A DNA stretch of 44,037 nucleotides from a virus (IMGVR_UViG_3300046837_000072:1-44037); one strand, 5' to 3'; shown: positions 1-44,037, counted from the first letter of the stretch. A program made the numbers and translations. The notes: generated from the sequence alone by a model not told the origin.

Positions 1-127
1 AACCAGCAAGACCGCGAATGGCAGCGGCACCTTGCGGCGAGTACGCTCCCACGTCAATAGAAATCGAGTCGTTCGGCACCGGATCGCCAGGAAACACACC
101 AGAAGTGCCCACTGCCGATATGTAGAT
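1..127. repeat. 127-bp terminal direct repeat (identical to 43911-44037); circular-assembly overlap
   Basis: First 127 nt match the last 127 nt. The repeat lies inside a continuous reading frame. Confidence 0.95.
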
Positions 128-718
128 AGTCGTTGGCTGGTTCACAATCCCAGCAACGCAATGGTAATTCTGCGCAACACATCCGTATTTGCCTATTGGC
201 GTGTTCACGTTACTGCCAGTGGCCAAGTCCTGCAAGTACGTGACGTGAAATACCTTGTCGATACTGACAGGCTTATCAACTCCGTTATGGATGATAAGCT
301 GATCCTTGAACGGCACAAAGCTAACGGCAACGAAAGCACCGCTCCAGCCACCCGGAGCCCCAGGCAACGCAGCCGCTATCGTTGAACTCCAGATCGCATT
401 GGCAACACCATTAGGCAGCACCGAAGCCATCTGACCAGTTGTCGTCACAACAACCAGACGACCATTGAAATACGTCATGTCCATGATTGTGCCAGTCACG
501 ATGCCGGTCAAATCAGTGAACCAGTTACTGCCGAAACGCACTTGCTGACCACCAGACGGAGTGCGCCGGTAGTTCTTCAACGTTACGGCATACTTAGGCT
601 CCATACTGAAGTCGTCATCGACAGCATTCAGCCCTCCGCCAAAGTTCCTGAGCGATAGGTCCAGGAGCTTCGACGCTGGTGTCTTGTGCTGAAACGTCTT
701 TGGGAACAGTGCGGACAT
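1..718 (-). CDS. 5' part of tail nozzle / tail tubular protein B-like (P22 gp10-like) gene; continues across the junction to 42811 (about 605 aa)
   Basis: ATG at 718 gives MSALFPKTF...LRNFGGGLNAVDD...LKNYRRTPSGGQQVRFGS, a typical podovirus nozzle N-terminus. It is in frame with ORF 42811..44022 (44022 equals position 112; 718-112=606). It follows the adaptor gene. Confidence 0.75.
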   Translation of the reverse strand, partial: MSALFPKTFQHKTPASKLLDLSLRNFGGGLNAVDDDFSMEPKYAVTLKNYRRTPSGGQQVRFGSNWFTDLTGIVTGTIMDMTYFNGRLVVVTTTGQMASVLPNGVANAIWSSTIAAALPGAPGGWSGAFVAVSFVPFKDQLIIHNGVDKPVSIDKVFHVTYLQDLATGSNVNTPIGKYGCVAQNYHCVAGIVNQPTTIYISAVGTSGVFPGDPVPNDSISIDVGAYSPQGAAAIRGLAG

Positions 719-750
719 AGCTTGCACTCATGAAAATGGGTGTGTTTGAC

Positions 751-1446
751 TCACCCAGCGTTGCCAATTACCCATTCATTCGGTATGCCGGAACGACCAC
801 CGGAGCCGAACGTAATCTCGAACGACGACAGTTGCTGTTGAATGTCCTTGTACCGCATCTCCATCATATTCTTCGTCATATCGGCAGCCGCAGCATTCAG
901 ATCGTCTGTAGCTAGCGTAGCCCAAGCCGTACCATAGACCAACATGTCACGATCCAGATACATTGTGTCCTGCCAGTCCCAAGCATCACGAAGAATTGGG
1001 TAGAACTTGGCGAACACATTGATCTTGCCAGTAGAAGTCCTTGGCAGTATGTAGATACGCTTCAGGGCATAGTCTGGGTCAAGCACATTGAGACTGTTCC
1101 AATACACCGGACCTGATCCTGACAGCATGTCCCCCTGAAACGGGCTTATAGACCGCGGCGCAATGCTCAGATTCGCGTGGGCACCATCCCGACGTACCGC
1201 AATGATGTCCTCGAAGTCTAGTACAGACTCTAGCTCGTTGGTCGTAGGTATGCCCTTCACACCGTCGAGCGTCAACTGGACCCAATTACAGTAGTGACGC
1301 CAGTTGTATTTCTTGTAGAGCATATTGAACGCCCGGATGGCATCCGCGAACATGCGATCATCCGAGTACATCTGCACGCCAGGACCGGAAACCTCACCGA
1401 CGAGTTCCTGAGCGTCGTCAACGATATTTCGAATCGTCGCAGGCAT
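751..1446 (-). CDS. Head-tail adaptor / tail tubular protein A-like
   Basis: 231 aa with a helical N-terminus (TIRNIVDDAQELVGE...DAIRAFNML). It lies between the head genes and the nozzle. Confidence 0.6.
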   Translation of the reverse strand: MPATIRNIVDDAQELVGEVSGPGVQMYSDDRMFADAIRAFNMLYKKYNWRHYCNWVQLTLDGVKGIPTTNELESVLDFEDIIAVRRDGAHANLSIAPRSISPFQGDMLSGSGPVYWNSLNVLDPDYALKRIYILPRTSTGKINVFAKFYPILRDAWDWQDTMYLDRDMLVYGTAWATLATDDLNAAAADMTKNMMEMRYKDIQQQLSSFEITFGSGGRSGIPNEWVIGNAG

Positions 1447-1460
1447 TGCTCATCTCCGAG

Positions 1461-1485
1461 GGGGTGGATCGCGATGACCCACCCC
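1461..1485 (-). terminator. Intergenic GC-rich hairpin next to a motif A copy
   Basis: GGGGTGGATC-GCGAT-GACCCACCCC inverted repeat after the 235-aa gene; no clear U-tract. Confidence 0.4.
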
Positions 1486-1500
1486 TGTTTGAGTCACACA

Positions 1501-2208
1501 CTAACCGCCGAAGTGCTGAATGCCCAACAAGCCACCATTGCCTGCTGCATTCACGCTCCCGTCACCGAACAGTTCGATTTCGATCTTGGTCGTTCCGTTC
1601 AGTGCAGCCGCAGCCTGGTACGTGCCGCGAGGGTCGCCGGTGACGTTCGTTGCCGGATCAGTCAGGTCCGCCAACACCTGGTTCGTGCCTGTGATGGCAG
1701 CCGCCAGAATCGTCGCACCTGCTTCACGAGCAAAGGCAATGATGCCCTTGTACGGGAAGCCGAGTTTCACGTCAGTACCGATCGAGACTGTAATTGCGTT
1801 CGTCGCCGGAGTGATGTTCTTCGCTGACAGAACACGATAGAACGCCTTTTTGCCGACAAGCCCAGCCGACGCAGCCGCTGAGCCAGTAAATCGTTCAACC
1901 ATCGGCTGACCGAGATAGTCCTGGCCGTAGACATCCATAACGTTTGCATTGCCAGGAACGCCCGACGGTGTAACGACGATATTGCGTCCGTACGGAGAGT
2001 CGGCAACACCAACGGGCGATATTGCCACACTCGTATTCGCCGCAGAGTTGGCTGCAATGAGCGTTCCGTACTTGGTAGGATTCGCAGCCGCCGGAGTACC
2101 GAGACTGAACGACTGCGGTTCAAGGTCAAGCATGTCAGACGAATACGACATCGCCTTGACATACATATTGACGCCTTGCTGGAAGAACTTACGGTCCTGA
2201 GCGCCCAT
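1501..2208 (-). CDS. Putative virion structural protein (head decoration/minor capsid)
   Basis: 235 aa, Ala/Gly/Thr-rich and likely beta-rich. It lies two genes downstream of the capsid gene. Confidence 0.5.
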   Translation of the reverse strand: MGAQDRKFFQQGVNMYVKAMSYSSDMLDLEPQSFSLGTPAAANPTKYGTLIAANSAANTSVAISPVGVADSPYGRNIVVTPSGVPGNANVMDVYGQDYLGQPMVERFTGSAAASAGLVGKKAFYRVLSAKNITPATNAITVSIGTDVKLGFPYKGIIAFAREAGATILAAAITGTNQVLADLTDPATNVTGDPRGTYQAAAALNGTTKIEIELFGDGSVNAAGNGGLLGIQHFGG

Positions 2209-2642
2209 TATGCTGCCTCCCTGTCTACGATCTGCTCAGGCATCAACTGCGGACCAGTCTTTGCGCAAGCCATCTGGATGACCATGGTTTCCATGTCGAT
2301 CATGGCACCGGCGCGAGCGTCATTGTCTTGCGCCAGCATCACCCGTCCGAGCGGGCTGTTCGGGTCCGTCAAGCCATCAAGGTTGATGACCCGAGGCTTC
2401 AGGTGCAGATTGTAGTGCTCCAGAAGCTGCCTGGTCGGAAACCGCGCGACGTGACCACGCGGGAAGTACACCATGTACCCGGCAGGCTCCTCGACCATCT
2501 CGCGCTTCCACTCGTACTGGTCGCGCGACTTGGCATTACCTTTCTTGGTCAAGACGAGACGCACCTTCTCCCGCTTGACCGTGCCCTGCAACTCCCGCAC
2601 CACAAACGAGAGTCGCGCACCGATCATGTTTGCCGTCATCAT
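2208..2642 (-). CDS. Hypothetical protein
   Basis: 144-aa ORF with an AGGAG RBS; its stop overlaps the next start. Confidence 0.8.
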   Translation of the reverse strand: MMTANMIGARLSFVVRELQGTVKREKVRLVLTKKGNAKSRDQYEWKREMVEEPAGYMVYFPRGHVARFPTRQLLEHYNLHLKPRVINLDGLTDPNSPLGRVMLAQDNDARAGAMIDMETMVIQMACAKTGPQLMPEQIVDREAA

Positions 2643-2672
2643 GTGACGTTACTCCTGTGTTTGACTCAAACG

Positions 2673-3641
2673 CTAGTTGGTGAGGAAGGCATGCGTCCGG
2701 TAGTTGCGCCATGTGCAGAGTTGACCTTCCCACACGACACGACGACCCGTAGCATCCATCGACCACGGTGCAACAAGCTGCTTGATCTTCATGTTGACAC
2801 CACGCAGCACATGCAGCGTCATGTAGCCGTCGTTGACGAAGTACGCCTGGTTGGCGTTCAGCTTCTCGTCGAACAACAGCGGAATGCCGTTGTGGGTTGT
2901 GCCGACAATCCCCAGATTGACAAGTTTCTTGCCTGTCCCCGTCGCATCCAGGTCGATGTGCTGCTTGTCGCGGGCCGCAGCCTTGTGCATTCTGTAGATG
3001 TTGCGACCGGCAAAGATGACAGTAGGCTGCGGAGAGCTTTGGCCGTCTGTTGACCGATTGAGGTCAAGTTCGGTGATGTCATCGAATGCCTCCTCGATGT
3101 TTTCCGGCGTGAGCGTCCCCGTGAAGTCGTACGCCGACGTTCTCCACTGGCTCTCCGTTGCCATGCTGATGCCACCAACCGAGCCGCTGGTAGGATCAAC
3201 CGGAATGAGGTTGCCGAGACCGTTTGGGTCGGTTCCAGCACCCACACTCGTATGGTACATAGCGAACTGACGAGAGATGGACTCATCCAAGGCCATGATC
3301 TTGCCCTTGATGATCTTGAAAATCGCCGCACGACCCTGGTTCTCGTCCTCTTCCTGGTCGGAGATGATGAGCGATCCGACGACCCGTGACATGAAGTGAT
3401 TGACCGTCACGAATTCGTTAGTCTGGTTCACCGGCACAGTGTCGTAGTACTGCATCGATGTCACGTTGGGATTGAGGCCAGTAATCAGCGGATTGCTAAT
3501 CTGCGGGCCGCCATCCTCGACCACCACACGCTTCTTCGCATGGAGGTATGCGCTGACTGTACCGGAAATCGCAGATGCCATAATCAGCTTGGCGCGGCTG
3601 CGAGTCAACATAGCGTTGACAACCGTGTCGAGAGTTGCCAT
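2673..3641 (-). CDS. Major capsid protein
   Basis: 322 aa directly after the scaffold gene, with an AGGAG RBS. It has HK97-fold-like segments (GGPQISNPL; GTDPNGLGNLI; GIPLLFDE; VVWEGQL). Confidence 0.8.
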   Translation of the reverse strand: MATLDTVVNAMLTRSRAKLIMASAISGTVSAYLHAKKRVVVEDGGPQISNPLITGLNPNVTSMQYYDTVPVNQTNEFVTVNHFMSRVVGSLIISDQEEDENQGRAAIFKIIKGKIMALDESISRQFAMYHTSVGAGTDPNGLGNLIPVDPTSGSVGGISMATESQWRTSAYDFTGTLTPENIEEAFDDITELDLNRSTDGQSSPQPTVIFAGRNIYRMHKAAARDKQHIDLDATGTGKKLVNLGIVGTTHNGIPLLFDEKLNANQAYFVNDGYMTLHVLRGVNMKIKQLVAPWSMDATGRRVVWEGQLCTWRNYRTHAFLTN

Positions 3642-3662
3642 TATACTGCTCCTGTGTTTGAC

Positions 3663-4775
3663 TCAAACACCCAAAGCGTCGAGTGTCTCCCGAAGGATCG
3701 AGTCGTACGATTGGTTTACTGGTGCCATGTCGCCTTGCCCAGCGAACGAGGGTGCTCCGCGTCCGGTCGGCATTACTCGTCTTGCCTGCCTCACCTGCCG
3801 GTTGCCGTTCTGAGATGTCAACCGCATGTGGTTCAACTGTATTCTGGCCCATACTTCACTCATCGACATATGCTGGAACTGAGGCTGGCTCAGAACAGCA
3901 TGGAAGATGGGTATGTACTCCCTCGCTGAGGGGTTCTGAATGAAGAAACCTTGAACTTCACGCTCCGTCTCCTGATAGACACGTTGCGCCGTTTCCTGCT
4001 GCTGCTGAGTTTGCTGCTCAGCTTGCATACGTTGCTGTAATGGCGTCAACGCACCCCTAATCTCGTTCTGCACCATGCCCATGAGAGCATGAGTGTCCAC
4101 ACCGCCGGGCGCAATGCCGATCTTTGTCACATCGACGCCAGCAGCCGCAGCCATCGTCAGAATGCGTTTGAGCGCACTCACAGGGTCGCGTTTCGCCTCA
4201 GACGCAATCTGCATCGCCGTGATGGACTCAGAATCGTCCAGCCCAAGACGTGCCGCAGCCGTATTCCGGTCGTTCAACTGAGCCGTTAACTGCTCCACAC
4301 GTCCATGGAACTGCTGTCCCAACTCGATAGCACGATTCAGACGCCCAGACAAGTCCTGGGACCGAATCTGCTCCGTGGCAAGCTCGCGCCTCGAACGCTG
4401 CGCCTCCTGATACATGCGGGCTTCAAATCCCGCCTTGGCGACGACTTTGCCATCAGGTCCAATGAGGTTCCCACGCTGGTCCGCCTGTACTTCCGCACCA
4501 CGCGGCAACTGTCCAGGCTGTTGCTGTCGTGGCTCTTGCTGTCCAGGCTGTTGACGTTGCGGCTGTTGCTGCTGTCGAGCCTGCCTGCGATCCTCGTTTG
4601 ACTCAAACGCTTCACCGCGTGATCGCGGCTCTTCTATCTCACCGTACTCTTCGCCGCCTCCTAACTCTTCTCCACCTTCATCGCCGCCAAGATCAGCCTC
4701 GTCCATTCCTAGGTTATCCAGCACCATATCCATGGCGCTCTCTGAACCACCGTCCAGGTTCCGTTCCGTCATCAC
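3663..4775 (-). CDS. Capsid scaffolding protein
   Basis: Acidic, Gln-rich, coiled-coil-like 370 aa between portal and capsid, with a short C-terminal helix. Confidence 0.7.
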   Translation of the reverse strand: MMTERNLDGGSESAMDMVLDNLGMDEADLGGDEGGEELGGGEEYGEIEEPRSRGEAFESNEDRRQARQQQQPQRQQPGQQEPRQQQPGQLPRGAEVQADQRGNLIGPDGKVVAKAGFEARMYQEAQRSRRELATEQIRSQDLSGRLNRAIELGQQFHGRVEQLTAQLNDRNTAAARLGLDDSESITAMQIASEAKRDPVSALKRILTMAAAAGVDVTKIGIAPGGVDTHALMGMVQNEIRGALTPLQQRMQAEQQTQQQQETAQRVYQETEREVQGFFIQNPSAREYIPIFHAVLSQPQFQHMSMSEVWARIQLNHMRLTSQNGNRQVRQARRVMPTGRGAPSFAGQGDMAPVNQSYDSILRETLDALGV

Positions 4776-4782
4776 ACTTCTC

Positions 4783-7152
4783 CTACTGCATTGGGTTCAA
4801 TTTGGCTAGTGGGGACTTCTTGGGTAGTATCGGTGGCGACGCCTTTGGTGGACCTCCCGGTAGCGGCGGTGCTGGCCCAGCCGGGGGCGTGCCTTGTTGG
4901 GCATTCTGCGCATGCAACTGTGCCACATGCTGTAGCAAGTAGCTCATAATCATGTGTGGATCGGCACCCGAGTTCTTCATCTGCACGACTTGTGCCTTGA
5001 CATCTGGCGGAATACTGGCAAGCAACTGCTCAATATTCTGTCCAGGCATCGTACCAGGCCCCTGTGTTGGGGATGGCGTAGGCGCCCCTGGCGTTCCAGC
5101 ATCCGCACCACCTGGAGGCTGGTCCGCAGGCTGATTCCCACCTGGCTGCGTGCCAGCAGCCGAACCAGCACCCTGGCCAGTCTTCGCTGTGATCTCCGCA
5201 TCGATTGCCGCCCAATCCTCTGGCTGGATCACAACCTCTGTGAACGCCTGTTGCAGCACCTTCAGCATCACTTTTAACGTCGCACCTGGCGCTGCCTGCG
5301 CAAATTGCCCAACGGCCTGCGCAATCTGGATCGCCTCCTTCTTCTTGAATATGCTATTCGGCTTCTCCATGCTGCCAGCAACGATTTCCATACTGAACGT
5401 ACTGTTCAGCATCGCAACGCTCATTTGTTTGTAATTCTGACCCAACGCAGGCCCAATGAGCCCAATCACATCCTCCACGCTCATGTACTGCACACACATC
5501 TCGGCAAGTGAAATCGCTATGTCAGCAACCACGTCTTCCACAACGTCAACCTTCGCCCCAACCGACAGCTTCATCGACTCCTGATACGTGTTGACGGCAT
5601 CCTCGTTTGTGTTCGTCTTGAACTGAACACCGCGCAACGCATCGCTCGTATTCGTGATACGGTTGATTGAGTCAAACAGGTCTTCTTTGTTGAACAGTTC
5701 TTTGTACGCATCCATTCGAGGATACAACGACTCGAAAATGTCCGAAATCTTGCCCTCACCAGCCTTGATGCCGCAGATGTGTTTCAAGTCACTTCCGATG
5801 CTTTCCCCACGAATGCCGTTCAGCATCTTCTCGACCTGATCGCCATCCACCTTATCCGAATTGTAGAAAAAGAAATCAAACACCGACGTTCGCATGCGTC
5901 GCAGCTTGCGATTGATTGTGTTGATTTCGTCTTGCTGATCCAAATAGTACGCAGTTTCGCCCACACCGACTGTTCCGCCGGTGCTCATAGTGTAGCCAAT
6001 GATGAAATACGGAAAAAAGCGTGTGATGTGCAATGGATCATCCCACACCCACAAAGGCCATTTCCAATCGTCACGATGGAACAGCATAACGCGATGCGTC
6101 AGCTTGTCCCAAACCAAATAGCACTCTGTCGTATACATTCGCAAATACGCAGTGCGCTCGTCATCCGTATGATGTGCGCTATCCACAGCGTCTTCCATAG
6201 CTTGCTGCACAAACCCCAACCCGTCATCACGCTTGCCGTCAGACGTGTCGAATGAAGCCTTGTGCGTAGGCTTGTAAATAAGAACACGCGCGCCACAGTC
6301 GTAATTGCTCGATCCTGGATCGTTTGACTCAGACGCAGACTCTGGATCAGGCTTCGTGAATCGCTGCGTGAGCATCGCAGTTGGCAAAAAGACACGCTCC
6401 GCCATCCACTCAGCATCCGTACCGTCCTGTAACTCTGAGTACGGATCGATGATCAGATTATGCGGCAGGATATTGCCAAGGCTTGGACCGCTTGGCTTCA
6501 TCACTTCCATATTCATCTCTAGGGCTTCCATCTGCCCGTAGAGCATAGAAACCGCCTCTTGCGTCTTCGCAGTGGCTAGTTCTTGTGTAATCTGACTCAT
6601 CTGCTGAATGGCGATTTCCCTCGAATCGTCTTTTCGAGTATAGTCCAGCTTCATGACACCGAAATTCGTTAGCAGCCCAATGCCGACGCACTTCTTGATC
6701 TTCTGCTTCGCATGCAACGATGTTCTGAATAGTGTATTTATCAGCTTCTCCATCGCTCGACAGAACTCTTGATCCGAGTCGTCGGACGTGCTGACAGTAA
6801 TGTCTGGGTTTTTGCTATAGACCGCAGGTAGCATGATGTTCAGGTTCGAGAACACCACGTTTTCAGTCACATCGCCACGCTTGAAGACACCACGCGACGA
6901 CTCAATCGCACGACCTTGGCTGTTGTTGTAGTATCGGAAAATCTCGTCCCACATCAACGTGATTTGTTCGTAGGCTTTCGTAGCCGCATTGATCCTGCGC
7001 TGCCACAACTTGCCTACGGACGAACTAATCGCTATGCGACTGCCTTCGTAAATCTGATATACTGGCGCAGGCTCCTTGCCAGGCTTCGAAGGCGCACTAG
7101 CATCGTCGCCCACATCGGTCGGATCGCTATCATTGATGTCAGCAAAGGTCAT
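4783..7152 (-). CDS. Portal protein
   Basis: 789 aa downstream of TerL. It has podovirus portal-like segments (NVVFSNLNIMLPAVYSKNPDI; YLDQQDEINTIN; RITNTSDALRG) and a Pro/Gln-rich tail. Confidence 0.8.
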   Translation of the reverse strand: MTFADINDSDPTDVGDDASAPSKPGKEPAPVYQIYEGSRIAISSSVGKLWQRRINAATKAYEQITLMWDEIFRYYNNSQGRAIESSRGVFKRGDVTENVVFSNLNIMLPAVYSKNPDITVSTSDDSDQEFCRAMEKLINTLFRTSLHAKQKIKKCVGIGLLTNFGVMKLDYTRKDDSREIAIQQMSQITQELATAKTQEAVSMLYGQMEALEMNMEVMKPSGPSLGNILPHNLIIDPYSELQDGTDAEWMAERVFLPTAMLTQRFTKPDPESASESNDPGSSNYDCGARVLIYKPTHKASFDTSDGKRDDGLGFVQQAMEDAVDSAHHTDDERTAYLRMYTTECYLVWDKLTHRVMLFHRDDWKWPLWVWDDPLHITRFFPYFIIGYTMSTGGTVGVGETAYYLDQQDEINTINRKLRRMRTSVFDFFFYNSDKVDGDQVEKMLNGIRGESIGSDLKHICGIKAGEGKISDIFESLYPRMDAYKELFNKEDLFDSINRITNTSDALRGVQFKTNTNEDAVNTYQESMKLSVGAKVDVVEDVVADIAISLAEMCVQYMSVEDVIGLIGPALGQNYKQMSVAMLNSTFSMEIVAGSMEKPNSIFKKKEAIQIAQAVGQFAQAAPGATLKVMLKVLQQAFTEVVIQPEDWAAIDAEITAKTGQGAGSAAGTQPGGNQPADQPPGGADAGTPGAPTPSPTQGPGTMPGQNIEQLLASIPPDVKAQVVQMKNSGADPHMIMSYLLQHVAQLHAQNAQQGTPPAGPAPPLPGGPPKASPPILPKKSPLAKLNPMQ

Positions 7153-7178
7153 TTGTCAGCCCCGTTTGACTCACACAG

Positions 7179-7358
7179 TTAATGCAGCCCAAGATTCCTA
7201 GCGATACCACCGAACAATTCAGCAGCAATCCAAAAAGCAACTGCCGCCCATCCGAGATGCCACCGTGTATTGGGACCGGCTGGGTACTGATTCCATATCG
7301 CCGCGAGAAAGGCACACACGAATGCGAATACAAGTAAAACCAAACCAACGTTCTGCAT
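7179..7358 (-). CDS. 59-aa two-TM membrane protein (holin-like candidate); not in the ORF track
   Basis: My translation: MQNVGLVLLVFAFVCAFLAAIWNQYPAGPNTRWHLGWAAVAFWIAAELFGGIARNLGLH. It has a strong RBS (AAGGAGG) and fills the TerL-portal gap. Confidence 0.75.
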   Translation of the reverse strand: MQNVGLVLLVFAFVCAFLAAIWNQYPAGPNTRWHLGWAAVAFWIAAELFGGIARNLGLH

Positions 7359-7409
7359 CGCTCCCTCCTTATTCCCCGCCTTCGCGAGGACATGGTTTGA
7401 CTCACACAG

Positions 7410-8927
7410 TCAGTGATTACCTCTGTATCCAAGCTCTGTCTCATGCCAATACTGCCACTTCGGCGGCAGCGCCGACTCTGGCACTATGATCTTGCTTACC
7501 TCTGGCAGATAGCTTAGCATGTACTTCAGCGCATTCATCGCATGATCATGCGCATCCATCGGCTCGTCAATCCGCTGGCCAGCAGTGTTCTGCTTCCAGT
7601 AGTACGACGACATCTCGTCACCAATGAACGCCAAGTCATCGACGAAGTAAATCATTGGCCCAGGGTCTTCCCTCGTAATAATGTGTGGCACACCCTTCTT
7701 GCCTGCCAAATACGAATTGACCTTCGCAATACCTGTGACGATATTGTTGCTCGAAGGTCGCATGTAAATCTTGTCATCCTGATACAGCTTCGCAATTGTC
7801 GAGCCGGTTTCCTTCATCCCAGCAACGACCGTCTTCTTGAATATGGAAGGATCAGCATGGATACGATTATTGAACATCAGCAATCCGGCATACCTTGCCC
7901 TGATGTCCCTAATCGCCTGCGGCTGCATGTTGTATGGAAAGTCGCTCTGGTAGAACCCATCAAGAACGATCACACGCCCACGGTCGTCCACAAATCCCAG
8001 CAAATAACAGCTTGGCGAGACTATACCAAAATCGTAAGCCTCCACTGCTTGAATTTGTACGTGTCGCAATAGACACTCTGCAAGGTAATTTTCGGCCTCC
8101 GCACGCGATAGGGTATGTACCGCCGGATCGTAATCTGGATGGACCAGCCCCTCGAATGCAACCCACTTTCCGAGCAAGAAACGGTCACGCATCTGGCCCT
8201 TGTAAGTGGCTTCGAGTCCGACAATATAGTCATGGGACAAATTCGCCTTGTTCGCATACGTGTCTGACTCAAACAGTTCCATGAGAGGCAGCCCCGTGTC
8301 GGAATCGATGAGCAGCTTCTCGACCTTCTGACCAGTCTTCAGCCACAACAGGTACGGCTGGATCAATTCCTTGTAGAACCAGTTGTGCGATGGGTTCGCC
8401 GTCAGCATCAACCACCGTGGACCACTCGCTGGCATCGTCAAGTCTTCGTCGTCCGCTAGATACGATGCATCGCCACGGAGACGGCCAAGCAAATCCAGGA
8501 AGTCCTTGTGTATGATGCCAGGGTCTTCGACCTGATCGACCCCTACCCAATCGTACGTCGCAGACAACAAATTGCTCGTCGCGCTGCCATCGCTACGACC
8601 CCTGCCACGCTGCGATATGTATCGGAAATTGACAATCGAGCCATTCTTCATATAGCACGTATTGTCGTCGATAGTCGGCTTCTTCAAAATCCAATCAGGC
8701 GGGCACCACTTAAAGAACACGCGCCTGAGCGTATCATTCAGCTTCGGATATGTCTCGCGGGCAAGGAGTCCATTGCAACCTGGATAGTCCTTGACCAGCT
8801 TCAGCGCCTTGACCGCGAGTGCAGTCGTCTTTCCATTAGCAAACGCTCCGCCGAATACTTGTATCTTTGCCCGGCTATGATAAAAGCCAGACTGCACAGA
8901 CCCTTCGATGAGTTTGTAATTCGGCAT
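7410..8927 (-). CDS. terL: Terminase large subunit
   Basis: Walker A-like VFGGAFANGKTT, LLARETYPKL, Walker B-like WVGVDQVED and LTANP coupling motif. The nuclease half has AYDFG, ADPS and DHAMNALKY. Confidence 0.9.
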   Translation of the reverse strand: MPNYKLIEGSVQSGFYHSRAKIQVFGGAFANGKTTALAVKALKLVKDYPGCNGLLARETYPKLNDTLRRVFFKWCPPDWILKKPTIDDNTCYMKNGSIVNFRYISQRGRGRSDGSATSNLLSATYDWVGVDQVEDPGIIHKDFLDLLGRLRGDASYLADDEDLTMPASGPRWLMLTANPSHNWFYKELIQPYLLWLKTGQKVEKLLIDSDTGLPLMELFESDTYANKANLSHDYIVGLEATYKGQMRDRFLLGKWVAFEGLVHPDYDPAVHTLSRAEAENYLAECLLRHVQIQAVEAYDFGIVSPSCYLLGFVDDRGRVIVLDGFYQSDFPYNMQPQAIRDIRARYAGLLMFNNRIHADPSIFKKTVVAGMKETGSTIAKLYQDDKIYMRPSSNNIVTGIAKVNSYLAGKKGVPHIITREDPGPMIYFVDDLAFIGDEMSSYYWKQNTAGQRIDEPMDAHDHAMNALKYMLSYLPEVSKIIVPESALPPKWQYWHETELGYRGNH

Positions 8928-8948
8928 TTGAGTCAAACACCTTGAGGG

Positions 8949-9167
8949 TTATTGTCGGACGGCTTGTTTTTGCCAATGGCCCGTTGTCGAATCTGCTGCT
9001 TGATACGTTTCAAGCGTATCCACCGTGACAAGGGTTTCTCCCGGATACTGAGGCGTTGCCGCCGCGACCGCCGCCACGTTCGCGACATAGCGATTCACCT
9101 TCGAATACGGCGGATCGACCGATCCTGACATAGCATCGGTCCCTGCCTTGTTCGGAACCCACGTCAT
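8949..9167 (-). CDS. Hypothetical protein
   Basis: 72 aa with a GGAGG RBS and ATGA overlap with the upstream gene. Confidence 0.7.
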   Translation of the reverse strand: MTWVPNKAGTDAMSGSVDPPYSKVNRYVANVAAVAAATPQYPGETLVTVDTLETYQAADSTTGHWQKQAVRQ

Positions 9168-9490
9168 TCGTATTGCCTCCGCTCTCCTGCCGACGGTCTA
9201 CCACCCTGCGCCGGCTCCGGCCTTTCAGCCAACGCGATACCGCTGGATCGCATCTTGTGAGCCTCCTCCTTCGTCAGCGCCACAACATCGCCGATGCTGC
9301 ACGTGACGTGATCACCTTCCTTCTCTTCGGGCGGTGGCACATCAGCCTTCTTCGTCTTGAAGTGATCCTTGTGAAAGACAGCACCATCGGTCAGCACAGT
9401 GTATTCGTGCACCGCCTTCGGGTCTTCCACATCTGCCGGTTGCGCTGTCGATGCCGTCTCCGCCACTTCCTGCTCCTTCTTCTTTGTCAT
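9164..9490 (-). CDS. Hypothetical protein
   Basis: 108 aa with an AGGAGG RBS, tightly packed in the operon. Confidence 0.75.
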   Translation of the reverse strand: MTKKKEQEVAETASTAQPADVEDPKAVHEYTVLTDGAVFHKDHFKTKKADVPPPEEKEGDHVTCSIGDVVALTKEEAHKMRSSGIALAERPEPAQGGRPSAGERRQYE

Positions 9491-9491
9491 C

Positions 9492-10145
9492 TCAACCTCC
9501 TACGTTGTCGATGGTCATACCGTTGACAGCAACCTCAGCATCACTGTCACCCTTGACAATCGTAATGCGGAGTTCACTATGCGCACCCTTGTTCTCAGCC
9601 ATATCCTTTGGCCGAACGCCTGCACGATCAAGGATGTCAATGTTGGCACGCAGAACATTGCTCTCCTTTTCCCCGTACATAGCAATACGATGCACACTAT
9701 CCAATGCATCGTCTGCATATGCCGCAATCTTCGAAACGAGACGCTTCGACTTCGCGCTGACGAATTCGCTCGCAACGATTTCGAATGTCTCGCTGTACCC
9801 TGGATGCTGCCGCACCTGCCGCACTTCGGCTGGCGTCATCTGCAACATCTCAGCAATGTCGCGATCTGTAATCCCCATAATCGTCAGGGTGAATACGATC
9901 GCGATACCCTTCATGGCTTTCGGTGAGGCTGGCAACTCAGGGACGGCCCGCTTACGTGCCGGTTTGTACTCACTACTCGACTTCACGTGACTCTTCGCTA
10001 CATCATCAAACAAGACCTCAGGAGGAATCGTCTTGCCGTCCGCCGTCACGTAAGGATCGCCCCAAGCTGCCAGCCTCGACTTCGTGGCAAGAGCCCGTCC
10101 AGAACTCTTGCCACGGTACTTCTTTCCGTTTGACTCAAACACCAT
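9492..10145 (-). CDS. Probable terminase small subunit (HTH)
   Basis: HTH-like GITDRDIAEMLQMTPAEVRQVR, a helical middle (ANIDILDRAG) and a C-terminal strand ELRITIV. It lies upstream of TerL. Confidence 0.6.
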   Translation of the reverse strand: MVFESNGKKYRGKSSGRALATKSRLAAWGDPYVTADGKTIPPEVLFDDVAKSHVKSSSEYKPARKRAVPELPASPKAMKGIAIVFTLTIMGITDRDIAEMLQMTPAEVRQVRQHPGYSETFEIVASEFVSAKSKRLVSKIAAYADDALDSVHRIAMYGEKESNVLRANIDILDRAGVRPKDMAENKGAHSELRITIVKGDSDAEVAVNGMTIDNVGG

Positions 10146-10146
10146 G

Positions 10147-10542
10147 TTACCAAGTCCCCAGCGGGTTCCCATCCTTGTTCGTCACTGCATTCGGTCCAAA
10201 CGTCGAACGCTGCGACCACTTCAAGATGTCATTCTTGTACTCGGTCACGTCCGCGGCCGTCGTCGCACGATTAATAAGAGCAATCTGATTGATCGTGCGC
10301 TTGCCGCCAAGCTCGACATTCGGCTCAATACTCGGAAACGTATACGTGGCAGTACCGCCGGGAGCCACACCAGCGGTTGCATTCATAATGGCACGAAGCG
10401 GAAAACCGATCTTCGTGCCAAGTTCGTGAGCCGCATAAGTCCGTCGGCCTTCCCTGCCAAGGATACTGGTCAGCGTCAGTAACCCTGCCGAGTCAGCAAA
10501 CAAACCACCCTTGACCTTCGCCGTAGCTGTGTTCGTTCCCAT
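10147..10542 (-). CDS. Hypothetical (possibly virion) protein
   Basis: 131 aa with an AGGAGG RBS. Confidence 0.75.
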   Translation of the reverse strand: MGTNTATAKVKGGLFADSAGLLTLTSILGREGRRTYAAHELGTKIGFPLRAIMNATAGVAPGGTATYTFPSIEPNVELGGKRTINQIALINRATTAADVTEYKNDILKWSQRSTFGPNAVTNKDGNPLGTW

Positions 10543-10553
10543 GAAACCTCCTG

Positions 10554-10760
10554 TTACGCGCGATTAAGCATAAAGGCGTTCGGCTTGATACCGTTCGCCG
10601 TCCCTTGCATAAAGTTCGGATTGCTGCCAGGTTCACTACGCCCAACGTTCGGCGGTACTAACGCTGCCTTCGCTGTATTGACCGCCACCTGCGCCGCGAC
10701 CTGCACCGAATTCTTCTTATGGACCGCATCCATATCGGCCATGCTCTGATCTTGCGCCAT
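10554..10760 (-). CDS. Hypothetical protein
   Basis: 68 aa; TAATG coupling with the upstream gene. Confidence 0.65.
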   Translation of the reverse strand: MAQDQSMADMDAVHKKNSVQVAAQVAVNTAKAALVPPNVGRSEPGSNPNFMQGTANGIKPNAFMLNRA

Positions 10761-11029
10761 TACATCTGCTCCTGCCGAATGGCTTGCTCGGCATCGATCG
10801 CAGCCTGCTGTTTCTGCAACTGTTCCGCAATGATCGCCGACTTCACTGCGACTTCAGTTTCCTTGTCCCACACACCCTGCGGCATGTCTGCATTCGGATT
10901 GAGTTCCGGCGACCCCGCCGCCCTCCAATTCGCCAGTTTCACCTGGACAATCTCGTGAATCTCGGCCCGCTTCTTCTGTGCATGCCGATCGATGATGTCT
11001 TGCGTCTGATCTGTGGTCGGTCCGGTCAT
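10760..11029 (-). CDS. Hypothetical protein, first gene of the virion operon
   Basis: ATG at 11029 with an AGGAG RBS immediately after the motif A copy at 11041. Confidence 0.7.
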   Translation of the reverse strand: MTGPTTDQTQDIIDRHAQKKRAEIHEIVQVKLANWRAAGSPELNPNADMPQGVWDKETEVAVKSAIIAEQLQKQQAAIDAEQAIRQEQM

Positions 11030-11092
11030 TTCAAGTCTCCTGTTTGAGTCAAACACTTGTCCTCGACTACGATCGGGGACCGGCTGGGAACC

Positions 11093-11142
11093 AAAAAAGA
11101 GTGGGGACCGGATGCATTTGCTGACTCATGCACCCGGTCCCC
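11093..11142 (-). terminator. Intrinsic terminator upstream of the virion operon
   Basis: Minus strand GGGGACCGGGTGCA...TGCATCCGGTCCCC followed by ACTCTTTTTT. Confidence 0.7.
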
Positions 11143-11314
11143 TGTAAAGATGGGCATGGCACGAGGGTAAAAGCAGCGGCCGCGACGCGCTCATTACCCA
11201 CTTCACTGGTCGTCTCAAAAAGCACCCGGCCTCCAGGTACTCAAGACTTCCAAATAGGTGCGCGCTGGAAAGGATTAAAGACACGCGCAGCTATACCATA
11301 CAATCCCATCATTA
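11093..11314 (-). ncRNA. Candidate structured small RNA or late leader (about 220 nt)
   Basis: Lies between a consensus promoter and a terminator. 5' GAUGG..GUAUGGUAU can pair with GUGCCAUGC-CCAUC, enclosing three hairpins. No convincing ORF. Confidence 0.5.
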
Positions 11315-11320
11315 CAACCA

Positions 11321-11350
11321 AATATAGCACATATTCGCGTGCGTGTCAAG
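11321..11350 (-). promoter_or_regulatory. Sigma70-type promoter toward the virion arm
   Basis: CTTGACA-N17-TATATT with TGn extension; fits the rhizobial-type CTTGAC-N17-CTATAT shape. Confidence 0.8.
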
Positions 11351-11366
11351 CATTATTTTCACTAAA

Positions 11367-11381
11367 CTATCAATTTGATAG
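11367..11381. promoter_or_regulatory. Palindrome CTATCAA-T-TTGATAG (operator candidate)
   Basis: Perfect inverted repeat upstream of the 11350 promoter. A related CTATCAAAGTGATAT at 15363-15377 overlaps another promoter. Confidence 0.45.
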
Positions 11382-11439
11382 CACTTTTTTTCAATAAACT
11401 ATCAAAATACACCACAAAATTCACTGTTTGACTCAAACA

Positions 11440-11494
11440 ATACACAAAATACAACCAAAATACAACCTGAATACAACCAAAATACAACCAAAAT
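11440..11494. repeat. 11-bp tandem repeats (AATACAACCAA, about 4 copies) between two motif A copies
   Basis: aatacaaccaa aatacaacctg aatacaaccaa aatacaaccaa, flanked by motif A at 11425 and 11501. Confidence 0.85.
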
Positions 11495-11508
11495 GGGTCG
11501 TGTTTGAC

Positions 11509-11760
11509 TCAAACAGCAGTCGATTTCGACCTTCCAACTATCATTTTGAACCTTTTAACTGCATTTCCGACCACCACACAGTCGTTACAACAGTAATGAT
11601 TCCACTTATCACCCTCTTTAAATGTCCTCCAATGCTCTCGATGCAATGTTTTCACAACATTATTCCAACCACGTGCAGTGCTTGCTGACAACATCTTGTC
11701 GCATCCATCGCATGTAAAAATAACACCACCCTTCCGAGTGCGTTGAGAGTCCAATGTCAT
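11509..11760 (-). CDS. Small Zn-finger-like protein; paralog of 18241..18420
   Basis: CDGC...LHREHWR...WNHYCCNDC with a GGAG RBS, downstream of the 11876 promoter. Confidence 0.75.
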   Translation of the reverse strand: MTLDSQRTRKGGVIFTCDGCDKMLSASTARGWNNVVKTLHREHWRTFKEGDKWNHYCCNDCVVVGNAVKRFKMIVGRSKSTAV

Positions 11761-11845
11761 GATCAACTCCTATTGTGTGAGTCAAACAGCGAATGTGCAT
11801 CACTTGATCTGGCTTCGCTACCCCCGGTGTGCTTTGGACTTACAG

Positions 11846-11876
11846 AGTATAGCAACATTCGAGCGGACCTGTCAAG
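11846..11876 (-). promoter_or_regulatory. Sigma70-type promoter
   Basis: CTTGACA-N18-TATACT. It shares TGAAAATAATGCTTGACA with the 11350 promoter. Confidence 0.75.
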
Positions 11877-11895
11877 CATTATTTTCATATTTGCC

Positions 11896-11912
11896 TGCGA
11901 CATATTGTCGCA
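11896..11912. promoter_or_regulatory. Palindrome TGCGACA-TAT-TGTCGCA (RegR/PrrA-box-like)
   Basis: Related copies at 12211, 12625 and 15319. Three of the four lie shortly upstream of a -35 element. Confidence 0.55.
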
Positions 11913-11949
11913 CCCCAGTGCCCACAGCGCGTAAGCGCGTGACTTATAG

Positions 11950-11964
11950 GTTCACGGTTTGTTC
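11950..11964. promoter_or_regulatory. Alphaproteobacterial LexA-box-like site GTTC-N7-GTTC
   Basis: GTTCACGGTTTGTTC. Confidence 0.55.
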
Positions 11965-12025
11965 TCATTCGCAGGTCGTTCACACTGCTCCACTCTGCAT
12001 AAAGCCACTTCTCTCCACCGGGTTA

Positions 12026-12069
12026 GGGGGTAAGACTCTCCTCGCCGAAGGCACGGATAGTCTTACCCC
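12026..12069. other. Inverted repeat in the control region
   Basis: GGGGTAAGACT...AGTCTTACCCC, 11-bp perfect arms. Confidence 0.6.
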
Positions 12070-12182
12070 ATATAATCCCCCATCAGATATACCCTCCGTA
12101 CCCGGTCTGTTTGACTCACACACCGCATCGTACCGTGCATTCTGCCATTATTCATCGTATTGAGGTTTCGCCGGTGCCGCAT

Positions 12183-12202
12183 CCCCCCCCCCACCCCCCC
12201 CC
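12183..12202. repeat. C10-A-C9 homopolymer tract
   Basis: Seen directly, near the point where the two transcription arms diverge. Confidence 0.9.
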
Positions 12203-12260
12203 AAAGTCAACGCGTCATATTGTCGCAGTTTGGAAAACGGGGGCGAGGGTCGGCGACCGT

Positions 12261-12297
12261 GAACAGAACGAGAACGGAACAAGAACAGATCGGGAAC
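12261..12297. promoter_or_regulatory. Array of GAAC-N7-GAAC (LexA-box-like) sites
   Basis: GAAC at 12261, 12272, 12283, 12294 (11-bp period) plus 12266 and 12277. Confidence 0.55.
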
Positions 12298-12324
12298 CAA
12301 CACGGTTGCATAGGAGCGGAACAG

Positions 12325-12525
12325 GTTGTGTTGTTTGGTTGTTGTTTGATTGTTGTTTGATAATTGCGATTTGGAGCCTCCCTTTGCACGGTGGAGTGTG
12401 CGGTATTTGAGTCAAACAGATAAGGTTTTGGGGATCAGTGCCGACGGCGCGGATCGGCACGGCAAATCATGCACGGCAATGTTTGTTTGATGTTTGATTG
12501 GTGTTTGTTTGGTTGTTGATTGATC
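12325..12525. repeat. TG-rich short repeats (TTGTTTGRTTG-like)
   Basis: ttgtttggttg ttgtttgattg ttgtttgataa at about 12331-12363, with a similar tract at 12480-12525. Confidence 0.7.
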
Positions 12526-12661
12526 ATTGGACGCGTGGGAATGGTTGTTAGGACATTCCGTGCCTTGCGGCGAGGGAAGTCCTATCCCGGAAAAAGGATG
12601 GGCTTTGCGCGAAATGGCTTAGGGTGCGACAATTTGCCACATGTGACAGCTATCATTTCCG

Positions 12662-12690
12662 TTGACTGTGTGTGTCAAACATGCAAAAAT
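12662..12690 (+). promoter_or_regulatory. Possible early promoter with a degenerate motif A in the spacer
   Basis: TTGACT-N17-AAAAAT; the -10 element is weak. Confidence 0.35.
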
Positions 12691-12948
12691 GCTGACTGGT
12701 TAATGAAAGGTTAGGTGATCGACACATGGTCAACGGCTAGGGGCTCGCGGGCAGCGATGACGCCTTTCCCGCGCGTTTCGACGGCTTGTCCGAAAGGACA
12801 TTTCCCACATTGCACGTGCTCTATTGCCTTTCATGGCCTTGCGCGCTGCGGATAGCTGAAACGGTAAATGTGGGCATGTGGCGTTGTTGCATGCAATGGG
12901 TCGCGTGCGGTCTATTGCGGGCAATAACGCCCATCTGGAGTGCGAACT

Positions 12949-13296
12949 ATGTTTAAGAGAATGTCGGTTGTTGTTGCCGTTGCGTTGTGCGTCGCTTGTG
13001 GAGTAGCGAAGTCTCAAGAGATTGCGCCAATCCAAAGCGTAACCGACGCAATGGCGAACAAGTCTACAACGCCGTCATGGCAAGCGATTTGCGGTTACAA
13101 GTGGCGTGCATATCGCGCTGCTACAGGTGCCGCTGGTCGCGACGCTTATTTGGCGTTTATGCGAGCGCCTTCGACTGAGGGCGGTTGTGGTGCGGGAGAA
13201 AACCGGGCCGCGCCGCGCAATGTCGCAAGGTCGCATGACGACGCTATTCGCGCTTATCTTGAAGCCAATCCCTTGAAAGTGCCGCAAGCGCAGTAA
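12949..13296 (+). CDS. Small exported protein (signal peptide, Cys pair)
   Basis: MFKRMSVVVAVALCVACGVAKSQ signal-like start and a CGYKWRAY...FMR...C segment; GGAG RBS. Confidence 0.7.
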   Translation: MFKRMSVVVAVALCVACGVAKSQEIAPIQSVTDAMANKSTTPSWQAICGYKWRAYRAATGAAGRDAYLAFMRAPSTEGGCGAGENRAAPRNVARSHDDAIRAYLEANPLKVPQAQ

Positions 13297-13301
13297 GTAT
13301 C

Positions 13302-13345
13302 AAGGGCACTGTACGGTCATTAGGAGGGCCGTACAGTGCCTTTTC
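13302..13345 (+). terminator. Intrinsic terminator
   Basis: GGGCACTGTACGGTC...GGCCGTACAGTGCC-TTTT. Confidence 0.7.
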
Positions 13346-13418
13346 ACTTGCTGCTAGTGTGGTGGCAAGCCGTTCGCGCAATCGCACGGGCGGTCATTTC
13401 TGGGAAAGGAAATGGGAT

Positions 13419-14486
13419 ATGGTTAAGATAGTGTCGAATAAGGTGGTCGCCGGTAAGGTGGTCACTAAGACGGTCGCGGCAAAAGTCGCGACTAGGGCCG
13501 TTAAGTCTCCGCCGCAAGGCAGGGCCGAAACGGCTGCGGAACGCGCGGCTAACGAAACGACCGGAGGGATTGTGCCACTTAAGAAATCGGCATTGTCGCT
13601 GGACGTTGGGCCGCGCGTTATTCACGCCATGTTCTCGGCTGAAGCGCGCGTCGGACAACTGGTCGAGGAATTGCACACGCTTCGCGGCGTGAAGCGATAC
13701 GAACAATTGTCGGAATTGACGCTGGCGGTTGCCAAAGCCGCTCGCGCCGACGCGTCCATTGATCTTGCCGCAACCTACAGCGGCGATAAGAAGGCAATGG
13801 AGCGCCTGAACGATCAACTCGGCATTGCCCTTGGTTTTCGTGAAATCAAAGGTACTGTTGACCGTAATGGGTTGACTTATGAGGCGGTTGTCACGGCTAA
13901 GGCCGTTGGCGATTGCTTCCCATTGCCGGGAGAAACACGCGATACCGTCAAAAACTTCGACCAGAAAAATACCTTCCGGTCTAATTTTATGACGCAACTC
14001 AAGAAATGCGCACAAGCTGCACATGGTCTGATCGAGCAAAAGATCGAAGCGAAGCTTGATAGCAAGTCAGGTACGCTTTTGATCAGCGGACCGGCCGTCA
14101 AAAAGCATTTCGGACAAGATCGAGTGCTTCTAGACGAACGGCAGACCATCGGAACTGGTGACGCTGCGGTCAAATTGAGCGAAAAGCCTTCGTTTCAGGC
14201 TCTCGCGAACATTGGCGCAGCGACACAAGGTGTCCAGCCTGCGGCGGCAGGTGCGGGAGGTGCGCAGCACAGAGGCAAACAAAGTGGTACTGTTGGCGGA
14301 ACGCTCGCGCAACAGGCCGTTAAGGTCGCAGAAGTGACAGGCAAGGAAAGCCTTGACGCGGCTATCGTGACTATCTGCAAGGCGCTTCGTACTGCGTTGG
14401 AAAAGACGCAGGGTGCTTTGTCAAAGGGTGCCAGTGCTGCACTCGAAGAAACGAAGAACGCAATCGAGGTTAAACTCGCGTCCTAA
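13419..14486 (+). CDS. Hypothetical early protein (355 aa, basic N-terminus)
   Basis: Long Ala/Lys-rich ORF starting MVKIVSNKVVAGKVVTK, bounded by hairpins. Confidence 0.8.
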   Translation: MVKIVSNKVVAGKVVTKTVAAKVATRAVKSPPQGRAETAAERAANETTGGIVPLKKSALSLDVGPRVIHAMFSAEARVGQLVEELHTLRGVKRYEQLSELTLAVAKAARADASIDLAATYSGDKKAMERLNDQLGIALGFREIKGTVDRNGLTYEAVVTAKAVGDCFPLPGETRDTVKNFDQKNTFRSNFMTQLKKCAQAAHGLIEQKIEAKLDSKSGTLLISGPAVKKHFGQDRVLLDERQTIGTGDAAVKLSEKPSFQALANIGAATQGVQPAAAGAGGAQHRGKQSGTVGGTLAQQAVKVAEVTGKESLDAAIVTICKALRTALEKTQGALSKGASAALEETKNAIEVKLAS

Positions 14487-14492
14487 GCGATG

Positions 14493-14532
14493 CGGCCCGG
14501 CATTCGAAAGGATGCCGGGCCGATCCTTGTTT
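14493..14532 (+). terminator. Hairpin/terminator
   Basis: CGGCCCGGCATTC-GAAA-GGATGCCGGGCCG followed by ATCCTTGTTT. Confidence 0.6.
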
Positions 14533-14559
14533 GACTCACACAGAAAATGGAGTGCGACT

Positions 14560-14787
14560 ATGCGACCAATATATGAGATTGCCCAAGAGATAAGGCGGGA
14601 ATGGAAACGGCCCTATTTCGGTGCAATGCCCTACATCGCGGCTATGTATTCATTGCATGGCATCGATGACACCTATGGGGCGGAGAGCGCGGAAAGCATT
14701 GTGCTCTACTTCCTCTCGAATGCAGCGACGTGGCGCGGAGATGTCGCGCGACGTGTGAAGGCCGAACTAAAGGCAATGGTTAAGTAA
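14560..14787 (+). CDS. Small phage protein (75 aa)
   Basis: MRPIYEIAQEIRREWKRPYFGAMPY...YFLSNAATWRG with a GGAGTGCG RBS. It resembles a recurrent phage hypothetical family as I recall it. Confidence 0.8.
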   Translation: MRPIYEIAQEIRREWKRPYFGAMPYIAAMYSLHGIDDTYGAESAESIVLYFLSNAATWRGDVARRVKAELKAMVK

Positions 14788-15043
14788 CCGCATGCAACGC
14801 AACGCCAGGAATAGGGCCGATCCGGTCCTATTCCTGGAGCGGTCTTGTTTGACTCACACAGCGTTCACGGCCTGTTCCGCGCCCAGCCGCTGCCACAATC
14901 TTGCCACATTTCGGCCGTCCCCCCCCCTCTGGGACAGGCGCACCAGATATGGCCGAGGCTTGCCTCTGGGACAGGCGGGGGTACAGGCGCACATGTTTGA
15001 CTCACACACATGTCCTCGCGAAGGCGGGGAAAGGAGCAGGCGC

Positions 15044-15295
15044 ATGAAGGTCGAGTACGAAGTACGTGTGACGGACAAGGACAAGCTGCGATTTGACACC
15101 GATGGACAGGCGCGAGCGTATGCCGCACGGGTCGTTGATGAACGGCCAGAGCTTGACTTTGTGATCATACTTGCATGGGTAGGCGACAAACCTGGACAGC
15201 GGTGGATCGTTCGACGTGCTTGCAAGTGGTGTGGTAGGCTCATTGGGAGTGGGAAATGCAACGAATGTGAGGCATGTACTCGCGAAAGCGGGTAG
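15044..15295 (+). CDS. Hypothetical protein with C-terminal Cys motifs
   Basis: AAGGAG RBS; CKWC...CNEC. Confidence 0.65.
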   Translation: MKVEYEVRVTDKDKLRFDTDGQARAYAARVVDERPELDFVIILAWVGDKPGQRWIVRRACKWCGRLIGSGKCNECEACTRESG

Positions 15296-15350
15296 GGAAT
15301 GGCACTGATTCAGGGGGGTGTGACATATTGTCGCACCCCCTACGATTGTG

Positions 15351-15380
15351 CTTGACAGATTGCTATCAAAGTGATATACT
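15351..15380 (+). promoter_or_regulatory. Sigma70-type promoter
   Basis: CTTGACA-N17-TATACT with TGn extension. Confidence 0.85.
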
Positions 15381-15478
15381 GTTGATCTTGTTTGCACACA
15401 GGGAGATCGGTCCATGGGCTGGTCTGTTTGAGTCACACAGGACAGTAGCCTTGCCCTCGCGAAGGCGGGGGGTTGAGT

Positions 15479-15590
15479 ACCGCCGGTCTGTTGACGACAA
15501 GTCTAACTACCTCCGCTCTAGCTGTTTGCACATGTGGTCATGAACACAGCCCAGCAGCGCAAGGGGATTAGCAGTTGGCAGACCGGCGGT
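15479..15590 (+). ncRNA. Long stem-loop in an untranslated leader (sRNA or processing site)
   Basis: ACCGCCGGTCTGTTGAC pairs with GTTGGCAGACCGGCGGT (17 bp, three G-U pairs on the plus strand). Confidence 0.45.
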
Positions 15591-15647
15591 GAGTGTTTGA
15601 GTCAAACACCATGGCCTCACGGAGGTGGGGCACGATAGGAGTGCAAA

Positions 15648-15836
15648 ATGCGAAACGCAAAGGTTGTTACGATTACGGTAAATCTCGGTGATAACGAGCA
15701 TGAGTTGGATGTGAACATGACGCTGGCTGAACTGCGAGAGATAATTGGCGATCATGGGTTAGGTGAGTGGTCCAGTTTGGTTGTTGTGTTGCTTCCAATG
15801 AAGGAGGGCGAAGATGACAATATTTCCGCACAGTGA
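15648..15836 (+). CDS. Hypothetical protein
   Basis: 62 aa; AGGAGTGCAAAATG start. Confidence 0.7.
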   Translation: MRNAKVVTITVNLGDNEHELDVNMTLAELREIIGDHGLGEWSSLVVVLLPMKEGEDDNISAQ

Positions 15837-16146
15837 AGAGTTCGAGCGTGGTAAGCGCATACGTGATCGGTCAGCAGCAGTCGAGCTTGCGGTTGTGCAA
15901 GCTGAGTTGTTGGCAGGTGAGTTCGGTGGGCGTGGTGAAGTGCGGCACAGTCTGTATTATCGGTTTGTGCAGACTGTGCTACGGATCGGTAAGCATCTGA
16001 AGCTGACAGATGACCAGACCGTAGACTTCGAGAAGAAGATGCGCGATGCGGGAGTGAAGGATACAACCGTCATCGTGACCGGCAAGACCGTATACATCGA
16101 AGGTCACTTCGACCTAGCCAAGCTGCGGAAGGGCGTGATATGGTAA
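15814..16146 (+). CDS. Hypothetical protein
   Basis: 110 aa; AAGGAGG RBS. Confidence 0.7.
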   Translation: MTIFPHSEEFERGKRIRDRSAAVELAVVQAELLAGEFGGRGEVRHSLYYRFVQTVLRIGKHLKLTDDQTVDFEKKMRDAGVKDTTVIVTGKTVYIEGHFDLAKLRKGVIW

Positions 16147-16370
16147 CGGTGACGGTATGTCGAAGAGTGTCGGTGAATGGCCAAGGCTATGCGTACGGTG
16201 GGCGCCAGTACTTCGGTACTGGCGTGCCGCTGTATTATTACGAGTTGTCGGATGGTAGTAGTGGCCACATACGGGCTCATTCACGCGGAAGCGCAATGAG
16301 CAGATTGGCGTTTGACTCAAACAGTGCCGGGTATGACTGGCAAGAGAGGAGTGCAAAATGGCCTACGTAA
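16140..16370 (+). CDS. Hypothetical protein
   Basis: 76 aa (RVSVNGQGYAYGGRQYFGTGVPLYYY), overlapping its neighbours. Confidence 0.6.
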   Translation: MVTVTVCRRVSVNGQGYAYGGRQYFGTGVPLYYYELSDGSSGHIRAHSRGSAMSRLAFDSNSAGYDWQERSAKWPT

Positions 16371-16528
16371 TGTCTGATGCTTTCAAGCAGGGAGTTGAGG
16401 CACGGAAACATGACGTGCCTATGGATGGCAACCCATACGATGAGGGCGAGGGCAGGAAGCATTCTGCTTGGCTCGCGGGCTGGGAAACTGAAGATAGGTT
16501 CATCGTGAAGAACAGGAGTGCAAAGTGA
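16358..16528 (+). CDS. 56-aa Rmf/CrpP-fold-like protein; not in the ORF track
   Basis: My translation: MAYVMSDAFKQGVEARKHDVPMDGNPYDEGEGRKHSAWLAGWETEDRFIVKNRSAK. The AFxxG..NPY..WLxGW pattern is Rmf-like. Confidence 0.6.
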   Translation: MAYVMSDAFKQGVEARKHDVPMDGNPYDEGEGRKHSAWLAGWETEDRFIVKNRSAK

Positions 16529-16974
16529 TGTCGTGGAAACCACAAGTGCAAGTTGCTGGTGAGGGCGAGAAGTGGCTCGACAACGCGTTGCGGTTCGCTA
16601 CGAAGGAAGAGGCGGAGCGTAGTGCGAGAGACTTGGCTCGGCGTTGGATAATGGTGACTAATCACCGAGCCGGGGAAAGTTTCGATCCCATCACTCATAT
16701 GATAAAGGATGACCGGATGGTCGCGTTGCGTCAGGTCGAGATGCGCGAACTGGAGCATGGTGATCTTGTGATAATAGATGGAGGTCGCTTTACCTGTCAT
16801 CCTGGTGGTGAGGTGCGTATTGAGTACGACAAGAATGGCATATCGTTCTTGTGTGAGGCTGGGCATCACTATCTTGATGAGAACGATGTGAATGACAACA
16901 GCAAGGTAGTCGGCGTTTACAAACCAGTAAAGGCAAGTCCTCGCGAAGGCGGGGAAGAAAGGAGTGCGAAATGA
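16528..16974 (+). CDS. Hypothetical protein
   Basis: MSWKPQV...NALRFATKEEAE; TGATG coupling with the upstream gene. Confidence 0.75.
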   Translation: MSWKPQVQVAGEGEKWLDNALRFATKEEAERSARDLARRWIMVTNHRAGESFDPITHMIKDDRMVALRQVEMRELEHGDLVIIDGGRFTCHPGGEVRIEYDKNGISFLCEAGHHYLDENDVNDNSKVVGVYKPVKASPREGGEERSAK

Positions 16975-17288
16975 CTAAGGAAGAGATCACAGGGCTCACG
17001 GTGCGGGCTGTCGAGCAGATTGGGAACAACGCAGCCAAGCAATTGGAGGATGCCGCCGAGCAATTGGAGGCAGAGGCGAAGGTGAAAGGCGATCATCTGA
17101 GGGCGTTTGCGAATGCCATCAGGGAGCAGACCATGCGCGCTTCGGACGATCTCTCTGATTTCGTTCGGCGCATGAACGATGTGTTCAAGACCAACGAGAA
17201 CCTCTCGCATAGGATCGACCCAAGGGCATTGGACGAGCTTGGGAAGAACCAAAGGTCTGTTCCGTCGCCGATCGATGGTCGGCGATAG
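16971..17288 (+). CDS. Hypothetical coiled-coil protein
   Basis: 105 aa; AAGGAGTGCGAAATG start. Confidence 0.75.
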   Translation: MTKEEITGLTVRAVEQIGNNAAKQLEDAAEQLEAEAKVKGDHLRAFANAIREQTMRASDDLSDFVRRMNDVFKTNENLSHRIDPRALDELGKNQRSVPSPIDGRR

Positions 17289-17320
17289 TGTTTGAGTCAC
17301 ACACAACAGGAGTGCAGAAC

Positions 17321-17806
17321 ATGGCAACTAGAGCGAAGATGAAGGAAGCTGCGGAGAGGCCGGAGCCGAGTGGGGCTCAGGCGAGCACGTTCCAAGGTAG
17401 GATCGTGAAGGAGTTGGGCAAGCTGACGGGTGACTTGCTGGCGAAGGTCAAGCCGGATACTGGCAGGGGTGCGAACCTGTCGAGTGTCCTGGCGGAGATG
17501 TACATGTGGGCGCAGATCAGTAAGATGGCTGATGGTCACTACGAGCGTCTGATGGACATTGCCAAGGGGAACGGTGTAATTGAGGTTGCTGACTTGGAGA
17601 CAGGCACGCATATTGCAGCGGAGAGCAGGCATTTCGTTGTGACTGTTGCTGTGACCGAGCCTGTGAAAAGGTTCGATCCAGATGTGCTGGCTGCATGGGC
17701 ATACAAGGCGTACAACGTTCCGGTCCCGCTCATGAAGGAACAGGTCGAGCGCGCCAAGGTGCCGACCAAACCACAGAAACGCATTGTGATAACTGAGCGT
17801 CCTTAG
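17321..17806 (+). CDS. Hypothetical protein
   Basis: 161 aa from ATG 17321 with an AGGAG RBS. Confidence 0.8.
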   Translation: MATRAKMKEAAERPEPSGAQASTFQGRIVKELGKLTGDLLAKVKPDTGRGANLSSVLAEMYMWAQISKMADGHYERLMDIAKGNGVIEVADLETGTHIAAESRHFVVTVAVTEPVKRFDPDVLAAWAYKAYNVPVPLMKEQVERAKVPTKPQKRIVITERP

Positions 17807-18008
17807 GATCGCCCTCCACAGGACGCTTGGTGAAGGGGAGGCCGACTTGATCGCACTCCGGTCGGCCTCCCTGCTTGCCTGCACTCGCGAAAGCGGGTGT
17901 TTGACTCACACAGCGCAGATTGCGAAGGGGGATCAGATGTTCAAGAAATGCACATGTTGTTTCTGGGGTTGCTGTCCTGCATGTAGGTGCTATTCAAGGA
18001 GGGTTAAC

Positions 18009-18266
18009 ATGAACGACGAAAAGTTTTCGGTATGCCAGTTCTTTGCCAATGGTGGATATGAATACGTTCGCAGGCATGTGGATGCTGAAGAGGCGGTGAA
18101 GGCTGCGAGGCATTACACCAGTAACGTTGCGGTGAGGATGGGCATTGTGAATCGAGTCATTATCACAGACGGCGGTGATATGACAGTCTTCGAATGGAAG
18201 GCTGGTAAGGGTGTGACGTTTCCACCGAAGGAGGATCGCGATGACCATAGACCGTCAGAAGGGTAA
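18009..18266 (+). CDS. Hypothetical protein
   Basis: MNDEKFSVCQFF...RVIITDGGD with an AAGGAGG RBS. An in-frame upstream ATG at 17937 would add a Cys-rich extension. Confidence 0.75.
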   Translation: MNDEKFSVCQFFANGGYEYVRRHVDAEEAVKAARHYTSNVAVRMGIVNRVIITDGGDMTVFEWKAGKGVTFPPKEDRDDHRPSEG

Positions 18267-18420
18267 CATTGTTTTCGAGTGCAATGGGTGCCATGAGGTA
18301 TTGGAAACAGATACTGCTAATTGGGATACAGCCATGAACCTGCTGCACCGAGAGCATTGGAGGGCACGTAAGAAGGGTGATGAATGGCATCATTACTGCG
18401 GCAAGTGCGTAGGAGCCTGA
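18241..18420 (+). CDS. 59-aa Zn-finger-like protein; paralog of 11509..11760; not in the ORF track
   Basis: My translation: MTIDRQKGNIVFECNGCHEVLETDTANWDTAMNLLHREHWRARKKGDEWHHYCGKCVGA; AAGGAGG RBS. Confidence 0.8.
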   Translation: MTIDRQKGNIVFECNGCHEVLETDTANWDTAMNLLHREHWRARKKGDEWHHYCGKCVGA

Positions 18421-18421
18421 C

Positions 18422-18805
18422 ATGCCATTGATTTTGCAACCGACATTTAGCGACAAGACACGGGATCAGATCGAAAACCACCTGCTGGAGGTTAGAGCAC
18501 GCCGCATGGCTGCGGTTGTGACGTACTACGCAGGTGTGAATGCTAAGAACATGCATCTGGTATCGAAGGAACGACTGCGGGTCATGCGGGAGTACCAGAT
18601 GTTGAAGCGTGACCTGGACAGGATGCACAGGCTTGACAAGGCAATCAATGATCGACTGAACAAGATTGTGCAGCATCAGCAGGAGTTGGACTTTCATCTC
18701 AGTAACATAGTGGAGATACCAGATGGCGACGACGACGAGCGAGAGCATAAAGAGGGCGGAAAGATTAACGGGTTTATCAGAGCAGGCAGACCGCCAGGAG
18801 GTTAG
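18422..18805 (+). CDS. Hypothetical protein
   Basis: 127 aa, helical; AGGAG RBS. Confidence 0.75.
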   Translation: MPLILQPTFSDKTRDQIENHLLEVRARRMAAVVTYYAGVNAKNMHLVSKERLRVMREYQMLKRDLDRMHRLDKAINDRLNKIVQHQQELDFHLSNIVEIPDGDDDEREHKEGGKINGFIRAGRPPGG

Positions 18806-18812
18806 TCACACC

Positions 18813-18974
18813 ATGAAGACGCGGTATCCGCAGATACTCCCGCAGCATACGTTCATGGCCAGGTGTCCGAATGGCGTCCAGACATGGTTGTGCTACGCAG
18901 AGGGCAGAGAGAGTATGCCGTTGTGTCCTGAGTGCAACGAGCCGATGGATATTATTACGGAGATGGACACATGA
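18813..18974 (+). CDS. Small Cys-containing hypothetical protein
   Basis: 53 aa with an AGGAGG RBS and a CPEC motif. Confidence 0.55.
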   Translation: MKTRYPQILPQHTFMARCPNGVQTWLCYAEGRESMPLCPECNEPMDIITEMDT

Positions 18975-19237
18975 CGTTCAACGAGTTCCAGCGAGAACTG
19001 CGCGCTCATGGTGTAGAAGGACCGCCTGCGTATTTCTTCACATTGCTGTACGAGCGGCTGATCGAGACAGAGAATCAGCTTACGCTGTGCGCCAAAGTGG
19101 TCCAGCAGATGGCTACGTCGATGGAAGGATTCGTGCAACTGAACGAGGTACAGCAGCGCGAGGTTCGCAAGTTCATTCGTGGCGGTAGGCCGGATGGTAT
19201 TGAGGTTGCCAGTGTGGCGAACGAGCCGGAGGATTGA
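18971..19237 (+). CDS. Hypothetical protein
   Basis: 88 aa from MTFNEFQ; ATGA overlap. Confidence 0.7.
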   Translation: MTFNEFQRELRAHGVEGPPAYFFTLLYERLIETENQLTLCAKVVQQMATSMEGFVQLNEVQQREVRKFIRGGRPDGIEVASVANEPED

Positions 19238-19238
19238 A

Positions 19239-19346
19239 ATGGAACGCTCAGTGTATGTCGCGGCTGCGATATTCATTGCTTTGGTTATCGCGGTGCTGGT
19301 CATTTACTGGTTTGCGGACGTGCCACAGCCGATTGGCGATGTTTGA
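19239..19346 (+). CDS. 35-aa single-TM membrane peptide; not in the ORF track
   Basis: MERSVYVAAAIFIALVIAVLVIYWFADVPQPIGDV with a GGAGG RBS. Its stop lies within motif A. Confidence 0.55.
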   Translation: MERSVYVAAAIFIALVIAVLVIYWFADVPQPIGDV

Positions 19347-19425
19347 GTCACACAGGTACAGCGGCTTGAGATTAGGGTCTATCAAGTTGCTGTTGTGCAG
19401 AAGACCCAGCAGAAGGACGTTCTAA

Positions 19426-20064
19426 ATGAAGAAGCTCTTAACGACCGTTGCCATGCTGGCGGCATTCACCGTGTCGGCTTCGGCCACTACCATCAGCTGG
19501 AACTTTGGCGAGCATGGCTTCGGCGCGCTCCCCAACGTGCAGGCTTTCGACAGTGGTGGGTTTTTCCTCTCGGCGAGGGGGTTCGATCCTAGTGATCACG
19601 GCACCGCTCTGTTTTCCAAGAACGGTGGCACCAACGAGGTTGGTCTTGGCCTCGTGGACGATCCGTCTCATGAGGATGAGATCACCGGGAACAACTTCAT
19701 CCAGTTGAACATGGATGGGCTGCGGACCCTGTTGACCAACTTCCAATTCTCGATGAGTTCGGTCGATAACCAAGAGGGTTGGAAGGTGTTCGGCAGCAAT
19801 GACGATCATCCGTTCCAGTTCACTCTGCTGGCAAGCTCCGGTGGTCTGCTCGACAACAGTGTTCATAGTCTGGCTGACGGCTGGGATAACTACAACTTCT
19901 TCTATTCCGGTGGCGTGACCGGAAGCAGTAACGTGCTGCTGCACTCGTTCTCCGCAGACGTGGTGGCACAGACGCCGCTCCCAGCCTCGTTGCCATTCTT
20001 CGGCGCCGGTCTGGTCGGTCTGGTGGCGTTGGTTCGTAAGCGCAAGTCTAACCGGCTCGCGTAA
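19426..20064 (+). CDS. Secreted VPLPA-CTERM (PEP-CTERM-type) surface protein
   Basis: Signal peptide MKKLLTTVAMLAAFTVSASA. The C-terminus TPLPASLPFFGAGLVGLVALVRKRK has the sorting motif, a TM helix and a basic tail. Confidence 0.85.
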   Translation: MKKLLTTVAMLAAFTVSASATTISWNFGEHGFGALPNVQAFDSGGFFLSARGFDPSDHGTALFSKNGGTNEVGLGLVDDPSHEDEITGNNFIQLNMDGLRTLLTNFQFSMSSVDNQEGWKVFGSNDDHPFQFTLLASSGGLLDNSVHSLADGWDNYNFFYSGGVTGSSNVLLHSFSADVVAQTPLPASLPFFGAGLVGLVALVRKRKSNRLA

Positions 20065-20179
20065 CCCCGTAGGCTGGCATAGTACCCGCTCTGCCAGCGT
20101 ACAGGCCCGCCGGGGTCCCGTCCATCAACGCCCCGGCGGGCCACTGTTTGAGTCACACACATAGCAGGAGGATAACTAA

Positions 20180-20407
20180 ATGCCAGCAGGAAGTCTAGGT
20201 GCATCACGGGTACGGGAAGATTTCAACCCGTCCAAGAACGATCTTGTCACGAAGATCAAGCGGTACTCTGCCGATCTGATCGACTTGTGCCATGACGAGC
20301 AGGACAAGGGCGTTGAGTCGGAGGAGGCTCGTTTGTGGGCACTGGCTATGACGCACTACGAAGACGCCGCGATGTGGGCGGTGAAAGCTGCTACGACACA
20401 GAAATAG
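20180..20407 (+). CDS. Acb2/Tad1-like helical-hairpin protein (putative anti-defence sponge)
   Basis: RVREDFNPS...VTKIKRYSADLID...RLWALAMTHYEDAAMWAVKA resembles the RxxxLAxTxxExAxMW pattern. Confidence 0.55.
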   Translation: MPAGSLGASRVREDFNPSKNDLVTKIKRYSADLIDLCHDEQDKGVESEEARLWALAMTHYEDAAMWAVKAATTQK

Positions 20408-20535
20408 GCTTGCCTGACGGTGAGGTCAGGCATGCCCTCGCGTAGGCGGGGGTGAAGAAGGCCCGCCGGGTTGGTCCACCACCAATGGCTCCTCCCCGGC
20501 GGGCTGCACATCACAGGCACAGGAGGGACAAGTGA

Positions 20536-20772
20536 ATGGTTAAGATGATATTCGTAGGGTTGGGGCCTACCGGAGAATTCCCACAGGGCAAGGCGACTCC
20601 AGATGATGAAGGCGCACTGATGGTAAGTATCAGTGATGACGGTGAGATGGTGCGTGTAGACTTCGGTACGCGCATCGCATGGATCGGCTTCGGGCCACAG
20701 GACGCAAAGCAGTTTGCCGATTCGATTGTGAAGCACGCGAGCAACTGTGTGACTCAAAAGAAGGATGACTAA
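20536..20772 (+). CDS. Hypothetical protein
   Basis: 78 aa (LGPTGEFPQGK...DDEG...VDFG) with an AGGAGG RBS. Confidence 0.75.
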   Translation: MVKMIFVGLGPTGEFPQGKATPDDEGALMVSISDDGEMVRVDFGTRIAWIGFGPQDAKQFADSIVKHASNCVTQKKDD

Positions 20773-20938
20773 AGTGGAAACGCTAGAGGCGCTAGAGATG
20801 GCGATTGCAGAGATACATAGCCAACTGTTATGGCGTGGCCCGTCAGGTCGTACATTGGCGCATGTCGTGCTTCCTCGTGAAGTCGCTGAGATATTGGCAA
20901 AGCGATGCGAGGAAAGTTTGCAGAGGCAGAAGAAATGA
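20765..20938 (+). CDS. 57-aa hypothetical protein; not in the ORF track
   Basis: MTKVETLEALEMAIAEIHSQ...RQKK fills the gap and overlaps both neighbours. Confidence 0.55.
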   Translation: MTKVETLEALEMAIAEIHSQLLWRGPSGRTLAHVVLPREVAEILAKRCEESLQRQKK

Positions 20939-21477
20939 AACGTGTCACAGGGTTCCTTGCTGACGACGGAGTGTACTTCGATGCCAAGGAGGATGCCGAA
21001 CTGTATGAGGCGCTTCATGCGCTGGAGTTCTCCGTCAGGAACATAGGGGCAGACCCAGCCAAGTTTATGATCGTGGTCGAGGGCTGTCAGGAACAACTCA
21101 GGAGGTACTTAGATGCCAAAGCTGGCTACGAAAAGAGCGAAGCCACAGGTCCGCGACCGGGGGCCGGGACAGCACCAGATAGTGTCGATCACGCCAACGA
21201 CAGCCGCACAGAAGCTGCTGCACCCGTTCTCGAACAGTCGCTTGACGAACATCAACACGTGCCCGACGTACGGAGCGGTATCAGCACAGAGGCAGTACGA
21301 GACAACGGCCCGGTCGATGGCGCTGGAGGCGGGAGCGTTGATGCACGAAGTGTTCGCCGCGCTCCGCATATGGCAACTACATCGAGTGCAGCTATTGCCG
21401 CAGCACGCCCTATCGACAGCAATACGTTTGTTCGGCAAGCCGAAGCAAGAGAGAAGCTACTACGATCAAACGTTTGA
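20935..21477 (+). CDS. Hypothetical protein overlapping the nuclease gene by 365 nt
   Basis: MKRVTGFLADDGVYFDAKEDAELYE; ATGA coupling. The C-terminal part is in another frame of 21113..22261. Confidence 0.6.
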   Translation: MKRVTGFLADDGVYFDAKEDAELYEALHALEFSVRNIGADPAKFMIVVEGCQEQLRRYLDAKAGYEKSEATGPRPGAGTAPDSVDHANDSRTEAAAPVLEQSLDEHQHVPDVRSGISTEAVRDNGPVDGAGGGSVDARSVRRAPHMATTSSAAIAAARPIDSNTFVRQAEAREKLLRSNV

Positions 21478-22261
21478 CTCAAACAGATGGCGCAAGTGCT
21501 GGGCTAAGGCGAACGATCAGAAGAATGATCGCGAGTCGATGATGGTGCTTGCGTTCGAGATGCTGCGTAGTAGTGGCTGGGAGGACAGTCCAGAGGACAA
21601 GATCAGGACTGTTGGCAACATGGAGATGGCGTGTATCGTGTATATCGACACCATCTTGCCTACCTTGTCCAACTTCCCGATCTACGTACAGGACAAGAAG
21701 AATCCAAACTCCGTCGTTGGGATCGAAAACACGTTCGATGTGGTGCTGACGTACGACGACGGTAAGCAGTTTAGGTTCATCGGGACGTTCGATGGCCTGA
21801 CGTACAACAACGCCAAGGGATTCTCTACGCTCGAAGACAACAAGACAGCATCGAGGCTGGACGCAGGTTGGAAGGCGTCGTTCCAGTTGTCGAACCAGGT
21901 GACAGGCTATCTTGCATGCGCCGCGTCTGTGTATGGGTTCGACATCTACAACGCACGCATCCTGGGGCTCAAGATCAAGCCGACAGGTAAGGGCGAAGAC
22001 GTGTGGCCTCTGGTGACGAATAGGACAGGCGAACAGCTACAGCGTTGGGCGTTCTGGTTCAGGCACACGGCGGAGATGTACGAGCAGTATAAGGACAACT
22101 ATGAACATGCGCCACGGTATACGCATTCCTGCAATCGGTACTTTCGACCATGTTCGTTGTTGTCGTTCTGCTGCGACACCCAAGATGGCAGGGTCGAGCA
22201 ATGGAACGAGATGGTTCCTGCGAAGTCAAGCCCATCGGAGCTAGCAGCAGAGGGAGACTGA
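21113..22261 (+). CDS. PD-(D/E)XK Cas4/RecB-like exonuclease
   Basis: FSNSRL..CP, GALMHE, GIE, GTFDGL, EDNKT, QVTGY and a C-terminal C-x6-C-x5-C cluster; AGGAGG RBS. Confidence 0.85.
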   Translation: MPKLATKRAKPQVRDRGPGQHQIVSITPTTAAQKLLHPFSNSRLTNINTCPTYGAVSAQRQYETTARSMALEAGALMHEVFAALRIWQLHRVQLLPQHALSTAIRLFGKPKQERSYYDQTFDSNRWRKCWAKANDQKNDRESMMVLAFEMLRSSGWEDSPEDKIRTVGNMEMACIVYIDTILPTLSNFPIYVQDKKNPNSVVGIENTFDVVLTYDDGKQFRFIGTFDGLTYNNAKGFSTLEDNKTASRLDAGWKASFQLSNQVTGYLACAASVYGFDIYNARILGLKIKPTGKGEDVWPLVTNRTGEQLQRWAFWFRHTAEMYEQYKDNYEHAPRYTHSCNRYFRPCSLLSFCCDTQDGRVEQWNEMVPAKSSPSELAAEGD

Positions 22262-22262
22262 C

Positions 22263-22481
22263 ATGAATGTGCTTGTCGTGGACGAACTGCTCGACGCGAT
22301 ACATGCAATCGAAGAGGATACGCCAAGGCTTGGTGACGTGGATGCAATCCTTGGTGCGGCTATGTTTATCGGTGCGCGGCTTGAGCGTATAGCTGTGGTG
22401 CTCGAACGGATTGCGGAGATGCAGAAGAGTTTGATTCAAACAGCAATAGTGATACCGGCAGATTCTATAGGAAAGAGGTAG
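22263..22481 (+). CDS. Hypothetical protein
   Basis: 72 aa; GGAG RBS. Confidence 0.65.
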   Translation: MNVLVVDELLDAIHAIEEDTPRLGDVDAILGAAMFIGARLERIAVVLERIAEMQKSLIQTAIVIPADSIGKR

Positions 22482-22484
22482 GCT

Positions 22485-23336
22485 ATGGCGCTATTGCCAT
22501 TCAAGATAGGGCCAGTTGCTGTAACGACTGGAGCAGAAGCGCCTCGAAGAATGGCTGTGCTCATATGGGGACCATCCTCTTGTGGAAAGACCACCTTCGC
22601 GGCAACAGCACCTGGAAACAAACTGTGGCTGTCGTTCGGCGACCAAGAGCATGTGTCAGTCGCGCATCGTCCTGATGTTCGCGTGGCTGATTTGTCGGGA
22701 CTCACACCAGAGGAGATATTCAAGCACGGGAAAAGCGACAATCCTTTTGGATTAGACCAGATACTCTCGCAGCATACTGACATCAAGACAGTTGTGTGTG
22801 ACTCAGTAACGGCGTTGGTGTATATGGCATTGCAGCGGTCGGTAGAGATGGGCATTGGAGCAGGCAGACGCGGTTTCATCCCGACGGTTGAGGAGCCAGG
22901 GCAGTCTGCGTACGGTGCTCGCAATGCCTTAATGCTGAAGGTGCTGACAGGGTTGCTCAGGGTGACTGCGAAGCATGGGGTACATCTGATTGCTACTGCG
23001 CACGAAGCTGATCCTGTAATGGAAATTCGCGACGGTAAGGAAGTTGTGAGTCACATAAGCATCATGCTTGGAGGGCAGTTGGTCAACAATGTAACATTCC
23101 GTCTGTCGGAGATATGGCATATGTCGGCAAACAAAGAAAATCGAAGGCTGGCGGTGCGCTCGGTTCGTCTCCGAAGACCAATGAAGTCGCGTATGTTTTC
23201 GAGTAGCAGTGATGCAGAGTTTGAGTTGAAGTACAATGCGGAATTGCCTGACAAGGGCCAGATGACCATAGCAAGATGGTATGGCGAATGGGCCAAGAAG
23301 GGCATGAAGATTAACCCGAACGGCTCAGGACAGTGA
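22485..23336 (+). CDS. AAA_24 / Sak4-like ATPase (recombinase candidate)
   Basis: Walker A GPSSCGKT, Walker B VVCDS and IATAHE. It lies between a nuclease and an SSB-like gene. Confidence 0.8.
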   Translation: MALLPFKIGPVAVTTGAEAPRRMAVLIWGPSSCGKTTFAATAPGNKLWLSFGDQEHVSVAHRPDVRVADLSGLTPEEIFKHGKSDNPFGLDQILSQHTDIKTVVCDSVTALVYMALQRSVEMGIGAGRRGFIPTVEEPGQSAYGARNALMLKVLTGLLRVTAKHGVHLIATAHEADPVMEIRDGKEVVSHISIMLGGQLVNNVTFRLSEIWHMSANKENRRLAVRSVRLRRPMKSRMFSSSSDAEFELKYNAELPDKGQMTIARWYGEWAKKGMKINPNGSGQ

Positions 23337-23394
23337 GTATCTGAAACCACTTTGGAGCAGGCTCTGTCCGACTTGCTCATCAGGAGGAATTGTT

Positions 23395-23928
23395 ATGATT
23401 GACGACGGCGAAAGCCTTGACGTGATCGAACTGGAGGAGTCGCTCTCTGATATTGAGCGCCCTGCAGAACTGCCGCCCGGAATTTACGTGGGCGAAGTCC
23501 AGGACGTGCAGGTTGGTACGTCTGCCAAGGGTAATGCGTACTACGCGGTCAGGTTCATCATCCTGCCCGACGAGATTCCTGCTGACATTCAGGACGACTT
23601 CGAAGACGGTGCCGTCCTGTTCTGGAATCGGCAAATCAAGCCGAGGGACGGCAAAGACCGTCGTGCGCTGTTCAATCTGCGCAAGTTCGTTGAAGCCCTT
23701 GGGCTGGATGCGAACACTACGTCGATTGACCCGAACGATTGGATGGGTTGTCGTGCCCGTCTGAGGGTTCGGCAGACTGTCAACCCTCGCGATCCGGCAT
23801 CTGGAAAGCGTGCCGAGATTGCGTCGGTTGAGCCGCTTGAGGAGGCGGCACCGGCTCGTGCAAGGGAGCCGGAAGTCGAAGAGGAAACGGCACCGCCTGC
23901 GCGTAGGGCAACCCGCGCTCGCCGGTAA
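23395..23928 (+). CDS. DUF669-like single-stranded DNA-binding protein
   Basis: LPPGIYVGEV..TSAKGN..FNLRKFVEALG..DWMGCRARLRV pattern, adjacent to the Sak4-like gene. Confidence 0.65.
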   Translation: MIDDGESLDVIELEESLSDIERPAELPPGIYVGEVQDVQVGTSAKGNAYYAVRFIILPDEIPADIQDDFEDGAVLFWNRQIKPRDGKDRRALFNLRKFVEALGLDANTTSIDPNDWMGCRARLRVRQTVNPRDPASGKRAEIASVEPLEEAAPARAREPEVEEETAPPARRATRARR

Positions 23929-23936
23929 GTAATGCA

Positions 23937-23974
23937 GGCGCTGCGGGGGCGACTCCGCAGCGCCTTCTCTGTTT
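23937..23974 (+). terminator. Intrinsic terminator
   Basis: AGGCGCTGCGGGG-GCGA-CTCCGCAGCGCCT followed by TCTCTGTTT. Confidence 0.65.
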
Positions 23975-24021
23975 GAGTCAAACCATGTCCTCGCGAAGGC
24001 GGGGAAGAGGAGAGGCCAAAG

Positions 24022-24210
24022 ATGAGCGAGGATTCTAATTGGGTTCGAGACAGGATCGTTGAGGCACTGCTGAGGAAGAACAACGACACCGTAGACAAAC
24101 AAGCGGATGCGATCATGGTGTTGTTGAAAGAGACTGCGCGTGAGTCCGATACGTATCATGCGTTCGTGGGGTATCTGAACACACTGCGCCTGGAGCGAGA
24201 AGATGGTTGA
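24022..24210 (+). CDS. Hypothetical protein
   Basis: 62 aa; GGAGAGG RBS. Confidence 0.65.
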   Translation: MSEDSNWVRDRIVEALLRKNNDTVDKQADAIMVLLKETARESDTYHAFVGYLNTLRLEREDG

Positions 24211-24409
24211 GGCAATTCAGCTACGGCTTGGGGAGTCGGTCATCAAAGGCGTGTGCCAGATCGTTGTCAGGATTCGGCTTGACGACAGGCGCGATGTTAC
24301 GGAAGCGGCAAGGTTGCTGAAGATTACCCAGGCGCAGTTCACTCGTAATGTGGTGGTCCAGGCGGCAAGAGCAGTCCTGGCAGAGGCGAAATCTGAGGAG
24401 GCAGCGTAA
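24203..24409 (+). CDS. Ribbon-helix-helix (DUF1778-like) DNA-binding protein
   Basis: QIVVRIRLDDRRDVTEAARLLKITQAQFTRNVVVQAARAVL has the strand-helix-helix pattern. Confidence 0.65.
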   Translation: MVEAIQLRLGESVIKGVCQIVVRIRLDDRRDVTEAARLLKITQAQFTRNVVVQAARAVLAEAKSEEAA

Positions 24410-24711
24410 TGCGTGCTAGAGTAGTAGCAACCAAGATAACGCTCGGTGATTTGAAGCCGGGCGATTTGTTCTCGTACAGCGATGGGACCAATTGGAATAG
24501 TGCAATGGCTGGGGATGCTCCACCACAGGCGCTTGTCTGCACGAATACGACAGACGCAGCAGCGTTGCGAGAGGATACGCTCTACGTGTATCGTCTGACT
24601 ATAATCAAGGAGAGTGTCGATAAGGACGGTACGAAGGTTCAGCAGCGGGACGCGCACATGTCGGCAGTGCTCGATCCGAATGCTCCTCCGGGTGTGGTGA
24701 AGGGACGATAG
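24409..24711 (+). CDS. Hypothetical protein
   Basis: 100 aa; TAATG coupling. Confidence 0.7.
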   Translation: MRARVVATKITLGDLKPGDLFSYSDGTNWNSAMAGDAPPQALVCTNTTDAAALREDTLYVYRLTIIKESVDKDGTKVQQRDAHMSAVLDPNAPPGVVKGR

Positions 24712-24712
24712 C

Positions 24713-25951
24713 ATGAGCGATGAGCAGAATCTGAGTGGCGAGCAGGAGCATGCAATCGAGATGTGTTGCGATGTGACCAATCGTATCGCAGGGGTTACGG
24801 GTGGGGCAGGCACAGGCAAGACGCTAGTGCTTGGTCATGTGTACCGAGAACTAGCCAAGAGGTACAAGGTTGCTCTATGCGCTCCAACAGGCAGAGCAGC
24901 CAAGCGCATATACGAGCTTACCGGCATCCAAGCGAAGACGATTCACAAGTTGTTGGAGTTTCCGCAGCCTGGCAGCGATCCGATATTCGGTGATGGCGAT
25001 GAGGAAGTCGAGAACATACACGAGCCAAGACGGAACGCAGCCAACCCATTCGAGGAGTTCGTCATTCTCGTTGACGAGTCGTCTATGGTGGGGCCTGAGC
25101 TATACAGGCAAATGATAAATGCGCTTCAGAAGAAGGGCGTAATCAGGTTCTTTGGTGACAACAACCAACTGCTCCCGGTCGAGGAGGGCGATCCGCCGTT
25201 CAGGACAGTGCTAGAGAAGTTCCCAGCGGTGAAGCTGACGTTCAACTTTCGATCAGGCGATGAAATTGTTAGTAACGCGTACCGGATACTGCATGGACAG
25301 GTGCCAGTTCGCAGTCCGAGATTCGATGTCTGGTATACGGACTATCCCGTGTTGGCATTGATTAGGCATATGGAAAAGCATCCAGAGTTCGGAGATGATA
25401 GTAGTCAGATCATCATGCCTACTCGCAAGGGGAACGTCGGGACGCTGCGTATCAATCCATCCATACAGGTGAAGCTGAACAAGGGTAAGGAACTGCTGCG
25501 ACTACCGAGGTTCGACAAGCACGAGAACGAGTTGGTTGTGCGCGCGAATGACAAGTTTCTATGGGTCAAGAACGACTACGCGCTGTCCATGTTCAATGGT
25601 GAGATTGGGCGCGTGGATAGAATTGATACGGAGGATGGAACGTTGTGGCTGAAGAATGAGGATGGACGGTGTATCGAAGTGCCGCCGAGCATTCGCACGT
25701 ATAACACGTACCTGCGATGCGTAATCAATTACGATCCTCGCAAGCAGATCGAGTTGGGCTACGCGATCACGACACACAAGTCCCAGGGCAGTGAGTTCGA
25801 GCAGGTGATCTACTGCATATCAGCAGCGTCGGCATTCCTGCTGAACCGCAACAACTTTTACACAGCCATAACGCGAGCCAAGAGTAAGGTGATTGTCATT
25901 ACTGATCGTCGTGCCATGATGCTCGGCCTGCGAAGGGAGAAGCGTGTGTGA
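24713..25951 (+). CDS. RecD/Dda-like SF1B DNA helicase
   Basis: GGAGTGKT, APTGRAA, TIHKLL, VDESSM, GDNNQL, YAITTHKSQGSEF, YTAITRAK. Confidence 0.92.
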   Translation: MSDEQNLSGEQEHAIEMCCDVTNRIAGVTGGAGTGKTLVLGHVYRELAKRYKVALCAPTGRAAKRIYELTGIQAKTIHKLLEFPQPGSDPIFGDGDEEVENIHEPRRNAANPFEEFVILVDESSMVGPELYRQMINALQKKGVIRFFGDNNQLLPVEEGDPPFRTVLEKFPAVKLTFNFRSGDEIVSNAYRILHGQVPVRSPRFDVWYTDYPVLALIRHMEKHPEFGDDSSQIIMPTRKGNVGTLRINPSIQVKLNKGKELLRLPRFDKHENELVVRANDKFLWVKNDYALSMFNGEIGRVDRIDTEDGTLWLKNEDGRCIEVPPSIRTYNTYLRCVINYDPRKQIELGYAITTHKSQGSEFEQVIYCISAASAFLLNRNNFYTAITRAKSKVIVITDRRAMMLGLRREKRV

Positions 25952-26478
25952 GTCAAACATATGTGATCTTCACAGGTCCGTCACAGAGTGGGAAGACGCT
26001 TGCCGCATCGTTGCTTGTAGCGGCGTTGCGAAGCATGGGCCTGCTGGCTATGCATCACTCATTCACGTCTCCCATGAGGCAGTATCTTGGCGCGCTGTTG
26101 GGTCGAAAGGCAAGTGCGATCAGACTGGAAGAGTCAATGGGGGAGTTGTTGTGGAAGACGCCGAGGGACTTCTTGAGGCTAGAGGCAGCGCATCTTAGGT
26201 TCAATTATGGACCGAACGTCATGGGCAAGATGCTTCAGACGAGGGCTAAGGAGAATGTGATTAATCCTAAATACATTGTGGTGGATGACGGTACGAACGT
26301 TCTGGATTGCCGCGTGTTGGGCAATTATAGATTGATCCAGATCACACGCGATAGTGTGGAACGCGTCTATCCGTTCATGATCCCGAACGCACATGTAGTC
26401 ATCCGCAACAATGGTTCGATTGCGGAACTCGAGGTGAAGATGAAGCTAGTTGCTGACAAATTGGAGGAGGACAAATGA
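25948..26478 (+). CDS. P-loop dNMP-kinase-like protein
   Basis: IFTGPSQSGKT, SFTSPMR, TPRDFL, VVDDG and IRNNGS follow the phage dNMP kinase layout. Confidence 0.6.
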   Translation: MSQTYVIFTGPSQSGKTLAASLLVAALRSMGLLAMHHSFTSPMRQYLGALLGRKASAIRLEESMGELLWKTPRDFLRLEAAHLRFNYGPNVMGKMLQTRAKENVINPKYIVVDDGTNVLDCRVLGNYRLIQITRDSVERVYPFMIPNAHVVIRNNGSIAELEVKMKLVADKLEEDK

Positions 26479-28946
26479 GTGTAGCTGAGGAGTTTGTTGC
26501 AATAGCGCAGGGATTTGGGCTTGAGCCGAGAGCTATATCCAGCGGTCCAGAGGATGCAGAGATTGCGTTCATTGGTGAAGGGCTGGGTGAGGTTGAGGTC
26601 AGGAAGAATGCGCCGTTTGTAGGTAAGTCTGGTCAACTGCTGTGGAAGCATGTCGCACGGTATGGGCTAGCACAAGGCGGTGTGTATTCAACCAACGTCA
26701 TTAAACGTCAGATCAGTGCATCAAGCAATGACGCATTCAAGGTGCATCGCGACGAGCTTGCGCAGTGGCAGGAGTTGCTCAGGTGGGAACTGGCGCAGTT
26801 GCCGAACCTGAAAACGGTTGTGCTGCTGGGTAACTACGCGCTGTCGGCCATCCTGAACAAGGAAGGCATAGGCTCGTGGCGTGGGTCTGTTGTTGATATT
26901 GACTTGCCGAATGGTAAGCATGGCAGGGCGATCTGTGCCAACAATCCAGCGTATCTGCTGCACGAGCCTAAGTCTGAAATCACGTTCATGATGGATATGC
27001 AGAAGGTTGGGAAGGTCATCACAGGTAAGTTCAAACCACATGAGGTGGATGCAATCATCAATCCAGGGTATCGTGATGTGATGATGTTCATGGACGATCT
27101 GATGCGCAGCGACAAGCCGGTAGCTGCTGACATCGAAGGATTGAATGGCGAGACAGCATGCATGGGATTGGCAAACGAAGCGCATCGCGCCATATGTATC
27201 AACTTCAGAGATGCTGACCGCAATCGGTTTACGCTTCGTGAGGAGTGTGAGATATGGATGCGGATACAGAAGCTGTTTGACTCACACAAGGTCATCGCAC
27301 AGAACGGAGGATTCGATGCGTATTGGTGCTGGCTTCGAGATTGGCTACGCATTCATGTATACTTTGACACGCTGCTTGCGCATCACACTCTCTATCCGCA
27401 ACTTCCGCATAATCTTGGTTATCTCACTGCCCAATATACGAATCATCCGTATTACAAAGACGAGGGCGACTACTGGAAAGAGGGCGGAGACATCAATGAG
27501 TTTTGGGTCTACAACTGTCGTGATGCCGCCATCACCTGGGCTGTCGCGGAGAGAGAACAGTTCGAACTGAAGAACCAGAAGCTGGACAAGTTCTTCTTCG
27601 ATCATGTGATGCGAGCGCAGCCACACTTGGTCCAAGCGACTGTGCATGGGTTGCCAGTAGACACCACGGTCAAGGCGGCGATTGCACAAGAGATCGACAA
27701 GGACGTGGACGATCTGGAGCGTGAGTTCCATCGGCTTGTGCATGAGTGTGTGGATGACACAACGTACTTTCCCAATCCGGCATCATGGCAGCAGTTACGT
27801 GAACTGTTCTTTGGACGGCTCAGCCTGAATGGTGTTGGGCTGTCAACGGATAAGACGAATCGCGATCACATAATGAAGCATGCAAGGACGCGGCCTGTCG
27901 AGCGTGAGATGCTTGCTGCGCTCAACAAGTACAAGACTGAGGATAAGTTCCGAGGCACGTACGCGCAGTCGAAGGAGTCGAAGGATGGTCGGTTCAGGTT
28001 CGAGTTCAAGCAGTTCGGTGTGCAGAACGCACCAGGAAGGTTGTCGTCGTCTGCGTTAATCAACGGAGAGGGTGGTAACATTCAGAACCAACCGATGCGC
28101 GCCAGAGGATTCTTCATTGCTGATCCTGGATGCGTATACATATACTTTGATCTAGCGCAGGCAGAGGCTCAGGTGGTGTCGTTCAGGGCGGACATACCGA
28201 AATGGAAGGAGCAGTTTGCCAGGGCGAAGCGTGACGGTAGCTACGACTGTCATCGTGCGCTGGCGTCAGAGATGTTCAGTGTGCCATATGCCCAGGTGCC
28301 GACAAAGGATTGGGACGAAGACAACCATCCGACGATGCGCTACATATCGAAGCGTTGTCGGCATGGACTGAACTATCGCATGGAGCGGTTCAAGTTGTCT
28401 GAAGTGACTGGTCTACCATATCACACTGCTGCACGGGCATTCATGCTGTACCACAAGATTACGCCAGAGTTGCAGGACTGGTGGGCGGAGGAGGAAAGGG
28501 TATTCAAGAAGGAGCGAATGCTGTTCAATGCACTTGGAAGGAGGTTCAGGGTGTTGCAGCCTGTCGATGATGAAGTCTCCAAGTCGGTTGTGGCGTTCTA
28601 TCCCCAGAGCACAATCGGGGATAAGGTTGTGCAAGTATGGTATCAGGCAGAGGAGGATGATGATTGGCCGAAGGGTCATGCGCGTGTCGCCATCAATGTA
28701 CATGACAATCTGGTTGGCATTGCTGAGACGAAGTATGCCAAAGTGGCCTTGCGCATCCTGAAGAAGTACGCGGAGAGCCCGCTACTCATTCAGGATGCTT
28801 GGGGTCGGAGGCCGGCTGAACCATTGTCCATCGGTGCAGACTGCAAGATTTCATACCCGACAAGCTGGGACGAGAAGACGAAACGATTTGTCGAGGACGC
28901 CAAGGGTCTGCACCGATGGAGTAACATGAAGAGTATCGAGCTATGA
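26475..28946 (+). CDS. Family A DNA polymerase with N-terminal uracil-DNA-glycosylase-like domain and 3'-5' exonuclease
   Basis: UDG-like FIGEGLG..PFVGKSG..TNVIK..VLLGNYAL. Exonuclease motifs ADIE, QNGGFD, YNCRD. Polymerase motifs GRLSS, FDLAQAE, RYISKRCRHGLNY, NVHD. Confidence 0.92.
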   Translation: MSVAEEFVAIAQGFGLEPRAISSGPEDAEIAFIGEGLGEVEVRKNAPFVGKSGQLLWKHVARYGLAQGGVYSTNVIKRQISASSNDAFKVHRDELAQWQELLRWELAQLPNLKTVVLLGNYALSAILNKEGIGSWRGSVVDIDLPNGKHGRAICANNPAYLLHEPKSEITFMMDMQKVGKVITGKFKPHEVDAIINPGYRDVMMFMDDLMRSDKPVAADIEGLNGETACMGLANEAHRAICINFRDADRNRFTLREECEIWMRIQKLFDSHKVIAQNGGFDAYWCWLRDWLRIHVYFDTLLAHHTLYPQLPHNLGYLTAQYTNHPYYKDEGDYWKEGGDINEFWVYNCRDAAITWAVAEREQFELKNQKLDKFFFDHVMRAQPHLVQATVHGLPVDTTVKAAIAQEIDKDVDDLEREFHRLVHECVDDTTYFPNPASWQQLRELFFGRLSLNGVGLSTDKTNRDHIMKHARTRPVEREMLAALNKYKTEDKFRGTYAQSKESKDGRFRFEFKQFGVQNAPGRLSSSALINGEGGNIQNQPMRARGFFIADPGCVYIYFDLAQAEAQVVSFRADIPKWKEQFARAKRDGSYDCHRALASEMFSVPYAQVPTKDWDEDNHPTMRYISKRCRHGLNYRMERFKLSEVTGLPYHTAARAFMLYHKITPELQDWWAEEERVFKKERMLFNALGRRFRVLQPVDDEVSKSVVAFYPQSTIGDKVVQVWYQAEEDDDWPKGHARVAINVHDNLVGIAETKYAKVALRILKKYAESPLLIQDAWGRRPAEPLSIGADCKISYPTSWDEKTKRFVEDAKGLHRWSNMKSIEL

Positions 28947-29212
28947 CGATCAGACCAATTTTCGCTTGGTATGATTTGTGGATTGGTGCGTTCTGGGATC
29001 GGAGCGCACGCAAGCTCTACATTCTGCCGCTACCTTGTATTGGCATGGTTGTGGCGTTTGAGTCAAACAGACGGAGAGGAAGGATGGATGCAGACGCTAA
29101 CATCAACAGGCTCATCGACTACATTGCTGCGCTGGAGGCTGAGATCGACTACATTGCTGTGCTGGAGGCTGAGATCGAACAGCTGCGGACGGCGCTCAAG
29201 AAATCCCCATGA
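28943..29212 (+). CDS. Hypothetical protein with an internal 10-aa duplication
   Basis: FAWYDLWIGAFWD N-terminus; 30-nt tandem repeat at 29114-29173. Confidence 0.65.
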   Translation: MTIRPIFAWYDLWIGAFWDRSARKLYILPLPCIGMVVAFESNRRRGRMDADANINRLIDYIAALEAEIDYIAVLEAEIEQLRTALKKSP

Positions 29213-29394
29213 GCTATCGGGAACGAGTAAAGGCCCAAACCCTGAAATGGGCCATGGGAGCACCGTACCACAATCTAATTGACGACGAATGCTGCCCGGA
29301 CTTCTCGTGTTGCCAGCCCGATCTATTCGAGAAGGACGACGCCAAGCGATGGGAAGCGTATCTTCGTTACCTAGAGCAAAATCCCATGGTTTAG
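29209..29394 (+). CDS. Cys-rich hypothetical protein
   Basis: ECCPDFSCCQP motif; last plus-strand gene, and its stop overlaps the convergent gene's stop. Confidence 0.7.
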   Translation: MSYRERVKAQTLKWAMGAPYHNLIDDECCPDFSCCQPDLFEKDDAKRWEAYLRYLEQNPMV

Positions 29395-29618
29395 TGCAGC
29401 TTCTCAATCTCGCGAGTAGCACGCCATTGAGCGATCTGGCCCGGAAGTATAAACTTCTGGGCCTTTTTGTCTGCGGCGAGTGTACGCAGGAAGGCTATCA
29501 CATCACCGTCGCGTATGTTGCCACCGGCTTTCTTGATGATGTCGGACTGCCTTCGTCCTTGCGTGCCGCCTTCGATCATGAAGCGTGTGATCTTGACTTG
29601 CCAGTCTTCATCCTTCAT
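29391..29618 (-). CDS. Small hypothetical protein, possibly winged-helix
   Basis: 75 aa, ATGA-coupled to the giant gene. It has a helix-helix-helix then hairpin pattern ending in QWRAT. Confidence 0.55.
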   Translation of the reverse strand: MKDEDWQVKITRFMIEGGTQGRRQSDIIKKAGGNIRDGDVIAFLRTLAADKKAQKFILPGQIAQWRATREIEKLH

Positions 29619-32600
29619 TGGCCTTGTCCTTGTTGGTATTGTTCAGCGGCAGTATTCGCCAGGTCTGTTTGAGTCGGTGCGCCATACGGATCAAGGTCTT
29701 CTATCTTGATTGGTCTTTGGTATATCCTGGACATGTCACGTTCTACTTCGCTGATGGCATCGTTTATCCCACGTGCAGCATGTTGTTGATTATATGCATA
29801 GAAGTTCCGCACTTCTATCGGGTTCTTCCAGTTCACGTTAGCGTTCTGTAGCTCTCGCATGACTGTGGGACGCGCTTGGATTTGCTTCTCCCAAGTGACT
29901 TGATTGCCTGGGTCGATGTTTATCATTGTGCGTAGAGCTTTACCGGCGTCACTGTACCGCCTCCATAGCGATTTGTAGCCCATGCCGCCCTTCTCAAGTG
30001 AGTCGCTCTCTACACGCGCATGCAGGAACTGAATGAACTTTAGGTACAGCGGATTGGTCGGCTCCTTCTGTTTAAGCCCTGGTATCTCAGGTGCTATAGG
30101 CTTGCCAAGACGTGCCGTTGCCATCATTTCACCGCTTCTACTGAGCGGTCTGGCATGATCGATGTGAGCTACTCCGGTCGTACCGTAGGTATTGAAGTAG
30201 CCAACAATTCTGTCAGTAGCCTTTCGCCGATTCATCATCTCGGCTGTAACACGCGTGTTGCCAGATAGTGGCTTGCTCATACCCATAAGGTTTCCGACCA
30301 CAGGCGTACGCCTCAATGCCAGATTTCCGGTTGCCTTCATAGCATTCGTGAGCGCATCACCTAGGCCGCTTTCAGTATGTGCAGCAGCATTGTATCCTGC
30401 TAGAGTCATGTCAGCCATAGCTGGCCATATGGCTCTGAACACGCTCGACATTCTCTGCGACACTTCTTTGTTTGAGTCAATATATTTGTCGCCCCTACGC
30501 ATATACACATCGCCGCCAAGATCAACGTTTCCGGTGTTTTGCCCTAGCAGTCCACCAGTCATCCAGTCAGGCAGTAACGCTCCATAGTTTGCAGGTGGTG
30601 CAACACCAGTAGCTTCGAACAAGGCTTGTGCTATCGGATGCATGGGCGGCATCACTGCAAGGTCAAGGAATGCAGTCAGAGCAGCCTGTGCATCTTGCTT
30701 CATGGTCCATATGTTCTTTCCATACAGATGGTCCATTGCAGCTTCTGTCATCATTTTCAATGGCGAAAGTTCCTGGAACGGCGACCGGAACTCAATCCCC
30801 TGCGCCGCTGGAAGTCCTGGAACGGCTAGGTAATACGACATGGCTTTGTCATACTCGTTTCGACCATTCATCATATGGTCAACGTACGGAACGCCTTGTG
30901 GATCCTTTCCCTGGCTGACATTGTACCAGTAAGTAAGTGCCGATGGAAGCGAACCGTACATGAACGATCTAGCTAGGAACTCTGTTGGATTAGCACGAAG
31001 CGCAGCCGGGAATCGTTTAGCACCCTGAATGGCCATGTTGTGCCAAGGAGCAGCTACACGCAGAAACTCGTTCGGTGCTACCCATGCATATTGGGCAGCC
31101 TTTCCGGCCGTTAGTGCTGCGTATCTTTTGAGGCCAGTCACTTGATCCCCAGGATCATACGTGATCTTCTTGCCGCTAGGCGTGTAGTATCGGCCTGTGA
31201 TTAGTGGATCGCCTGCCATGTCATTAGCTTCCAAGTGCAGGCGATTGTACGTCTCCTCCATTATTTGTTCGTGCGTCGCACCCGGACCCATTTCCTTACC
31301 GACCTGACGTGCCACATGACGCAGGTTGCGCTGTATGTATGCAAACTGCGGCATGCTGTGCAGCGCATTGATTGTATGTTTCGCACCTTCGAGCGCCGTC
31401 ATCGTACCACGCGTCCCCGGAGTTTGCTTTAGGCGCTCTATCGCTTTGTCTATTGCGTTGTTCTGCAAGTGCCGGTTCTCACCTTGACGTAGGAAGCCAG
31501 CAGTATGCGTGCCCCTAGCTTCCATTTGAGCAAGTGTGCTGCGCAAGTATGCATTGCTGAGTACTGTAGATAGGTGATTTGCCGCTGTCTCACCAAAAGC
31601 CTTTCTTAGCCAGTTACCGCTTGTCGCATTGAGTGAATGTGCTGCATACTTTGCTAGCCTTGGGCCAAGCTGTGATACAAGCGCATAGGGCAGCGTGCCC
31701 GGTCCAAGCGGGACGCCTGTGAGCCCCACTGTTTGCCTTATTCCAAGAAGGCTGGGCGGTCTGCGAGGGAGTTGCGGGAATGGAATTACTCCAAGTTTCC
31801 TACCCATAACCATTCGCGGGATTATCCTTCCTGGCCCCATGCCTCCGCGTGCAGTTCCAGCAGTTATTTGACCTATATGCCAGTTACGGAGCGCATCCGT
31901 AAGAGCAAACCACGGAGCCATCAAGCCTGTAGTATTGGCCACGAATCCTCGCCTGGAGGCATCCAGTAGATGCGTGAGCGAGTTGGACGCGAAGTGATAT
32001 GGGTCCATCCTAAGTAGGTCAGCCATCGTTTGACTATTCGCTAACCAATGCTCACGCATGCCACGACGCCTAATCGTCACGGTACGATAGTGCAGCTTTG
32101 GTGATTGTCTTAGCTCCGCTGCTGTGATTGGCCTGAACATGCCACGACTACCAGGGTTGCGATGGAGGGCATCGAGCGTCTGACCAACTGCCTCATTAGT
32201 TAGGCGCTTACGCATGCCTCTACGAACAAAGTCAATTGCCGACCCAACAGGATCGGGTCGCTTGATAGGCTGACCATTGGCATCGTGCGGCCCAGGGCTT
32301 CTGTCACGACGCCCCTGTGGAACCTCATTAGGATTGTAGGCATTCGCTTCGGCATGTTGTTTGTTTGTGATGGTTCCGAACTCACCTTCCGCCATAGCAC
32401 GACGCATCTCTAGTATGTTCTCACGGTACAGGCCACGCACTCGTACGAAGTCAGGATTTTGCTGCTCTGCGTCTCGAATGTATTGCGCCACGTCAGCTTC
32501 GCTCATGCCATGTAGCGTAGGCACACCAGGCTGTGGGTTCTTTTTCTTGGCAAGAGAACGCTGCATTGCTTGTAGTTGGTCAAGCATATCGTTCGCATGT

Positions 32601-35600
32601 AGATAGTCATTGAAGCCATCATGGTTCTGTGCATACTTCTGAATCTCTGGCAATGCTGTGCTAGCTTCGTACCGAACAGCCGGAGTTATAGCACGTCCTT
32701 CCGCTGCCGCCGAGTTTGCGATAGAAGATGCCTGGCCTCCAGTAAAGACCCTAAGTGTCTCCTTGACTCGTCGAAGCTCCTCCGGGTCCATGCCTGCCCT
32801 TCTGGCATAGCGTGTGAGTGCGGCAGCTTGATCATCGCCTATGCGCGCGTAATCACCAGGGCCGAACGAAGTCTGCGGAACAGCAGGATATGTCGGCTGT
32901 GGAAACTGTGGCGCATTGGGATTAACTGGCGGTGCCGCAGGCGGTGTTTGACTCACACGGGGAGTTGTCGGTACGGACGTAGGTGCTGGCGCAGCAGGAG
33001 GCGTAGGTGCAGGGGGAGGCTGCAACTGCGACTGTCGTACCATTTCAGGGTCTACCTCGACATAGCCAGGAGGCGGCCATGCCGGTGCAGGAGGCGGTAC
33101 GATTTCTGCATTGATGGGCGCAGGTGCATGCGCAGCAGGACCAACAGTGCCCGGCTTCGCTACGATAGGAACTCGCGGTGCCTTCCTAGGCGCAGTTGCT
33201 GCCGCAGGCGGTAAAGGTGCTACAGACCCAGGAGCCCCAGGCTTTATGTCGCTCAGTTCCGGCAGCTTCTCCTTCAGTGCATTCAGTTCGTCGATGGGGC
33301 TCTTCGCAGCCGCAGCAGCTTCTTCAGCAGCCTTCCTAGCGGCTACTGCTCGCGGATTGAGTCCGAGCCCACGAAGGTTTGTGCCAGCCATCCTGCGGTT
33401 TTTGGGCGGCGCAAGTTGTGGCGCAGGCGGCAGTTTGGGCTCAGGGGCTACTGCTGCCTCCGGTGCAGGTGGCAGTTCGGGCTTTGCAGCTTCACGTTCA
33501 GCAAGTAGCTGACCTACGGGGCTCAGGCCGGTCTTGCCAGGTTCGACAGTCTGTGTAGGAGGTGCTTCGATAGCTTCGTCGGGAAGGAACTGTCCAGTTT
33601 CGGGGTCTCTTGGACGTACAGGCAGATCATGCGGGACAAATCGTCCAGTCTCAGGGTCTATCGGGTATCGGAATTTTCCACCACCACCCATACCGAGTGC
33701 ATGCGTTTCCATCGTAGCGGACGGGAATCTTGCACCTACGACATTCATAGCTGCTTCCGTCGCGGCTGCTGCGGCTCGATCCTCTGGCAAAGAAGAATAG
33801 CCCATCGGCCCGATGCCAAGCGCCTTGCCAAGCCATGTGCTATCCTGCGTCGGGACAGACGACCCTACAGTATCATTGAAGTCACCGACTGGCCCATGTG
33901 CGTACGGGTTGCCTCCAACGTCCATAGCAGTATTTTGAGCCTCTTCCGCTCCACGGTAAAAGCCCTGAGCCGCACGGATGGGTAGTCCCAAAGTGGCTAT
34001 TGCGGCCATCTCGCCTGTGGTCAGTGGTCGCCGCGTATATGGCATACCAGGCTTGTTGTACAGCTTCTGAGCCTCATGCGACATCGAGCGCAGCTCTTCG
34101 TCTGTGAAGTTCGGCGGTGTTGTCTCTTCATATGTTGGCGTCAAGCCTCGACGCATCCTATCCAATGCCTCCGGTGCCATGAAGGCGCCCTTGGACATGC
34201 CAATCGTAGGATCGACCATTGCGTCCATAACATTGATCGTCTGCGGATTGCCATCAGCACCAGTCACCGTGACTGAATGGAACGGAGGCGCCATGCCAGC
34301 AAAGTTAGGAACCTGAGCAGGAATCGAAGAAGGTTGCAAGTTCACCGGCGATGCAGGCAGGTTTAAGCTCTTCACATAGTCTTGCAGATTCTGTGTCTCG
34401 ATATTCGGCTGAGAGAGTGTTTGACTCAAACCAAATCCTCGCGAAGGCGGGGATAGTGCTTGTGCCATCTGGTACGGAGTCTGATCTTCTTCGCCAACGT
34501 CTGGGCTTGCGTCTGACATTTCGCTCGGGTTGATTTCAGCATACTGCGCACCTTCGTACGGCTCAGGGCTCGCATCCGACCTAATACCTGTGTCGAGCAT
34601 TGCATATTGACGACCGCGAGGCTGCGTAGTGCCTACATCGCGCATCTGCGGTGTGTAAGCGCCCAAGCTGTTGATCCACTTGAGGTCTTTGAGTTCATGC
34701 ACAAAACGTTCGCCAGTTCCCGGATTGAATGCAATATTCGCACCGTCGGAGCGATTACGACCACTCTCGTTTCCAGTAGCGAAGTTACTAACGTTTGATC
34801 CTTGTAGTGCGTTGGTGGCAAGGTTGTTGATACGGCCTTGAATGTCGGGTCCGTAGCCATGACCGAGTTGGCTCATAGTCGATTGAGGATAGTACCTAGA
34901 GTCTTGGATAGCCCTGGTCAGTGAGTAGCCTCGGGATAGCGCACGATTCATTACAGACTCGATATAAGCCTGCTCCGCCTGTGGTCCTTGTCCACCGACT
35001 TCGGCCTGCGTCGAAGCTGCAAGTAGCCTACGTACGTTCGGGTTTTGAAGTTCAGTACCGAACTTAGCCTGTCGCGCCTGCGCTAAGGTCTGGACAGGCA
35101 CGCCCTCGAAGGACGGTTGAGCAGATGACCGAATGGACGACGCAGGCGCACGATAGCCAGGACCGGCTACATTTGATGGTTCTGCAAAAGGCTGCTGATC
35201 GGAAGGCTGTCCCCTGCCGCCGCCACCTGCTAGTTGAACATGCACAGGGTCTCTAGCATACGCACTGCCCTTCAAGAACTCCAGGCCAAACTGACCAGCA
35301 TGCTGGTGCAGCCAGTCAAGCACCGGGCCGTGCGAGACATCCGCCGCAGTACCTCGCTCATGTCGGCTAGTACCAGGTGCTGCTGCTAGTCCACCTTGAC
35401 CCTGTGGTGAATAACGAACGCCACCGAAGGAGACAGAGCGACCTGTATAGTTTGCATAGTATTGCGCCTGAGTCTCTGGCGAACGATACAGATCAGTCAG
35501 AGTCGCTTTGGAACCTGTGGCAGCCTCCGCAGCCTGAATAGCCTGCGAAAGTCTGCTGGCAAATACAGGATTGAGATTGTGCGAACTGAGTCCTTGGCCT

Positions 35601-36037
35601 TTGTTGAGCAGATATTGGTAAGGGTCCACCTGCGCTGCGACAGATGACGGACCATACTGCACAGGCTGTTGAACGGCCGAGGCTGGTGCCCTATAGCCAG
35701 GACCGGCAGATAGCGGTGACAGTTCGGCCAGGGTCGGTGCGGACGGAATAACAGGCAGCGGCACAGGCGCTCCCTGCACAGGCTCTTCCTGCACAGGCTG
35801 CGGAGGTAACGGCGACATGCCAATGGTAGCCACAGGGGGGCCTTCATCAGCAGGAGGCGACGCCAGTGCGACTGCATGACCCAATGGAATGTGTTGATCC
35901 TCTGGAGGCAACGGCAGAGGATCAACTGCAGGAATAGGCGCTACTAATCCAGGCTGTTGCTCGTCGATGGCAAGGTTGTTCAACTCCTCAAGGTTGTTGT
36001 TGTCAGTATCGTCCGTGTAGTCATCGTCTTCAGCCAT
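29615..36037 (-). CDS. Giant internal virion/ejection protein with peptidase M15-like and SleB (Hydrolase_2)-like domains
   Basis: 2140 aa. LYRSPETQ..PGTSRHERGTAADV..DPVHVQL fits M15 SxHxxGxAxD plus a His ligand. LAASTQAEVGGQG..AYIESVMNRA is SleB-like. Confidence 0.8.
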   Translation of the reverse strand: MAEDDDYTDDTDNNNLEELNNLAIDEQQPGLVAPIPAVDPLPLPPEDQHIPLGHAVALASPPADEGPPVATIGMSPLPPQPVQEEPVQGAPVPLPVIPSAPTLAELSPLSAGPGYRAPASAVQQPVQYGPSSVAAQVDPYQYLLNKGQGLSSHNLNPVFASRLSQAIQAAEAATGSKATLTDLYRSPETQAQYYANYTGRSVSFGGVRYSPQGQGGLAAAPGTSRHERGTAADVSHGPVLDWLHQHAGQFGLEFLKGSAYARDPVHVQLAGGGGRGQPSDQQPFAEPSNVAGPGYRAPASSIRSSAQPSFEGVPVQTLAQARQAKFGTELQNPNVRRLLAASTQAEVGGQGPQAEQAYIESVMNRALSRGYSLTRAIQDSRYYPQSTMSQLGHGYGPDIQGRINNLATNALQGSNVSNFATGNESGRNRSDGANIAFNPGTGERFVHELKDLKWINSLGAYTPQMRDVGTTQPRGRQYAMLDTGIRSDASPEPYEGAQYAEINPSEMSDASPDVGEEDQTPYQMAQALSPPSRGFGLSQTLSQPNIETQNLQDYVKSLNLPASPVNLQPSSIPAQVPNFAGMAPPFHSVTVTGADGNPQTINVMDAMVDPTIGMSKGAFMAPEALDRMRRGLTPTYEETTPPNFTDEELRSMSHEAQKLYNKPGMPYTRRPLTTGEMAAIATLGLPIRAAQGFYRGAEEAQNTAMDVGGNPYAHGPVGDFNDTVGSSVPTQDSTWLGKALGIGPMGYSSLPEDRAAAAATEAAMNVVGARFPSATMETHALGMGGGGKFRYPIDPETGRFVPHDLPVRPRDPETGQFLPDEAIEAPPTQTVEPGKTGLSPVGQLLAEREAAKPELPPAPEAAVAPEPKLPPAPQLAPPKNRRMAGTNLRGLGLNPRAVAARKAAEEAAAAAKSPIDELNALKEKLPELSDIKPGAPGSVAPLPPAAATAPRKAPRVPIVAKPGTVGPAAHAPAPINAEIVPPPAPAWPPPGYVEVDPEMVRQSQLQPPPAPTPPAAPAPTSVPTTPRVSQTPPAAPPVNPNAPQFPQPTYPAVPQTSFGPGDYARIGDDQAAALTRYARRAGMDPEELRRVKETLRVFTGGQASSIANSAAAEGRAITPAVRYEASTALPEIQKYAQNHDGFNDYLHANDMLDQLQAMQRSLAKKKNPQPGVPTLHGMSEADVAQYIRDAEQQNPDFVRVRGLYRENILEMRRAMAEGEFGTITNKQHAEANAYNPNEVPQGRRDRSPGPHDANGQPIKRPDPVGSAIDFVRRGMRKRLTNEAVGQTLDALHRNPGSRGMFRPITAAELRQSPKLHYRTVTIRRRGMREHWLANSQTMADLLRMDPYHFASNSLTHLLDASRRGFVANTTGLMAPWFALTDALRNWHIGQITAGTARGGMGPGRIIPRMVMGRKLGVIPFPQLPRRPPSLLGIRQTVGLTGVPLGPGTLPYALVSQLGPRLAKYAAHSLNATSGNWLRKAFGETAANHLSTVLSNAYLRSTLAQMEARGTHTAGFLRQGENRHLQNNAIDKAIERLKQTPGTRGTMTALEGAKHTINALHSMPQFAYIQRNLRHVARQVGKEMGPGATHEQIMEETYNRLHLEANDMAGDPLITGRYYTPSGKKITYDPGDQVTGLKRYAALTAGKAAQYAWVAPNEFLRVAAPWHNMAIQGAKRFPAALRANPTEFLARSFMYGSLPSALTYWYNVSQGKDPQGVPYVDHMMNGRNEYDKAMSYYLAVPGLPAAQGIEFRSPFQELSPLKMMTEAAMDHLYGKNIWTMKQDAQAALTAFLDLAVMPPMHPIAQALFEATGVAPPANYGALLPDWMTGGLLGQNTGNVDLGGDVYMRRGDKYIDSNKEVSQRMSSVFRAIWPAMADMTLAGYNAAAHTESGLGDALTNAMKATGNLALRRTPVVGNLMGMSKPLSGNTRVTAEMMNRRKATDRIVGYFNTYGTTGVAHIDHARPLSRSGEMMATARLGKPIAPEIPGLKQKEPTNPLYLKFIQFLHARVESDSLEKGGMGYKSLWRRYSDAGKALRTMINIDPGNQVTWEKQIQARPTVMRELQNANVNWKNPIEVRNFYAYNQQHAARGINDAISEVERDMSRIYQRPIKIEDLDPYGAPTQTDLANTAAEQYQQGQGQ

Positions 36038-36089
36038 CGGAGTTGCCCCGTGTTTGAGTCAAACAGCCTGTCCTCACGAAGGTGCGGAA

Positions 36090-36572
36090 CTAGTATGCCT
36101 TCTTCTTCGAACCCATGTTCTGCTGCGCTTCTGCAAGTTCGTCTTCCGTAGACATAGGCTCGATTGACCCTTGCGACGACGGTTGGGGCGGTCCATTGCC
36201 ACTGAACGCAGCAGGTGGTACGCCACCCATGGGAGGACCACGCCTCGGCATGCCAGGGGGCATACCTCTTGGAGGCATTGGGGGCATACCACCTGCTCCT
36301 GGGGGCATGCCACCTGGCGCTCCACCGCCGCGAGGCATCATGCCACCAAGCACCATAGGCATGAATTTCTGAATGATCTGTGGAATGATCGCCGGATTGG
36401 TTGCGATCTGTTGCACCAGTTGCGGCGGTAGCATCTTCATGATCATCTGCACGATAGGCTGGGCAGTTGCTGCTAAGCCACCACCACCACCAGGCATCCC
36501 ACCGACTGGCGGACCACCTGCGGGTGGCATTCCTCGTGGGGGCATTCCTCCTCCGGGGGGCATCATTGTCAT
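36090..36572 (-). CDS. Pro/Gly/Met-rich low-complexity protein
   Basis: 160 aa with GGMPP repeats around a short helical core; AGGAG RBS. Confidence 0.7.
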   Translation of the reverse strand: MTMMPPGGGMPPRGMPPAGGPPVGGMPGGGGGLAATAQPIVQMIMKMLPPQLVQQIATNPAIIPQIIQKFMPMVLGGMMPRGGGAPGGMPPGAGGMPPMPPRGMPPGMPRRGPPMGGVPPAAFSGNGPPQPSSQGSIEPMSTEDELAEAQQNMGSKKKAY

Positions 36573-36577
36573 GGCTT

Positions 36578-36784
36578 CTACTCCTGGTTCAGTTGGTTCA
36601 TGATGGTAGTTAGTACGTGCGCTCTGTAGTCTGGCCTTATCGGAGGAGTCGCACGATCTGGTAGGCTCTTGTATGCTCCTTCCGGCGTCTTCCGTATGAA
36701 GTCACGAGCAACAGCGCCCATTTGACTCTGATCGTTCTGGTGCGCGAACATGTACCGCTGCTGCGCCTTGGATACGATTGGCAT
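36578..36784 (-). CDS. Hypothetical protein
   Basis: MPIVSKAQQRYMFAH start; GGAG RBS. Confidence 0.7.
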   Translation of the reverse strand: MPIVSKAQQRYMFAHQNDQSQMGAVARDFIRKTPEGAYKSLPDRATPPIRPDYRAHVLTTIMNQLNQE

Positions 36785-36819
36785 GGTCTATCTCCGTTTG
36801 AGTCAAACAGGGAATGGAG

Positions 36820-37950
36820 CTAGGCGAAGCTGCTCCAGTCGCCGCCACCACCAGAATCGTTCCACGACGAACTCCACGGCGAAGCGGGATCGTATTGCGT
36901 GCTCCCGTAGGTGTCGCCTTTCTGCTGGAAGTTGGTAAAGCCAGGGTTTGGGTCGTATAGTGGTGGAGAGTACGGTGCCATTCCTCCTCCTCCAGACTGA
37001 TCGACATAGCCTACACCTGGGGTAGTTCCTGGCTGGTCCTGCACTAGTCCATATTGGGGTTGCGAACCTTTGCCTCCGCCTTTGCCCAACCCAGCTAGTG
37101 CTGACGCAACACCACTCAGGTTTGGTGACTGACCATAGGCTTTGGCAAGCTCGTTGTACGCTCCACCGACCGCAGCCGCTCCTGACTGATTGGCTGACTG
37201 AATTGCAGCAGCTTGTTGACCTTCAATTGCATTGAGTTCCTGTGGCACTGTCGAATACGGAGACGGCGCACTGGACGAGCCGCCTGCCATCATTTGTTGC
37301 AATGCCTGAAGCCGTGGCAAGTAGTAGTTCTGGCGTTGTGCAACATCTTGCGCAAACTGCGGAATTGACTTCTCGTAAGCACTCAGCAGGTTCGGACCAA
37401 CACTCTGACCCTGAGCATCGTCCAGTGCCTTGATAGCTGTTGCATAGTCTGCACCACGGCCCTGGCGGAGCATCGTTCGTCCAATGGCTTGCCTATCTCC
37501 TCCGATGACATCCTGACTCGCCAACGACATCAGCGTATATAGCTGATTCTCGTCGGCTCCGCGGCTTGGTGCTTGATCGTACCGGAAGCCTGCAAGTGCC
37601 TTGTTGTAGTCAGGAACGGCTTGCAGACCGCGTTGGCGCTGTTCTTCGAGAATGAGCCTATTGCGAGTGGCGTCCTCGGTTAGCTTCTTCAGTTGCTCCT
37701 GTTCGCCTGCACCAACAATCGCCCTCTGTGTTGGTGTTAGATCAGTCTCCCAAGTGTTTGTAGCTGCATTGTAGCGTTGCTGATTGCCATAGGCGTCAGT
37801 ACGTGTCGCTGCGGCAAAACGCTGGTTCTTCGCAGCCTGTTGCTTCTGAAACTGTAGTTGCGCAAGCTGAATTGTCTGCTCCTGAGCCTGCGCGCTAGCC
37901 TGTAGACCTGCACCGACCAGGCCAACCAGTGCTCCCATGATCTCTGCCAT
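36820..37950 (-). CDS. Internal virion / DNA-ejection protein
   Basis: Gly/Ala-rich hydrophobic N-terminus (GALVGLVGAGLQASAQ) followed by Gln/Ala-rich helices. Confidence 0.6.
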   Translation of the reverse strand: MAEIMGALVGLVGAGLQASAQAQEQTIQLAQLQFQKQQAAKNQRFAAATRTDAYGNQQRYNAATNTWETDLTPTQRAIVGAGEQEQLKKLTEDATRNRLILEEQRQRGLQAVPDYNKALAGFRYDQAPSRGADENQLYTLMSLASQDVIGGDRQAIGRTMLRQGRGADYATAIKALDDAQGQSVGPNLLSAYEKSIPQFAQDVAQRQNYYLPRLQALQQMMAGGSSSAPSPYSTVPQELNAIEGQQAAAIQSANQSGAAAVGGAYNELAKAYGQSPNLSGVASALAGLGKGGGKGSQPQYGLVQDQPGTTPGVGYVDQSGGGGMAPYSPPLYDPNPGFTNFQQKGDTYGSTQYDPASPWSSSWNDSGGGGDWSSFA

Positions 37951-37951
37951 G

Positions 37952-39172
37952 TCACTGATCCTCTTCTTGGCCGTTGTTTATCGGATCGTATTGCTGGGCT
38001 GACACAGGAGGGGCTGACGGATTTGGAGCAGTTGGCGCATTGGGAGCAACTATCCCGCTAGGCCCCGTCCCAGCACCCTGAGACTGAAGCACAGGCGGTC
38101 CTGTCAAGGCTTCGTATGCGCCACTTCCCATCTTCCATAGTACATCAGGTATGAACCTTTGGATAAGTGACTGTTCCGGTACAGCAGCAGGAGCACCTGC
38201 GGGAGGCTGGTTTGTCCCCACAGGAGGCGCATTGTTCGCAGCAGGAGGCGCACCGCGAGGAGGAGGCGGATTTGCCACAGGAGGAGGCGCAGCAACAGGC
38301 GGATTCAGTGCATTGGTCGTAGCTTCAAGGTTCAGTCCACCGACGAACTTCTGAACAGCGATACGCTCAGCCGCTCCCTCCGGTGAGAATTTAGGATGCG
38401 TGAATTGCGGAACAGGGCCAGATGCTGTCATCTTCAGTGGGATGAGATGATCCATCCCTGGTATTTGCAATGCCTGCCCTCCGTTCGATAGCGTTACTAT
38501 ACCACCCTTGTTAGGATCGACAGGTGCAGCAGGCTTAGCAGACCCACCGGACGGGACCATGGGATTCAAAACGGAAGGAGCACCCGCAGGCCCTGCCACA
38601 GGAGGAGCCAGAGGATCGCCTGGCATATGGAACGGTGTCGTATTGCCTGCGCCCGGATTGACTGTAGCCCAAGGCGTACCAGAAATCATCGCAGACGGTG
38701 GCGGTCTGTAACCCTGACCACCACCGTATTGGTTAGCAGCCATGCCAGGAGCCGCACCCTGCTGGCCCGACACTGGATATGGAGGAGCCAGCCCTTGCAG
38801 TTCGGCGTATTGATTAGCACGTACCTGCTTTGCCATTTGCTCTGCTTGTAGTCGCTCCCTAATGCCTTCTGCCGAATGTGCATTGAACTGATACGATGTA
38901 CGCGCACCTGTACCTCTGCCGTACAGTCCAGCGTTGCCACCGTACGCGCCGCCGCCCTGCACTCCATATGCGGGCGCAGGGGTCGATTGGTTGTTCGCGA
39001 TGCTGGACATCTTCGCAACGCTGTAGCCTTGAGGCGCTTGCGGAATGCTCAGATCGACGTACTTGTATCCAGGAGGGGCAGGCGGATACACCTGCTTGTC
39101 CCCTCCACCGCTGCCGAAGATATTGCCGAAGGGATCACCGCGACCCCCTCCACCGACTGATGGACCAGACAT
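37952..39172 (-). CDS. Pro/Gly-rich protein in the ejection-protein cluster
   Basis: 406 aa, largely low complexity; AGGAGG RBS. Confidence 0.7.
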   Translation of the reverse strand: MSGPSVGGGGRGDPFGNIFGSGGGDKQVYPPAPPGYKYVDLSIPQAPQGYSVAKMSSIANNQSTPAPAYGVQGGGAYGGNAGLYGRGTGARTSYQFNAHSAEGIRERLQAEQMAKQVRANQYAELQGLAPPYPVSGQQGAAPGMAANQYGGGQGYRPPPSAMISGTPWATVNPGAGNTTPFHMPGDPLAPPVAGPAGAPSVLNPMVPSGGSAKPAAPVDPNKGGIVTLSNGGQALQIPGMDHLIPLKMTASGPVPQFTHPKFSPEGAAERIAVQKFVGGLNLEATTNALNPPVAAPPPVANPPPPRGAPPAANNAPPVGTNQPPAGAPAAVPEQSLIQRFIPDVLWKMGSGAYEALTGPPVLQSQGAGTGPSGIVAPNAPTAPNPSAPPVSAQQYDPINNGQEEDQ

Positions 39173-39212
39173 GGCATCCTCCTGTTTGAGTCAAACGCTC
39201 TCCTCACGGGTG

Positions 39213-40118
39213 TCAGAACACGAGTTGCGAGTCTTTGTTCTGATTCGCCTGAGCGTTTGGATCGACGACGCCAGCCTGTGCTGTAGGATCGAATGGCAGG
39301 TTCTGCGCGCCCTGGCCAGCACCGGCGATTGCAGCCAGCCCAGCGGTGTTGAACAGATTGCCGGAGCCGATCTTGCCTCGCAGTGTCGTGCCAAGGTTCG
39401 TAATGAAGTCGTTGAACTGCGTATCCGCACTGCTGCCATACGTGTTCGGGTCGAAGTTGTCGCCGAGCTTGAGCGTGGATGCCGCTGTACGTCCCTGATT
39501 CGCAATGTCGCGTAGGCTCTGCTGCTCGCCAGCAACTGTGGTGGTGCCGATTTCGTTCAGCTTCGCCAGCACGCCAGGGTTCTGACGGTCAAGTTCCGCT
39601 TCAGCCGCTGTCTGTCCCGATGGGGTGATGACACCACGCGAGAGCATGTTTTGAATGATTGCATCTGCGCTCTGGCGTTGTTCAGCATCGATACCTGTCG
39701 TGTATGGACTGATGGTCTGCATGTTGACGCGTGTTGTATCGAAGTTCCCAGGGAACAACTTGTCGAGTTGCGCATTTGCTTTGGCCTGGGCGCCAGAAGT
39801 CTCTGTGTTATAGATGCGCGCACCAACGTCCTGGAATGCTGCGCCAGGATTCGGATCGGTCGGCGAAATGCCAGCAAGGATACTGGAAATTTGCGAATCG
39901 ATGTCGGTTGCGTATTGTCCAGGATCAAGACCCTGCTGCTGGAAGTAGTCTCTGGCAGACGCAGTACCGCCCGCTGCTGAGCTAGTACGGAGAGCCAACA
40001 GATCGGCCTTGTCTTGTGCAGCCTTTGCAGTAGCTGCATCTTGTGCCTTCTGTGCAGCCGCTTCCTGCATTTGCTCGACCTGTACGCTATTGTCTGGAGG
40101 CATGCTGGGTGACGACAT
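39213..40118 (-). CDS. Putative internal virion protein
   Basis: 301 aa from MSSPSMPP, Ala/Gln-rich helical, following the GNAT-like gene. Confidence 0.6.
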   Translation of the reverse strand: MSSPSMPPDNSVQVEQMQEAAAQKAQDAATAKAAQDKADLLALRTSSAAGGTASARDYFQQQGLDPGQYATDIDSQISSILAGISPTDPNPGAAFQDVGARIYNTETSGAQAKANAQLDKLFPGNFDTTRVNMQTISPYTTGIDAEQRQSADAIIQNMLSRGVITPSGQTAAEAELDRQNPGVLAKLNEIGTTTVAGEQQSLRDIANQGRTAASTLKLGDNFDPNTYGSSADTQFNDFITNLGTTLRGKIGSGNLFNTAGLAAIAGAGQGAQNLPFDPTAQAGVVDPNAQANQNKDSQLVF

Positions 40119-40119
40119 T

Positions 40120-40635
40120 TCATTTGCTCCTCTGCTTGTCCTCGCGAAGGCGGGGACGGTAGTGGTACAGTTTCCCGATTGATTCAAAACCGATACTCTT
40201 GATTAGCCTGTCCATTCCTTCATCGTTCCCTCCTCCGGTGTACGTCGCTCCTATAATTGTCGCCTTGCGCGCGAGTGCCCAATTAAGATACGCACGCATG
40301 AGCTTCAAAGCATTCGGTAGCGTACGCCACTCTGGCAGTATGAAGAAAAACACATCGTTTGTTGCTCGATCCCACGAGAATGCCATCGTCACACAGTAGG
40401 CACCGATGCCACCAACTATCTCCCCTACGTCGTTCACCAACAGAAACGTCACGAAGTAACCATCGTTATTGACGTTCTGCTCCAACAGGGTCGTGACACG
40501 ACTGCGATCAACAACCACTCCAGCGTAGTTCTGAAGTTTTGGCACTTCGCGCACAGCAACCTCGACTATGTATGGAATGTCACCCATCCCATAGCGCCGT
40601 AAGGTAGTGCTTTTGTCTCGTGTTCTTGACGGCAT
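40120..40635 (-). CDS. GNAT-fold acetyltransferase-like protein (start may be 40587)
   Basis: GEIVGGIGA..DVFFFILPEWR..LMRAYLNWA..LIKSIGFESIG. Its position before the ejection genes is typical of podoviruses. Confidence 0.7.
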   Translation of the reverse strand: MPSRTRDKSTTLRRYGMGDIPYIVEVAVREVPKLQNYAGVVVDRSRVTTLLEQNVNNDGYFVTFLLVNDVGEIVGGIGAYCVTMAFSWDRATNDVFFFILPEWRTLPNALKLMRAYLNWALARKATIIGATYTGGGNDEGMDRLIKSIGFESIGKLYHYRPRLREDKQRSK

Positions 40636-40640
40636 CTCAC

Positions 40641-40877
40641 TTACCTGTGTTTGGTCTGCTCAATAGCCCGGCGTATTTCGTCACAAGTCTCTGTTACCGT
40701 CACGTATTTGCCGTCTGAAGTGCTGACCATGCAACGAACCCCCTCGGTGAAATGTTTGTTGCTCTTGCTCGACGGCGCTGCACGCATGCTAGTGATCGAT
40801 GGTGCATTGATGTCAATCTCCTCTCCCGCCAAGCCATGCAGGACAATGATCACCGTTGAACCGGCGAGAATAGTCAT
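40641..40877 (-). CDS. FlbD-like small protein
   Basis: IVLHGLAGEEIDINAPSITSM...VSTSDGKYVTVTETCDEIRRAI resembles the FlbD family pattern. Confidence 0.5.
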   Translation of the reverse strand: MTILAGSTVIIVLHGLAGEEIDINAPSITSMRAAPSSKSNKHFTEGVRCMVSTSDGKYVTVTETCDEIRRAIEQTKHR

Positions 40878-40942
40878 GTCCGCAGCCCTGTTTCCCGCCC
40901 CCCACCTTCGTGAGGGCTTGCTTCGCGAGAATGAAGTTTGAC

Positions 40943-42751
40943 TCAAACAGATTCCAGCACTTCGATACGCGCCTTCAATTCCTTCACCGCATTCACCAGT
41001 GCGAAAATCAGCGGCGTAGTGTCTAGTACACGCATATCATCGACCGGCACACCGTCAATGTAGGCATTGGTCAGCGTGACCATCTCTGGGAGCACAGCCT
41101 CGACTTCTTGCGCGATCAAACCAGCAAATTTTCGTTCATCAGCCGCCGATTGAGCATGACTGCTGTTTGGATAAGGTGCCGTCTTCGTGGCATCCGGTGC
41201 GTCCTGTGTGTCATTGCCCTTGTATGTGTAGATAACAGGTTGCAATTTGGCAATATCGTCGAGGCCACGCTTGTACTCGCCTTGCACGTTTTTGATGCGA
41301 ATGTCGGAACTGTCAGCCCACGCACCACCACCAGGCTTGTAGCCATTGAAGTTCGCCGTGACGTTGCCGGTCGTGATGTTGGCGGCTGAGAGATTGTATG
41401 CGATTGTTACCAGCGCAGTTGCTCGATTGATGCTCAACGGCGAATCGATAAGTGTCCCGGCATCGCTGCCGCGATAAAGCACAAAGTTGCTGCCAGCATT
41501 AGCGCCGGTTTCGGCAGCGGCGTCGCCCAATCGCATAAGCCATCTCATGCTGGCGCCGGTTTGCCCGTACAGATCGGCACCGAACCCGGCCGCTCGTATC
41601 AATGCCAGCGAAGCGTTGCTGCCTGCGATGTTGATCGACAGCGCCCCGGTCATGGTATCGCCGGCCTTGCTGACCCGCGATGTGTCACTTGGATGAATAT
41701 GCGCTCCATCTGCCCATTTTCCACTCGCTCCAATCGCTGCAGCACCGTCCATTACTGGCGCAACAGTTGCAACCACAGGCATCGCCGCAGTTACTTGCGC
41801 CGCTGTCTGATAACCAAGTGGATTACTTGCAGCATACCTTGACGTATCGGTCGGATGGACATGATCCTCACGCGTATAGGATGGCGACACTCCTACAACG
41901 CCTGGCGTCGCATCCATCAACGGCATAGCGCCGCTAGGTGGAGGTATACTCCCGCCGCCGGTCACGTTTACTATAGCATTTTGCACAAATGCAGTCGTGG
42001 CTAGCTTTGTCGTAGCATCTATCATCGACGCTACTGTAGGTGCTGTCGGTACACCAGTAAACGCAGGACTATTCAGTGGCGCTCGCGATGTATCAGTTGG
42101 ATGTACATGGTCGCCACGCGAGAGCTTTTGCAACACGCCCGCCGTAGCAATACCGTCCATTGCAGGAGATGCATTAGAACCAACAACAACTTCGTCAATA
42201 GCAGTTTGCACATTGGTAGCCACCAGATGGCTTACTGCATTGCTGTAGCCAATGCCAGAGGCCGTCTGAGGCGATAAGCTGTTGTATGTGAATCCCCAAT
42301 AGGCAGCATCGTCATTGATCGTACCAGCAGCATTGCTGACATGCTTGGTCGCACATACTGCCTGAATGTTCCGACCTGCCGTTGTGTCGTACACCATATC
42401 ACCAGGGTTGTACGCAGTATTGTTCAGCCACTGCCCTCGCACTTTGAACGAGAGCATGATTGCATTCCAGTATGTCGGATGAGCCGCTCGATCCTGCGCA
42501 AACGTCGTCGGCGATGCAGCACTCGTATGCGAAGTTACGCACACCCATGTCGAGCTATCGACTGAATCAATTACCTGAAGGCCCAGATTGTACTGGTACG
42601 AGTTCTGCCATATCGACGTGCCATTGCTCGCCGCCTGACCATACATCAAGGAATCGATAGCATCGAACGAGTCCCAGATGCCCTGAATCCAAGGCTCAGA
42701 CATGAAGTCGGTCTTTGGGAACCGATAGTTCTTGGTGTATGTAAGTGTCAT
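40943..42751 (-). CDS. Tail fibre with C-terminal intramolecular chaperone (peptidase S74)
   Basis: SDIRIKN..LQPVIYTYK..GLIAQEVEAVLPEMV..LVNAVKELKARIEVLE. It has three H(V/I)HP(T/S)DTSR repeats and two CBM5/12-like N-terminal repeats. Confidence 0.88.
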   Translation of the reverse strand: MTLTYTKNYRFPKTDFMSEPWIQGIWDSFDAIDSLMYGQAASNGTSIWQNSYQYNLGLQVIDSVDSSTWVCVTSHTSAASPTTFAQDRAAHPTYWNAIMLSFKVRGQWLNNTAYNPGDMVYDTTAGRNIQAVCATKHVSNAAGTINDDAAYWGFTYNSLSPQTASGIGYSNAVSHLVATNVQTAIDEVVVGSNASPAMDGIATAGVLQKLSRGDHVHPTDTSRAPLNSPAFTGVPTAPTVASMIDATTKLATTAFVQNAIVNVTGGGSIPPPSGAMPLMDATPGVVGVSPSYTREDHVHPTDTSRYAASNPLGYQTAAQVTAAMPVVATVAPVMDGAAAIGASGKWADGAHIHPSDTSRVSKAGDTMTGALSINIAGSNASLALIRAAGFGADLYGQTGASMRWLMRLGDAAAETGANAGSNFVLYRGSDAGTLIDSPLSINRATALVTIAYNLSAANITTGNVTANFNGYKPGGGAWADSSDIRIKNVQGEYKRGLDDIAKLQPVIYTYKGNDTQDAPDATKTAPYPNSSHAQSAADERKFAGLIAQEVEAVLPEMVTLTNAYIDGVPVDDMRVLDTTPLIFALVNAVKELKARIEVLESV

Positions 42752-42810
42752 GGACCTACCTCACGAATGGCTGTTTGAGTCAAACGTTCTCCTCGACCAC
42801 GATCGGGGAG

Positions 42811-44037
42811 CTAACGTTTATACCTACCACGAGAGTACAGGAACGATGCGCTGAGGACTTGGAGAGGCTTCGTGGTTGTTCCGACGACTCTCAGTTTCAG
42901 CAACTTGAACTTGACTGGAGAGCCCCACAGTCTAGGATCATCTCCACGCCTGCCTCCGCCCATCGGCCCATCATTGTAACCTGCGCCAAGCGTTCCGCCT
43001 CCAATGAATTTCATCGACAGCGCAGGACCAAACCGCACAATGCCGGTATCGTCCTTATACAACCCATCCACATACGCCTCTACTGTGTACTCGGCCGAAC
43101 CCACTGTTCCGATACTAATGAACCGCAACTGTTTGGACTTCATCGGGTCTTTGCCCGAGAGCCACGGTAACTCCATTTCGAACTGGATCGGAATGCCATT
43201 GTATACCGTCCAATAAGCAGGGAATGCAGCAACGTCAGCCGCCATCGTAGTTGTGCCGCTTGTATGTGCCTGCATGCATGTGTACGAGATGTTATTGACA
43301 GTATCTCGAATGATCTTATTGACTGCATACGCTGTGCTGGGTGCCCAATTAGCATCTCTGTCATTCATGCGATCCGCGTTCCAGTTCTCTCCCAGGAACA
43401 CAGGATTGCCATGCTGGAATATTCGCATACCAGCACCGTAAAACACACGTCCAAGGAACGTAGTGCATGCACACGTCCACAGCGTCGGAAAGTCGTACTC
43501 GGACCACGAACTATAGTGTAGGTTCTCGCTCCCGGTATGCACAAAAGCACGTCCAGACGGATTGAACAAAATCGTATCATGCCACAGCGGATCATGGATC
43601 AGGAAGCAGTTGTTCTGCTGCTGCGCATCCGTCAGATTACCTGTTACGTTTCGGTAAAATGGCTCAATACGGTCACTGACATGATCGCTGGTAACGTTGC
43701 CACTGAACAGATTACGTTTCGCATCACTGAACCCATCGAGGCCAGTAAAGATCATGTCGTGTTCAACTTGAGTCACACAGCGATGACCCAAAAGACCGAA
43801 TTTCGGTAGCGTATCAGGAAACTGTGGCTTGTGAGTGCCTCCCGAATCGTAATTCCCAAGCAGAACAAGCAGCGTTTGACCCTGAAAGAATATGAGCAGA
43901 TAGCTACGAAAACCAGCAAGACCGCGAATGGCAGCGGCACCTTGCGGCGAGTACGCTCCCACGTCAATAGAAATCGAGTCGTTCGGCACCGGATCGCCAG
44001 GAAACACACCAGAAGTGCCCACTGCCGATATGTAGAT
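42811..44037 (-). CDS. 3' part of the tail nozzle-like gene (starts at 718 across the junction)
   Basis: Open frame through the window end. It includes a CBM5/12-like insert WAPSTAYAVN..YTCMQAHTS..YWT. Confidence 0.75.
   Translation of the reverse strand: MYISAVGTSGVFPGDPVPNDSISIDVGAYSPQGAAAIRGLAGFRSYLLIFFQGQTLLVLLGNYDSGGTHKPQFPDTLPKFGLLGHRCVTQVEHDMIFTGLDGFSDAKRNLFSGNVTSDHVSDRIEPFYRNVTGNLTDAQQQNNCFLIHDPLWHDTILFNPSGRAFVHTGSENLHYSSWSEYDFPTLWTCACTTFLGRVFYGAGMRIFQHGNPVFLGENWNADRMNDRDANWAPSTAYAVNKIIRDTVNNISYTCMQAHTSGTTTMAADVAAFPAYWTVYNGIPIQFEMELPWLSGKDPMKSKQLRFISIGTVGSAEYTVEAYVDGLYKDDTGIVRFGPALSMKFIGGGTLGAGYNDGPMGGGRRGDDPRLWGSPVKFKLLKLRVVGTTTKPLQVLSASFLYSRGRYKR

Follow-up and report, generated by a model that had tools for sequence, protein, structure and literature searches.

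A genome-wide array of 15-bp palindromic sites in a clade of uncultured podovirus-type phages and a candidate protein that may bind it

The DNA analysed here, referred to as the window, is the whole 44,037-nt stretch IMGVR_UViG_3300046837_000072. It is a complete phage record with a terminal repeat of 127 nt, and it represents an uncultured, tailed phage with a 44-kb genome of podovirus type. Copies of a 15-bp palindrome occur along this genome, both at gene junctions and within genes. They are listed below by position and without strand, together with the genes and promoters that the argument needs.

743..757, site; stop codon of 751-1446
1486..1500, site, gene junction
2658..2672, site directly beyond the capsid gene
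3655..3669, perfect site; stop codon of 3663-4775 (putative scaffold)
4595..4609, in-gene site, putative scaffold
5664..5678, in-gene site, portal
6321..6335, in-gene site, portal
7163..7177, site ahead of the portal start
7394..7408, site beyond the TerL end
8261..8275, in-gene site, TerL
8925..8939, site, TerL start
10127..10141, site close to the TerS start
11041..11055, perfect site ahead of the first leftward gene
11321..11349, minus strand, sigma-70-type promoter match, 11/12
11425..11439, perfect site, upstream of leftward promoter 11349
11501..11515, perfect site; stop codon of 11509-11766
11774..11788, site, downstream of leftward promoter 11875
11846..11875, minus strand, sigma-70-type promoter match, 11/12
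12108..12122, site, control region
12404..12418, site, control region
12667..12681, degenerate site without GANTC, control region
13419..14486, plus strand, basic protein of 355 aa; its family is closed and matched no Pfam entry or fold; leading candidate for the binder
14528..14542, site behind the candidate binder gene and a terminator-like hairpin
14846..14860, site
14994..15008, site
15352..15380, plus strand, sigma-70-type promoter match, 11/12, for the early/replication arm
15425..15439, site, 80 bp downstream of the -35 start of promoter 15352
15594..15608, perfect site
16309..16323, site
17289..17303, site, gene junction
17898..17912, site
19340..19354, site; stop codon of 19179-19346
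20145..20159, site
20746..20760, site, 3 mismatches
21471..21485, site within the exonuclease gene; stop codon of an overlapping ORF ending at 21477
22428..22442, site, A/T centre
22795..22809, weak site (8.6 bits)
23043..23057, weak site (8.3 bits)
23970..23984, site behind terminator-like hairpin 23936-23965
24203..24409, plus strand, ribbon-helix-helix-type (RHH) protein encoded by a core gene; less favoured candidate for the binder
25945..25959, site; stop codon of the helicase
27274..27288, in-gene site, DNA polymerase; kept in 36/37 genomes
29055..29069, site
30469..30483, weak site (10.8 bits), within the largest gap
32945..32959, in-gene site, 2140-aa virion protein
34418..34432, in-gene site, 2140-aa virion protein
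36051..36065, perfect site, gene junction
36795..36809, site, gene junction
39183..39197, site, gene junction
40935..40949, site; stop codon of the tail fibre gene
42772..42786, site, gene junction
43765..43779, weak site (7.3 bits); end point of the array in the earlier note

The palindrome array is real and not a product of chance. Matches to TGTTTGANTCAAACA in the whole window number 6, 28, 7, 3 and 7 at 0, 1, 2, 3 and 4 mismatches, the last class being at background level; order-5 Markov controls predict 2.1 matches at up to two mismatches, and the reversed pattern gave none on the window. A self-trained matrix returned 43 strong sites of at least 17.6 bits and about five weak ones (30469, 22795, 23043, 43765 and 40176, the last at 4.0 bits), against about 2 expected by chance. 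The earlier note on this DNA had counted about 48 copies, a figure that requires the five weak sites. It had also called the repeat a palindrome, which describes the symmetric consensus, but most window copies are mixed (TGTTTGA with TCACACA) and perfect palindromes are the minority. All seven stop codons that it attributed to sites match ORF ends. Its in-gene copies likewise stand: 11 in-gene sites were observed where synonymous codon resampling gave 0.42 (maximum 2 in 100 rounds).

A variant of the array is present in all 59 related records profiled, at 0.5-1.6 per kb, and near-complete relatives carry 34-51 copies each. The consensus varies along the phage tree in lineage-specific forms, and the motif is better conserved than most phage proteins. 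The DNA polymerase site is kept in 36 of 37 genomes although the encoded peptide varies, while the in-gene sites of the largest gene shift position between lineages and stay at 1-4 in number. The polymerase site and the resampling result support selection on in-gene copies. How is the site read? Concordance between half-sites falls below independence at positions 1, 4 and 7 (at position 4, 247 concordant pairs where 291 were expected; at position 7, 46 where 74 were). Since the half-sites do not co-vary, the site appears to be read as duplex DNA, which favours the earlier idea of a dimeric, two-fold symmetric binding protein. That the sites are bound by protein is, on these sequence patterns, very probable. 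We rejected a single-strand hairpin or RNA signal (N4-type promoters, RNA hairpins) because the arms lack compensatory change and concordance is below independence.

Placement along the genome is far from random. Among 594 pooled sites, 394 are intergenic (47 expected), 50 lie at gene edges and 150 are internal. Spacing is more even than junction-aware nulls predict in 15 of 15 genomes, both when the nulls keep the junction preference (p ≤ 0.007) and when they randomise in-gene sites alone (p ≤ 0.024), and these results support selection on spacing. In the late arm the median gap is 1.4 kb and the 5th percentile 633 bp, and the share of junctions occupied grows with the length of the flanking gene, from 9/66 to 57/85. 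The spacing is also graded. Window gaps measure 0.1-0.4 kb within the control region and 1.3-2.4 kb at large distances from it, and across 15 genomes the medians rise from 380 bp to 1.3-1.7 kb (gap against distance, pooled rho 0.58; 0.30-0.71 per genome). Thus the spacing of roughly once per kb described before is indeed even beyond chance, but it is graded rather than uniform.

The sites are also ordered relative to promoters. A site lies 36-200 bp downstream of the -35 start for 77 of 135 sigma-70-type promoter matches, mostly at +69 to +110, and merely six sites fall between 0 and +39. The sites therefore sit in the transcribed leader and not on the promoter; this exclusion from the promoter core may simply avoid interference. 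Orientation bias is modest (on the sense strand the centre is G in 336 sites and C in 238), and sites upstream of promoters show weak helical phasing (R ~0.3, p ~0.01, from non-independent data). Another palindrome, of 8 bp, lies in the spacer of the early promoter.

Which protein binds the sites? A motif that varies along the phage tree, together with the scattered single copies in bacterial genomes described below, makes a phage-encoded binder likely. Four candidates had been named earlier. The 355-aa protein fits best; the RHH protein is a poor fit, since phages that share the motif differ in its beta-strand. The gene for the 355-aa protein is the first large gene of the early arm and occurs in all near-complete genomes but two, both of them from truncated or incomplete contigs. 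The protein is specific to the clade, with 191 clusters of homologues. A site lies at this gene's 5' end in 18 of 24 genomes, the window's own gene being without one, and within 100 bp of the 3' end in 20 of 24; junctions adjoining genes of 0.6-1 kb carry a site in about half of cases anyway (31/67).

Several residues of this protein follow the motif. A conserved basic helix contains K183 (82%), R187 (88%) and N189 (96%) among 131 homologues. In nine genomes residue 192 is His or Arg, and each of these has G (in one case G/A) at motif position 4. All 14 genomes with T or A at that motif position carry Thr or Ala instead, although G also occurs in 5 of 19 genomes with Thr or Ala. Residue 192 is the only column among 3528 that fits the repeated motif switches, a pattern that was defined post hoc and ranks 70th by a plain Fisher test. 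Moreover, the single lineage with N189G is the single lineage that relaxes motif position 5, and G232D accompanies loss of GANTC in 3/3 genomes, from few lineages. Distance-matrix covariation across the phage proteins singled out no gene: the 355-aa protein reaches a partial correlation of 0.13, while TerS (0.25) and three accessory genes follow the motif more closely, and scans for independent site-protein pairs yielded almost only close relatives. Fold searches found no recognisable DNA-binding fold such as HTH, RHH or ParB; Foldseek gave no match at E 0.001, the best Z in the VIA structure comparison was 4.3, and Pfam searches with 41 + 32 homologues gave no shared family. The lack of a fold match does not show a new fold. 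The nearest named cluster in the Atlas, PF25746 at 0.78, is a weak lead. It is the family of phiC31 repressor c, and we set this identity aside since PF25746 matched in 0 of 21 genomes at E ≤ 0.1. The support for the 355-aa protein is circumstantial and partly post hoc, and we propose it as the binder tentatively, at slightly less than even odds.

What would such an array do? We propose that the palindromes would be bound as duplex sites by a phage-encoded dimer, perhaps the 355-aa protein from 13419-14486, which would act as a transcription roadblock along the genome, so that a whole non-integrating genome would stay quiet in the manner of stoperators. Stoperator-like roadblock silencing in a dormant or early infection stage is the most likely role, with a probability of roughly 0.45. 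Junction placement, 20-30 sites per genome and a phage-specific consensus form the stoperator pattern and support silencing, as do the location of sites in transcribed leaders and the gap gradient, which is expected if roadblocks matter most near promoters. Against silencing, stoperators are asymmetric and oriented while these sites are symmetric, and the evenness and gap-filling within long genes suit a structural role equally well. We found no sign of temperate life: none of the 67 window ORFs is an integrase or parABS component, tyrosine integrase (PF00589; serine integrases lay outside this search of relatives) and ParB_N (PF02195; positive control detected in 11/14) each occur in 0 of 21 genomes, and capsid alignment against GTDB genomes for prophages or hosts found no relative. 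Eleven soil RNA libraries hold 6-12% of the genome's words, and contigs from four of them are scattered over early and late genes, not the 355-aa gene alone; such contigs cannot rank genes and may include DNA.

The main rival to roadblock silencing is genome organisation, in which the sites would dock a dimeric phage protein that compacts or organises the replicating genome, delivers it to the packaging motor or ratchets it into the cell, with transcription largely untouched. The evenness beyond the nulls, the late-arm gaps, the rise of occupancy with gene length, the mobile but numerically stable sites of the largest gene and a density near 0.8-1 per kb across the clade are all consistent with this reading, and the TerS correlation is the highest among families with at least 26 genomes. 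However, the close grouping of sites at +69 to +110 after promoters points to transcription, and so does the density gradient, though the control region may hold genome ends. The helix-turn-helix region of TerS varies among phages, and ParB_N is absent from the 21 genomes. We consider a structural role possible but doubtful. It is improbable that a host protein, such as an alphaproteobacterial regulator or nucleoid protein, binds the sites and that the variants track host lineages. Such a protein would account for a motif conserved above most phage proteins and for the finding of no phage protein with both a known DNA-binding fold and conserved contacts. The same 15-mer also recurs at one homologous locus in 53 mostly actinobacterial records, and in the single record examined a MarR-type gene adjoins it, so this word is open to use by bacterial regulators. 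Yet the perfect G-variant occurs in only ~200 stretches within 596 billion bases, nearly all single; its copies in bacterial genomes are scattered and single in 118 of 120 loci, and the 80 matches listed include no alphaproteobacterial cluster. The bacterial scan covered this one exact variant, and a degenerate host regulon lies outside it.

More improbable still is mid-infection gene shutdown with the RHH protein or the winged-helix-like protein at 29391-29618 as reader. Both are core genes, and the RHH type is backed by the Atlas (0.93-0.94) and weak DUF1778 matches (E 0.08-0.25), but the RHH beta-strand differs widely among phages of identical motif, the partial correlations are 0.06 and 0.08, and no column of either protein fits the switch pattern; the 8-bp palindrome of the early promoter would probably suit an RHH protein better. 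Least probable of all is a binder that reads GANTC methylation by host CcrM and thereby ties the silencing of the phage to the cell cycle of its host. Of the 43 window sites, 42 retain GANTC, as do almost all sites in most relatives, and its background depletion in 60/60 records (observed/expected 0.24-0.90) suggests a host that methylates or cuts GANTC. However, five records, from two branches of a single subclade, keep the full array with GANTC in 7 of 131 sites (G019 1/40, G031 3/39, G040 1/16, G041 1/26, L332 1/10), although background GANTC is depleted there too. CcrM is thus not required, and the centre is C/G, which GANTC alone does not explain. The general CcrM switch suggested earlier is therefore not supported; the subclade without GANTC avoids symmetric centres, and methylation could matter there.

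Roadblock silencing and its rivals can be compared with known systems. It had been suggested that symmetry made this array undescribed, but symmetric genome-wide arrays are already known from other phages. According to the accessible text on Cluster O mycobacteriophages (Corndog and relatives), these carry 34 symmetric 17-bp dyad repeats, and the authors considered a transcriptional role unlikely (PMC4351075). Like the phage studied here, with its 43 strong sites, they have more than 30 symmetric sites genome-wide, both intergenic and in-gene and mostly off promoters, and no integrase or parAB. The outer TGTT...AACA bases are shared, whereas the Cluster O repeat is 7+3+7 and the site here has 15 bp, a 1-bp centre and a different core (PMC4351075). 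Here, by contrast, the genome is of podovirus type with a probable alphaproteobacterial host, and the analysis adds measurements of an even, graded spacing and of lineage-specific variants, as well as a candidate for the binder. Cluster A stoperators (L5, Bxb1), as far as the accessible text describes them, are 20-30 repressor sites that are likewise genome-wide, mostly off promoters and different in consensus between related phages (PMC6550527). They are, however, asymmetric 13-bp sites oriented with transcription, and they belong to temperate phages with an HTH repressor and an integrase or parABS (PMC6550527). The array here is symmetric with modest bias, and the searches revealed neither an integrase nor ParB nor a clear HTH repressor. 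The KorB/OB operators of plasmid RK2 resemble the array in being dispersed palindromic operators, with long-range silencing in the part of the account available (PMC11790492). In contrast to the plasmid, the phage has a much higher site number, and we rejected a system of the ParB/KorB-parS/OB type, ParB_N being found in 0/21 genomes. KorB is a ParB-family CTPase clamp. The Streptomyces phage phiC31, which integrates, has conserved inverted repeats that form multiple palindromic repressor c sites; the multiplicity is shared, the PF25746 family is not (0/21 genomes).

In the accessible literature searched, we found no publication on the 15-bp motif or this phage clade. Cultured relatives are distant (best capsid identity 24.5%, best polymerase 26.6%), and tail-fibre matches are uninformative on host. 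Judging from its accessible text, the Cluster O paper left symmetric genome-wide arrays in integrase-free phages unexplained (PMC4351075). If the 355-aa protein binds, it would have a DNA-binding fold unmatched in the libraries searched and might give soil phages a way to become dormant or immune to superinfection. A bolder version, which we regard as unlikely, is that this protein is a new-fold DNA-binder that coats a non-integrating soil podovirus on a graded lattice of sites, so that the genome could be dormant or compacted in the absence of integrase and ParB; helix residues 189 and 192 would then determine which site each lineage recognises and hence its immunity group. The clade is large, with 1274 capsid clusters at E ≤ 1e-10, and it supplies natural variants of both site and candidate protein, from which specificity switches can be predicted.

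The array is real, selected and clade-wide, and belongs to a kind of feature that is already known but unexplained. The window holds 41 sites within two mismatches of TGTTTGA(C/G)TCAAACA, versus 2.1 in order-5 Markov controls, and the reversed pattern had 0 matches there. A matrix scan scored 43 sites as strong and five as weak; the figure of about 48 copies given in the earlier note is reached only with the weak ones included. Codon-preserving shuffles bore out its in-gene copies, of which we observed 11 against 0.42 under synonymous resampling, and the seven stop codons it named as supplied by sites all agree with ORF ends.

The clade was represented by 40 related records, complete or almost so, and by 19 additional loci; with the window this makes 60 profiled records, many of them redundant. 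Seven further records, most of them picked up by just one match to the pattern, were left out of this set. A variant of the array is present in 60/60 records at 0.53-1.62 sites per kb; near-complete genomes carry 34-51 sites each. L462, a single very distant locus (26% SSB identity), has no such array. After removal of 16 near-duplicates, the in-gene site in the polymerase was found in 36/37 genomes while its encoded peptide varies at four positions, so that this in-gene copy is conserved in relatives; the one genome lacking the site has other residues there too. In the largest gene, site positions shift between lineages. As read from these alignments, selection acts on the DNA of the site. 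Moreover, left and right half-sites are concordant less often than independence predicts, which excludes the hairpin reading of the sites. The half-site pattern fits binding by a dimer for which one half may be weak.

The record is a complete 44-kb phage genome whose terminal repeat measures 127 nt. Among its products are capsid, portal, TerL, TerS, tail fibre and a 2140-aa virion protein, together with an exonuclease, a Sak4-like protein, a RecD-like helicase and a polymerase of family A that includes a UDG-like domain. We found no close cultured relative, and no capsid relatives among GTDB genomes. Depletion of GANTC outside the sites and a sub-threshold VPLPA-CTERM match suggest an alphaproteobacterial host. 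Features that bear on the array are:

about 11.1-12.9 kb, non-coding control region from which the two arms diverge, with two sigma-70-type promoter matches (11/12)
15352, third such promoter match
13419-14486 (+), 355-aa basic protein, the first large early gene and candidate reader of the array
24203-24409 (+), ribbon-helix-helix (RHH) protein, a core gene

Placement was analysed with our own gene calls in 15 genomes (594 sites). Intergenic sites number 394, versus 47 expected, and in 80 cases the site provides a TGA stop codon, whose position within the site never changes. Sites are spaced more evenly than if junctions and in-gene positions were both chosen at random (p <=0.007), and more evenly than under a null that randomises in-gene positions alone (p <=0.024), in 15/15 genomes each time, these genomes being related and not independent. 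The gaps between sites grow with distance from the control region. Sites shun promoter cores and cluster 69-110 bp downstream of the start of the -35 element, with some just upstream of it.

We propose, with a probability of about 0.45, that the array serves roadblock silencing. On this reading, a phage-encoded dimer would occupy sites behind every promoter and others spaced regularly over the two arms. Host RNA polymerase would stall at them, which would hold the genome quiet, be it dormant and non-integrated or braked in the course of infection. Contigs from RNA libraries lie scattered over early and late genes, and may include DNA. Alternatively, the sites could make up a lattice with a structural task in compaction, entry or packaging. 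Such a lattice accounts for the even spacing as well as roadblock silencing does, and we consider it rather unlikely. These and the other readings are not all mutually exclusive.

Among four binders proposed in the earlier note, the 355-aa protein is the lead candidate, and its role as reader is tentative. Its closed family comprises 191 clusters and has no Pfam match; the predicted fold is confident (pLDDT 82 for the whole, 92 for the core), and we found no structural match for it. A site lies at the gene's 5' end in 18/24 genomes and close to its 3' end in 20/24, and the gene often has its own promoter match; the window's copy is without the 5' site. Helix 180-206 has conserved K183, R187 and N189. 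Lineages differ at motif position 4 (T, G or A), T having arisen in two separate branches. Nine genomes have His or Arg as residue 192, and every one of them has G at that motif position (one G/A); another 19 have Thr or Ala, and in 14 of these the motif base is T or A. The window's protein has Thr192, the homologues in related records G015 and G036 have His192, and the one in G018 has Gly189. Residue 192 is the sole column of 3528 that fits the repeated switches, a pattern defined after it was seen, and it ranks 70th by a plain test; whole-protein covariation with the motif showed no preference for this gene.

That another phage regulator reads the sites is very improbable: the RHH protein, also among the proposed binders, is disfavoured because its beta-strand varies among phages sharing the motif. 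A host reader is improbable, as the perfect G-variant is only scattered in bacterial genomes, with 118/120 loci single-copy (40 of these with short flanks only). Least probable is a switch by methylation, which the earlier note had linked to CcrM. In five records (G019, G031, G040, G041 and L332) motif position 7 is T or A, and the array persists with GANTC in only 7/131 sites, at a background GANTC depletion equal to that of other records. On this sequence comparison, CcrM methylation is ruled out as a general component of the system.

How does the array relate to known systems? In the literature searched we found no paper on this motif or clade. The phiC31 repressor c served as a comparison system, and neither it, ParB_N nor a tyrosine integrase was found in 21 genomes searched. 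KorB differs in requiring a ParB fold, which was not found here. Cluster A stoperators, as described in PMC6550527, are the working model, although the array here matches them neither in asymmetry nor in lysogeny. PMC4351075 reports symmetric 17-bp sites, 34 in number and without a known function, in Cluster O mycobacteriophages, whose genomes are without integrase. This is the same kind of feature, and therefore symmetry is not new and does not mark an undescribed system, contrary to the suggestion of the earlier note. New here are the measurements showing that spacing is even and graded, the finding that CcrM is not required, and a candidate reader that is open to test and whose fold was unmatched in searches.

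Several further observations were made. At L509, a bacterial locus, the perfect G-variant (2001-2015) forms the centre of a longer palindrome present in single copy, shared with 52 homologous, mostly actinobacterial loci; a MarR-type gene follows in L509, and this conserved palindrome is probably an unrelated operator. The window also contains:

11437-11502, 12321-12370 and 12480-12533, control-region repeats of 11-bp period, A/C-rich on the left and facing the complementary G/T-rich repeats on the right; the cumulative GC skew changes direction close by, and they are candidates for an origin or terminus plus packaging signals
15361-15380 and 11376-11383, a second palindrome, of 8 bp, TG(A/C)TA(T/G)CA, within the main early promoter's spacer and beside a leftward promoter in many relatives (equivalently placed in related records G002, G003, G005, G037 and G042); it could be the operator of the RHH protein
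14493-14542 and 23936-23984, terminator-like hairpins with sites directly behind, whose TGTTT contributes to the T-rich tail
20180-20407, Acb2/Tad1 hairpin-domain protein (Pfam E 9e-12), patchy among relatives and likely anti-defence
19426-20064, PEP-CTERM/VPLPA-CTERM-like surface protein, below cut-off and strain-specific
16358-16528, RMF-like small protein (E 1.5e-7), strain-specific
20905-21477, conserved ORF (14/15 genomes) overlapping the start of the exonuclease (21113-22261) by about 360 bp in another frame, its stop supplied by the site at 21471
11509-11766 and 18241-18420, a pair of small Cys-rich ORFs that resemble each other, one on each arm
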